Shown here: positions 1 through 64,000 of the stretch, piece by piece
Position numbering within the stretch: the first letter of the stretch is position 1
Layout: every line of letters begins with the position of its first letter
Origin: Antechinus flavipes
Taxonomy: Eukaryota
Length of the DNA stretch: 64,000 nucleotides
Assembly (NCBI RefSeq): GCF_016432865.1
Contig: NC_067404.1
Span: 8,184,001 to 8,248,000, forward strand
Direction of reading: 5' to 3'
Position numbers and translations under genes: made by a program
The notes under the pieces: generated by a model
Told to the model about the DNA's origin: nothing
Seen by the model: only the letters and a program-made list of their open reading frames with translations
Databases searched by the model: none

Positions 1-1
1 C

Positions 2-539
2 AGTCTCTCATCGGACCCGGAGCCAGCCCAGGACATCCTCTGTGAGCTCTGTGGGCAGTTCTTTGAGAATGGAAAAGGCCTGGCAAGGCACAAGCGCTCC
101 CACCTGCGGGACACGGGGGTGACCGAGCGGGACGTCAACGGCTCGCCCATTGACACCCTGACGGAGATCCTGAAGCCTCGGGCCCGAGGACCTCCCGACC
201 CGACCTCCCCGGGCCCAAAGGTACGGGCCGAGGCAATGGGCGGGGGCCCCGGTGACTCCCTGGGGGCTCAAAGTGCTTCGGAGCCGCCCGCCCCGCCCCC
301 TGCCGGGAACTGGGGCCCATCGAGCGACCCCCTGGGGCTCTCAGCAGCCACCTCCTCACACTCAACTGCTCGGAGGAGGTTCCCGGGTCGGCCTCTTCGC
401 TCCCTCCAGGAGAAACTAAAGTCTAAGGCGAGGAGGGTGGAGATCAAGCGGGAGCTGTTGGTGGGAGGCCCGCACGGGGAAGGACGCCCATCGCAGGGAC
501 CGCGGTCGCCTCGCCAGGACAAGGCACCCCTGGATCTAG
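2..539 (+). CDS. WIZ: WIZ-like zinc-finger gene, penultimate exon (open at window start)
   Basis: Frame from nt 2 reads SLSSDPEPAQDILCELCGQFFENGKGLARHKRSHLRDTGVTERDVNGSPIDTLTEILK...RVEIKRELL...APLDL. This matches the WIZ module (C2H2 finger + GVTEWxVNGSPIDTLREIL, ending in a PLNLS-like motif). The exon ends at donor AG|GTAAGG (GT 540-541), phase 1. Confidence 0.88.
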
Positions 540-1366
540 GTAAGGTGTCCCCTGGGGGAAGGGGGAGGGAGGAGCCACACCAGGGATTCAGGCCCAGAGA
601 CACGGAAACCTGGGACTCCGCTAGGGATGTAAGGGCGGGGGCCGCCGGGGTGCCCAGGAGAGCCCAGGCACCGAGAAGGGTCCTTTTCCCACGGAGGTGG
701 GGCTGCTGAGTCACTGCCGCCTAAATGTGGGGGTCAGTAACCGGGGGGGATTGCAGGAAGGGTCACAGGCTCCTCCACAAGGGGCTGGGGGGGGTCAATA
801 ACCGGGGGGGATTGCAGGAAGGGTCACAGGCTCCTCCACAAGGCGCTGGGGGGGGGGGTAAATAACCAGGGGGGATTGTAGGAAGGGTCACAGGCTCCTC
901 CACAAGGCGCTGGGGGGGGTAAATAACCGGGGGGGATTGCACCTTCCACAAGGCGCTGGGGGGGGGGGTAAATAACCGGGGGGATTGCAGGAAGGGTCAC
1001 AGGCTCTTCCACAAGGCGCTGGGGGGGGTAAATAACCGGGGGGATTGCACCTTCCACAAGGCGCTGGGCGGGCTTCGTCCCACCCTCGCCTTGGCCGGTC
1101 TGTGGAGCCTCTTTGGGGCCCGTACAGGGCCGGAAACTGGGCCTGCTTCAGGTCCGAGGCAGGTGAGTGAGACCCGGAGGAAGCGGGTGTGGGGAAGGGC
1201 ACTGGATCAGCACGAGCCCCTGGGACCCCTTCCTAGGACAAGCGCCGGCCTGTCCGGAGGGGCGGGCCCGGAGAAGGGAGGCCGGTTTCCCCACCCACCG
1301 TGGGGGTGCTTGGCCCCCCGTGCCGGGGCCCTTCCCCCTTCCATCGCCCTCTTCCTGTCTCCGCAG
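540..1366 (+). other. GT-AG intron of WIZ-like gene
   Basis: Donor GTAAGG at 540; acceptor CCCTCTTCCTGTCTCCGCAG ends at 1366. Splicing forms the codon G+CT and joins the 119-frame and 1300-frame ORFs in frame ([12 protein letters not shown]). Confidence 0.85.
735..1068. repeat. G-rich intronic minisatellite, ~6 variable units of ~40-62 bp
   Basis: Repeated TAACCGGGGGGGATTGCAGGAAGGGTCACAGGCTCCTCCACAAGGCGCTGGGGGGGGTAAA. Confidence 0.9.
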
Positions 1367-2634
1367 CTCCCTGGGCCGAGCCGGCCCGCGACGCCCGCTG
1401 TGAGCTCTGTGGGGAGCTGTTTAAGAACCGAAGGGGCCTGGCCTGCCATGCCCGCGCTCACCTGCGGCGCATGGGCGTGACCAAGTGGTACGGCTCGCCC
1501 ATCGACAAGCTTCGCGAGATCCTGGAGAACAAGGCCCGAGCGGGGACCGTCAAGAAGGAGCCCGCGCCGGCCGAGCTGCCCCCTCCCCGGGGGGAGGAGG
1601 GGCCCAAATCCCCTGGGAAGGGGCCTCTGGCCCTGTCTCTGGTCCCATTGTACCGCGGTTCTGGCAAATACGGGCCTGGCCCCGCCAAGGGAGCCCAGAA
1701 GATGACCCTCTCGCCTCTTCTCTCCGACCCGATTGCCGGTTTCCTCACCCCCTTGAGGACGAAGCGGCCGCCGCCCGATGACCGGCTTCTCCCTGGGGAG
1801 AAGAAGCCCAAGACCTGCACGCGCCCGGAGCCGCCCGTCAAGCCGGAGCCCCTTCCCGGCCCAAGCTGCCAGGCTCCCGGGGAAGCCCCGTGCGAGCTGT
1901 GTGGTCTCCATTTTGAGAATCGCCAGGCACTGGCCAGCCACGCTCAGGCTCACCTGCGGCGACTTGGGGTGACGGGAGGGTGTGTGAAGGGCTCCCCGAT
2001 TGAGACCCTGAGGGAGTGGATCAAGCGGGGTCCCCAGAGTGGGGGGGCCCACGGCAGCCATGTTCCAGGTGGCCGTCCCCTCCTGGGGAAGGGCCGCCAT
2101 TCCTGCCCCAGACGGGATGGGGACAAACAAATGCCCCTCACCCTGGCTCCCACTCGCCTCACGCTGATGGAGAAGCCCCTGGGGAGTGAATTCAGGCCCG
2201 GGGAAGTGGGCGGGGCCGGAGGTGGTGGCGGGGGACCCCTGGCAGCCTCACCTCCGGCTGTGGAGAAGGCCCACGAACGCCAGCGCCACCATGTCCGTCG
2301 GCGTGGGCGCAGACAAGCCCACCCTTCTCGGGGGGAGGAGACCAGGGACTCTCAGCAGAAACCGGTCCCGGGGCGGCAGCCACCTCCCAGAGCGCCGCCT
2401 GACAACTCCCTGGTCCCCCCCCCTCCCCAGACGCCCTTGGTGACGTTTCGGGGCCCCGTGTACACGCTGAAGTGCAGGTTCTGCCAAGTGCAGTTCCGGG
2501 GTCCCCTCTCCATCCAGGAGGAGTGGATTCACCATCTCCAGAGGCACATCCTGGAAAGGAGCTTCTCCCCGGCCGAGCCCCGGCCTGGGGAGCCTGAGGC
2601 CCCCGAGGCCCCGGCGGGGCCAGAGGCCCAGTAA
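1367..2634 (+). CDS. WIZ: WIZ-like gene, last coding exon (3 C2H2 fingers)
   Basis: Contains [42 protein letters not shown]...[12 protein letters not shown] and [50 protein letters not shown], closely matching the WIZ C-terminus. TAA at 2632-2634. Confidence 0.92.
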
Positions 2635-3296
2635 TGGAGACGCAGGGAAGCCCCCGAGCCAGCTCTCTCCCCTCTCTGGGGGGCTTTCACCCTTCCCCCC
2701 CCCCCAGGTGCGTTTCCAAAGGAGCCAGTCACAGAGCACAGACACTCCCGGGGCATCTTGTGTCTCGGGGAGATCCGGCCCCCCTCCCCTCCTCCCCTCT
2801 GCCTTCCTTTTCCCTGTCTGCCCTGCTAGACACCCATCAAATGGGCGCATCATCCCCGCCTCCTGCTTCAGGGTAGGGGGTCAGGGTGGGCTTCGGCCTT
2901 CCCCCAATACCCAGGCCGGGGAGCCCTGAAAGCCTCCAGTGCCACGGAAATCACGGGGGCTTCCCCAGCCGCCCGAGGCCCTGAGAGGGGTTTCCCCCAG
3001 AACAATTCTCCTGCCAAGTGGAGGCCCCAGAGAACAGCAGGGGGGACTTTCGAAGCCCCTCCCCGTCCCCTCCCCCTCCCCTGCCAGGGGTCTATGTCTC
3101 CCCATCTCCTCCCCCTCTTTCACTATTGCTTTTCCTGCTTAGCTTCCTACAAAGTGTAAGTTCCCACTAGTTTTGTGTAGAGAATAAGGAGAAGATTTTT
3201 ATTTTCTAGTCCTGGGATGAGTAAAGCCCGGAGGCCGTTGACCTTTTACCTTTTTCAATGGCCTCGTTCTGGTTGAAAAAAAAAATGTAAAAAAAA

Positions 3297-3309
3297 AATA
3301 AAAAATAAA
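3297..3309 (+). terminator. Candidate poly(A) signals of WIZ-like gene
   Basis: Two AATAAA hexamers (3297, 3304) in an A-rich stretch ~660 nt after the stop codon. Confidence 0.55.
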
Positions 3310-3499
3310 AAACCCAATAATAATCCTGCTGTACTTGGGAATCATGTTCTGTGCAGAGATGAAGCAAATCAGAGCCAAGAGGTCGAGTGCCCTTTGCTGC
3401 AATTGCCTCTCGGTCTCCTATTTTATGGCCCCCTCACACGACTCGATCTGTTCTGCTGGTGAAAATTAGATCCCAGCCGTCTCTACAGGTGGCTCCCCC

Positions 3500-6400
3500 G
3501 ATAGATCTCCAGGAGTGATCTGGAACCCTGGTCTCCATAATGAGTTTCTGACACTGATCTCCATGAGGTTTCTCTCTACCCATGATGGGGGGCCTCTGAC
3601 CTTGTTCTCCTCTGGTGGGGTTGGGGGGAAGGGAGAGGGAGGAGAGGGAGGAGGAGGTCTCTACAGCTGATCTCCACGGGGGCTCCCTGCCCCTTAAATT
3701 TCATGGAGGATTTATGTTTCCGGCCTTCATGGTAAGTCTGTGACCCCGATCTCCATACTGGTGCTTTGCCCCAGGTGGTCTTAGTCCCTGACCTCCATGG
3801 GGGATCTCTGACTCTGATCTTGATAATGGGTCTCTGAGACAGACCTCTATGTGGAATCTTTGTCCCTGATTTCCATGGGGGTCTCTGTCCCTGAGGAGGT
3901 CTCTAACACTGATCTCCATTTCAGTCTCTACCCTTGATCTCCACAATGGATCACTGACACCCATCCCCATGGGGGGTATCTACCCCTGATCTCCACAATG
4001 GATCATTGACACTCATCCCCATGGGGGGTATCTACCCCGATCTCCACGGAGGATCTCTGACCCTCATTTTTCTGAATTTGCTCCATATGGGGAGGATGTC
4101 GTCCTTGAGCTCCATGGAGGGTCTCCACCCCAGGGGGTTTGTGACACTGGTCTCCATGAGAGGTTTCTGCCCCTGAGGGCCAGGAAGGGGTCTCTCTCCT
4201 TCATCTCCATTGGGGGTCTCTACCTCTGATCTCTATTGAGGATCTATAATGTGATTCTCCATGGGGGTTCTGTATGCCTGATCTCCATGGTGTGGCTGCG
4301 TCCCACTTCTCCATTGGGCCCCATACTCGTGATCTCCATGGGGGGTCTCTCTGCTCTCCATGGTGGGGGGGTCTGAGATGCTGATCTCCATGGGGGATTC
4401 CCTGCCCCTGGTCTCCATGGGAGGTTTCTGAATCTGATGTCCATTGTGGGATCTTCCTCTGACCTCTAGGGGACATTCTAGCTTTGATCTCCATCTCTTT
4501 GTCAGCTCTCTACCCATGATGTTCTGGAGATCAGGGTGGGGTCTTTGATTTCATAGAGGATCTCTACCCCTGCATACCCCTGCCTCTCATTAGCATGGGG
4601 GTCCCTAGCCCTGATTTCCATGGGGGCTCTGTGCCTCTGATCTCCATGGCTTTCTCTGTTCCTGATCTTCTTGGTGGAGTCTATGCAACAATAACCATGG
4701 CACCTTATGTTCCTTACGTGTTTCTCTTCCCTTTCTCATGACCTGATCTTTTCCACCAAATTTCCCTGTAAATCTTTGCCCCTCATCTCCACACACACTG
4801 CTGCCCCCCTGCACCATCTTTCATTTTTCCTTAGTGTTCAGCTCTTTCTGCCTCATCTCTCAGGTAATCTCACACCATGATCTTCATGGGGGGGGGTCCC
4901 TGTCTTTGATCTTCATGGGGGGACTCTGTCCTTAATCTTTGTGGAGTATCTCTACCTCTGGGTGGATTGTGACCCTGATTTCCATGGGATGTCTCTGTCT
5001 CTGATCTCCATGTGGGAGTCTGTCTTATTTTCCATAGGGAGTCTCTCAACCTGATCTCATTGGGGTGTTTGTCTCAGATCACAATGGAGGGTCTTTGCCC
5101 CTGATCTCCACGGGGTGTTGCTGTCCCTGGTCTCCATGGGCATTCTGTGTCCCAGATCTCCACGAGGGGTCTGTACCGCTGCTGTCCATGGGGAGTCTTT
5201 TCCCCTAATGCCCATGGGAAACTCAACGTACCTCAATGGGGAGTCCCAGCATTTAACATTCATAAATGATCTGTTTTTCATGGGGGGGTCTCTGCCGCTG
5301 ATATCCATGAGGGTTTTTGTCCCTGAACTTCATGGAGGTTCTGTGATCCTGATCTCTACAGTGGGTCTCTGACCATGAACTCCATGGGGGTTCTCTTACC
5401 TGTTCTCCATGGAGAGTTGCTGCCCATGAAATCCATGGGATCCTGCCTTGATCCCTTATCATCTCTGACCCTGATTTCTATAATGGGTCTGGCTGTGATT
5501 TCAGTGGGTGTTTTTTGCCTCTGATTTCTATTATGGGCTCCCTACCAGTGGTCTTAATGAGGGGTCTCTACCCATAATCTCTATGGGGGTTCTCTACCAA
5601 TAATCTCCATGGGAGCTTTCTGATGCTGATCTCCATAATGGATCTCTGTCATTGATTTCCATGGGGGGCTTTATCCTGGATCTCCAAGGGGGTCTTTGTC
5701 CTTGGTGTCCTACCGCTGTTCTGCATGGGAGATTTGTGACCCTGATTTTTGTGGGCACTCTAAATTTTTTTTGGTGAATCTCTCCAATTATTTGTATCCT
5801 TTATTTTTGCAAAAATCATCTTGTATGTGTTATACTTTAACTTCCAGACACTTTTATGCACACTGTGATTATTTTTCTTTATTAAAGCTTTTTATTTTTC
5901 AAAACATATGCATGGATAATTCTTCCATATTAGCCCGTGTAAAACCTTGTATTTCAATTTTCCCCCTTCCCCCCCCCCCAGATGGCAAGAAGTCCAATCT
6001 CTGTTAGCCGTGGTAGAACTATATGTTAAATACAATATATGTATACATATTTATACAATTTTCTTGCTACAAGAGAAAAATCAAATCAATCCAGAAAAAA
6101 ATGAGAAAGAAAATAAAATGCAAGCAAACAACAACAAAAAGAGTGAGAATGCTATGTTGTGTTCCACCCTCAGTTCTCCCAGTCCTGTCCCTGGACTTGC
6201 TTCATTAAAGACCATTGGAACGAGTCTGAATCATCTCCTTGTTGAAGAGAGTCACGTCCATCAGAACTGATCATCGTATAATCTTGTTGCTGTGTACAGT
6301 GATCTCCTCTTTCTGCTCATTTCACTTAGCATCTTCTATCCCAAAGAGATCTTAAAGGAGGGAAAGGGACCCACATGTACATAAATGTTTGTGGTAGCTC

Positions 6401-7996
6401 TTTTAGTAGGGGCAAGACACTGCAAACTGAATGGATGCCCATCAGTTGGAGAATGGCGGAATAAGTAATGGTACATGTGGGGGTGTGACCCTGATCTCCA
6501 CGGGGGGGTCTCTGACTCTAATCTCCTTGGGGCATCTCCTTCCCAGATGTCATAGAGGGCCTCTACCCCTGAATACTTCTGCCTCTCACTATCATGGAGG
6601 TATCTAGTCCAGGTTTCCCTGGAGGCTCTGAGCCTCTGAACTTCATGGCTTTCTCTTTTCCTGATCTTCTTGGTGGAGTCTCTGCAACAGTAGCCCTGGC
6701 ACCTTCTATCCCTTACATGTTTCTCTTCCCTTCCTCATGACCTGATTTTCCCCCTAATTTTCCTGTGAATCTTTGCCCGTCATGTCCCCACACTCTGCCG
6801 CCACCTTTCACCGTTTCTTTTTTCCATTGGTCTTCACCCCTCTATCCCTATTTACTTCATCTATCTTACCCCATGATCTACATGGGGGTCTCTGTCCTTG
6901 ATGTCCATGGGGGGTCTCTCTCCCTTGGGGGGATTTCTGACCCTGATCTCCATGGGAGTTCTCTGACCCTGATTTTCATGGGTGGTCTCTGAATTTGTTC
7001 TCCATGGCTGGGGTCTCTGTTCTTGACTCTGAGTCTCTCCATGGGGGTTCTGTCTCTGATTTCTATGTGGGGTCTGTGTTCCTAGTCTGCATGGGGAGCT
7101 CTGTCCCTGGGGGTCTCTGACCCTGACCTCTATGGGGAATCTGTTTCCCAGGATAGGGTTTCTAACACTGATCTGCATAGGGAGGGTCTGTATTTTATCT
7201 CTGTGGGGTGTCTTTGTCCCTGAATTTCATGTAGGGTTTCTGACCTTGATCTCAGGATATGGGGAGGTCACTACCACTAATCTCCATGTTTGTATTGATC
7301 TTTATGGGAGACCTCCCATCCTGATTTCCATAAAGGGTCTCTCACACTGATCTTCAAGTAATTTTCTATCACTGATCTTCATAAGGAAGTCTCTGCACTT
7401 GATCTTCATGGGGAGTCTGCTCTGATCTTCATGGGGGTTCCCTGCACCTGAACTTCATGATCTATGCCCCTGATCTTCATGGTAAGTCTGTGGCCCCTAT
7501 CTCCATAAAGGTTCTTTGCTCTGTATGATCTTGGACCCTGATCTCCACGGGGTTCTCTGACTTTGATCTCCATGGGTGGTCTCTTAACTTTTGCCCCGAT
7601 TTCCATGGAGGGTCTCTGATTTTGATCTCCCCTAGAGGGTCTGTGTTACTGACCTCCATGGGAGGTCTTTAAACCTGATTGGTTTGGAGGATTTCTGACC
7701 CTGATTTTTATGGGCATTTCAAATTTGATTTTCATGGGGTGACTCTGTCCTTTAGTGCCATAGAGAGTCTCTGTTCCTGATCTCCCTGTTGGGGTGTGCT
7801 TTGATCTCCATAGGGCTTTTCGACCCTTATCTCAATGGGGAGTCTTTTCTCAGATCACAATTTGTGTCTTTACTCCTGATCTCAGGGGTGATCTCTGTGC
7901 CTGGTCTTTATGGGCTTCTGTGTCCCTGACCTCCATGGGTGGTTTCTGAATCTGATGTCCATTGGAATCTGTCCCTGATCTCCATAAAAGGTCTAG
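3500..7996 (-). repeat. ~26-bp satellite, left array (CCCTGATCTCCATGGGGGTCTCTGA orientation)
   Basis: GATCTCCATGG recurs at ~26-nt spacing, with an exact-looking 52-bp dimer at ~3942-4045. An interspersed ~250-bp pyrimidine-rich module occurs at ~4610-4880 and ~6600-6870. Confidence 0.9.
5872..6478 (-). mobile_element. 5'-truncated, 5'-inverted L1 fragment
   Basis: 5872-6333 is an L1 3' end on the minus strand with the T-rich tail at left. 6334-6478 is plus-strand decayed ORF2 C-terminus (YPKEILKEGKGPTCT*MFVVALLVGARHCKLNGCPSVGEWRNK). Confidence 0.8.
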
Positions 7997-8115
7997 CCCC
8001 ACTGTACTGGGCACCAGAAGTCCTGCACTCCATGAAGCAGGGCTCCCGAGTCCCAAGCTGGGGGCGGCCACCCGGCCAATCGGCCCTCGGGAGCTCTGGG
8101 TCTCGGCCCCTCCTC
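7997..8115. other. Non-satellite insert at the satellite inversion axis; paralog of 42846-42964
   Basis: CTGGGCACCAGAAG.CCTGCACTCC.TGAAGC.GGGCTCCCGAGTCCCAAGCTGGGG...CCGGCCAAT.GGCCCTC...GGGTCTCGGCCCCTCCTC is present at both sites and contains a CCAAT. Confidence 0.9.
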
Positions 8116-10618
8116 AGGAGGTCCCAGGAAGGGAAGAGAAATGTGTAAGGAAGAAAAGTTGGCAAGAGTATTTGGGGAGAGACCCCTCCATGAGGATTGG
8201 GGGCATAGTCCCCACATAGCGATCAGGGTTAGACACCACACATGGAGATCTGGGTCAAAGACCCCCTGTGAAGATCCAGGAGCAAACCCCACCAATGGAG
8301 ATCACAGATTGACCTCTCCCCCATATTGATAAGGGTCAGAGACCCCCCCATGGAGATCACAGGGAGGCCCCCAGTTTGATCAGAGACGGACCCCCCCCCC
8401 CCAATACAGATTACAGTCAGAGGAGTCCCATGGAGATCTGGGTAAAAGATCCCTAGGAGTAGAGATCCCATAAGGAGATCCCAGGAACGCCATGTAGATC
8501 AGGGACCAAGACCCTCCATGGAGATCAAAGGCCTCCAATGACAATCACAAGATGACCCCATATGGAGACCAGAGGCAGTGACTTCCAGTTGAGACAGAAA
8601 TCAGAGACAGAAACCCCATGAAGATCACAGGCAAATTCTCCATGGAGATCACAGGATGAAATCGAGGAACACATGAGCCATAGAGAGCTATAGAGCTAGG
8701 GATGTCAAGAGAAGGTGGAAGGGGCAGCAGGGTATGTGGAGATGTGGGACAAAGATATTCCAGAAAATATGAATGAAAAGATCATGAGGTCCAAGAAAGG
8801 GAAGAATGTGTAAGGAAAAAAAGTTGTCAAGGTTATTTAATAAAAGACCACCATGGAGATGAGGGGCATAGACCCTCCCCACAGAGATCATTCAGAGGAA
8901 CCATCAACATACATCCAAATCAAATATACCCCAGAGACATATGTAGACCACCCATAAATATCAGGGGGAGATGCCCTGTGGGCATTTGTCATAGACACCT
9001 GTGGAGATCAGGGTCAGAGACACCCATGGAGATAAGAGGCAGACCCCTCCATGGAGAACAGGAGAAGATTCCCCGAGAAACCATGGTCAGAGATGTCTCA
9101 TGAAAATTACTGGGAGATCACCCTTAGAGACAGGGAAGACCCCTATGGAGATCAGGAGGAGATTCTCCATGGAGATCTGGGTGAAAGATCCCTAGGAGTA
9201 AATAATTCCCATAAAGGTTACAGGAACGCCATGTATATCAGTGTCCCAGATCCTTCATGGAGATCAGAGAGTAACCTCCTATGGTGATCAGGCTCAGAGG
9301 TCCCCAATGGTGATCAAGGGAAGACCCCACATGGAGACTAGAGGCAATGACCCCCAGTTGAGATTATAGGCAGAAATCACCATGGAGATTGGGATCAAAG
9401 CCCCTCAAGGTGGTTAAGATCAGAGATACCCCGTAGACATCAGGGGCAAAAGCCTTCCAAGAAGATCAGAGATAAACATCCCTTGGAGATCTGTAGGAAA
9501 CCTTTCGTGCAGATCAGGGGAAGGGACCCTCTATGTAGATCAGGTGGAGAAACAAAGGTGGGCCCTCCCATGAAAATCAAGGTCATAGACCCCCCATGGA
9601 GATCAAAACAGAGAACTCCCCTCCATGGACATCAAATATAGATCCCCATGGACTTCCTAGGGTGAGATCGAGGAAGACATGAGTGATAGATAGCAGTAGC
9701 CCCAAGGAAAAAAAGAGAAGGTACGAGGGGGCAGTAGGGTACATGGAGATGTGGAGTAAAAGTTTGCAAGGACATATGGGGGAACAGATCAGGAGGTCAT
9801 GAGAAAGGGAAGAGAAATATGGAAGAAAAGTTGGCAAGGTAATTTGAGGAGAGACAAATCCATGGAGGTGAGGGGCATAGACCTCCCACCAAGATCATTG
9901 GGAGAGATCCTCAGTGGAGATCTGGGTCACAGATGCCTCATGGACATAAGAGGTAGAATCCCATGGAGATCATGGGGAGATCCCCCTGGAAATAAGGTCA
10001 GTGACCCCTCATAGAGAAGAGCTAGATACCCCATGGAAATCTGTGTCAAAGAACCCCTATGGAGATTGGGGGAAGACCCCCCATGGAGAACACAAGCAGT
10101 CTCCTGTCCATGGATATCAGTGTCAGAGACACCCCGTGAACATCAGAGGCAGAACCCCCATGGAGATCAGGGGATGATATTGTGGATTAAGAGGGATGGA
10201 GAACTAGAGACTCAGGGAAGACAAGATGGAAAGCGGCACCTGCGTGTGTGGAGACATGGGGCAAATATGTTTAGATAAACATGGGGGAAAACATCAGGAT
10301 GTCCCAGGAAGGGAAAAGAAATGTGTAAGGAAAAAAAGTGGCAAAACTATCTGCAGAGAGACACCTCCATAAAGATGAGGGGTATAGACCCACCCCACAA
10401 AGATCATTGGGTGAGACCCCACACACACACACACACAGATCTGGATCAGAGACACTCAATGGACATCAGAGGTAGATCCACTTGGAGATCAGGAACAGAC
10501 CTCCCCCCATGGAGATCACTGGGAGGAGTCCTATGGGCATCAGTGCCAGACACCCATGGAGATGAGAGGCGGGCCTCTCCATGGAGAACAGGAGATTCCT
10601 TGAGAAATCATGGTCAGA

Positions 10619-10940
10619 CCTGAGTTTCAATTGATAAATGACGGACAAAAGCAGCTACACCCAAAGAAAGAACACTGGGAAACGAATGTGAACTATCTGC
10701 ATTTTTGTTTTTCTTCCCGGATTATTTTTACCTTCTGAATCCAATTCTCCCTGTGCAACAAGAGAACTGTTCGGTTCTGCAGACATGTGTTGTGTCTAGG
10801 ATATACTGCAACATGTCCAACATGTAAAGGACTGCTTGCCATCTAGGGGAGGGGGTGGAGGGAGGGAGGGGAAAAAAATCGGAACAGAAATGAGTGTCAA
10901 TATAATGTAATTATTAAATAAAAAATTAAAAAAAAAAAAA
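10619..10940 (+). mobile_element. 5'-truncated L1 3' end with poly(A) and 17-bp TSD
   Basis: L1 3'UTR-like sequence with G-rich tract and A tail. TSD GAGAAATCATGGTCAGA at 10602-10618 and 10941-10957. Confidence 0.88.
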
Positions 10941-11918
10941 GAGAAATCATGGTCAGAGATGCCCCATGGAAATTAGTGGGAGGCCCTCCATGGAAATCAA
11001 GTTTAGAGACCCCCATGGAGATCTGGGTGAGAAACACCACATGAAGATCAGAGGGAGACCTTCAATAAACATCTGATGTAGAACCCCCCCCCCCAATGGA
11101 AATTGAGGGAGATCTCTATAAAGTTCAATGTCACAGCCACTCTATGGAGATTAGAGATAGACTCTCACATGGAGATCAAGTGGAGGCCCCACTGGAAATC
11201 AGGGTCAGAGGTCCCTCATGGCGTTTAGTAGCAGATCCTTCTATGGAGTTCACTGGCAGTCCCACCCAAGGAGATGGGGTGAGAGACTCTTCATATAGTT
11301 TTGGGTTAAAGACCCTCCCATGGAGATTAGGGCCAGAAGCAGACCCTTTATGGAGATCAGGATCAGAGACATCCTGTGAACATCAGAGCCAAACGCTCCA
11401 GGGAGATCATGGGATGGGTTTGGGAACATAGGAGGGATAGATAGCAGTAGACTCACCGAAGAGCAGAGAATGTGGAAGGGGACACCCGTGTGTGTGGAGA
11501 TGTGGGGCAAAGATGTTCAGGGAAATACGGGGTAAAAGATTAGGAGGTCCGAGGAAGATAAAAGAAATGTATAAAGAAAAAAGTTGGCAAGGTTATTTGA
11601 AGAGTCACCAAGGAGATGAGGGGCATAGACTCCCCATGAAGAATATTGGGAGAGACACGCCCCCCATGGAGTTCACTGGCAGTCCCCACCCAGGGAGAGA
11701 GGGCTGAAAGACCCCCCATAGAGATCCGGGTCAGGCAGGCAGAATCCCCAGGAAGAGCAGGTCAAATATCCCAAGGGGTAGAGACTTTCACTGAAGTTGG
11801 GGAGGAGAACTCCCTGTGGAGATTTAAGTCAGAGAGCTCCATGAAGATCATGGGCATACACGCAGCATGCAAGTGAAAGGTGGACCTGCCATGGATATCA
11901 GGGTCAGAGACTCCCCCC

Positions 11919-12712
11919 CGAATAAGAAATCTCCTTAATAGTAAGTTCATTTCAAATCATTAAGGACGTGACTTTCCCCATATGAACCTAATTCCCATGT
12001 AAACCATGAGAACCCAATCGAGGAAGGATGTGACTCCCCCGTGAGGACTTGACTACCCTCTCACCCCAAGAGCATATATTTTAACTCCTTCTCCTATGAA
12101 AACCTGACCGTTCCTTGACCCATAAGAACATATATTTCAACTCTTTAATTATAAGACAGGCATGTACCACCTGTGTTTTAGCTCCAATTATATGATTCCA
12201 GGAACTCGCCACTCCTTGGAACTGTTGCTGTTGATAAGGACTGGCCCCCTTATCAATGCAACATTTGATTATAACCACCTGGAGCCCAAGTTGGTGCGTC
12301 CTTGTCTTACATGAGGTCTTCATTTGGCCCAAAGCCTTCTTTGTTTGGACCCCTATAAAGAGTGGGCAAAGCTTTCTCCACTTTGAAGCCTCACCTATGG
12401 AGATGACGATCTGCCTAGGACTTTTCCGATGGAGACTCACGGGCTGAAATACCGGGGCCTCCCAGCCGTCCAATTAGAGTTGAAGCTCCCTCCATCGTAC
12501 TGAGTAATGTATTCCCTCTCTTTCTCTGCTATCCTAATCATAATCCTTATTATTCTTTACCTCTTGTGTATTATTTGCTGTATGTGTTGTTATTGCAAGC
12601 ATTCTATCCCGTGCATTGTATAATTAAATTTTATCTTTAACTGAGCCTGAGAATGTCATTTATAAAAGTGGATTTGAACTTCTCTTAAAAATCATATAAC
12701 ATTAATAGAACA
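11919..12712 (+). mobile_element. Solo ERV LTR inserted in satellite
   Basis: ~790-bp AT-richer block interrupting the satellite, with CG(=TG)...CA ends, poly-C flanks consistent with a TSD, TATA-like CCTATAAAG (~12352) and AATTAAA (~12621). Confidence 0.65.
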
Positions 12713-13759
12713 CCCCCCAATGGAGATCAGGATGAAAGACATCCCATAGTCAGAGGAGATAGAATCTCCATGGAGAGGAGATCCCCCTGGAAATCAGTGT
12801 CAGGGATTGTAATGGAGCAGAGTTAAACCCCTCATAGAGATCCATGTCAACCCTGCCATGGAGATAGGGGAAGACCCCCCCCCCACCACGTGGAGAACAT
12901 AGGTAGTGATCCCAGTTGAGTTTACAGGCAGAGACCCCCCATGGAGATCTGGATCAAAGACCTTTTCAAGAAGGTCAAGATCAGAGATCCCTCAGACACA
13001 TCAGGGGTGAAGACCTTCCAAGGAGATCAGAGGTAGATCTCCCTTGGCGAGCCTGAGCAAACTTTCCATATAGATCAGGGTCAGAAATGCTCCGTTGTAG
13101 ATTAGGTGGAGACCCATCATGTCAGAGATACCCCATGGAACAGAGACCCCAGTGGAGATCAGACACAGACCCCCATGGAGATCAGGGTCAGAGACACCTC
13201 GTGGACTTCAGAAGCAGACCACCCTTGTGGATCATGGGATAAGATCAAGGAACATATGAGGGATAGAGTTGTAGAATCAGGAAAGACAAGAGAAGGTAGA
13301 AGGGGACACCTGTGTGTGTACATGCATGTGTGGAGATGGGAGGGAAAGATGTTCAGGGAAAAGATCAGGAAGTATGAGGAAGGGAAGAGAAAGGTGAAAG
13401 GAAAAAAAAAGGTGGGAAGGGTATTTGGGCAGAGAACTCATCATGGAGATGTGGGCCAAAGACCTCCCCTGGAGATAAGGAGAATACCCCCATGAGATCA
13501 CAAGCAGAGTCTCCATGGTGATTAAGAGCAGAGAAGAACCCCCATCAAGGGGATCGTGCAGAATGCCCCATGGAGATCTGGGAAAAGACAGCAACTAGAG
13601 ATCAGGCAAGCACCTCCATGGACATCAAATATAGACCCCCCCCCCCTAGAAATCAAGTTTAGAAACCCTCCATTGAAATCGGGAACAGACACAACTGCGT
13701 GGAGATCATGGGATGAGATCGAGGACACATGAGGGAGAGAGAGCTTTAGAGCCAGCGAA

Positions 13760-16070
13760 GAAAAAACTGGAGACAGTGAGTTTAGACTGGAGCTATGTAC
13801 CCCAAATCAGCCCTTGGATTAGCCATGTCTCAAGTGCTGCGCCCCCGGGGCTCTCCTCCCCCATCTGTTTGAAGGATGCTGAGGGCAGGGAATCTGGGGC
13901 ACTGAGTCAAGACCAGGGCTACCTCCCCCAAATCGGACATTTGAGTAGCCACATCTCCAAATTCTGCACATCATCTCCCTGCCATCTCTGGGAGGGATGA
14001 AGCAGGGGGCAGTGAGTTTAGAGCAGGGGTACCTATCCCAATTCAACTCGGATTAGTCGTGTCCATAAGTTCTGCTCCCCAGGGTCTCCCCCTCATCTAG
14101 GTGAGGGAGGAATCTCGGGGTGGTGAGTGTAGACCATGGCTACCTACCCCAAATCAGCACTTGGAATAGCCACGTCTGGGAGTTCTACCCGAGGGGTTTC
14201 CCCCACATCTCAGTGAAGGTGGTAGTGGTGTTCCGTTTGACTAGACCAGGTCTTACCCCTCCAAAGGAGCCCTGGAATTAGCCACATCCCCAAGTTCCAC
14301 ACCCCAGGGAGTCTCCAGCACATCTCTGAGATGGAGCAAGCTGGGGTCAGTGAGTCTCGAACCAGACGTTCCTGGCCCAGATCAGCCCTTGTCCCAGGCA
14401 CATCACCATGTTTCACACCTAGCGGTCCCCCCCACGTCTCTTTAAAGGAAGATGCTGGGGCAGTGAATGTGGACCAAGGCTTTCCACCTGAAATCAGCCA
14501 TTATTTTAGCCGCCTCTCGGATTTCCGAACCCCAGGTATCTCCCACCCAACACTGTGAGGGCCAAAGCTGGTCGTAGTGAGTCTTATAGTGCTCCCCACC
14601 CCAAATAAGCCCTCGTCCCAGCCACATCCCCAAGTTCCACACCCTAGGGATCTTCCATCCGTCTCTGTGAAGCAGCAGCTGGGGGCGGAGAGTCAAGACC
14701 AGAGATACCTGCCCCAAATCAGCCAGATGAGTAACCCCATGTCTGAGCTCTGCACCCCAGTGTTCAAACCCTCATTTCTGTGAAGGAGGAAGCTGGGGTC
14801 AGTGAGTCTAGACGAGATCTTCCCACCCCAAATGGGTCCCTGTCCTAGCCACATCCCCAAGTTTCGCACCCCAGGGGTCTCTCCCCCATCTCTGGGAAGG
14901 ACAAAAGCAGGGCATTGAGTCTAGACTAGAGGTGTCTGCCAGGAATGAGCCCTTGTATTCACATTTCCAAGTTCTGCACCCTGGGGGGTCTCCTCACCAT
15001 TTCTGGGAAAGTCATCCCAACCTAAATGAGCCCCAGGATTAACAATATCCCCAAGTTTCACACCCCAGGGGTCTCCCCCCATCTTTGTGAAGGAGGAAGG
15101 TGGGAGCTGTAATTCTAAAATAGGGCTTCCCACCCCAAATCAGCACTTGTCCCAGCCACATCCCTATGTTCCACACCCAGTGGTCTCTACCACATGTCTT
15201 TAAAGGAGGATGCTGGGGCAGTGAAGCTGAACCAGGGCTTTCCCCCCAAATCAGCCATTATTTTAGCCGCCTCTCAAATTTCCGAACCCCAGGTATCTCC
15301 CACGCAACACCGTGAGGGACAAAGCTGGGAGCAGCGAGCGTAGACCGGGGCTTCTCATCTCAGTTTATCCCTTACGTCAGTCATTCCCAAATCCTGCACC
15401 TCATCTGCGTGAAGGATGGCGCAGGGGGCACTGAGTCTAAACCAGGGGCCCCTAGCCTAATTCAGCCCTAATTCAGTACCGCGGGGATCTCCCACACATC
15501 TTCGTGAGGGAGGAAGTTGGGGGCAGTGAGTCTATTCCAAGGCTTCTCGCTTCGAATGAGCCCTTGTCTCAGCCACCTCCCCATGTTCTGCACCCCAGGG
15601 ATCTGCCCCATCTTCAATGTGAAGGAGGTAGATGGAGTCAGTTAGTGAAGACCAGGGTACCTAGCCCAAATCAGCAATTTGAGTGGCTACATCTGCAAGG
15701 TATGTACCCCAGGCAGCTCCCCCTATCTCTCTGGAGGGGAAAACTAAGTAGTGGGTCTAGACAAGGTCTTCCTACCCTGAATGGGTTCTCGTCCCAGTGG
15801 CTTCCCCAATTTTTTCACCCCTGTATCTTCCCCCCGTCTCTGTGAAGGTGGAAGCGGGACGCAGTGTCTAGTCCAGGACGTCCCATCCAAAATGAGCCCT
15901 AAAATTAGCAATAGCCCCAAATTCCCCCCCCCCCGGGATCTCCCCTGATCTCTGTGAAGGAGAAAGGTGGGGCCTGTAATTGTAGAACAGGGCTTCCCAC
16001 CCCATATGAGCCTTTGTCACAGCCACATTCCCCACGTTCCACACGCCAGGAGACTGTTCCCTGCACTCTA
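13760..16070. repeat. ~113-bp satellite array (~20 units)
   Basis: Unit approximately CACATCCCCAAGTTCTGCACCCCAGGGGTCTCCCCCCATCTCTGTGAAGGAGGAAGCTGGGGGCAGTGAGTCTAGACCAGGGCTTCCCACCCCAAATCAGCCCTTGGATTAGC; starts at ~14283, 14399, 14510, 14622. Confidence 0.92.
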
Positions 16071-16299
16071 GTGGGGGATCTCTCAGAGGATCAGGGGCAC
16101 AGACTAGAAGTCAGTCGGGGGGAAGGGAGGGGCAACAGAGGACAGAAGAGGGCAGGGAGATGGGGGTGGGGGGAAGGGAGAGAGACCTTAATTCAGGAAA
16201 TGGGACAGTCAAGGGCCAGGGAGCATCCTGGGCTGGGTGGTGGAGGAGGCCTCATACAGGCTTTGGGAGAGGGGAAGAGAAAAGGACAAAGGCAATTTC

Positions 16300-19100
16300 A
16301 CCAGAGATCTTTTTTTTTCAGTGTAGAACAACATGACCTAAAATTCAAAGAATAAATCCTTAATAGTGAGATCAGGGGAACGAATTTGTCAGGGTGAACT
16401 CCTGCCCTTCTCCAGTGTTCACGGAAGAGGCTGTTGGAAGGGTCCTTTACTTCATAGGGGGGAGGGGAGGGGAGAGAAAAGGGCCCAAGAGGAAGCCAAG
16501 GAGAAAGAGAGGGGGCAGGGGCCTTGAGGGTGGGCTCTAGTCCTTTCACAGCCCCATTATAGGGTCCCCGAGGGATTCTGGGCAGAAGGAGCATCTTCTG
16601 CTTTTTCTTTGGGCTGTACGAGGCCATGGGAGATGTTGGGATCACCCGGCAAGCATACAGGGTCACATCTGCCATTGCCATTGTGCACTGCTGCTGTTTG
16701 TGCGTGTTTGTTGACGTAGCGTGTGTTCTGTCTGTGGTATCCGTCTGTTGCAAGTTTCTATTGCCAGTAATTTGTGTGACCTTTTTGTGTGTGCCGAGTA
16801 TTTGCGTGTATGCCGAGTGGATGTGTGTATTTGGGTGTAGCATGTATGTGTAGGGTTGTCTGTGGTGTGTACTTGTTCTAGTGTGTCTAATGTATATTTG
16901 CGTGTTTATGTATTGATCTATGGTAGGCGCTGTACGTGTGTAACGAGTGTTGCGCGTGCATTTGTGTGTCTAGTGTTCGTGTTTTGTGTATACGTATAGA
17001 GCGGGCCGTTTTTCTGTTGTCTGTATTAGCACGGGGCTTGTTTGTGTGCGGTGTGAGCGTTATTCTCAGGTGGGGGATTTGTGTAGGTATGGAAGTCCGC
17101 GTGTGCTTTATATGGTGCGTTGGATGTGCACAGATTTTTTGGTTTCTTGGGGTTGTATGCTGTGTATAGGAATGAGAATATGTATGCATATAAAAGTGTG
17201 TGTGTGAGGAAATAGCCATGGCACACGGGGGGGGGGGGGTGGGGATGGGGGGGGGTTTCTGGGAGGGGCGCCCCCTGCTGGTACCTGGGGACGAGAAGGG
17301 CAGTTGGTCTCGGCGGAGATCTGTGCTAACGCTCCTCTGGAGCTGCCACGGGGGATCTTGGGGCACTATTCGCACTGGAGGCCTCCTGGGGGACAAAGAG
17401 CAGGGGCCCCCGCGGGGCAGCCGGGGGACGCTCGGGCCCAGCTCTGCCCCTCGGCTCTCAGGGGTCCCGGGGGCCAGACCCCCCGCAGAGAGCCTGGGCC
17501 CCGGGGGAGGGGAGAGGCCAAGGCCACCCGAGATGGGAGAGGGGCCTCCTCCTCCCAGGGCAAGGGGAAGTCCCTCCCCCCCATGTGGCCTGATCCAGCC
17601 CAACCTGGCCCGACCCAGCCCGGCCCGATGGGATCCGGCTCACACAATCTCACCAGAGCGGCCTTTCTAGTGTCCTGAGGGTCTTCCCCGCATCCCCACC
17701 TGGGTGACTCCCCACCAGCCCGCGAGGCAGCAGCTACAGCCCGGGCCTCCATGACACTGGGAGAAGGGGCAGCAGGACCGCTGCAGGACCCACTCCCTGA
17801 AGAGTTTTGGCTTCACCCCCCAAATGAGCCTTGGATTCGCCCCATCCCCTGGTTCTGTCCACCAAAGGTACCCACCCAATCTCAGGTAACGTGGAAACGG
17901 AGGGCAGGAAGCCTAGAACAAGGGCACCTACCACAAATCTTGTAGTTTAGCAACACCTCCAAGTGCTGCAAGTTCCGGGTCTCCCCCGTTCCTGTGAGGG
18001 GGGGGAGGGCACCAGGGTTTCCCACAATAAATCAGGCCGTGATGCAGCCACATCCCCAAGCCCCAAGTGCCTCTCCCCTCCTGGCTGTGCTGGAGGAAGC
18101 TGGGGGCTGTGGATCTAGACCTGGGCTTCAAAGCCCAAATGAGCCCTTGGATTAGCCACACCCCCAGGCTCCCCACCACAGGGATCTCCCCACCATGACT
18201 GTGAAGGGCGAAGCTGGGGGGGGGGTGAGACAAGTTCAGGGCCACCTACCATAAATGGATAATTTGAGCAGCAACATCTCCAAGTTCCACATCACTGGGG
18301 GCTCCCCCCATCTCTGTGCAGGAGGAAGCTGGGGACAGGGAGTCTCGACCAGGCCTTCCCACCCCAAATCAGCCCTTGTCGCAGGCACATCTCAAATTGG
18401 GCACCGCGAGGGCCTCCCCCCACCCTGCTTTGTGAAGGAAGAAGCTGGGGGTAGTGAATCTAGACAAGGGGCTTCATACCCCAAAGCAGCTCTTGTCCGA
18501 GTCATATCCCCCAGTTCTGTCCCCAGGGTTCTCCCCGACATTTCTTTGAAGGAGGAAGCTGAGGGTAATGAGTCTAGGCCCAAATTAGCCCTTGTCAAAC
18601 TGCATCCCCAAGTTCTGGACCCGAGGGGTCTCCCCCAACTTGGAAATGGAGGAAGCTGGGGTTGTGATTCTAGACCAGGGCTTCACCCCCAAAAGACCCT
18701 TGGGTTAGTCACATCCCCTAGTTCTGCACAGCAGAGATTCCCCCCAGTCTCTATTAAGGCGGAAGCTGGGGGCAGAGAGTCTAGAACAAGGGCACCTACC
18801 CCAAATCAGCCTCTACATTAGTGATAACTCCGAGTTCTGCACCCCAGGGGTCTCTCCCCGTTCCTGTGAAGGGGGAGGGGGAGGGCAGTGAGTCTACACC
18901 AGGGTTTCCCACAATAAATCAGGCCGTGATGCAGCCACATCCCCAAGCCCCAAGTACCTCTCCCCTCCTGGCTGTGCTGGAGGAAGCTAGGGGCTGTTGA
19001 ACGAGGCCACTGGGAGCCGGTCGCAGGCCCGGGAGCCGGGGGCACTCACTTTCTCAGGTGGCAGCAGAGGCTGGCCCAGCTGACACCCCGGCTGGGCAGG
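16300..19100 (-). pseudogene. Family copy D1 (CA-repeat-bodied subtype)
   Basis: Donor GTGAGT at 19049, acceptor CTTCTCGTCCCCAG at 17285 and Kozak GTGCCATGG (ATG 17219, MAISSHT). The CA-rich body has in-frame TAGs at 16887, 16878 and 16758. The family C-terminus AEDAPSAQNPSGTL* (stop 16557-16559) lies in the same frame, followed by the family 3'UTR motif GGATTTATTCTTTG. Confidence 0.7.
17770..18960. repeat. ~113-bp satellite array inside D1 intron
   Basis: Same unit as 13760-16070. Confidence 0.88.
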
Positions 19101-19143
19101 GCAGGTCTGGGCAGCCCCAGACGCCTCACCCCCAGGACTGTGG

Positions 19144-19245
19144 CCAATGGAACCTGGTTGTGACATCATCCATTGTGACCCACCAGGTCACAGGTCAGGG
19201 TGGGGCCAATGGCCACTTGGTTGTGTCAAGGGGGGATGGGCGGGG
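19144..19245 (-). promoter_or_regulatory. Candidate D-type promoter: CCAAT, CRE-variant TGACATCA, CCAAT, GC box
   Basis: CCAAT 19144 and 19206, TGACATCA 19161-19168, GGGCGGGG ~19238, about 100 nt upstream of the GTGAGT donor. Repeated at 44371-44437 and, inverted, at 63268-63335. Confidence 0.6.
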
Positions 19246-19799
19246 CAGGCTTGGCCCCTCCCCCCAGACCCAGTCCCAGACCCACCCTCTTGGCCCATCT
19301 CCCCCACCTAGAGCAGGACCCAGGTCTCTGGGCCTGGGGGGGGGGCAGCCCAGCCCAGACAATTCCCCGCCACCCCCCGTGGCAGGACCCCCAGACCGTA
19401 CACAAAACACACACAGGAAAGGGTGCGGGCCTAAGGGAGAAAGCGGCCCGCCCTGGAGGGGAGCCGAACTGGAAGCCCCTTCAGGGGTCAGGCTCAGGAA
19501 ACAGCCAGACCCCTCCTCTCCCCAATAGCAATGCAAATCACAGGGGCCCTGGCAAGACAGAGGCCGGGGCGCCCCTGGGGATTCTGGGAAACTGTAGCCC
19601 TCAGGCAGGGAGCCAGCCAGGGCAGGGGGAGCCTTCGGAGCCCCTGCTGCCCCTGAGCCCGCTGGCCCACAGTCTGGGTTAGGACAGCCAGGGAGCCCCC
19701 GCCCCGTCTCCCACCTTCTTTCTTCAGGCCTAACTCAGAGGGGCTCCCAGAACAGACCCGCTGGGCTGGAGACCCCCACATTTGTGTGGGTGTTCCCCC

Positions 19800-20720
19800 C
19801 TCCCAGTTCCCAGAGCCCCAGGGGTTCTCCCTCCATTTCTGTGAAGTTGGAAAGTGGGGGCACAGAGTCTAGACCAAGTGGCCCAGGCTTCTCACCCCAA
19901 AGGAGCCCTTGTCCCCCCACATCCCCGCATTCACCACCACGGGGGGCCCCCATCTGCCTGTGAAGGAGCAGGCTGGGGCAGTGAGTCTAGACTGAACTTT
20001 CTTACCCCAAAAGAGCCTTTATCCTCCCCCACCCCTGCACTCACCACCTCAAGGGGCTCCTCCATTTGTCTGAGGGAGAAAACTAGGGACAGTGAGTCTA
20101 GACCGAAGCTTCCCACCCCAAAGGAGCCCTTGTCCCCCCACATCCCCGCATTCACCACCGCGGGGGGCCCCCATCTGCCTGTGAAGGAGGAACCAGGGGC
20201 AGTGAGTCTAGACCGGGGGCTTCCCTCCCCACATGAGCCCTTCTCCCAGCAACATCCCTTCATTCACCACCTCAAGGGGCTCCCCCATTTGTCTGAGGGA
20301 GAAACCTAGGGACAGTGAGTCTAGACCGAAGCTTCCCACCCCAAAGGAGCCCTGTCCCCCCACATCCCCGCATTCACCACCACGGGGGGCCCCCATCTGC
20401 CTGTGAAGGAGCAGGCTGGGGCAGTGAGTCTAGACTGAACTTTCTCACCCCAAAAGAGCCTTTATCCCCCCCCACCCCTGCACTCACCACCTCAAGGGGC
20501 TCCCCCATTTGTCTGAGGGAGAAACCTAGGGACAGGGAGTCTAGACCGAAGCTTCTCACCCCAAGGGAGCCCTTGTCCCCCCACATCCCCGCATTCACCA
20601 CCGCAGGGGGCCCCCATCTGCCATCGAAGCCGGAAGGAGGAACCAGGGGCAGTGAGTCTAGAGCGGGGCTTCCCTCCCCAAAGGAGCCCTTGGCCCCCCC
20701 CAGTTCCTCACTCTGGGGAG
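19800..20720. repeat. ~111-bp satellite, homogenised as ~221-bp dimer
   Basis: CACATCCCCGCATTCACCACC starts at ~19918, 20138, 20360 and 20582. Inverted copy at 55720-56420. Confidence 0.9.
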
Positions 20721-21201
20721 CTGCCCCCCGGAGCCTGGGGGGAGGTCTCTCAGGCATCAGGGAAGGGGGGAAGCTGCGGGGGACGGCAGGGGCAGAGGCC
20801 CGGAGCCCAGGGGAAGGCGCAGGCCGGGGCGGGGGATGGAGGGGCCCGGCAGGCTGGGGGGGGGGGAAAGACCAAAGGACCAGGCAGGCTCAATAGAGAA
20901 GGTGTTTATTTTTCTTCTTGCATTCATGCGAGCTCTTTTAGCTTCAGACCAAACTGTTGAGTAACATAAGCAAACTTTCAAAGAATAAATCCGCGATAGG
21001 GGGTCACAGCAAGGGGGTGAGAAGTCCCTGAGGACCTCCTCCCTTTCTCCTATGTCCCGCGAGGAGGCTGCTGGTGGGAGCCTTGAGGCAGAGAGGGAGG
21101 GCAGGGAGAAGGGCCCGAGGGCAGGGGAGGGGGGAGAGGAGGGGGGCGGGGGGGGGGGGGACGGGGCCGAGGGGGCGGGCTCTGGTTCTTTCGGAGCCTG
21201 G

Positions 21202-22703
21202 TTACATGGTCCCCGAGGGGCTCTGGGCGCCGAGAGCGTCTTCGGCTCTTCCGGCCGGCTGGGGAAGGCCGTCGGCGGGGTCTTGGGGTCTCGGGGGCCA
21301 GGGGGCGGGCCCGGCTCTGTCGCCGCCGGTGGGGTCTGGCGCCGCCTGCGAGGCCTGCGGGCCCTGGGCCAGGGCCTGGGAGCCGGCTCCCGAGAACTCG
21401 CCTTCCGTTCGGGCCAGCGTGGCCAGGAGCAGCTCGGGGAGGGGCGCGGGATCTTCGATGTCTTCGCACGTGGGGCACGGCCTGGCGGCCTCGATGAGGG
21501 TCAGGAAAGAATGGACTGCGCCTCCCGGCACGCTCACTCTCATCCTCCCGTCTCCGGCCCCGAACAAGGCGGCATGCTGGTTCTCTAAGTAGGCCTGGGG
21601 CCAGTGGCCATAGCCCAGAGCCCCGGGCCTGGCTCCGGGGATCCCTTCCCCCCTGCGGCCAAGGCTGTCACCAGCAGGTCGGGGATGGCCGGGACCACCC
21701 GAGGATGCAACACTGGGGGGGGCATGGCTCTCCCCCGCCCATGTCCCGCAAAGGGGATACGGATGCTTTCTGCCTGAAACTGGGGCATTCTGGGCCGGGC
21801 CCCTGGAGGTGGCTGAGGTCCGGGTCTTCCATCGGCTCTGCGCTGAGGAACCTGGCCAGGAGTCAGTTGGAAAAGCCTCAACATAGCCACACAGGTGAGG
21901 GGACGTGGCAGGTTCTGGGGGCCGGCTCCCCCTCCCCGGCCTTTTATTTCCTGGCCCCCGTCTCCCGGGCAACCGCCCGTGCCCACCTCACAGGGGAATT
22001 GTGAGGCGGCGCCCCGCCCCGTCGCCACGGTGACCCCAAATGCCGGGGGGTGGTCACGGTGACGGGCCTCGGGCCCCCCCAGGGGGGCTGATTTCCCCAT
22101 CGCGTGGGGGGGACCCGGGGCTCCCCACCCCCAAAACACGGCACGACCCCAAATGCCAGGGGGTGGTCACGGTGACGGGCCTCGGGCCCCCCCAGGGGGG
22201 CTGATTTCCCCATCGCGTGGGGGGGACCCGGGGCTCCCCACCCCCAAAACATGGCACGACCCCAGTGAATAAAGCACAAAAAGTACACACACACCCCATC
22301 GGCCCCGCTTGTGGAAGGGCCCGCTGGGGGGAGCTGGGTCGCGGCCCCCGCACCGGGGTGCGGGCGGGTTTGGGAGGGTCGGGAGCGGGCCCAGGCTCTC
22401 CCATCCTCCCCCCCCTCCCGGCCGGGCGCTCCCCGGGGGCGGCCACGTCCCTGCCGTTAGCCCCTTGGTCCCCAGCTGTCCAACGGGGTCCCGGCCCCGG
22501 GCTCCCGGTGCTGGGGAGGGGCCCCGGGTGTTGAGGAGGGACCCCGGGTGTTGGGGAGGGGCCCCGGGTTCGGAGAGCACCGGCTCGGGGCCTGGTACCT
22601 GGGGAGGGCCTCTCACCTGCATGTTATGTCTGAGGAGTTCTTCAGCATCTGGCCTGACTGTGACTGGCTGCTGTATCCAGGGACTGGAGGCCCCTCCCCC
22701 CAT
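21202..22703 (-). pseudogene. Family copy A (two exons; exon 2 broken by 1-nt indels in G/C runs)
   Basis: Exon 1 22703-22617 (MGGGASSPWIQQPVTVRPDAEELLRHNMQ, donor CAG|GTGAGA). Exon 2 from ~21986 is in frame to AMLRLFQL...GHGRG, then frameshifted at a G run (~21650). Ends AQSPSGTM*; AATAAA at 20905-20910. The indels may be assembly errors. Confidence 0.7.
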
Positions 22704-23475
22704 GTCCCGCTCCCCCAGCTGGCAGCCCCTCCCTCAGGCCCAACTGCCCCCGGACCCCCGCATGCTGGGGCTCGGCTCCCCGGGGGAGGGGATCTCTGAC
22801 ACCGCTGTCCTGCACCACTGAGCCCCAGCAGGCCTGGGGGAGGGCAGACGGGCCGGGGCCACATCCACAAGCGGGCCCCAGCAGCCTGGTAGTCCAAGGG
22901 CCTGCTGTGTTGGGGGAGGAGACCGGGGTAACCTGGAGACAGCCCCAGGCGGGAAGCAGAGCAGGCCTGAGCCTCCCAGCGGGGGGTCTGGCTCCCAAAG
23001 CCCCCACGGCCCCTCCCGTCCCCCCAAAGGCAGCCGCCCCCGAGGAGGGCCCAGGGGGCTGGCGCCGGCTCCCCGTGGAAGGTCTCTTCCCCACGGGCAG
23101 GGCCCGGTCCCACAGCGGGCACTGCCACACAGCCTCCTCCGCCAGTCTGCCCGGGGTCAGCGGCCCCTCCCCCTGCTCCTGGGGCCCAGGGACTGCTGCC
23201 CTGCCGGGTCCCATGGGCCCCCCCTCTGAGCCAGAGCCTCTTGCTCGGACTCGCCCCGTCCTTTAGTCCCTCCCTGGCCCCCAGGACCCTGCCCCTGCCT
23301 CCTGTCTCTCTTTCCCTGCGCCTCCCTCCGGTCTCGCCCTCAGGGACCATCCCCAGCCTTCCTAGGACCCCAGAGTCAGCCCTGGAAAGGAGGTTACAGG
23401 TCACATGGGCCATGGCCCGTCTCTAAGGGCGCCTCAGAGGCCGTCTCCTCAGGCCTGGTCATTTCTCCCAACAGG

Positions 23476-23640
23476 AGGCCGGGGCCAGAGGGGCAGCAGG
23501 CCGGGGCCAGAGGGGACGGAGGCTGGGGCCGGAGGGGCAGGAGGCCGGGGCCGGAGGGGCAGCAGGCCGGGGCCGGAGGGGACGGAAGCCGGGGCCAGAG
23601 GGGCAGGAGGCCGGGGCCGGAGGGGATGGAAGCCGGGGCC
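23476..23640. repeat. 22-bp G-rich minisatellite (~7 units)
   Basis: GGCCGGGGCCGGAGGGGCAGGA-type units; inverted, longer copy at 53134-53515. Confidence 0.9.
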
Positions 23641-25470
23641 AAAGGGCACATGCAGCAGCATGGCTCCCAGCCGCCTCCTCTGCCCCCAACCAGCATGGCC
23701 CTCCCCCCTCCATGTCTCGCCCCCCCCCCCCCGACACTCTCCCTTTGGTTGCTGGGGCATTTCCAAGCAAGGCCTGCCCTGGCTGCCTCCGACCGCCTTC
23801 CCTGGCCCGGCCTGGCCTCCACTCCTCCCTGAAAGCTGGACGGGCCGTGGGGCCCCAGCCCTCGTCCTCCCCCTTCATTGGGCACAAGGGGAAGCTGGCC
23901 AAGCCTGCTAGCTGCAGGCTGATGGGCCTGACTTGGAGCTCCCGAAAACCCCTCCAGGGAGCCCTGAGTCCCCTCTGTTGCCTCAGGGGGGTCCCCCCGG
24001 CCCTTCTCTGCCACTCCCCGATGGCACCCTGAGGGGGCGCTAGTGCCCTGGGCTAATCCACCTGCCCCCAGCGCCCCCTTCTCCCCCACCCTTCTCCCCC
24101 ATCCTCCAGGGGGCAGCAGCCCGGGAGCCCGAGGCCTAGGAACAGCCTTGAGTCCGGCCAGTGACAGAACCTCCCCAGAGCGGCCTTTCTAGTGTCCCGG
24201 GGCCTCCCCAGCTTCCCCCCCGGGGGACTCCCACCGGCCTGTCAGGGAGCCACCACTCCCCGGCCCCCGTGAGCCTCAGTTTCCCCCTCTGTAACAGGGC
24301 AGCCTTCTAGTCAGTGGACTCTCTGGCCTCCTCCCGCTCTGAGTCCTTTGGCCCCAACTGATGAGGAGCTGAGGCGGGGGGGGGGGACGATTTCTTGCCC
24401 CTTGGCTCCCACCCCGCTGAGCATCACTAGGGCAGAATGTGCCCCCTGCCCCGTTCCCCTGGTAAGGGCCCGGGGAGTCGGCGGGCCCGGCCGGGGGTCC
24501 CTGCGGTGACGGCCGGGGTGGTCGAGTTCTCTGCCCCCCCCTGAGGCCCCTGCAGGGTGAGAAAGCCTCCGTGTGCCCTCTGTTTTCCCTGGAAGCTGCC
24601 CCCGAACCGCGGGGCCGGCCCTTTGGGCCAGACCCAAACAAGGAGCTTCTTACCCCCCAGGGCACTTATTGGGGCCGGGTCTCGCGCTCCCGTCGCACCG
24701 CAGTCTCCCCCACAACTTCCCCGGCTCTGCGGGACCCTGGGGCAGGCAGAGGGGGCGCCCCTGGGGCTGCGGGGAAACTGCAGCCCTCAGGCAGGGAGCC
24801 AGCCAGGGCAGGGGGAGCCTTCGGGGCCCCGCTGCGCCCGAGCCCGCCGGTACAGTCTGGGCCGGGACAGCCCGGGAGCCCCCGCCCCGTCTCCCACCCG
24901 CTTTCCTCAGGCCTAACTCAGAGGGGCTCCCAGGACGGACCCGCTGGGCTGGAGACCCCCATGTTCCTGTGGGCCTTCCCCCCTCCCCCTTCCCAGAGCC
25001 CAGGGGTCTCCCTCCTCTCTGTGAAGGAGGAAGCTGGGGACAGACCGGGGCTTCCCGGCCCAAAGGCTCCTTGAATCGGCCCCATCCCCAAGGTCCGCAC
25101 CCCAGGGGGCCCCCCCGCGGCCCATGGGGGCGTCTCTCAGGGCATCGGGGCGTAACTGGAAGTCGGGGGCAGGGAGGAGGTCCCAGGGGCGGCAGGGGGG
25201 AGGCCGGGCAGGCTGCGGGGAGGGGGGAAAGAAGACCAAGGCAATTTCAACAGAGAAAGATCTTTATTTTTATTCTTGGACTGAAGCTCTTTTAGCGTTA
25301 GTTGTACGTTGTAAGGCAACAAATGTTAAAATACAAAGAATAATCACCAACAGCCAGACCAGACCAAAGGATTTAAAAAGATGATTCCGGATCTTCTGCC
25401 CTGTTTAGATGTCATTGTGGGGGGCTGTTGGGGGGAGCCTTCCGGCCCTGGGGGAAGGAAGGGAGAGGGT

Positions 25471-27014
25471 CTAAGTGGAAGGGAGGGGAAAGAGAAGGGG
25501 AATGGCCGGGTTGGTGAGAGTGGGCTCCAGTCCTTCCTCAGTCCCATTACATGGTCCCTGTGAGGTTGAGGGCAGAAGGTTCTGCGGTTCTTCTTCCTGG
25601 CTGTGCTTGACCATCGGGGAGATCTTGGGATCTTCAGGGCCAGCAGGCAGGGCCATATCTGCCACCGCCATCGCTGAGTGCTGCTCCCCAGCCTTGTGGG
25701 GAAGACTGGGAGGGGGGCTGGCCAGAACCTTCTCCTGACCTTTCTCCTTAGGTTCCGGCCAGGATAGCGAACAGGAGTGAGGAGAGTCCCTTAGATCTTC
25801 GACGTCTTTGCCATCACCAACTGCCGCTCCCTCGGTGCCATGATCCGGAGCCTGGGAGGGGGCCTGCTCGGTGGTTGCTCCTGAGATTTCTTCTTGGGCC
25901 TTGATCAGAGCTGCCAGCAGGCCTTCGGTGTTTGCGTGAGATCTTCGATATTTGCCTGAATGGGGCACTGCGTGTGGTCCTCGCTGAGGGTCAGGAGGGA
26001 TGGGGGCCCGCCTCAGTTGTATACCTGCTCTCATCCGTCCGTCACCAGCACCAATTAAAGCTCCTGGATGAATGTGAGGGTGTCCATAAGGCCAGCGGCT
26101 GTAGGCCATTGGAGATGGCATGACTCCTGGGATCCCCTCCCCCCTGCTACCCAAAACTGTCATGAACAGGTCATGGAAAACAGGGCCCACTCTTGCATAA
26201 GGTACTGATTGTGAAGTTGTTATCCCTCGTCCATGACCTGCAGGAGGAAGACGGCCGCCTCCCAGCTGAAACCCCATCATCCCGGGCCAGGCCCCCGCGG
26301 GCGGCTGGGGTCCGGGTCTTCTTTCGGCTACTCTCCTCATGGGGATCTGACCAAGAGACAGTTGCAGGGGTCTTAACATAGCCATAATGGTTGGGAAAGT
26401 GAGCACTGTTGTATTTCTCTCACCCCACCACTGGCAGCAGCTCCAAGGCAACCAGCCCTGTCATCACTCCAGAGGGAGTGTGACGTAATAAAGGCCCCCT
26501 GCCATGATAGCCTCAGAATTGTGGGGGTTGCAGTCATGACACACTTAAAGGCCCAGCCCCCAGCTCAACTGGCGGGCGAGACCGGGGCTCCCCTCCCCCC
26601 AAACGCGACACGACCCCAATGAATAAAGCACGGAAAGTACACGCACACACCGCCGTCCCCGCTTGTGGAAGTGCCCGCTGGGGGGAGCTCAGTCGCGGCC
26701 CCCACACCGGGGTGCGGGCGGGGTTGGGAGGGTTGGGAATGGGCCCAGACTCTCCCATGCCCCCCCCAGCCGGGTGCTCCCAGGGGCAGGCCACGTCCCT
26801 GCTGTTAGCCCCTTGGTCCCCAGCTGTCTAACGGGGTCCCGGCCCTGAGCTCCGGGTGCCGGGGAGGGGCCCCGGGTTCGGGGAGCACCGGCACGGGGCC
26901 TGGCGCCCGGGCAGGGCCGCTCACCTGCATTTTGTTACGTCTGAGGAGTCCTTCTGCATCGGGCCTGACCGTGACCGGCTGCTCCAGCCATGGCTTAGAG
27001 GCCCCTCCCCCCAT
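25471..27014 (-). CDS. Family copy B, uncharacterised Pro/Gly-rich protein (exon 2 ORF 304 aa from ATG 26385)
   Basis: Exon 1 27014-26925 (MGGGASKPWLEQPVTVRPDAEGLLRRNKMQ). ORF MAMLRPLQL...GHGRG...GEGIPG...ALIGAGDGR...LLAALIKA is colinear with A and C; good Kozak ACCATTATGG; AATAAA ~25263-25274. Confidence 0.65.
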
Positions 27015-29034
27015 GTCCCGCTCCCCCGGGCTGGCAGCCCCTCCCTCAGGCCCAACTGCCCCCAACGGACCCCCACATGCTGGGGCTCGGCTCCCTGGGG
27101 GGGAATCTCTGACACCGGGTGTCCTGCACCACTGAGCACCAGCAGGCCTGGGGGAGGGCAGACGGGCCGGGGCCACATCCACAAGCGGGCCCCAGCAGCC
27201 TTGCAGTCCAAGGGGAGGAGACCGGGGTAACCTGGAGAAAGCCTCCCTCTGGTCTCTCCCTCAAAGGCCATACCCAGCCTTCCTAGGACCCCAGAGTCAG
27301 CCCTGGAAGGGAGGTTAAAGGTCTCTAGGGCGCCTCAGAGGGAGATGGTCCCCTCAACATGTGGGGGTCCTGCACAGAAGGTGGCAAAGTCACCACCCTT
27401 CCATATACAAACTACCCATCCTGAGGTAGCCACCAGGGCATCCTGGGAGCACAGTGACCTCTCTGGTGCCCTCTGCACATGCATGCAGCCCCACATGTGA
27501 GTGGTCCTGGGCCCACCCTCACAAACAGGCCCATAGGCAGTTCCCCACGTGTGCGTGCACCAGGCACGTGAACATGAGGTGTCCCCCCTCACACCCATGA
27601 GGGCCCACACAACGCCCCCTCCGCAGGGCACCCCGGGATGTGTTTCAGGGAGTACTCACTCGCCCCCCCCCGCCGCCAGTTGGGGCCCGATGGGGCTTAG
27701 CCCTCCCCCCCCCGCCCCCGGCGGGGGCTGTTAGGGGAGGCCTGAAATCCGCCCCTCTGAGGAGCTTGTGGCAGAATAAAGCCATAGCCTGTCCCACCGC
27801 AGGATCCAGGGGAGGCCGATTCCGGGCCACTTTCTTCTTGGAGGGAGATTGGCTGGGCTTCCCTCCCCATTGCCTTGCCCCACAGCCCCTCCCCCAGGGA
27901 CTGCCCCCCCAACCTCCTGGAACCCTCGGGCGGGGGGGATTCTGAGTCCTCTTTTTGCAGGAGGTCCCCCTTGGCCTGCCTGACAGGTCTCAGCTCCCAG
28001 AGCAGGCCAGGACAGCAGCCCCTTTCCACCGGCTTTCTAGGATTCCCAGAAAACTCATGGGATCACAACCCCCCTGGGGTCCATGGTGGAGCTATTGTCC
28101 CCCTTTCACAAAGTCAGGCTCCCAGAGAGGAAGGGGTTGTTAGCTCTGGACAGGTCAGCTCTTCTCTCCCTTTTCTCTTTCTCTGTCTCTCCTTGGCTGT
28201 GTGTGTGTGTGTTTTCTCCCCAGCCATGTACGCCCCCCTCCACCCCCCAGCTGACATCACCTTAGCGGGTCACCTGACGTGCTGCTCTTGGTCCCAGAGC
28301 GACACAGAACACGGCTCATGCCCATTTCACAGGACAGCCCTTCAGCTGCAGGTGGACAGAGCTCCTGAGCCCCCCCCTCCCCCAGACCCTTCCCCTCCAG
28401 GCTCAGCGTCCCCAGGCCTTCCCACCGCTGCTGCTCATCTGTCCCCAAGCAAGGGCGGGGCCCACGGAGAGAGGGGAACTCTGCCTCCCACTGGGCGCTA
28501 CCGGGCAAAGCCTGGAAAAGTGCTCTGGGTGCCTGCAGGGGCGCCTTCCCCATCCCCCAACGAATGGGGCTTCTGGCCCCGAGGCGGGGACACAGAGAGC
28601 CAAGGGAGGGGGTTTCCAGCCCGGCAGCCGCGCCCCTTGGGCGGCTTCACACATGGACTCCTCCGCCTGGCGGTCAGGGGAGGCCGCGCCCGGGGCACGC
28701 CGCCGGCGCCCAACACGCGTGTGCTGAGAACGAGCCCGGCCTTACGCGGGAGCCCGGGACATCCCGAAGGGGCTGCTTGGGGCAGAAAGCGGGAGGGCTC
28801 CCGGCCACACGCTGCACCCACTGCAGCCCCGGCGGCGCTTGGGGGGTGGTACCTAAGGTGGGGGTTGGGTGGTCATGTGGCCTGGGATGGACCTGCGGCC
28901 CACAGGCAGGGGGAAAGCCCCGGGGCAGCCAGCGAGGGCAAGGAGAGAGAACCAGAGGCTCGTGTATGAAATGGGGGACATCTTTGGGCATCCCCCAGGC
29001 CAAGAAGGGGGAAGCAAGAGGAAGAGCATCCCCC

Positions 29035-29312
29035 AGAGGAATAATTCAGCCCGCAGAGTAATAATTTGGGCACCCCCCAGAGTAATCATTCAGGCCCCCC
29101 TCCATAGTAATAATTCAGGCCCCCCCACGGGGTAATAATTCAGGCCCCCTATGGGGTAATAATTCAGGCCCCCCACAGAGTAATAATTCAGGCTCCCCCA
29201 TGGGGCAATAATTCAGGCCCTCCTTGGGGTAATTATCCAAGCCCCCTACGGGGTAATAATTCAGGCCCTCCTCGGAGTAATTATTCAGGCCCCCCCTCCA
29301 GAATAATACTTC
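29035..29312. repeat. 24-bp minisatellite (~11 units)
   Basis: GGTAATAATTCAGGCCCCCTATGG units; shorter paralogous remnant at ~40900-41025. Confidence 0.9.
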
Positions 29313-29317
29313 GGGCC

Positions 29318-30230
29318 TGTAATGGGCTGAGGCTTGAGTTGATATACTGAGGTCCTAAGCACATAAGGCTAAATAGTCATTGGACCATACTCTATTAATA
29401 TATATGCCTGGAGAAAGAATGCCCCCCCCCGTCCCCCCAGCCTACTCTTTGTGCAAGACCTGATGTGTTGTATAGGAAATGACGATTCTGGTGGGTGGAG
29501 GCAGGGGAAGGAAAAAAGGAGGGGAGGAGAGCTCAGACCTCTCTCTCTGCTAGCTCTTTTGTCATTGCAACAACTTTTCTGTTTGTTTTCTCTTCTTTTT
29601 GCTTTTTGCTTTGGCAGTGGCAGTTGGGGTTAAGTGACTTGCCCATGGTCACACAACCAGGAATTATTAAGTGTCTGAGGCTGAATTTGAACTCAGGTCC
29701 TCCTGACTTCAGGGCTGGTGCTCTACCCACTGAGCCATCTCCTCCCCACTGTTCGGGCACCAAAATGTTGGAGTTCTTGTTCTTCTCAAAACACAGCCCG
29801 TTTAGCTTAGAGCCCTCCGAATGTCTCCAAATCCAAAGGTCTGGTCCTTCAGCCTCTGCCTCTGCTTTCTTCCGCCTCCAACCAGCACAGAGATGGAATG
29901 AATCTCTTGTCTCCTTCACTGGGGGCTGGGCCAGCTTTCTGGTGAGTCTTTCAGACCAGCTTGGTCTCAGTGGGGAAATGCAGGAGCCCAGCCACCAACT
30001 ACAGTGGTGTGAGATGAAGATGAATCTGGTTGTCCACTGAACTCTCCACTTGTAGCTTCTTCCTCTGAAAACTCTTCTTCTGCCACCAGCCAGCCAAGTG
30101 GAAAATATTCTGGAATAGATCTCTCTACACTGGCCTTATATCTGACTCTTCTGAGAGAGAGGGATTATGGGTTTTCTCCCATGGTGCTCTCTGGCCCTAA
30201 GAGCTTTAAGGGAGGTGCTCTCTTTGTAGT
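29318..30230 (+). mobile_element. ERV LTR-like element (right end uncertain)
   Basis: Starts TGTAATGGGCTGAGGCTTGAGTTG, with an abrupt shift to lower-GC non-amplicon sequence; interrupted by a SINE. Confidence 0.55.
29575..29747 (-). mobile_element. tRNA-derived marsupial SINE (WSINE1-like)
   Basis: Reverse strand reads GCTCAGTGGGTAGAGCACCAGCCCTGAAGTCAGGAGGACCTGAGTTCAAATTCAGCCTCAGACACTT...GGGCAAGTCACTTAACCCCAA with A/B boxes and an A-rich tail. Confidence 0.88.
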
Positions 30231-31090
30231 AACCTGTGTATATTTCTGTGGTGCCCTGGGGCAGTGTGGGTTTTGTGGAGAGGTGCGCTTGCATTTGTGC
30301 GTACAAGGTTCTGGGTCTGTTGTGTGAATCTGTATTTGGTGACCGTGTGTGTGCACCGGCACGGTGAGTGTGCTTTGTTTGTGTGTCTGTCTGTGTGGGG
30401 GATGTGTGCGTCCGTGTGGCAGACGCGTGGCCGGGCGGGTGTGGCATCTGGACTTTTGCCACGTGTGAGCCCATGCCGGGTGTCCTCGTGTGGCCCGCGG
30501 GGCGTCTGTGCCCAGCATGTGTGTTGCTTTGTGTGGAGTAGGATGTATTTGGGTGGCATGTGGACATATGGATGGGTGGTGCTTAGAGGATGTTTCTATG
30601 TTATGTGTGCTTGTCCTTGGGTGTCTGTGTGTGTCTGTTTCTGAGAGTATATGTATGCATGAGAATGTGTGTGTGTCTGTGTGAGTTTGTGTGTGTGAGG
30701 AAATAGCCATGGCACAGGGGGGTGGGGGGGGGGCTTCTGGGAGGGGCGCCCCCTGCTGGTACCTGGGGACGAGAAGGGCAGTTGGTCTCGGCGGAGATCT
30801 GTGCTAACGCTCCTCTGGAGCTGCCACGGGGGATCTTGGGGCACTATTCGCACTGGAGGCCTCCTGGGGGGCAAAGAGCAGGGGCCCCCGCCAGGGCAGC
30901 CGGGGGACGCTCGGGCCCAGCTCTGCCCCTCGGCTCTCAGGGGTCCCGGGGGGGGCAGACCCCCCACAGAGAGCCTGGGCCCCAGAGGAGGGGAGAGGCC
31001 AAGGCCACCAGAGATGGGAGAGGGGCCTCCTCCTCCCAGGGCAAGGGGAAGTCCCTCCCCCCCGACCCGGCCCACACAGTCTCACCAGAG
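30165..31090 (-). pseudogene. Family copy D2 (3'-truncated at LTR)
   Basis: Same acceptor block and GCCATGGCTATTTCC start (ATG 30710). A 181-aa His/Thr-rich ORF runs into the LTR; no family C-terminus. Confidence 0.6.
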
Positions 31091-31689
31091 CGGCCTTTGC
31101 CTCCTGACCCGTGTGACTCCCCACAGCCTGGCAGGGAGCCGCCACTACCTGAGCCTCCACGGGCCTCAGCCCCCCCGCCCCCACAACAAGAAGGGCTTTG
31201 ATTCAGCGCACTCTGTGGCCTCCTCCAGCCCTAGGTCGAGCTTCCTTTGGCCCCAACGGGCAGAGGAGGAACTGAGGCGGAGGGAGGCCCACACCCTGCT
31301 AAGGGTCAGTGGGGCAGAATCCCTCCCGTGGGCCTGCTGAGGGTGGGGGCGGGCTGCCCGGGGGTCCCTGCTTTATCAGTCAGGATGATAGAGTTGTCTG
31401 CCCGCCCCCTCTCCCCTCCCCAGGGAGCCCAGCCCGGGTGAGAGAGCCCTAACTCCTCCTGCATCTTTCCCGTGGCCTCCGCCTGCCACCGGCCCTCTGG
31501 GGCAGTCCCGTCTCAGCGGTCTCACGCGCTGGCCCAGGGCGACTCCTGGGACAATGGACGGGGGCTCCTTTCTTGCCCCCGGTCTTCTTAACTCCTCTCA
31601 CTTGGGGGAATGGTCCGGGAAGGCAGAAGGGGCGCCCCAGGGGCTGCTGGGAAACTGCAGCCCTCAGGCAGGGAGCCAGCAAGGGGAGC

Positions 31690-33880
31690 GCCTTCAAAGC
31701 TTCCCAGCCACATTCTCATGTTCCACAGCCCAGGGTTCTTCCCCCCATCTCTATGAAGGATGAGGCTAGGTGTAGGGAGTCCCAACTGCAGGTATGTAAC
31801 CGAAACCAGCCATTTGAGTAGCCACTTCTGAGTTCTGTATCTCAAGGTTCTCTCCCGACCTCTGCCAGTGAGGAAGCTGGGGGCACCCCCAATCAGATCT
31901 TGTCCCAACCACATTCCCATGTTCTGGACTCAAGGGATATCCACCCGATTACCTGTGAAGGAGGAAGCTGGGGCAGCGACTAGACCACGGCTTCCCACCC
32001 CAAATAAGCCCTCGTCCCAGCTACACCCCATGTTCCGCACCCCAGGGGTTCCCCCACCGTGAAGGAAGAAGCTATGGACAGTGAGCCTAGATCAAGGCTT
32101 CACACCCCAAATTAGTTCTTTTCCCAGCCACATCAGCAAATTCTCTACCCTAGGCATCTTCCTCCTGATGAGATCTAGATTTTGGGGTTCTCAAAATGAT
32201 GAAGTTAGATTCAGGGAACCAAAATGATGCTATTAGGGTTCCTGGTGGTCAGGGAGTTAAATGATGAGGTCAGCGGCAAGTTTGGGGTTCAGGGAACCAA
32301 ATGAAGAGGTTTGACTCTTTTTAGGATGGGTGCAGGGTAGGGACCTGAGGGGACCCCCTTCTGGCAGCAAAGAGGTCCTTCCTAAAGGAAGTTACGAACC
32401 CAGAAAGCTAGACTGGCAAAAAGAAGCTGGCAGCAGGAGGGCCTCTCCCTCGACTGCTCACAGTTTCTCTACATTTCAGACACAGAACCCCCCAAATCCC
32501 CCCCCCCCCATGCTGCGATTGGTCCCGTAAGTCTCCATTCCCCTATTTGGTCGGCGGGATACAGTACATAAGGTGATGTTCGGCTTCTTCGGCCACGTAA
32601 TCCCTTCTTTGGACGGTGCAATGGAGTCCAGGCCTTATCTAAACTCACGTGACTCCGGGGAACAGCCTTAAGGCTTCGGTTAATTTAGCAAACAGTCTCT
32701 GATCAATTTGTGCTTCATCTGTAAATTCTTCCCCTTTTCCACATAGCCACACCCCCCAATTCTGCACCCCATGAACCGCCCCCCCACTGTGTCTGTGACG
32801 GAGGCTTCTGGGAGCACTGAATCTAAACCAAGGCTTCAGAGCCCGTCAGCTCTTGGATTAGCCACTTCCCCAAGTTCTACACTCCAAGGGTTTCTCCCCG
32901 TTTCTGGGAAGGAGGAAGAGGCAGGAGGTGCATCTAGAACAGGCCTTCCCACCCCAAGTGAGCCCTCGGATTAGCTCCATACCCAAGCTTTGCACCCCCA
33001 ACCTCTGTGAAGGATGCGGGGGTGGGGGACATTGAGTGTGGACCAGGGTTTCCCACTGAAAATGAGCCCTAGGATTAGCAAAATCCACAAATTCCTCAAC
33101 CTAGTGAGCTCTGCCCCCATCGGTGCCAAGGAGGAAGTTGGGGGCAGTGAGTCTAGACAAGGCTCTCATACCCCAAATGAGCACCAGGATTAACAATTTC
33201 CCCAAGTTCCTCTTCCCTAGGGTTCCCCCGCTCTGTGAAGGAGAACGTTAGCCCTTGGATTTACCATATTCCCAAATTCTGCACCCCAGGGGTCTCCCTC
33301 CCTCTCTGTGAAGGAGGAAGCTGGGGCACTGAGTATAGATCAGGGCTTCTCCCCCAAAATGAGCCCTTGGATTAGCCACTTCTCCCAGTTCTGCACCCCA
33401 GGGGTCTCCCCCATCTCTGTTTAAAGGAACTGGGGACAGTGAGTGGAGGGTGGCTCTTCTCTCCCCAAAGGAGCCCTTGGCCCAACCACATCTCTGCATT
33501 CACCACCGCGGGGGTCCCCCTATTTGCCTGTGAAGAAGCAACCTAAGAGTCTAGAACAAAGCTTCCCTCCCCAAATGAGCCCTTGTCCCAGCCGCATCCC
33601 CACATTCACCACTGTGGGGGCTCCCCATCTCTGTGAAGGAGGAAGCAGGGGCAGCGAGTCTAGAGCAGGGCTTCCCTCCCCAAAGGAGCCCTTGGCCCAG
33701 CCACATCCCTGTATTCTGCACCCCAAGGGTCTCCCACCCACCCTGTGTCTGTGAAGGAGGAAGCTGGGAAAAGTGTGTCTAGAACAGGGCTTCCCACCCA
33801 AAATCAGCCCTTGTCTCAGCTACATCCCCAAGTTCCACAAAACAGGGATCTTCCTCCCATTTTATGAAGAAAACTTCCCC
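31690..33880. repeat. ~113-bp satellite array (interrupted at ~32167-32730)
   Basis: Same unit as 13760-16070. Confidence 0.88.
32167..32730. mobile_element. Probable LTR-like insertion in satellite
   Basis: ~570 bp of unrelated sequence starting TGATGAG with internal short repeats (GGGTTC...AAATGATGA) that interrupts a satellite unit; no clear TSD. Confidence 0.4.
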
Positions 33881-35468
33881 AGCCCTTCTCTGCCACTCCT
33901 TGATGGCACCCTGAGGGGGCGCTAGTGCCCTGGGCTAATCCACCTGCCCCCAGCGCCCCCTTCTCCCCCACCCTTCTCCCCCATCCTCCAGGGGGCAGCA
34001 GCCCGGGAGCCCGAGGCCTAGGAACAGCCTTGAGTCCGGCCCAGTGACAGAACCTCCCCAGAGCGGCCTTTCTAGTGTCCCGGGGCCTCCCCAGCTTCCC
34101 CCCCGGGGGACTCCCACCGGCCTGTCAGGGAGCCACCACTCCCCAGCCCCCGTGAGCCTCAGTTTCCCCCTCTGTAACAGGGCAGCCTTCTAGTCAGTGG
34201 ACTCTCTGGCCTCCTCCCGCTCTGAGTCCTTTGGCCCCAACTGACGAGGAGCTGGGGCGGGGGGTGAGGGGGGGGGACGATTTCTTGCCCCTTGGCTCCC
34301 ACCCCGCTGAGCATCACTAGGGCAGAATGTGCCCCCTGCCCCGTTCCCTCCTTCCTGTGGGCCCGGTAAGGGCCCGGGGAGTCGGCGGGCCCGGCCGGGG
34401 GTCCCTGCGGTGACGGCCGGGGTGGTCGAGTTCTCTGCCCCCCCGAGGCCCCTGCAGGGTGAGAAAGCCTCCGTGTGTCCTGTTTTCCCTGGAAGATGCC
34501 CCTGAACCGCGGGGCCGGCCCTTTGGGCCAGACCCAAACAAGGAGCTTCTTACCCCCCAGGGCACTTATTGGGGCCGGGTCTCGCGCTCCCGTCGCACCG
34601 CAGTCTCCCCCACAACTTCCCCGGCTCTGCGGGACCCTGGGGCAGGCAGAGGGGGCGCCCCTGGGGCTGCGGGGAAACTGCAGCTCTCAGGCAGGGAGCC
34701 AGCCAGGGCAGGGGGAGCCTGCGGGGCCCGCTGCGCCCGAGCCCGCCGGTACAGTCTGGGCCGGGACAGCCCGGGAGCCCCCGCCCCGTCTCCCACCTGC
34801 TTTCTTCAGGCGTAACTCAGAGGGGCTCCCAGGACAGACCCACTGGGCTGGAGACCCCCACGTTCCTGTGGGCCTTCCCCCCTCCCCGTTCCCGGAGCCC
34901 AGGGGTCTCCCTCCTCTCTGTGAAGGCAGAAGCTGGGGCAGTGACTCAGAGCGGGGCTTCCCGGCCCAAAGGCTCCTTGAATCGGCCCCGTCCCCAAGGT
35001 CCGCACCCCAGGGGGCCCCCCCGCGGCCCATGGGGGCGTCTCTCAGGGCATCGGGGCGTAACTGGAAGTCGGGGGCAGGGAGGAGGTCCCAGGGGCGGCA
35101 GGGGCAGAGGCCGGGCAGGCCGTGGTGAGGGGGGGGGGGGGGAAGAAGACCAAGGCAATTTCAACAGAGAAAGATCTTTATTTTTATTCTTGGACTGAAG
35201 CTCTTTTAGCGTTAGTTGTACGTTGTAAGGCAACAAATGTTAAAATACAAAGAATAAATCCTCGACAGTGGGAACAGGCGAAGGATTTGTAGAGGATGAA
35301 TGTTGACGCTCCTGCCCCGTCAGGATGGTCAGAGGGGCGCTGTTGGCGTGGGGCGCCTTCGGGCCGATGACATAGGGGAGAGAAGGGCCACAGAGGAAGG
35401 CAGGGGAAGAGGAGGGGAAAGGCAGGGGTGGTGAGGGGAAGGGGAGCTCCAGTCCTGTCCCAGGCCCA

Positions 35469-37193
35469 TTACATGGGTCCTGCGGGGTTCCGTGCAGGAG
35501 CAGCTTGGTCCGCTCCTCCGCCGCCGCCGTTGATGCCGCCACCACCGCCGATGCCGCCGCCGATGCCACCGCTGATGCCACCGCTGATGCCACCGCCAAT
35601 GCCACCGTTGATGCCGCCACCGATGCCGCCGCCGATGCCACCGCTGATGCCACCGCCAATGCCACCGTTGATGCTGCCGCTGATGCCACCGTTGATGCCG
35701 CCACTGATGCCGCCGCCGATGCCGCCGCCGATGCCGCCGCTGCCGCTGATGCCGCCGATGCCCCCGCCATCACTACCACTGTCGCTGCTGCCGCCATCAC
35801 TGCCGCCGCCACCGCTGCCACTGCCACCGTCACTGCCACCGCGGCCATTGTCACTGCCGCCGCTGCCATTGTCACTGGCGGCGCCGCCGCCGCGCGCTTG
35901 CCCATCGGGGGGATCTTGGGACCGCTGGGCCCGGCGTGCAGGGTCTCGTCTGCCACCGCCGTCGCCGATGGCGGCCTGCGCGGAAGCCTGGGAGGCCGCG
36001 GCCCCTCTGGCGCTCTCTGCCTCGCTTCTCGCCAGCGTGGCCAGCAGGAGGGCGGGCAGGCCTTGGGATCTCCGATGTCTCCGCATGTGAGTCATGGCTT
36101 GTCGTCTGCGTTGGGGCTCGGGGCTGAACAGCGTTCGCCGCCCGGGCAAGCTCACTCTCACGCGCCCATCCCCAGCGCCTACGAGGGCTCCATGCTGATT
36201 TTCCACATAAGCCTGGGGCCAGTGGCCATAGATCATGGGGGCTGGCCTGGCCCCAGGCATGCCTTCCCCACTCCCACCCAGGGCCAAGGGGTCAGGGGCG
36301 GCCGGGGCTAGCCTCGCATAGATCACTGGGGGGGGTGTGGCTCTCCCCCGCCCGTGGCTTCCCGGGGGGGCGCGGGTAGTTTCTCCATGAAATTGTGTCA
36401 TAGCTGGCCGCGCGTTGGGGGCGGGCTGCGCTCCAGGTGTTCCATCTATTCTCTGAGGGCCGTGGCCGGGGTGCAGTTGAAAGGGCCTCAGCTCGGCCAC
36501 AATGTAGTGGGGGGGCTGGCCGGCCTTGGGCATCCCCGCCCCTGCCTGTTGCTTCATGGCAACCTTCACCTCGGCTGCCCGGCAGAATTGTGAGGTGGGG
36601 GGGGTCCCTCTGTCATGGTTACCCCAGAGTGCTCAGGGTCACCATTGTAACCAGCATAACATTCCAACCCCCAACAGCCTGTGACAGCTGCGGGGCGGGG
36701 CTCACCTGCCTGGGGGCCGGGGGCTCCCCTCCCCCAAAACATGCACCACCCCAGTGAATAAAGCACGGAAAGTACACAAAAAACCCCGGCCTGCTTGTGG
36801 AAGTGCCCGCTGGGGGAGCTCGGTCGCGGCCCCCGCGCCGGGGTGCGGGCGGGGTTGGGAGGGTCGGGAACGGGCCCAGACTCTCCCATCCTCCCCCCCC
36901 TCCCGGCCGGGCGCTCCCCGGGGGCAGGCCACGTCCCTGCCGCTAGCTCTCTGTGTCCCCAGCTGTCTGACGGGGTCCCGGCCCTGAGCTTCGGGTGCCG
37001 GGGAGGGGCCCCGGGTGTTGGGGAGGGGCCCCGGGTGTCGGGGAGGGGCCCCGGGTTCGGGGAGCACCGGCACGGGGCCTGGCGCCCGGGCAGGGCGGCT
37101 CACCTGCATGTTGTTACGTCTGAGGAGTCCTTCCGCATCGGGCCTGACCATGACCGGCTGCTCCAGCCATGGCCTAGAGGCCCCTCCACCCAT
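35469..37193 (-). CDS. Family copy C, uncharacterised protein with Gly/Ile/Ser-rich C-terminal repeat
   Basis: Exon 1 37193-37104 (30 codons, CAG|GTGAGC). Exon 2 from 36569 is in phase 0, or translation starts at ATG 36557 (362 aa). ORF intact to PARNPAGPM*; AATAAA ~35177-35188. Confidence 0.72.
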
Positions 37194-39449
37194 GTCCCGC
37201 TCCCCCGGGCTGGCAGCACCTCTCTCAGGCCTCCACTGCCCCCTAACTGACCACCACATGCTGGGGGCTCGGCTCCCTGGGGGTGGGATCTCTGACACCA
37301 GGTGTCCTCCACCACCCAAGCACCAGCAGGCCTGGGGGAGGGCAGACGGGCCGGGGCCACATCCACAAGTGGGCCCCAGCAGCCTTGTAGTCCAAGGGCC
37401 TGCTGTGTTGGGGGAGGAGACCGGGGTAACCTGGAGACAGCCCCAGGCGGGGAACAGAGCAGGCCTGAGCCTCCCAGTGGGGAGTCTGGCTCCCAAAGCC
37501 CCCACGGCCCCTCCCATCCCCACAAAGGTGGCCACCCCCGAGGAGGGCCGAGGGGGCTGGCGCCGGCTCCCTGTGGAAGGTCTCTTTACCACAGGCAGAG
37601 TGGGCACTGCCACACAGGCTCCTCTGCCAGTCTGCCTGGGGTCAGCAGCCTCTTCTCCTGCTCCTGGGGCCCAGGGACTGCTGCCCTGCCTAGTTCTCAT
37701 ACACATGAGGGCCCACACAACGCCCCCCCCCCCACGGGGCACCCCTGGGACGTGTTTCAGGGAGTACTCATCACTCGGCCCCTCCCCCTCGTAGCGAGAG
37801 ATGGACACCCGGGGGGAGCTTTCCCACCCCGCCGGGAGTCACAGAAACATCCATTCAGCCACATCTTTCCCGGATGAGTGGAGAGCAGCGTCTCGAGGGG
37901 CCCTGGCCCCAGCATGGCAACTGGCTGGCCCACCGGGCAGGGAAGCAAGGCGTCATCCCAAGGGGCCCGAGGCTGTGCAGGGTCCGCTTTCTTTAAGGGA
38001 AGGCAGGGCCTCCCACCGGGCAGCGTCCGCTGAGGCCTGGCCCTGGAAGGCTTCCCTGGGGGGGGGGCTAGGAGCAGAGGGGTGCAGAGCTGAAAGAGCC
38101 TTGGAAATCACCCGGCAGGAACCTCCTTTCCAAAGAAGGGGCCTTGATGCTCCCGAGGGCACGAAGGTCAGCCCTTCCAGCAACTGCCGGCTGAGCCTGA
38201 AGCAGGCCTCTTGACTCACTCCCACTGCCCGTTGGGGCCCGATGGGACTCAGTCCCCCCCCTCGGTGGAGGCTGTTGGGGGAGGCCTGAAGCCTGCCCCT
38301 CTGAGGAGCCTGTGGCAGAATAAAGCCTTAGCCTGTCCCACAGGACTCAGGGGAGGCTGATTCTGGGCCACTTTCTTCTTGAAGGAAGCTTGGCCCGGCT
38401 TCCCTCCCCACTTTCTTGCCCTGCAGCCCCTCCCCCAGGGACTCGTCTCTGTCCTCTCACAGTCACATGGGATATAAGATTGGCAGCGCTCAGAGTGGGC
38501 ACAAAATGAGCGACTCCCCCTTGCCCCTTCCCCAACTGTCCACACTCCTCTTGGCGGAGGCGAGGGGCCCATTTACTGCAGTGTCTTTGACATCCCATTT
38601 GGTCTGTATGACCGAGAGAACGAGGGAAGTGTTGATGGAGAGGAGAGAAGCTACATCATTTTCCTTCCCTACCTCCCCCTAGCCTGGCAGGCTGCAGCCT
38701 GAGCTCCCCAGAGAGATCCCACTCTCTTTGGTGTCAGAAGCAGCCCAGTGAAGAGTTATTAAGCACCCCCATTCCCCCGTCCCTGCCAGCAGGGCCAAAG
38801 GGGAGGACCGGCACAGGGGGTTGGCAGCCGCTCCCCCGACCCCTGACTTCTACAAGGCAGTTTCCCAGCAAGCCCCCTGCCGAGCAAGGCTTTGTTCGTG
38901 CTGGCCGCGGAGGTCAGCTCAGGCCGGCAGCCAGGGAGGAATCTCTCTCAGAAGCTAAGCTCTCTAAGACAGCCCCTGGAGGCCCTGGGAACACAGGATC
39001 TAGAAGCCCGGAGTGGGATGCTGGGAGGGAATCCCCTAGAAAGTGGATAGAGGGTGACCCAGTCAGTGACTGGCAGAGCCAAGGCTGGCCAGGGCACTTT
39101 GCCCCAGCCCAAATCTCGGGCTAGGGACGTCTGTACCTTCCACCTCCTCATCCCCAGCACAGCTGCCATGGTGCTGGCCCAGGAAGGGATTATGGGGTCA
39201 AGGGCTCAGTGCCTGATTTTCTGAGAGACAGAGGGCTCGGTTCTGCCAGGACTCAGGAGAGCACCCAGATGCTCTCCCTCTGGGCCCCTAGCAGGCAGGA
39301 CCACTTTCTAATTAGGACCACGCATCCCCCCCCCCCCACTCCAAGCTCCATCTTGGAAGGATGAAGCATGCTTTGGATGGCCAAGAGAGGCTGGGCTGGC
39401 CAATATAAGGCACCCAGAAGCCTTCAATTCCAACTCTGAAAGCCTCCTG

Positions 39450-40600
39450 GGCCTGCTGAGGCTCCGCCCAGGCCGGAGTGCCGGCGCCCCAGGGCGCCCC
39501 CTACGTCCCGGAGCTCATCCTCGGGGTGCTGTCCGCCAGTAGCCCCTAGAACCTTGCAAGTCGGAAGGATTCTACTCTCCCGACGAGGCCCAACCATAAT
39601 TCTCTTGCGTTCCTATTCCAACCCCCTGCAGATTGGGGGAGGGGTGCGGGGACAGACGGACAACAGGACCCCCAGCTCCGACCCGCTCGATCTCTGACCC
39701 GGCTGGCTGCGGTTCGGGCCGCCTTTCGGCCATCTCTCCACTCCTCCCCCTGCGAGGATCCCCCCTCCCGGTGGATCAGAGGGTCAGGTTCCAGAACTGG
39801 CTTCTAACCACCTGGCATCTAGGACAGATCATTCGATAGGCCTTTATGAGGCACTTGCTGCATGCCGGCCCCGCGCTGGCCGCTGATACAGATACGCTCG
39901 CAAGGGAGCGGGTCCCGCCGCCTCCCCGGCCGCTGGGGAGCACCGAACCGTGGCCCGGCTGAGAACGGCCTCCCGCCAAGGAAAGGGAGGCTGAAGGCGG
40001 ACATCCGGGTTCTCCACAGGGGGACGTGGCAGAAGGCTGGGGGCGGGGGGACGCCGACAGCTCCCCGTTTCCCGGGATCGTACCCGGATTTGTCCGGATC
40101 GTCCAGTCCCGCGTCCCCGCGGCCCTAGCGGTGTGTCTGGACCTGCGCATGCGCAACGGGCGTGCGAGGGGCCGGGGAGGGGTAGCTTCTGTATTACGGG
40201 TATGGGGGAGGATTGATTTGCACAGCGGAGGGAGGAGCGGGGGAGGGACTTGGTGGCTTCTCCGAGGACCAGGTGCTCGGGGAGCTACCGATGCGTCCCC
40301 GCTTGTGGAGCGGCCCTTGGGCCCAGGTGTCCGGGAGAGAGGGCGGGACCGGGCGGGACCGGGCGGGCCCACACCCTCCTAGACTTGAGGCCGGGTGCCT
40401 GAAGGCCCAACTTTCTGGGGGACTTTGGGTTAGTGCGGGCGGCCCCGGGCCGCGGCCGGAAACCCAACGCTGGGTGGTCTCGGCAGGGAGAGGAACCGGC
40501 GGCCACCGCCCCCCCACCCCAGGGAGTGAGAGAAGGAAAGGGGAGCGCCCCCGCGCCCCCGGCGCCCAAAAGGCGTGTAAGGGAAGGAGAGGGGGACACA
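39450..40600. promoter_or_regulatory. CpG-rich promoter-like island with NRF1 palindrome
   Basis: Dense CpG, TGCGCATGCGCA at 40144-40155 and tandem GGGCGGG boxes at ~40341-40367. Confidence 0.6.
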
Positions 40601-42781
40601 TTCCACCCCCCAGAGGTAGAGGGGACCCACCAGCCTAGACCTTGGCACACTTGGCCAGCGGCAGCCTTCCCCGGGAGGGGGGAGGGATATGGCCCAGAGG
40701 GGCTGCGGCTGCTCCCCAAAAGGAGCGGTGGGAGACTGAGGTACACGAAGCGGAGCCGGCCCCAAAAGGCGCCTAATGGCCTCGAATTCCCCAGGAAAGA
40801 GGCAACGCTTCAGCTCGTAGGGATCCCCTTCTCTCCCGGGACAAAGGCAGGAAAGGGGGAAGCAAGAGGAAGAGCGTCCCTCAGAGGAATAACTCAGCCC
40901 CCTCAGTAATAATTCGGGCCCCCCCCCGGAGTAATAATTCAGGCCCCTCCTTCCGGAGTAATATTTCAAGTGCCCCCCCTCCCCAAAAATGTTTCAGGCC
41001 CCCCTCCGGGATAACACTTCAGGCCGCATTGGGCCAGAATTGAGGAGGAAGTGGGGCCAAAGGGTCCAGGACAGGGCGGCCTCTGGGACTCGGGCCTGGG
41101 CGGGACCAGGCGGGAAGGTGAGAAGGCGCGCGCAGAGCCGGGTGTCCAACATCTCAGAGGGGGACCCAGGGGAGGCCAGGGACTGAGCGAGGGGGCGGGG
41201 CACCAGGTGACAGGCAGGTCAGCCACAGATGTGATTGGCCCCAGAGGGGGGAAGGAGACAGTGGTAGGAGAAGGGAGGGAGAGGCCCAGGGCTGTGAGGG
41301 AGAGGTCGGGTCTCTGGGCTCCCCAGGTATGAGGCTGCAGAACCGGGGGCACCTCCGTGGGGGGGCAGCTCCCCCTGCCCCATCAGTCCTGCCTGGGAGT
41401 CCCTGAGGGGGCGGGGAGGGAGGCCCCTCTGGGCAGACACCAGGCCCCGGGCCGGGGGGCAGCCCGGCGGGGGCAGGAAGGAGCCGGAGGCGGAGGACTT
41501 CCTGGGGAGAATCGCCCTGAAGGAGACGGGCCTCCTTGGAGCTGTCTGCGCCTGGGAAAGGTCCCAGCTCCCTGCTGGCCCAAGCTCATGTTCCCCCCCC
41601 TCCCCCCCCCCCGCCCCCGCCCCCCCAGAGCGCAAGGACCCTCTCGGCACACGGTGGGTTCCTCAGAGGCGTGTTTATTGACCAGATGCATCACGCCTCA
41701 CAGAGGCAGCCGCCCGGGCACCTGGGAGACAAGGACAGCCATCAGGGGGGGGCACAGGGGAGGCTCGCCGGGAGACGGGAAGGGGAGCCGCTCCGCGGGT
41801 CCGGGGCCACATCTGCCCGACGGCAGCAGCCTCGGGGCCCAGGGAGGAGGGGACACGGGGAGCCCACACCCCCAGAGTGCCAAGGGGTCAGGCCGCCGGT
41901 GGCAGGGGCCGGGCCCTCCCCTCTGCCCTCTGCCCTGGGAGGCCGGCACCCCCGTCTGGGGTAGAACGTGTCCAGGGGTGGCAGGCAGGCAGAGGAGCCC
42001 CCCCCCACTGCCCAGCCAGACCAGCCCCTACTTACTCAGGGTCTGAGCAGGCAGCAGTCGGGCTGGGTCCTAGCGGACCATGCCTCAGCTGACCCGATGT
42101 CTGGTGGTCCTTGTGCCCCACAGAAAGGTGCTGCTTCTGGTCCAGCAGGGCTGCTTTCTGCCTCTAGTTCTGGAACACACCCCAGCCCCCGCCAGGGCCC
42201 CGTGAGGAACAAGCCCGGGCTGTCCGGGGGCTGCGAGTGTGCCCCGAAGGTGGGGACGCCCCTCTGGGAGCCCTGGGCCCGGGGGCAGGGAAGGAGCTGG
42301 GGGCCCCTCGGGGAAAGGAGGGCGCGGCCGGGGCTCTCCCTGCGGGGAGGTCAGGGAGGGGAGGTGCTGCCCACAAGGCGACTGGGCCAAGCCCCCAGAA
42401 GCTGCGGCCCAGAGGCCACCCGGCCCGGGAGGCGGGGCTGCCCCCTCTCAGCGCAGGCCCACGGGGCCATGGGGCGGCCTCTCAAGAGAGCCCTCACTCA
42501 GAGCGGGCAGCCCCACGGGCGGTGCTCCTTGGCATCTCGGGGCACGCACAGCCCCCCTGGCAGGGCGGCGCCGGGCACCCGGCTACCGGGATGGCAGCCC
42601 CATTCTACAGAGGGCACAAGGGGAGCCCGCGCAGGGAGGGAGAGGTTTGCCCCAGGTCACCCACCAGGAAGGAAGGAAGTTGCACAATTAGGGCCAGTCC
42701 TGCCCGGGCAGTGCGAGAGCAGAGAGATTGTCATTCCTGCGGGGAGAAGGAGAGAGAGCCTCGGTCACCAAGGGCTCTGGA

Positions 42782-42964
42782 TCCCCCCCACCACACCACA
42801 GGGGGCCGGAACGTCCCCCACCGCACCACAGGGGGCCAGAACGCCCCCCACCGCACTGGGCACCAGAAGGCCTGCACTCCGTGAAGCGGGGCTCCCGAGT
42901 CCCAAGCTGGGGATGGCCCCCCGGCCAATGGGCCCTCCTGAGCTCCGGGTCTCGGCCCCTCCTC
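42782..42964. repeat. Three ~30-bp tandem units leading into the paralog of 7997-8115
   Basis: CCCCCACCGCACCACAGGGGGCCAGAACG repeated, then CTGGGCACCAGAAGG... Confidence 0.8.
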
Positions 42965-43189
42965 TGCAAAGCAGATGCGGGAAGCCCCCCTGCCCGTGCG
43001 GAGGACTCTGGGAGGGACTGGCTGCCGGCCCCCGAGGGACGCCTCCCCGGGGCAGCGGGGGGCGCCCGGCTCCGGGCCAAGGGGGCCGGGCACCCTCGGA
43101 GGGGCAGAGCAGAGGGCTCAGGCCAAACGACTGGGCAACGCTTCCTACCTCGGGCATTTCTTCCTAAGCCACCTCAGTGGTTCTCTTCC

Positions 43190-43429
43190 TCACAGCTGCT
43201 GGGTCTGATGGGAGCTGTCAGGGAGCAGGCAACTTCTGATGTGTCTGTAAAGAGCGGGGGGAGGGGGGGTGTGGGAACAGTGCCGGGCAGGGGTCCCGGC
43301 CCCCACCCCTACGCGCCTGTCCCACTGATGGGGCTTCAGGGCCCAGGGAAAGAGCAGGCCCGGCACGGGGAAGCTGGCTCTGGGAGTGTGTGCCATGTGT
43401 ATGGGGGGGCGGGGATTCGTGTGTGTGTG

Positions 43430-43467
<38 letters not shown>

Positions 43468-44437
43468 GTGCGTGTGCCCCGTGTGTGTATGTGTGTGTGT
43501 GTGTGTGTGCCCTGTGTGTGTATGTGTGCCCCGTGTGTGTGTTCCGGGTGAATGTGCCTTGGGGACTTTTTGCTCTGAGGGTGAGAGGTGGCTCTTGTTC
43601 TCTATGGGGACCCTTGTGTGCTGTGTGTAGCTCCCCGTGAGCGGGGGGGGTGTGTGTGTGTGAGGGAATAGCCATGGCACACGGGGGGGGGGGGGGCACG
43701 GGGGACGGGCTTTCAACAGGGGCCCCAGCGAGGCTTCTGGGAGGGGCGCCCCCTGCTGGTACCTGGGGACGAGAAGGGCAGTTGGTCTCGGCGGAGATCT
43801 GTGCTAACGCTCCTCTGGAGCTGCCACGGGGGTCTTGGTGCACTATTCGCACTGGAGGCCTCCTGGGGGACAAAGAGCAGGGGCCCCCGCCGGGGCAGCG
43901 GGGGGACGCTCGGGCCCAGCTCTGCCCTCGGCTCTCAGGGGTCCCGGGGGCCTCCTCCTCCCAGGGCAAGGAGGAGTCCCTCCCCCCCTCCCCCCCTCCC
44001 TCCCCCCCCCCCCGGCCCGGCCCACACAGTCTCACCAGAGCGGCCTTTCTAGGGTCCCGAGGGCCTTGCCAGCATCCCCACCTGGGTGACTTCCAAGCAG
44101 CCTGGCAGCAGCTACAGCCCGGGCCTCCATGAGACTGGGGAGAGGGAGACGGGACGCTGCAGGCCCCGCTCCCTTTCAGGACCCCAGAGCCCTCCTGCCC
44201 GTCCATGGCCCCGCGTCTCCTCCCCCGCCCCTTCAGTCCCCAAGCAGTCCCAGGCCCGGGAGCCGGGGGCACTCACTTTCTCAGGTGGCAGCAGAGGCTG
44301 GCCCAGCTGACACCCCGGCTGGGCAGGGCAGGTCTGGGCAGCCCCAGACGCCTCACCCCCAGGACTGTGGCCAATGGAACCTGGTTGTGACATCATCCAT
44401 TGTGACCCACCAGGTCACAGGTCAGGGCGGGGCCAAT
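43190..44437 (-). pseudogene. Family copy D3 (promoter, intron 44276-43763, ATG 43675; 3'-truncated)
   Basis: CCAAT/TGACATCA block, GTGAGT donor, CCCCAG acceptor and MAIPSHTHT start. 161-aa ORF through a (CA)n tract; no family C-terminus. Confidence 0.62.
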
Positions 44438-44999
44438 GGCCACTTGGTGGTGTCAAGGGGGATGAGCGGGGCAGGCTGGGCCCCTCCCCCCAGACCCAGT
44501 CCCAGACCCACCCTCTTGGCCCATCTCCCCCAGCTACAGCAGGACCCAGGTCTCTGGGCCTGGGGGGGGGAGCCCAGCCCAGACAATTCCCCACCACCCC
44601 CCGTGGCAGGACCCCCAGATGGTACACAAAACACTCACACAGGAAAGGGCGCGGGCCTAAGGGAGAAAGCGGGCCTGCCCTGGGGGGGTTGGAGGGGAGC
44701 AGAACTGGAAGCCCCTTCAGGGGTCAGGCTCAGGAAACAGCCAGATCCCTCCTCTCCCCAATGGCAATGCAAATCCCAGGGGCCCTGGGGAAGGCAGAGG
44801 CCGGGGCGCCCCTGGGGCTGCTGGGAAACTGTAGCCCTCAGGCAGGGAGCCAGCCAGGGCAGGGGGAGCCTTCGGAGCCCCTGCTGCCCCTGAGCCCATT
44901 GGCGCACAGTCTGGGTCGGGACAGCCAGGGAGCCCCCGCCCCGTCTCCCACCTGCTTTCTTCAGGCCTAACTCAGAGGGGCTCCCAGGACAGACCCGCT

Positions 45000-45400
45000 G
45001 GGCTGGAGACCACCACGTTTGTGTGGGTGTTCCTCCCTCCCATTTCCCAGAGTCCCACGGGTCTACAGCCTCTCTCAGTGAAGTTGGAAGGTGGGGGCAG
45101 AGAGTTTAGACTAGGGCTTCCCATAGCAAATCAGTCTTTGACCCCCCCACGTCCCCAAGTTCTGTCCCCCAGGAGTCTGTGTCTGTGAAGGAGGAAGCTG
45201 GGGGCAGGGTATGTACACCAGGGCTTCACAACCTAAATGAGCCCTTGGATTAGTCACCTCCCCAAGTTCTACCTCCCCGGGCTCTTCCACAACCTTTGTG
45301 AAGGGGAAAGCTGGGGGCAGTGTGTCTAGAGGAGGATGTCACACCCCAAGAGAGACCTTGCATTAGCCACATCCCTGAGTTCTGCACCCCAGGGGCGGCG
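45000..45400. repeat. ~113-bp satellite (3-4 units)
   Basis: TCTGTGAAGGAGGAAGCTGGGGGCAG units. Confidence 0.8.
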
Positions 45401-45855
45401 TCCCCTGCTGCCTGTTGGTGGGGACAGGAGTCTGGAAAGGAGGCGGCAGCAGGGGGCAGGGAGAGGGAGGGGCCCAGCCAGGCTGTGCCAGGTTTGGGGG
45501 GGAAGAGAGAAAGACAAAAGGCCACAGGCAATTTCACCAGAGAAAGATCTTTATTTTTCTTCTTGAATTGAAGAAAGCTGTTTTTGTTATAGAAGGCAGA
45601 GGGCAAAGCAATATAAGCTCAAAGCGAAAGAATCATGTTCCCACTGATAGGTGTGAGGACGGGGGGTGGGAGGGCGATCCGGGCCTTCTGCAGCTCTCGG
45701 ATGCCCACGGAGGAGACTTCTGCAGGGAGGAGTCTGGCCATGGTTGGGGGGGGGGACCCAAGAGGAAGTCAAGGGAAGAAGAAGGGAAGGATGAAAAGGA
45801 AAGAGGAGAAAGATAAGGCCCGTGAGAATGGGCTCTAGTTTTTTCACAGTCCCAA

Positions 45856-47060
45856 TTACATGGTTTCTGGTGGATTCTGGGCAGGAGGGTCTTCAGTTCT
45901 TTCATCTTGTTGTCCATCGGGGAGATCTTTGGATCCGAGGGGCCCAGGCAGAGGCCAAGATCTGCCATCACCATCACCAACTGCCGCTCCCTCGGTGCCA
46001 TGATCCGGAGCCTGGGAGGGGGCCTGCTCGGTGGTTGCTCCTGAGATTTCTTCTTGGGCCTTGATCAGAGCTGCCAGCAGGCCTTCGGTGTTTGCGTGAG
46101 ATCTTCGATATTTGCCTGAATGGGGCACTGCGTGTGGTCCTCGCTGAGGGTCAGGAGGGATGGGGGCCCGCCTCAGTTGTATACCTGCTCTTTCTTCCAT
46201 CACCGGCACCAATTAAAGCTCTTGGATGAATGTGAGGGTGTCCATAAGGCCAGCGGCTGTAGGCCATTGGAGATGGCATGACTCCTGGGATCCCCTCCCC
46301 CCTGCTACCCAAAACTGTCATGAACAGGTCATGGAAAACAGGGCCCACTCTTGCATAAGGTACTGATTGTGAAGTTGTTATCCCTCGTCCATGACCTGCA
46401 GGAGGAAGACGGCCGCCTCCCAGCTGAAACCCCATCATCCCGGGCCAGGCCCCCGCGGGCGGCTGGGGTCCGGGTCTTCTTTCGGCTACTCTCCTCATGG
46501 GGATCTGACCAAGAGACAGTTGCAGGGGTCTTAACATAGCCATAATGGTTGGGAAAGTGAGCACTGTTGTATTTCTCTCACCCCACCACTGGCAGCAGCT
46601 CCAAGGCAACCAGCCCTGTCATCACTCCAGAGGGAGTGTGACGTAATAAAGGCCCCCTGCCATGATAGCCTCAGAATTGTGGGGGTTGCAGTCATGACAC
46701 AGTTAAGGGCCCAGCCCCCAGCTCAACTGGCGGGCGAGACCGGGGCTCCCCTCCCCCCAAACGCGGCACCACCCCAATGAATAAAGCACGGAAAGTACAC
46801 GCACACACTTGTGGAAGTGCCCACTGGGGGGAGCTCGGTCGCGGCCCCCACACCGGGGTTGGGAGGGTTGGGAATGGACCCAGGCCCTCCCATGCCCCCT
46901 TCCCGGCCTGGCACTCCCTGGGTTTTGGGAGCACCGGCACGGGGCCTGGCGCCCGGGCAGGGCCTCTCACCTGCATGTTGTTACGTCTGAGGAGTCCTTC
47001 CGCATCGGGCCTGACCGTGACTGGCTGCTCCAGCCATGGCCTGGAGGCCCCTCCCCCCAT
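45856..47060 (-). pseudogene. Family copy B' (direct repeat of B with frameshift)
   Basis: Near-identical to B over ~45975-46860. A net 2-nt deletion with clustered substitutions at ~46190-46205 truncates the ORF (GDGRKSRYTTEAGPHPS*). The downstream frame ends AQNPPETM*; AATAAA ~45550. Confidence 0.75.
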
Positions 47061-49271
47061 GTCCCGCTCCCCCAGCTGGCAGCCCCTCCCTCAGGCCCAA
47101 CTGCCCCCGGACCCCCACATGCTGGGGCTCGGCTCCCCGGGGGAGGGGATCTCTGACACCGGTGTCCTGCACCACTGAGCACCAGCAGGCCTGGGGGAGG
47201 GCAGACAGGCCGGGGCCACATCCACAAGTGGGCCCCAGCAGCCTTGCAGTCCAAGGGGAGGAGACCGGGGTAACCTGGAGAAAGCCCCAGGTGGGAAGCA
47301 GAGCAGGCCTGAGCCTCCCAGCGGGGGGTCTGGCTCCCAAAGCCCCCACGGCCCCTCCCGTCCCCCCAAAGGCGGCCACCCCCGAGGAGGGCCGAGGGGG
47401 CTGGCGCCGGCTCCCCGTGGAAGGTCTCTTCCCCACAGGCAGGGCCCGGTCCCACAGCGGGCACTGCCACACAGCCTCCTCCGCCAGTCTGCCCGGGGTC
47501 AGCGGCCCCTCCCCCTGCTCCTGGGGCCCAGGGACTGCTGCCCTGCTTCATCTAACAGGAGCTGGCGGCTTAATCTGCTGCCCTGGATTGGCCCTAAGAC
47601 AGCCTGAGCTAGTTCGCCTGGCGTCCCAGGCCCTCTGGCCATGGGCATTCCTTCATCCGCTATGGGAAGTACCTTTCCCCACTTCCTGTTTCTGTCCAGC
47701 CCTGTGAAGATGCCTTTCTTCTTCCGCCAGGGGGCAGTGTGTCAGGGGAAAGTTGCTGCCAAGGTGCGATGGCCTTGGCAACAGTTTGCTTGGGAGGGGG
47801 CTGTGACTAGGGTGTACCATCCAGAGCAAGCCCCGGGTTCCCAGCCTGAGGGCCTGGGAAGGTGGGGCGCCCTCCGTGGTTTTAGGGAAGGTGAGGTGTT
47901 AAGACAGTGATGAGGTCCGTTTGGACTCCAGTTGTGTTAATGTCCTAAGGGGCACTTGGAGGAATGGCAGTGGCCACTGGGCCAGACGTGGGCGGGCTCA
48001 GAGAGAGCTGAGCGTCCTCAGCACAGAGAGTCAGTTAGTGGCAGGGCAAGTACCGAGGTCCCCACAGGAAGGACCCCGGAGCGAGCTGCAGGGGGTCCAA
48101 AGGGCTAATCTGGCCCGATGGGGCGGGTCCCAGCTCCCACAGAGCCATAGGGAAAGGGCTCCTGACCAATGTCCTGGGAGCTGCGAATCTACCCTTTGTG
48201 TTGCTCACTCAGGCTTTGAGATCATTCCCATAGGCCCCAGGACCCCCTTCACCAAGGTACTGCTTCCTGCCTCTGGGGCCCCTTCCCCTAGTTGGCCCAC
48301 CCTCTCTTGACCACACAGAGCATTTCGGTTCCGTTGACTATGATGCTGGGGTGGGTGCAGTCCCATGGGCCTAGCTGGGAAGCATCAGTTCAGCTTGGGG
48401 CCCACAGGAAGAGGGTCTGTGTGTTCTACTGAGTCCTGTCAGAACCCAACCCTCCATCTCTCAGAAATCAGCCGCTGAACGCTCAGGTCAGCCTGGGAAT
48501 TGGATAGCACTGGAAATAAGGAAGGGCCCAAGGGACTCAAGATGAAGTGGAGGGAGGAGACAGGGCTACAGGGAAGTCATAGCCCCCTCCCGGGGCACCA
48601 CCTAGCACAGAGCTACAGGGAAACAAGGAAGAGGGACCAGGCTTGGGAGGGCAGACAACAGGAGGAGCCCGGCCCCAGCGAGGCAGGGAGGGGAAAGCAT
48701 TCCCCGGGGCCTCACTCTGGCTGGGGGAGAGGGCCCCCGCAGGGCAGGTTTCAGCCAACAGAGTCCCATGCTCCTCTAGGGGGGGACAAGGCCGGGGTGG
48801 GGGAGACGGGGCCCCCTAGGGCGGGCTTCCACTGCACAGAGGTTGGAGGGCACTGGGCCGACTCAAGGCCGTTCCTAGGCCTCCGGCTCCCAGGCCACCG
48901 TCCCCTGGAGGATGGGGGAGAAAGGGGTTCTGGGGACAGCTGGATTAGCCCAAGGCATTAGCTCCCCCTGAGGGTGCCAGTAGTAGCCGCCGGGCAGTGG
49001 GGCCGAGTGAGTGCCATCGGGGAATGGCTGAGAAGGGCCAGGGGACCCCCCTGAGGCAACAGAGGGGACTCAGGGCTCCCTGGAGGGTGGGGCATTTAGG
49101 GTTTTTTGGGAGCTCCAAGTCAGGTGCATCAGTTTCATTGGGCACCAGAACCTTAGAATGACCCTAGAAGGTCTAGTTCTCAGTAGGTGTCTCAGCACTG
49201 CCACTTGCTTTGTGACAGTGGCTTGAATGAGAAACCACAGCTGAGACTGAGCTGCTGTGGATGGTTTGCAT

Positions 49272-52200
49272 TGTCAGAGATCCCACCCCCAGGGAGCCGA
49301 GCCCCCAGCATGTGGTGGTCAGTTAGGGGGCAGTGGAGGCCTGAGAGAGGTGCTGCCAGCCCGGGGGAGCGGGACATGGGTGGAGGGGCCTCTAGGCCAT
49401 GGCTGGAGCAGCCGGTCATGGTCAGGCCCGATGCGGAAGGACTCCTCAGACGTAACAACATGCAGGTGAGCCGCCCTGCCCGGGCGCCAGGCCCCGTGCC
49501 GGTGCTCCCCGAACCCGGGGCCCCTCCCCGACACCCGGGGCCCCTCCCCAACACCCGGGGCCCCTCCCCGGCACCCGAAGCTCAGGGCCGGGACCCCGTC
49601 AGACAGCTGGGGACACAGAGAGCTAGCGGCAGGGACGTGGCCTGCCCCCGGGGAGCGCCCGGCCGGGAGGGGGGGGAGGATGGGAGAGTCTGGGCCCGTT
49701 CCCGACCCTCCCAACCCCGCCCGCACCCCGGCGCGGGGGCCGCGACCGAGCTCCCCCCAGCGGGCACTTCCACAAGCAGGCCGGGGTTTTTTGTGTACTT
49801 TCCGTGCTTTATTCACTGGGGTGGTGCATGTTTTGGGGGAGGGGAGCCCCCGGGCCCCCAGGCAGGTGAGCCCCGCCCCGCAGCTGTCACAGGCTGTTGG
49901 GGGTTGGAATGTTATGCTGGTTACAATGGTGACCCTGAGCACTCTGGGGTAACCATGACAGAGGGACCCCCCCCACCTCACAATTCTGCCGGGCAGCCGA
50001 GGTGAAGGTTGCCATGAAGCAACAGGCAGGGGCGGGGATGCCCAAGGCCGGCCAGCCCCCCCACTACATTGTGGCCGAGCTGAGGCCCTTTCAACTGCAC
50101 CCCGGCCACGGCCCTCAGAGAATAGATGGAACACCTGGAGCGCAGCCCGCCCCCAACGCGCGGCCAGCTATGACACAATTTCATGGAGAAACTACCCGCG
50201 CCCCCCCGGGAAGCCACGGGCGGGGGAGAGCCACACCCCCCCCAGTGATCTATGCGAGGCTAGCCCCGGCCGCCCCTGACCCCTTGGCCCTGGGTGGGAG
50301 TGGGGAAGGCATGCCTGGGGCCAGGCCAGCCCCCATGATCTATGGCCACTGGCCCCAGGCTTATGTGGAAAATCAGCATGGAGCCCTCGTAGGCGCTGGG
50401 GATGGGCGCGTGAGAGTGAGCTTGCCCGGGCGGCGAACGCTGTTCAGCCCCGAGCCCCAACGCAGACGACAAGCCATGACTCACATGCGGAGACATCGGA
50501 GATCCCAAGGCCTGCCCGCCCTCCTGCTGGCCACGCTGGCGAGAAGCGAGGCAGAGAGCGCCAGAGGGGCCGCGGCCTCCCAGGCTTCCGCGCAGGCCGC
50601 CATCGGCGACGGCGGTGGCAGACGAGACCCTGCACGCCGGGCCCAGCGGTCCCAAGATCCCCCCGATGGGCAAGCGCGCGGCGGCGGCGCCGCCAGTGAC
50701 AATGGCAGCGGCGGCAGTGACAATGGCCGCGGTGGCAGTGACAATGGCCGCGGTGGCAGTGACAATGGCCGCGGTGGCAGTGACGGTGGCAGTGGCGGCG
50801 GCGGCGGCGGCAGCGACGGCGGCAGCAGCGACAGTGGTAGTGACGGCGGGGGCATCGGCGGCATCAGCGGCGGCGGCATCGGTGGCGGCATCAGCAGTGG
50901 CATCAGCGGCGGCATCGGCGGCGGCATCAGTGGCAGCATCAACGGTGGCATTGGCGGTGGCATCAGCGGTGGCATCAGCAGTGGCATCAGCGGCGGCATC
51001 GGTGGCGGCATCAACGGTGGCATTGGCGGTGGCATCAGCGGTGGCATCGGCGGCGGCATCGGCGGTGGTGGCGGCATCAACGGCGGCGGCGGCGGAGCGG
51101 ACCAAGCTGCTCCTGCACGGAACCCCGCAGGACCCATGTAATGGGCCTGGGACAGGACTGGAGCTCCCCTTCCCCTCACCACCCCTGCCTTTCCCCTCCT
51201 CTTCCCCTGCCTTCCTCTGTGGCCCTTCTCTCCCCTTATGTCATCGGCCCGAAGGCGCCCCACGCCAACAGCGCCCCTCTGACCATCCTGACGGGGCAGG
51301 AGCCTCCACATTCATCCTCTACAAATCCTTCGCCTGTTCCCACTGTCGAGGATTTATTCTTTGTATTTTAACATTTGTTGCCTTACAACGTACAACTAAC
51401 GCTAAAAGAGCTTCAGTCCAAGAATAAAAATAAAGATCTTTCTCTGTTGAAATTGCCTTGGTCTTCTTTCCCCCCCTCACCACGGCCTGCCCGGCCTCTG
51501 CCCCTGCCGCCCCCGGGACCTCCTCCCTGCCCCCGACTTCCAGTTACGCCCCGATGCCCTGAGAGACGCCCCCATGGGCCGCGGGGGGGCCCCCTGGGGT
51601 GCGGACCTTGGGGACGGGGCCGATTCAAGGAGCCTTTGGGCCGGGAAGCCCCGGTCTGCCCCCAGCTTCCTCCTTCACAGAGAAGGAGGGAGACCCCTGG
51701 GCTCTGGAAAGGGGGAGGGGGGAAGGCCCACAGGAACGTGGGGGTCTCCAGCCCAGCGGGTCTGTCCTGGGAGCCCCTCTGAGTTAGGCCTGAAGAAAGC
51801 GGGTGGGAGACGGGGCGGGGGCTCCCGGGCTGTCCCGGCCCAGACTGTACCGGCGGGCTCGGGCGCAGCGGGGCCCCGAAGGCTCCCCCTGCCCTGGCTG
51901 GCTCCCTGCCTGAGGGCTGCAGTTTCCCCGCAGCCCCAGGGGCGCCCCCTCTGCCTGCCCCAGGGCCCCGCAGAGCCGGGGAAGTTGTGGGGGAGACTGC
52001 GGTGCGACGGGAGCGCGAGACCCGGCCCCAATAAGTGCCCTGGGGGGTAAGAAGCTCCTTGTTTGGGTCTGGCCCAAAGGGCCGGCCCCGCGGTTCGGGG
52101 GCAGCTTCCAGGGAAAACAGAGGACACACGGAGGCTTTCTCACCCCGCAGGGGCCTCGGGGGGCAGAGAACTCGACCACCCCGGCCGTCACCGCAGGGAC

Positions 52201-52700
52201 CCCCGGCCGGGCCCGCCGACTCCCCGGGCCCTTACCGGGCCCACAGGAAGGAGGGAACGGGGCAGGGGGCACATTCTGCCCTAGTGATGCTCAGCGGGGT
52301 GGGAGCCAAGGGGCAAGAAATCGTCCCCCCCCCTCACCCCCCGCCCCAGCTCCTCGTCAGTTGGGGCCAAAGGACTCAGAGCGGGAGGAGGCCAGAGAGT
52401 CCACTGACTAGAAGGCTGCCCTGTTACAGAGGGGGAAACTGAGGCTCACGGGGGCCGGGGAGTGGTGGCTCCCTGACTGGCCGGTGGGAGTCCCCCCGGG
52501 GGGGAAGCTGGGGAGGCCCCGGGACACTAGAAAGGCCGCTCTGGGGAGGTTCTGTCACTGGGCCGGACTCAAGGCTGTTCCTAGGCCTCGGGCTCCCGGG
52601 CTGCTGCCCCCTGGAGGATGGGGGAGAAGGGTGGGGGAGAAGGGGGCGCTGGGGGCAGGTGGATTAGCCCAGGGCACTAGCGCCCCCTCAGGGTGCCATC
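49272..52700. repeat. Inverted repeat arm matching 33900-37297 (C block)
   Basis: Near-identical reverse complement; ORF pairs 35469-36569/50002-51141 and 35936-36127/50444-50635 match. Confidence 0.92.
49376..51141 (+). CDS. Family copy C' (375 aa from ATG 50014; longer if exon 1 is spliced)
   Basis: Exon 1 49376-49465 MGGGASRPWLEQPVMVRPDAEGLLRRNNMQ, donor at 49466, exon 2 from 50002; intact ORF; AATAAAAATAAA at ~51423-51434. Confidence 0.72.
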
Positions 52701-53133
52701 GGGGTGAGGCAGAGAAGGGCCGGGGGACCCCCCTGAGGCAACAGAGGGGGCTCAGGGCTCCCTGGAGGGGTTTTCGGGAGCCAAGTCAGGCCCATCAGCC
52801 TGCAGCTAGCAGGCTTGGCCAGCTTCCCCTTGTGCCCAATGAAGGGGGAGGACGAGGGCTGGGGCCCCACGGCCCGTCCAGCTGTCAGGGAGGAGCGGCC
52901 GGCGGCAGGGGGAGAGCAGGCACCGAGGCAAGCCCCAGCCGGCTCCCGGAGAGGGAGGCCGGGCCAGGCCAGGGAAGGTGGTCGGAGGCAGCCAGGGCAG
53001 GCCTTGCTCGGAAATGCCCCAGCAACCAAAGGGAGAGTGTCGGGGGGGGGGGGGCGAGACCTGGGGAGGGGGAGGGCCATGCTGGTTGGGAGCAGAGGAG
53101 GCGGCTGGGAGCCATGCTGCTGCATGTGCCCTT

Positions 53134-53515
53134 TGGCCCCGGCCTCCTGCCCCTCCGGCCCCGGCCTCCTTCCCCTCCGGCCCCGGCCTGCTGCCCCTCC
53201 GGCCCCGGCCTCCGTCCCCTCCGGCCCCGGCTTCCTGCCCCTCCGGCCCCGGCCTCCTTCCCCTCCGGCCCCGGCCTCCTGCCCCTCCGGCCCTGGCCTC
53301 CTTCCCCTCTGGCCCCGGCCTGCTGCCCCTCCGGCCCCGGCTTCCGTCCCCTCCGGCCCCAGCCTCCTGCCCCTCCGGCCCCGGCCTCCTGCCCCTCTGG
53401 CCCCAGCCTGCTGCCCCTCTGGCCCCGGATTCCGTCCCCTCCGGCCCCGGCCTCCTGCCCCTCTGGCCCCGGCCTCCTGCCCCTCTGGCCCCGGCCTCCT
53501 GCCCCTCCGGCCCCG
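53134..53515. repeat. 22-bp minisatellite (~17 units)
   Basis: GGCCCCGGCCTCCTGCCCCTCC units; the translation repeats every 22 aa (3 units). Confidence 0.92.
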
Positions 53516-53735
53516 GTCTCCTCCCCCAACACAGCAGGCCCTTGGACTACCAGGCTGCTGGGGCCCGCTTGTGGATGTGGCCCCGGCCCGTCTGCCCTCC
53601 CCCAGGCCTGCTGGGGCTCAGTGGTGCAGGACAGCGGTGTCAGAGATCCCCTCCCCCGGGGAGCCGAGCCCCAGCATGCGGGGGTCCGGGGGCAGTTGGG
53701 CCTGAGGGAGGGGCTGCCAGCTGGGGGAGCGGGAC

Positions 53736-55241
53736 ATGGGGGGAGGGGCCTCCAGTCCCTGGATACAGCAGCCAGTCACAGTCAGGCCAGATGCTGAAGA
53801 ACTCCTCAGACATAACATGCAGGTGAGAGGCCCTGCCCGGGCACCAGGCCCCGTGCCGGTGCTCCCCGAACCCGGGGCCCCTCCCCAACACCCGGGGTCC
53901 CTCCTCAACACCCGGGGCCCCTCCCCAGCACCGGGAGCCCGGGGCTGGGACCCTGTTGGACAGCTGGGGACCAAGGGGCTAACGGCAGGGACATGGCCGC
54001 CCCTGGGGAGCGCCCGGCCGGGAGGGGGGGGAGGATGGGAGAGCCTGGGCCCGCTCCCGACCCTCCCAACCCCGCCCGCACCCCGGTGCGGGGGCTGCGA
54101 CCCAGCTCCCCCCAGCGGGCCCTTCCACAAGTGGGGCCGATGGGGTGTGTGTGTGTGTACTTTTTGTGCTTTATTCACTGGGGTCGTGCCGTGTTTTGGG
54201 GGTGGGGAGCCCCGGGTCCCCCCCACGCGATGGGGAAATCAATCCCCCTGGGGGGGCCCGAGGCCCGTCACCGTGACCACCCCCCGGCATTTGGGGTGGT
54301 GCCGTGTTTTGGGGGTGGGGAGCCCCGGGTCCCCCCCACGCGATGGGGAAATCAGCCCCCCTGGGGGGGCCCGAGGCCCGTCACCGTGACCACCCCCCGG
54401 CATTTGGGGTCACCGTGGCGACGGGGCGGGGCGCCGCCTCACAATTCCCCTGTGAGGTGGGCACGGGCGGTTGCCCGGGAGACGGGGGCCAGGAAATAAA
54501 AGGCCGGGAGGGGGAGCCGGCCCCCAGAACCTGCCACGTCCCCTCACCTGTGTGGCTATGTTGAGGCTTTTCCAACTGACTCCTGGCCAGGTTCCTCAGC
54601 GCAGAGCCGATGGAAGACCCGGACCTCAGCCACCTCCAGGGGCCCGGCCCAGAATGCCCCAGTTTCAGGCAGAAAGCATCCGTATCCCCTTTGCGGGACA
54701 TGGGCGGGGGAGAGCCATGCCCCCCCCAGTGTTGCATCCTCGGGTGGTCCCGGCCATCCCCGACCTGCTGGTGACAGCCTTGGCCGCAGGGGGGGAAGGG
54801 ATCCCCGGAGCCAGGCCCGGGGCTCTGGGCTATGGCCACTGGCCCCAGGCCTACTTAGAGAACCAGCATGCCGCCTTGTTCGGGGCCGGAGACGGGAGGA
54901 TGAGAGTGAGCGTGCCGGGGAGGCGCAGTCCATTCTTTCCTGACCCTCATCGAGGCCGCCAGGCCGTGCCCCACGTGCGAAGACATCGAAGATCCCGCGC
55001 CCTCCCCGAGCTGCTCCTGGCCACGCTGGCCCGAACGGAAGGCGAGTTCTCGGGAGCCGGCTCCCAGGCCCTGGCCCAGGGCCCGCAGGCCTCGCAGGCG
55101 GCGCCAGACCCCACCGGCGGCGACAGAGCCGGGCCCGCCCCCTGGCCCCCGAGACCCCAAGACCCCGCCGACGGCCTTCCCCAGCCGGCCGGAAGAGCCG
55201 AAGACGCTCTCGGCGCCCAGAGCCCCTCGGGGACCATGTAA
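53736..55241 (+). CDS. Family copy A' (exon 2 ORF 227 aa from ATG 54558)
   Basis: Exon 1 53736-53822. Exon 2 ORF MLRLFQL...GHGRG...YGHWPQAYLENQHAALFGAGDGR...RRHRRS...AQSPSGTM* is intact; AATAAA ~55532. A 1-nt loss in a G run near 54505 would break the exon1-exon2 frame. Confidence 0.65.
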
Positions 55242-55719
55242 CCAGGCTCCGAAAGAACCAGAGCCCGCCCCCTCGGCCCTGTCCCTCCCCTCCCCGCCCC
55301 CCTCCTCTCCCCCCTCCCCTGCCCTCGGGCCTTCTCCCTGCCCTCCCTCTCTGCCTCAAGGCTCCCACCAGCAGCCTCCTCGCGGGACATAGGAGAAAGG
55401 GAGGAGGTCCTCAGGGACTTCTCACCCCCTTGCTGTGACCCCTATCGCGGATTTATTCTTTGAAAGTTTGCTTATGTTACTCAACAGTTTGGTCTGAAGC
55501 TAAAAGAGCTCGCATGAATGCAAGAAGAAAAATAAACACCTTCTCTATTGAGCCTGCCTGGTCCTTTGGTCTTTCCCCCCCCAGCCTGCCGGGCCCCTCC
55601 ACCCCCCGCCCCGGCCTGCGCCTTCCCTTGGGCTCCGGGCCTCTGCCCCTGCCGTCCCCGCAGCTTCCCCCCTTCCCTGATGCCTGAGAGACCTCCCCCC
55701 AGGCTCCGGGGGGCAGCTC

Positions 55720-56420
55720 CCCAGAGTGAGGAAGTGGGGGGGGGGACCAAGGGCTCCTTTGGGGAGGGAAGTCCCGCTCTAGACTCACTGTCCCCGGCTT
55801 CCTTCTTCACAGGCAGATGGGGGCCCCCCGTGGTGGTGAATGCGGGGATGTGGGGGGGACAAGGGCTCCTTTGGGGTGGGAAGCTTCGGTCTAGACTCAC
55901 TGTCCCTAGGTTTCTCCCTCACAGACAAATGGGGGAGCCCCTTGATGTGGTGAGTGCAGGGGTGGGGGGGGATAAAGGCTCTTTTGGGGTGAGAAAGTTC
56001 AGTCTAGACTCACTGCCCCAGCCTGCTCCTTCACAGGCAGATGGGGGCCCCCCGCGGTGGTGAATGTGGGGATGTGGGGGGACAAGGGCTCCTTTGGGGT
56101 GGGAAGCTTCGGTCTAGACTCACTGTCCCTAGGTTTCTCCCTCAGACAAATGGGGGAGCCCCTTGAGGTGGTGAATGAAGGGATGTTGCTGGGAGAAGGG
56201 CTCATGTGGGGAGGGAAGCCCCCGGTCTAGACTCACTGCCCCTGGTTCCTCCTTCACAGGAGATGGGGGCCCCCCGCGGTGGTGAATGCGGGGATGTGGG
56301 GGGGATAAGGGTTCATTTTGGGAGGGAAGCCCGGGCCACTTGGCCTAGACTCTGTCCCCACCTTCCACCTTCACAGAAATGGTGGGAGAACCCGTGGGGC
56401 TCTGGGAACTGGGAGGGGGA
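55720..56420. repeat. ~111-bp satellite, inverted
   Basis: Reverse complement of 19800-20720. Confidence 0.9.
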
Positions 56421-57999
56421 AGGCCCACAACAACGTGGGGGTCTGTCCTGGAAATGCCTCTGAGTTAGGCCTGAAGAAAGCAGGTGTGACAGGGCCTGGG
56501 CTGTCCTGACCCAGACTATGCGCCAGCGGGCTCAGGCGCATCAGGGGCTCCCCCTCCCCTTGCTGGCTCCCTGCCTGAGGGCTGCAGTTTCCCAGCAGCC
56601 CCAGGGGCGCCCCCTCTGCCTTCCCGGACCATTCTCCCAAGTGAGAGGAGTTGAAAAGACCGGGAGCAGGAAAGGAGCCCCAGTCTATTGTCCCAGGAGT
56701 CGCCCTGGGCCAGCGCGTGAGACCGCTGAGACGGGACTGCCCCAGAGGGCCGGTGGCAGGCGGAGGCCACCGGAAAGATGCAGGAGGAGTTAGGGCTCTC
56801 TAACCCGGGCTGGGCTCCCTGGGGAGGGGAGAGGGGGCGGGCAGACAACTCTTTCATCCTGGCTGATAAAGCAGGGACCCCCGGGCAGCCCGCCCCCACC
56901 CTCAGCAGGCCCACGGGAGGGATTCTGCCCCACTGACCCTTAGCAGGGTGTGGGCCGAGGGGCGAGAACCGTCCCCGCCTCCCTCCGCCTCAGTTCCTCC
57001 TCTGCCCTTTGGGGTCAAAGGAAGCTCGACCTAGGGCTGGAGGAGGCCACAGAGTGCGCTGAATCAAAGCCCTTCTTGTTGTGGGGGCGGGGGGGCTGAG
57101 GCCCGTGGAGGCTCAGGTAGTGGCGGCTCCCTGCCAGGCTGTGGGGAGTCACACGGGTCAGGAGGCAAAGGCCGCTCTGGTGAGACTGTGTGGGCCGGGC
57201 TGGGTCGGGGGGGGGGGGGAGAGGGACTTCCCCTTGCCCTGGGAGGAGGAGGCCCCTCTCCCATCTCGGGTGGCCTCGGCCTCTCCCCTCCCCCGGGGCC
57301 CAGCTCTCTGCGGGGGGCCTGGCCCCCGGGACCCCTGAGAGCCGAGGGGCAGAGCTGGGCCCGAGCGTCCCCCGGCTGCCCTGGCGGGGGCCCTTGCTCT
57401 TTGCCCCCCAGGAGCCTCCAGTGCAGATAGTGCCCCAAGATCCCCCGTGGCAGCTCCAGAGGAGCGTTAGCACAGATCTCCGCCGAGACCAACTGCCCTT
57501 CTCGTCCCCAGGTACCAGCAGGGGGAGCCCCTCCCAGAAACCCCACCTCCCCCACCCCACCCACCGTGTGCCATGGCTATTTCCTCACACACACACACAC
57601 ACACCCAAACGCGCACACTCATACCCCCCACACAAAAATAGACAAATGCCATACAAACACCACTCATGCATACAAAAATACACCTCACAAATGCACCCAA
57701 ATACACACACTTACACAACACACCAACCAAAGATGCCATAGAAAGACACACATGACACATACAGTCACATGAGCAAGATACACACGCTTCTTGGAAGCAT
57801 CACACTGAAGCACCATCCATACCCTCACCGCACAAATGCACCTACACACACACATAAACTGAACCCACTTTATAAATACACACCAAAGTCAGATATGTCC
57901 CCCGCATATACGGCGCCGAGAAAAGCCCACATCAGACTCAGGGATGCATACAAATACCCCGCAGAAAACCAGGCAAACTACAGAAACATTGTTTATATA

Positions 58000-58473
58000 T
58001 AAAGGCAAACACCCATAGAAACATGTATGTGTGTATATATATGCAAACACCTATAGAAACAGGTTTATATGTGTATATATATGCAAACACCTATAGAAAC
58101 AGGTTTATATACATGTAGGCAAACACCTATAGAAACAGGTTTACACATACATACATGTGTGTATAGGCAAACACCTATAGAAACATGTTTATATATATAA
58201 AGGCAAACACCTATAAAAGCATATGTATGTACATGTATGTGTGTGTATATATAAACAACTATAGAAACATGTTTATATGTGTGTGTATAGGCAAACACCT
58301 ACAAAAACATGTGTGTATGTATATGTATATGTGTGTATATGCAAACACCTATAGAAATGCATGTGTGTGTGTGTAGGCAAACACCTGTAGAAACATGTTT
58401 ATATACATATAGGCAAAACACCTATAGAAACAGATATGTGTGTCTATGTATATATAGGCAAGCACCTATAGAA

Positions 58474-58507
<34 letters not shown>

Positions 58508-58590
58508 GCAAACACCTATAGAAATATGCTTATATATATATAGGGAAGCACCTATAGAAACAGGTTTGTTTCTATAAAGGCAAACACCCA
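58000..58590. repeat. ~36-40-bp array GCAAACACCTATAGAAACA + (TA/TG) spacer
   Basis: About 14 recurrences of GCAAACACCTATAGAAA. Confidence 0.9.
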
Positions 58591-58852
58591 TATATAAACG
58601 TATGTAAGCAACACCCCCCACACACACACTCCCCATACAAATACATGCATATCATGCATACTACACACTTACATATTCCACAACCACCACACATAGTATA
58701 CACACACAAACACACAGAACATAGACACTGTACAAATACACACAAATCAAACTCCCACACACACCATACGAGTACACAAATGCACCAACACATACCACGC
58801 TCACACACACATCACCTACACAACACACAACCCAAGCACGCCAAAGAAATAT

Positions 58853-58997
58853 GGACAGCTAGGGGGCGCAGTGGCTAGAGCCCCAGCCCTGAAGTCAGGA
58901 GGACGGAGTTTAAATCTGGTCTCAGACGCTTCACACTTCCTGGCTGTGACCCTGGCGAGTCACTTAACCCCGACTGCCTCAGCAAACAAACAAAAAA
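58853..58997 (+). mobile_element. WSINE1-like SINE
   Basis: GGACAGCTAGGGGGCGCAGTGGCTAGAGCCCCAGCCCTGAAGTCAGGAGGACGGAGTTTAAATCTGGTCTCAGAC...GAGTCACTTAACCCCGACTGCCTCAGCAAACAAACAAAAAA; absent from the homologous site in D1 (~17130). Confidence 0.9.
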
Positions 58998-59199
58998 TGG
59001 AAGCTGTGCACATCCGACTTCCATACACGCCATATAAAGCACACGCGGACTCCCATGCGTACACAAATCCCCCACCTGAGAATAACGCTCACACCGCACA
59101 CAAACAAGCCCCGTGCTAATACAGACAACAGAAAAACGGCCCGCTCTATACGTATACACAAAACACGCACACTAGACACACAAATGCACGCGCAACACT

Positions 59200-61850
59200 C
59201 GTTACACATGTACAGCCCCTACCATAAATACACAAATACATATAGACTCCACACACAAAGACACACAGTAGGCACACAAATACATGCCCCACAGAAAACA
59301 CAACACACAGTAGATCCACAAATACACACCACACAGAAATATACACATGTATATGAAGCACAGCAACACAAAGACACACAGTAGACACACAAATACACAC
59401 CACACAGAAAACACACATATACAATCCGTATCAACACAAAAACACACAATAGATACACAAATACACACTACACAGCAAACACACATATATACAATGCACA
59501 TCAACATAAAGACACACAGAAATACACACATGTATACAATGTACATCAACACAAAGACACACAGTAGACACAAATACACACTACACAGAAAACACACATA
59601 TATACAATGCACAGCAACACAAAAACACACAGTAGATACACAAATACACGCCACACAGAAAACACACATATATACAATGCACAGCAACACAAAAACACAC
59701 AGTAGATACACAAATACACGCCACACAGAAAACACACATATATACAATGCACAGCAACACAAAAACACACAGTAGATACACATGTATACAATGCACATCA
59801 ACATAAAGACACACAGTAGATACACAAATACACACCATACAGAAAACACACCCATATACAATGCACAGCAACACAAAGACACACAGTAGACACATAAATA
59901 CACCCCACACAGAAAACACACCCATATACAATGCAAATCAACACAAAGACACACAGTAGATACACAAACACACACCACACAGAAAACACACATGTATACA
60001 ATGCACAGCAACACAAAGACACACAGTAGACACACAAATACACACCACACAGAAATATACACGTATATACAATGCACAGCAACACAAAGACATGCAGTAG
60101 ACACACAAATACACACCACACTGAAATATACACATGTATATAATGCACATCAACACAAAGACATGCAGTAGACACACAAATACACACCACACAGAAAACA
60201 CACCCATATACAATGCAAATCAACACAAAGACACACAGTAGACACAAATACACACTACACAGAAAACACACATATATACAATGCACAGCAACACAAAAAC
60301 ACACAGTAGATACACAAATACACGCCACACAGAAAACACATATATATACAATGCACAGCAACACAAAGACACACAGTAGATACACAAATACACACCATAC
60401 AGAAAACACACATGTATACAATGCACAGCAACACAAAGACACACAGTAGACACATAAATACACACCACACAGAAAACACACCCATATACAATGCAAATAA
60501 ACACAAAGACACACAGTAGATACACAAACACACACCACACAGAAAACACACATGTATACAATGCACAGCAACACAAAGACACACAGTAGACACACAAATA
60601 CACACCACACTGAAATATACACATGTATATAATGCACATCAACACAAAGACATGCAGTAGACACACAAATACACACCACACAGAAAACACACATGTATAC
60701 AATGCACAGCAACACAAAGACACACAGTAGACACACAAATACACACCACACTGAAATATACACATATATACAATGCACAGCAACACAAAGACATGCAGTA
60801 GACACACAAATACACACCACACTGAAATATACACATGTATATAATGCACATCAACACAAAGACACGCAGTAGACACACAAATACAAACCACACAGAAAAC
60901 ACACCCATATACAATGCAAATCAACACAAAGACACACAGTAGATACACAAACACACACTACACAGAAAACACACATATATACAATGCACAGCAACACAAA
61001 GACACACAGTAGACACACAAATACACACACACAGAAATATACACGTATATACAATGCACAGCAACACAAAGACATGCAGTAGACACACAAATACACACCA
61101 CACAGAAATATACACGTATATACAATGCACAGCAACACAAAGACATGCAGTAGACACACAAATACACACCACACTGAAATATACACATGTATATAATGCA
61201 CATCAACACAAAGACACGCAGTAGACACACAAATACAAACCACACAGAAAACACACCCATATACAATGCAAATCAACACAAAGACACACAGTAGATACAC
61301 AAAAACACACCACTACAGAAAACACACATATATACAATGCACAGCAACACAAAGACACACAGTAGACACACAAATACACACCACACAGAAATATACACGT
61401 ATATACAATGCACAGCAACACAAAGACACGCAGTAGACACACAAATACACACCACACAGAAATATACACGTATATACAATGCACAGCAACACAAAGACAT
61501 GCAGTAGACACACAAATACACACCACACAGAAATATACACGTATATACAATGCACAGCAACACAAAGACATGCAGTAGACACACAAATACACACCACACA
61601 GAAAACACACACATATACAATCCGTATCAACACAAAAACACACAATAGATACACAAACACACACTACACAGAAAACACACATATATACAATGCACAGCAA
61701 CACAAAGACACACAGTAGACACACAAATACACACCACAGAAAACACACCCATATACAATGCACAGCAACGCAAAGACACACAGTAGACACACATGTATAC
61801 AATGCACATCAACATAAAGACACACAGTAGATATCCAAACACATACATAT
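59200..61850. repeat. ~70-bp CA-rich tandem array (~38 units)
   Basis: ACACAGTAGACACACAAATACACACCACACAGAAAACACACATATATACAATGCACAGCAACACAAAGAC at ~70-72-nt spacing. Confidence 0.95.
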
Positions 61851-62699
61851 CCCACACAGGAGACACACAAATCTACACCACTCCCAAATACTCACATACC
61901 ACACATTATAGACACACAAATACCCATACTACACACATGCTAGACATGTAAATATACACACCACACGCAAATACACGGTTTACATCGTAAACACACACGA
62001 GTACATCCCAATACTGCTGCCACACAAATGTCCACGCACCAGACATACAAATCCACAGCCCACACAAATAGATTCGCTGGCTCCACAAAAGCAGCCCCAC
62101 ACAGCGGTAGGCAATGGCGATGGCAGCTATGACCCTGCAAGGTGGCCCCGAAGATCCCCGGGTCACCCGGAGACTCGCACAGCCAGAGGGGAGAAGCAAA
62201 GACTCTCCTTCTGCCCAGAAGCCTTCAGGGGCCGTGTAATGGGGGGCGGTCAATGACTGCAATCCACCCTCAGGGCCCCTCTTCTTCCCTTGACTTCCTC
62301 TTGGGTCCCTCCCCCCCCCCCCACCATGGCCAGACTCCTCCCTGCAGAAGTCTCCTCCGTGGGCATCCGAGAGCTGCAGAAGGCCCGGATCGCCCTCCCA
62401 CCCCCTGTCCTCCCACCTATCAGTGGGAACATGATTCTTTCGCTTTGAGCTTATGTTGCTTTGCCCTCTGCCTTCTATAACGAAAACAGCTTTCTTCAAT
62501 TCAAGAAGAAAAATAAAGCTCTTTCCCTGGTGAAATTGCCTGTGGCCTTTAGGATTTTGTCTCCCTTCCCCACAGCCTGCCCGGGGTCCTCCGCCTATCC
62601 CTTCCACGGGGCTCCAGAGCTCTGCCCACCTAACTCCCTGTCATCTGCCGTGCCCCGGCTGCGCCTCCCTTCCCCTGGCTTTGGGGCTGTGCCCATGAT

Positions 62700-62980
62700 C
62701 CTGTAAGAGGCGCCCCACCGCGCTGAGGGGAATGGACACTCAGGGTATGGAATTGGAGATGGGGACGATCCGAGGGCCTATGTGAGGTGTGAAGCCCTGG
62801 TGTAGACACACTGCCCCGACTTCCTCCTTCACAGAGATAGCCGCCGAGATCTTGGGGATGCGAAACTGGGGCTGATTTGGGGTGGGAAGCCCAGGCTCCC
62901 TGGGCTCCATTTATTGCCCCCACCTTCCAATTTCACAAAGACGGTGTCCCTGGGACACTGGGAACTGGGAGGGGGACAGC
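62700..62980. repeat. Degenerate ~113-bp satellite, inverted
   Basis: CTTCCTCCTTCACAGA and GCTGATTTGGGGTGGGAAGCCC motifs. Confidence 0.65.
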
Positions 62981-63267
62981 ACACAACAAAGGTGTTTCCA
63001 GGTCCGGCTCCCCCCCAAGGCGGGCCCGCTTTCTCCCTTGTGCCCGCGCCCTTTCCTGTGTGAGTGTTTTGTGTACGATCTGGGGGTCCTGCCACGGGGG
63101 GTGGCGGGGAATTGTCTGGGCTGGGCTGCCCCCCCCCACGAGAGATCCAGAGACCTGGGTCCTGCTCTAGCTGGGGGAGATGGGCCAAGAGGGTGTGTCC
63201 GGGTCTGGGGGGGAGGGGCCAAGCCTGCCCCGCCCATCCCCCTTGACACAAGCAGGAGATTCAGGCC

Positions 63268-63900
63268 ATTGGGCCCCGCCCCGCCCTGTGACCTGGTGGG
63301 TCACAATGGATGATGTCACCGCCAGACTCCATTGGCCACAGTCCTGGGGGTGAGGCGTCTGGGGCTGCCCAGAGCTGCCCGTGCCCAGCCTGGTGTCATC
63401 TGGGCCAGCCTCGGCTCCCGCCCGGAGCTAGGGAGCAGGCCGCGGGCAGCAGCGCCAGTGTCTGTGCCACCTGAGAGAGTGAGTGCCCCTCGCTCCCGGC
63501 TCCGGGGCCTGGCTTCCTGGGGCTTGGGGACCCAAGGGGGGGGCTGAGACATGGGGCAATGGACGGGCAGGAGGGCTCTGGGGTCCTGGGAAACTCTTCA
63601 GGGAGCGGGTCCTGTGCCCCTTCCCCAGGCTCATGGAGGCCCGGGCTGTACGGGCTGGGGGGGGGGGTCACCCGGGTGGGGATGCGGGGAAGGCCCCCGG
63701 GACCCCTGAGAGCCGAGGGGCAGAGCTGGGCCCGAGCGTCCCCCGGGTGCCCTGGGGGGCCCCTGCTCTTTGTCCCCCAGGAGCCTCCAGTGCGGATAGT
63801 GCCCCAAGATCCCCCATGGCAGCTGCAGAGGAGCCTTAGCCCAGATCTCCAACCTGACAGACTGCCGTTCTCCTCCCCAGGTACCAGCAGGGGGCGCCAT
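63268..63900 (+). pseudogene. Family copy D5: promoter, exon 1 and intron (63479-63880) only
   Basis: ATTGG, GC box, TGATGTCA (63311), ATTGG, donor GTGAGT at 63479 and acceptor CTCCTCCCCAG at 63880; then switches to satellite-like sequence without the MAISS start. Confidence 0.6.
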
Positions 63901-64000
63901 TGGGGATGTGGCGGGACAGGGGCTCATTTGGGGAGGGAAGCCCAGGCCCCCTGGTCTGGAGACTCTGCCCCCCCTTCCACTTTCCCAGGGACAGGGTGTA

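What the first reader, a model, noticed from the sequence alone, without database searches (positions are those of the whole stretch)
16300..63900. Unrecognised ampliconic gene family (~11 copies, 4 subtypes) of disordered Pro/Gly/Arg-rich proteins
Seen: A, B and C copies share exon 1 MGGGAS(R/S/K)PW(L/I)(E/Q)QPV(T/M)VRPDAE(G/E)LLR..MQ with a CAG|GTGAG donor; A differs by a clean 3-nt indel. Exon-2 motifs are colinear: LR(P/L)(F/L)QL, PG(P/A)QP, GHGRG, GEG(I/M)PG, YGHWPQAY, AL.GAGDGR, RRHRRS and LLLATLAR. The family shares a terminus (AQSPSGTM*, ARNPAGPM*, AQNPPETM*, AQNPSGTL*) and a 3'UTR (GGATTTATTCTTTG ... AATAAA...TTCTCT.TTGA). I recognise no known domain. Established: multicopy palindromic families of fast-evolving disordered proteins are typical of sex-chromosome germline genes. 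Inference: a marsupial-specific germline family, possibly shaped by genetic conflict. The exon-2 acceptors (GAG, weak pyrimidine tract) are atypical, so splicing is uncertain.
Basis: partly seen in the sequence, partly recalled or inferred. Interest (0 to 1): 0.85.

Follow-up and report, generated by a model that had tools for sequence, protein, structure and literature searches.

The report
Marsupial X-linked palindromic orphan gene family
A mirror-image cluster on the yellow-footed antechinus X chromosome carries six copies (plus two remnants) of a marsupial-only gene for small unstructured proteins; two of the three main gene subtypes have a core that barely changes between dasyurid genera, but where the genes are expressed could not be tested.

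Summary
The family is real, but parts of the description need correcting. The window is Antechinus flavipes chromosome X at about 8.2 Mb.

- **Copies:** six copies carry the promoter, exon 1 and core (A, A', B, B', C, C'). Two remnants (D, D') keep only the C-terminal tip and 3'UTR. That makes 8 copies, not about 11.
- **What checks out:** the motifs, termini, 3'UTR and CAG|GTGAG donors.
- **Acceptors:** A and B have canonical, conserved CAG acceptors further downstream, and RefSeq models in Antechinus, Sminthopsis and opossum join there; the devil A-type model uses another acceptor.
- **Evolution:** the core is not fast-evolving. Between Antechinus and Sminthopsis the A core has 20 differences, all synonymous. 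The B core has dN/dS 0.06. C and the tails are looser.
- **Range:** relatives turned up only in marsupials (dasyurids, koala, opossum). There is no Pfam or PDB match, and AlphaFold predicts disorder.
- **Architecture:** the inverted-repeat layout and gene order are shared with Sminthopsis. The 5' modules evolve in concert while the cores keep subtype identity.
- **Not tested:** expression, germline role and genetic conflict.
- **Prior work:** the genes exist in RefSeq as uncharacterised or misnamed predictions, and I found no paper on them. The scan has not noted this family on other DNA.

The parts
16281..16618 (-). D remnant. It keeps only the C-terminal tip (..AQNPSGTL*) and the shared 3'UTR, with no core and no exon 1.
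   Evidence: 3'-end profile hit, E = 2e-44. Terminus at 16583. tblastn finds only the last ~60 residues.
20870..22928 (-). Copy A. Exon 1 is 22703-22617 and exon 2 is 21851-21202; the poly(A) signal is at 20910. In the CDS it differs from A' only by three single-base homopolymer length changes, which break the frame as assembled.
   Evidence: 98.5% identical to A'. G7/G6, G4/G3 and C3/C4 differences, with no substitutions in the CDS. The assembly is PacBio long reads polished with short reads.
25227..27243 (-). Copy B, intact. Exon 1 is 27014-26925, the intron is 578 nt, and exon 2 is 26346-25471. It encodes 321 aa with a derived C-terminus (..LLFPLPST*).
   Evidence: The Sminthopsis orthologue is P0005, with core dN/dS 0.03-0.07.
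35135..37426 (-). Copy C. Exon 1 is 37193-37104. Exon 2 runs to stop codon 35471-35469. The candidate acceptor is before 36452 (..CAG|AGAATAGAT). The tail is a Gly-Ile/Ser repeat.
   Evidence: RefSeq XP_051824859.1 (P0006) matches this copy's tail and uses a later acceptor.
45513..47286 (-). Copy B'. Exon 1 is 47060-46971 and exon 2 runs from 46504. A 2-nt deletion after GAGDGR splits the ORF. A 143-nt deletion relative to B is also present. The ancestral-type terminus AQNPPETM* ends at 45856.
   Evidence: Both deletions and the terminus are shared with Sminthopsis L002.
49272..51480 (+). Copy C'. Exon 1 is 49376-49465 and exon 2 runs to the stop at 51139-51141. The canonical CAG is mutated to CAC at 50107-50109. 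An in-frame CAG|AGA acceptor lies before 50119. RefSeq uses 50358|50359. A conserved upstream ATG lies at 50014. Poly(A) signals are at 51423 and 51429.
53511..55570 (+). Copy A', intact. Exon 1 is 53736-53822, the intron is 768 nt, and exon 2 is 54591-55241. It encodes 245 aa, identical to RefSeq XP_051824863.1. The poly(A) signal is at 55531.
62106..62550 (+). D' remnant. Only the shared 3' end and the poly(A) signal at 62512 remain, preceded by CA-rich tandem arrays at 59148-61976.
20059..37297 (.). Left arm of the inverted repeat (genes on the minus strand, in the order C, B, A, D when read along the minus strand). It carries an extra segment holding B relative to the right arm.
   Evidence: Self-comparison. 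Sminthopsis L003 shows the same B-A-D order.
49272..56385 (.). Right arm (C', A', then the D' side). B' lies head-to-head with C' in the spacer.
   Evidence: Sminthopsis L002 shows the same B'(-) C(+) A(+) D(+) order.

Best explanation
**What is shown**
- The region is a lineage-restricted, X-linked family of real protein-coding genes in a long-lived inverted-repeat (palindrome-like) cluster of the dasyurid X chromosome.
- Each gene has a short exon 1 of 29-30 codons starting MGGG(A/V)S, a phase-0 intron of roughly 0.5-0.8 kb in A and B (uncertain in C), and one large exon.
- The large exon encodes a core of about 150 residues followed by a variable low-complexity tail. Products are roughly 245-370 aa.
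- The core is made of short conserved motifs: PGPQP, GHGRG, GEGIPG, YGHWPQAY, GAGDGR, RRHRRS and LLLATLAR.
- The protein is predicted to be disordered apart from two short helices.
- The core is under strong purifying selection in subtypes A and B, weaker in C.
- Subtypes A, B and C are older than the dasyurid radiation.
- The arms stay 96-98.5% alike within a species.
- The promoter-plus-exon-1 module is homogenised among paralogues within a species, while the cores keep their subtype identity. The genes are therefore evolutionary chimaeras maintained by gene conversion.
- The locus is 65% G+C in a 36% genome.

**What is inferred**
- The protein probably acts as a disordered adaptor that binds partners through its linear motifs.
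- It is possibly tethered to membranes by N-myristoylation of Gly2. MGGGAS(R/K/S) fits the consensus G-{EDRKHPFYW}-x(2)-[STAGCN]-{P}.
- The basic RRHRRS cluster next to the LLLATLAR helix is a likely phospho-regulated or binding site.
- By analogy with X-palindrome genes of primates and mouse, testis-biased expression is the most likely setting (about 50%).
- Arm-to-arm conversion would then protect hemizygous copies from decay.
For: **Identity and location**
- P0001 and P0006 of A. flavipes match window copies, on CM028223.1 at 8,227,736-8,249,241.
- Chromosome 7 is 86,570,782 bp and is the X.

**Coding and constraint**
- A core, Antechinus against Sminthopsis: 155 codons, 20 differences, 17 at third codon positions, no amino-acid change, and only in the annotated frame.
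- B core: 25 differences, 4 amino-acid changes.
- Exon 1 has dN/dS 0.13-0.44, and its lengths of 87, 90, 90 and 108 nt are all multiples of 3.

**Splicing**
- Donors and CAG acceptors are conserved in three genera.
- The same junction is used by RefSeq models P0001, P0003, P0005 and by the opossum model P0007.

**Phylogeny and concerted evolution**
- The A, B and C clades have 98-100% support.
- The 5' modules cluster by species: 96-99% identical within Sminthopsis, 65-72% between genera.

**Palindrome conservation**
- The two Sminthopsis loci, which lie in opposite orientation on the chromosome, are 97-98.6% identical over more than 7 kb, with the same gene order.

**Fold, range and composition**
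- AlphaFold gives pLDDT 49 and pTM 0.13, with helices only at residues 20-28 and 169-177.
- Only marsupial relatives were found.
- G+C is 0.654 against 36.21% for the genome.
Against:
- Exact-product look-ups found no independent transcript contigs.
- Runs that hold 64-78% of the sampled words of a stretch that includes introns and spacer are of unknown kind ('?'), so they do not show splicing.
- RefSeq models disagree on the acceptor:
  - the devil model P0002 uses an upstream acceptor;
  - P0006 and P0009 use the later ..PQ|(A/P)Y.. site.
- C-type copies have lost the canonical CAG.
- A conserved in-frame ATG 33-39 nt upstream of the A and B acceptors allows a single-exon protein.
- Arm identity of 96-98.5% is below the >99% of classic amplicons.
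- Myristoylation and membrane association rest on a motif only.
Confidence: 0.8

Rival explanations
1. The family is real and conserved but has a somatic rather than germline role. It could be brain-, skin- or gland-expressed signalling adaptors, like the eutherian X-linked BEX/TCEAL/GASP cluster. In that case the palindrome is only a by-product of local duplication and gene conversion, and no sexual conflict is involved.
For: - The A and B cores are under very strong purifying selection. That is unlike many testis ampliconic genes, which often evolve quickly.
- Copy number is low and stable: two per subtype, in the same order in two genera.
- 5' modules homogenised across divergent coding regions, together with raised G+C, are the pattern described for BEX/WEX/GASP (PMC1274310).
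Against: - X palindromes conserved for 25 My or more and carrying poorly characterised gene families are mostly testis-biased in primates (PMC8327919).
- No expression data either way were obtained here.
Confidence: 0.35
2. The proteins are made from the large exon alone. In A and B translation would start at the conserved in-frame ATG just upstream of the annotated acceptor (54558; 26385). In C it would start at MKQQ (50014). Exon 1 would then be a 5' leader or upstream ORF, or belong to a minor isoform.
For: - Koala P0008 and the GPC3-nested relative P0011 start MKEQ.. inside the large exon and encode the LRPFQL-type segment.
- The C-type MKQQ..LRPFQL segment is open, free of indels and at dN/dS 0.27 between genera, while 1-nt indels lie immediately upstream.
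- In A and B, all 3 substitutions in the 11-13 codons before the acceptor are synonymous.
- High word share of the whole stretch in runs would fit unspliced RNA, but this is ambiguous.
Against: - The exon-1 ORF, its ATG and its GT donor are kept in every copy and genus, with lengths that are multiples of 3 and dN/dS below 0.45.
- The CAG acceptor and its pyrimidine tract are invariant in three genera.
- The opossum model joins a different upstream exon at the same acceptor.
Confidence: 0.25
3. The ORFs are not genes. They would be chance open frames in G+C-rich duplicated DNA, with their similarity maintained only by gene conversion.
For: - G+C-rich sequence gives many long spurious ORFs on both strands.
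- Copies A and B' are frame-broken as assembled.
Against: - Between genera, substitutions fall almost only on third codon positions of one frame: 17 of 20 in A and 19 of 25 in B. All other frames show stops and high dN.
- Orthologous subtypes are kept in three genera, and relatives exist in koala and opossum.
- The breaks in A are homopolymer length differences typical of long-read consensus errors.
Confidence: 0.03

Closest known systems
Conserved X-chromosome palindromes with poorly characterised gene families in primates (Jackson et al. 2021, PMC8327919; GC-biased conversion, PMC8981503)
   Same: - X-linked inverted repeats carrying a protein-coding family.
- Arms are kept similar within a species while orthologous arms diverge between species.
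- Gene order is conserved across genera, and the coding sequence is protected.
- G+C is raised.
   Different: - The arms are short (about 3-7 kb of matching blocks) and only 96-98.5% identical, against more than 99% in primates.
- The host is a marsupial.
- The left arm carries an extra gene (B).
- Testis bias was not tested.
- There is no sequence relationship to any primate palindrome gene.
Eutherian Xq22 BEX / WEX (TCEAL) / GASP cluster (Winter and Ponting 2005, PMC1274310; BEX proteins as disordered hubs, PMC4303428)
   Same: - Lineage-restricted X-linked families of small disordered proteins.
- The coding sequence lies essentially in one 3' exon.
- A shared 5' module is homogenised by gene conversion independently of the divergent coding regions.
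- Local G+C is elevated.
   Different: - No sequence similarity: there is no Pfam hit.
- Here the converted 5' module includes a short coding exon.
- The cores are strongly conserved rather than rapidly evolving.
- The arrangement is inverted-repeat.
Eutherian X-linked cancer-testis disordered families (GAGE/PAGE/XAGE, SPANX, SSX, CT47); listed from my own knowledge
   Same: - Multicopy and X-linked.
- Small, intrinsically disordered products with no fold.
   Different: - No Pfam match at E up to 1-5.
- The few shared short motifs I recalled are not evidence of relationship.
- Expression class is unknown here.
- This family is old (at least the dasyurid-opossum split) and constrained.
RefSeq predictions of the family itself: XP_051824863.1 'collagen alpha-2(I) chain-like', XP_051824859.1 'PE-PGRS family protein PE_PGRS5-like' (A. 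flavipes); LOC141549205, LOC141549206 and LOC141548434 (Sminthopsis); LOC111721678 and LOC116420269 (devil); LOC110200327 (koala); LOC130456146 (opossum)
   Same: These are the same genes or their orthologues and paralogues.
   Different: - The collagen and PE-PGRS names come from low-complexity composition only, with no collagen or PE domain.
- No publication names these loci.
- The family, its palindrome and its selection pattern are not described.

Membership tests
Sex-chromosome palindrome / ampliconic gene family | Located on a sex chromosome | tested here: met
   The window maps to CM028223.1 (86,570,782 bp), which is chromosome 7 and the X. Homologues in devil, dunnart and opossum lie on contigs of 83.1, 89.9 and 89.4 Mb.
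Sex-chromosome palindrome / ampliconic gene family | Inverted repeats with very high arm-to-arm identity (>99% in the classic definition; >=97% in some recent ones) | tested here: inconclusive
   Antechinus arms are 96.5-96.7% over 2.9-3.5 kb, and the A/A' gene unit is 98.5%. Sminthopsis arms are 97-98.6%. This is below the classic threshold, and long-read consensus errors may lower the figure.
Sex-chromosome palindrome / ampliconic gene family | Arms carry a protein-coding gene family preserved by selection | tested here: met
   dN/dS is 0-0.07 in the A and B cores, with a frame-specific synonymous pattern.
Sex-chromosome palindrome / ampliconic gene family | Testis-biased expression | not testable with these tools
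The kind and tissue of the runs are not given.
GAGE/PAGE/XAGE, BEX/TCEAL and other named X-linked disordered families | Match to the family's Pfam profile | tested here: not met
   No Pfam family at E <= 1 for A, B or C, and none at E <= 5 for the other members, apart from half a C2 domain in the opossum models and two chance-level hits far below their cut-offs, in koala P0008 and in P0010.
Collagen alpha-2(I) (the RefSeq name of copy A') | Gly-X-Y triple-helix repeats and fibrillar collagen C-terminal domain | tested here: not met
   No Pfam hit. The sequence shows no Gly-X-Y periodicity.
PE-PGRS (the RefSeq name of copy C) | N-terminal PE domain; mycobacterial origin | tested here: not met
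   No Pfam hit. The resemblance is limited to the Gly-rich tail.
N-myristoylated proteins | Met-Gly start with the consensus G-{EDRKHPFYW}-x(2)-[STAGCN]-{P} | tested here: met
   MGGGAS(R/S/K)P in the six window copies and MGGGVSRP in Sminthopsis. This is a motif match only.
N-myristoylated proteins | Myristate actually attached by N-myristoyltransferase | not testable with these tools
   This needs metabolic labelling or mass spectrometry.

The most novel reading that the evidence does not exclude
Marsupials independently evolved their own X-palindrome gene family. On this reading an orphan disordered protein arose before the dasyurid-opossum split, expanded into subtypes on the dasyurid X, and has been kept for tens of millions of years as evolutionary chimaeras: a converting 5' module joined to subtype-specific, near-frozen cores. 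It would be expressed in the male germ line. One subtype (B') would keep a frameshift in two genera despite ongoing conversion with B because the split or truncated product is itself functional.
Probability: 0.25. Interest if true: 0.7.

Novelty: new member of a known kind. Interest (0 to 1): 0.55.

Why it matters
- Gene families borne on X palindromes have been characterised mainly in primates and mouse, where they were acquired independently. A conserved, selection-protected counterpart on the marsupial X would be a third independent case, so general rules can be tested.
- This case behaves unusually for the class. The A and B cores show almost no amino-acid change between genera, while the promoter and exon-1 module is rewritten by conversion.
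- Antechinus males die after one mating season, so X-linked germline genes in this genus are of particular interest if testis expression is confirmed.
- Practically, RefSeq names two members 'collagen-like' and 'PE-PGRS-like'. These are misnomers.
- One copy appears frame-broken, probably through assembly error.

Tried and rejected
  - The Rfam scans were split around them.
  - Local sandbox scripts did read the whole window file. One local BLAST used the window as its database.
- **Transcript contigs:** exact-product look-ups for spliced or unspliced transcripts found nothing beyond the genome records.
- **Domain and fold searches, all empty:**
  - Pfam.
  - PDB sequence profile.
  - ESM Atlas, best score 0.68, chance level.
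  - Rfam.
- **Third word-indexed search:** querying with the GPC3-nested relative found only itself.
- **Literature:** searches for the LOC identifiers and for marsupial X amplicons found nothing specific.
- **Rejected ideas:**
  - A GAGE/PAGE relationship that I recalled from short motifs, because there is no profile support.
  - The upstream extension of the A and B ORFs as coding, because indels between genera break the frame.
  - Long ORFs in 37.5-45.5 kb, which are G+C-driven noise.

Full report
**Where the window comes from**

A protein search with the copy at 54456-55238 returned dasyurid proteins. Two Antechinus flavipes RefSeq proteins match window copies. XP_051824863.1 (P0001, 245 aa) corresponds to A'. 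XP_051824859.1 (P0006) matches copy C in its repeat tail. P0001 lies on CM028223.1, which is 86,570,782 bp, at 8,227,736-8,249,241. The genome paper lists chromosome 7 with exactly that length and states that it corresponds to the devil X. The region is therefore X-linked, about 8.2 Mb from one end of the assembled chromosome.

**Checking the observation**

- Exon 1 (MGGGAS..MQ) occurs six times, each followed by CAG|GTGAG.
- The A type is 87 nt and the others are 90 nt.
- All colinear motifs and the four termini are present.
- The 3'UTR word occurs five times against 0.14 expected, and the poly(A) context is shared.
- Profile scans give six promoter/exon-1 modules and eight 3' ends. D and D' retain only the last ~60 codons' worth of similarity plus the UTR.

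The order along the window is D(-), A(-), B(-), C(-), B'(-), then C'(+), A'(+), D'(+). The inverted matches are 96.5-96.7% identical, and the A/A' gene unit is 98.5% identical. The count is therefore 8 copies, 6 of them with a core, rather than about 11.

**Gene structure**

- **Canonical acceptor in A and B.** RefSeq models in Antechinus and Sminthopsis join exon 1 to ..|VPQRR (A) or ..|IPMRR (B). At those points the DNA reads ..ctcctggccag|G and ..tctcttggtcag|A. These sequences are invariant in Antechinus, Sminthopsis and Sarcophilus.
- **Opossum.** The opossum model uses the same acceptor behind unrelated upstream exons.
- **Upstream region is not coding.** More than about 70 nt upstream of the acceptor, indels between genera break the frame.
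- **C-type copies.** They have lost the CAG in both genera. They keep an in-frame CAG|AGAATAGAT 9 nt downstream and an open, indel-free MKQQ.. segment upstream. RefSeq instead uses ..WPQ|AYVENQ.
- **Resulting products.** With the coordinates in 'parts', A', B, C and C' translate without internal stops to 245, 321, 357 and 370 aa.
- **Copy A.** It is broken only by three single-base homopolymer length differences, with no substitution in 651 nt of CDS. In a PacBio assembly polished with short reads, this looks like consensus error.

**Evidence that the ORFs code for protein, and how they evolve**

Orthologous loci were fetched from Sminthopsis crassicaudata (L002-L004) and Sarcophilus harrisii (L005, L007).

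| Segment (Antechinus vs Sminthopsis) | Result |
|---|---|
| A core, 155 codons | 20 differences, 17 at third positions, 0 amino-acid changes; dS 0.18 |
| B core | 25 differences, 4 amino-acid changes; dN/dS 0.06 |
| C, RIDG..WPQ | dN/dS 0.59 |
| C, AYVENQ..SEAES | dN/dS 0.25 |
| Tails | dN/dS 0.26-0.45 |
| Exon 1 | dN/dS 0.13-0.44; lengths always a multiple of 3 |

- In all five other reading frames the same substitutions give stops and high dN.
- The nucleotide conservation profile of A jumps from about 80% to 95% or more roughly 50 nt before the acceptor. It stays there to the end of the core. The last 200 nt of the 3'UTR are about 90% conserved.
- 'Fast-evolving' is therefore wrong for the core.

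**Family range and history**

- A profile search of 1.84 billion representative proteins found eight proteins.
  - Three were dasyurid members already recovered in the first search (P0003, P0005, P0006).
  - One was a further devil subtype, P0009, lying about 57 kb from the devil A copy.
  - One each came from koala (LOC110200327) and opossum (LOC130456146).
  - One was an unnamed UniParc entry.
  - The last was a distant relative at E = 2.4e-4.
- That distant relative is a single-exon 498-aa ORF nested in GPC3 at X 42.06 Mb. RefSeq labels it 'glypican-3 isoform X1'.
- A second, alignment-based search added nothing outside marsupials.
- In a tree of cores, A, B and C each form clades with 98-100% support that contain two or three genera. 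A and C are sisters (94/95). Koala, opossum and the devil extra subtype are unresolved.
- The paper dates the dasyurid-didelphid split at 71.7 Ma, which gives the family a minimum age.

**Architecture and conversion**

- In Sminthopsis the same orders are found: B'(-) C(+) A(+) D(+) and B A D.
- The two Sminthopsis loci lie in opposite orientation on the chromosome and are 97-98.6% identical over more than 7 kb.
- The 400-nt module around the exon-1 ATG clusters by species. It is 96-99% identical among Sminthopsis A, B, B' and C, 76-91% identical among Antechinus subtypes, and 65-72% identical between the two genera.
- This is the opposite of the cores. The 5' module and the core therefore have separate histories, as described for the BEX/WEX/GASP cluster (PMC1274310).
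- The amplicon region is 65.4% G+C in a 36.21% genome. This is consistent with GC-biased conversion reported for X palindromes (PMC8981503).

**Protein features**

- There is no Pfam, PDB-sequence or Atlas relative.
- AlphaFold2 with the family alignment gives mean pLDDT 49 and pTM 0.13. It predicts only two short helices, at residues 20-28 in exon 1 and 169-177 in LLLATLAR.
- The start MGGG(A/V)S(R/K/S) fits the N-myristoylation consensus. This is established knowledge applied to the sequence, not a test.

**What could not be done**

- The look-up of sequencing runs listed six runs holding 40-78% of the sampled words, but their kind is '?'.
The cap then blocked a retry.
- Expression, splicing in vivo and tissue therefore remain unknown.

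**Verdict**

This is a genuine, conserved, marsupial-restricted X-linked gene family in a conserved inverted-repeat cluster. It is already predicted in RefSeq but is unnamed or misnamed, and it is undescribed in the searchable literature. It is a new member of the known class of X-palindrome gene families. Its notable properties are near-frozen A and B cores, a converting 5' module, and an old frame-split subtype (B') shared by two genera.

Noticed in passing
L006:10001-11497 (A. flavipes X, 42.06 Mb): A single-exon 498-aa ORF lies nested inside the glypican-3 gene and is labelled 'glypican-3 isoform X1' in RefSeq. It has no glypican domain. It is a distant relative of the family (E = 2.4e-4), starts MKEQ.. 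like the koala gene, and carries many tandem GxGDGR..RRS..FPD modules. The devil has a 546-aa version.
   Followed up: partly
window 47060-45856 (-) and L002:4283-2724 (-): Subtype B' keeps the same 2-nt frameshift and 143-nt deletion in Antechinus and Sminthopsis. Meanwhile the first ~500 nt of its exon 2 stay 99% identical to B within each species. Both ORF halves remain open.
   Followed up: partly
window 21654, 21527, 21444 (copy A) against 54789, 54917, 54999 (copy A'): The only CDS differences between the two A copies are single-base homopolymer length changes. These are probably assembly errors in a duplicated G+C-rich region, so the pseudogene status of A is doubtful.
   Followed up: yes
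P0012 / P0007 (opossum LOC130456146): The opossum models join the first half of a C2 domain to the family's large exon at the same acceptor as dasyurid A and B. The best single-domain PDB match for the C2 half is synaptotagmin-like protein 4 (3fdw). This may be a chimaeric gene or a chimaeric prediction.
   Followed up: partly
window 50640-51110 and 35500-35940; L002:6660-7120: The C-type tail is a hypervariable repeat. It is GG(I/S)GG units in Antechinus, with indels between C and C', and GGDSDSSSGHDG units in Sminthopsis.
   Followed up: no
window 55366-55570 and equivalents: The last ~200 nt of the 3'UTR are 82-97% identical between genera. That is more conserved than the coding tail just upstream, and may mark a regulatory element.
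   Followed up: no
window 59148-61976; 13774-15848; 17809-18947; 33250-33860; 19800-20700 and 55726-56400: Several tandem-repeat arrays flank or separate the gene copies. One is a 2.8-kb A/C-rich array (G+C about 38%, strong negative GC skew) before D'.
   Followed up: no
L007:10001-11346 (devil X, 7.24 Mb): The devil has a further subtype (P0009, 171 aa) about 57 kb from its A copy. Its core is closer to the koala and opossum genes, and its RefSeq model uses the later ..Q|PYLESQ acceptor. No counterpart with a core lies in this Antechinus window.
   Followed up: partly
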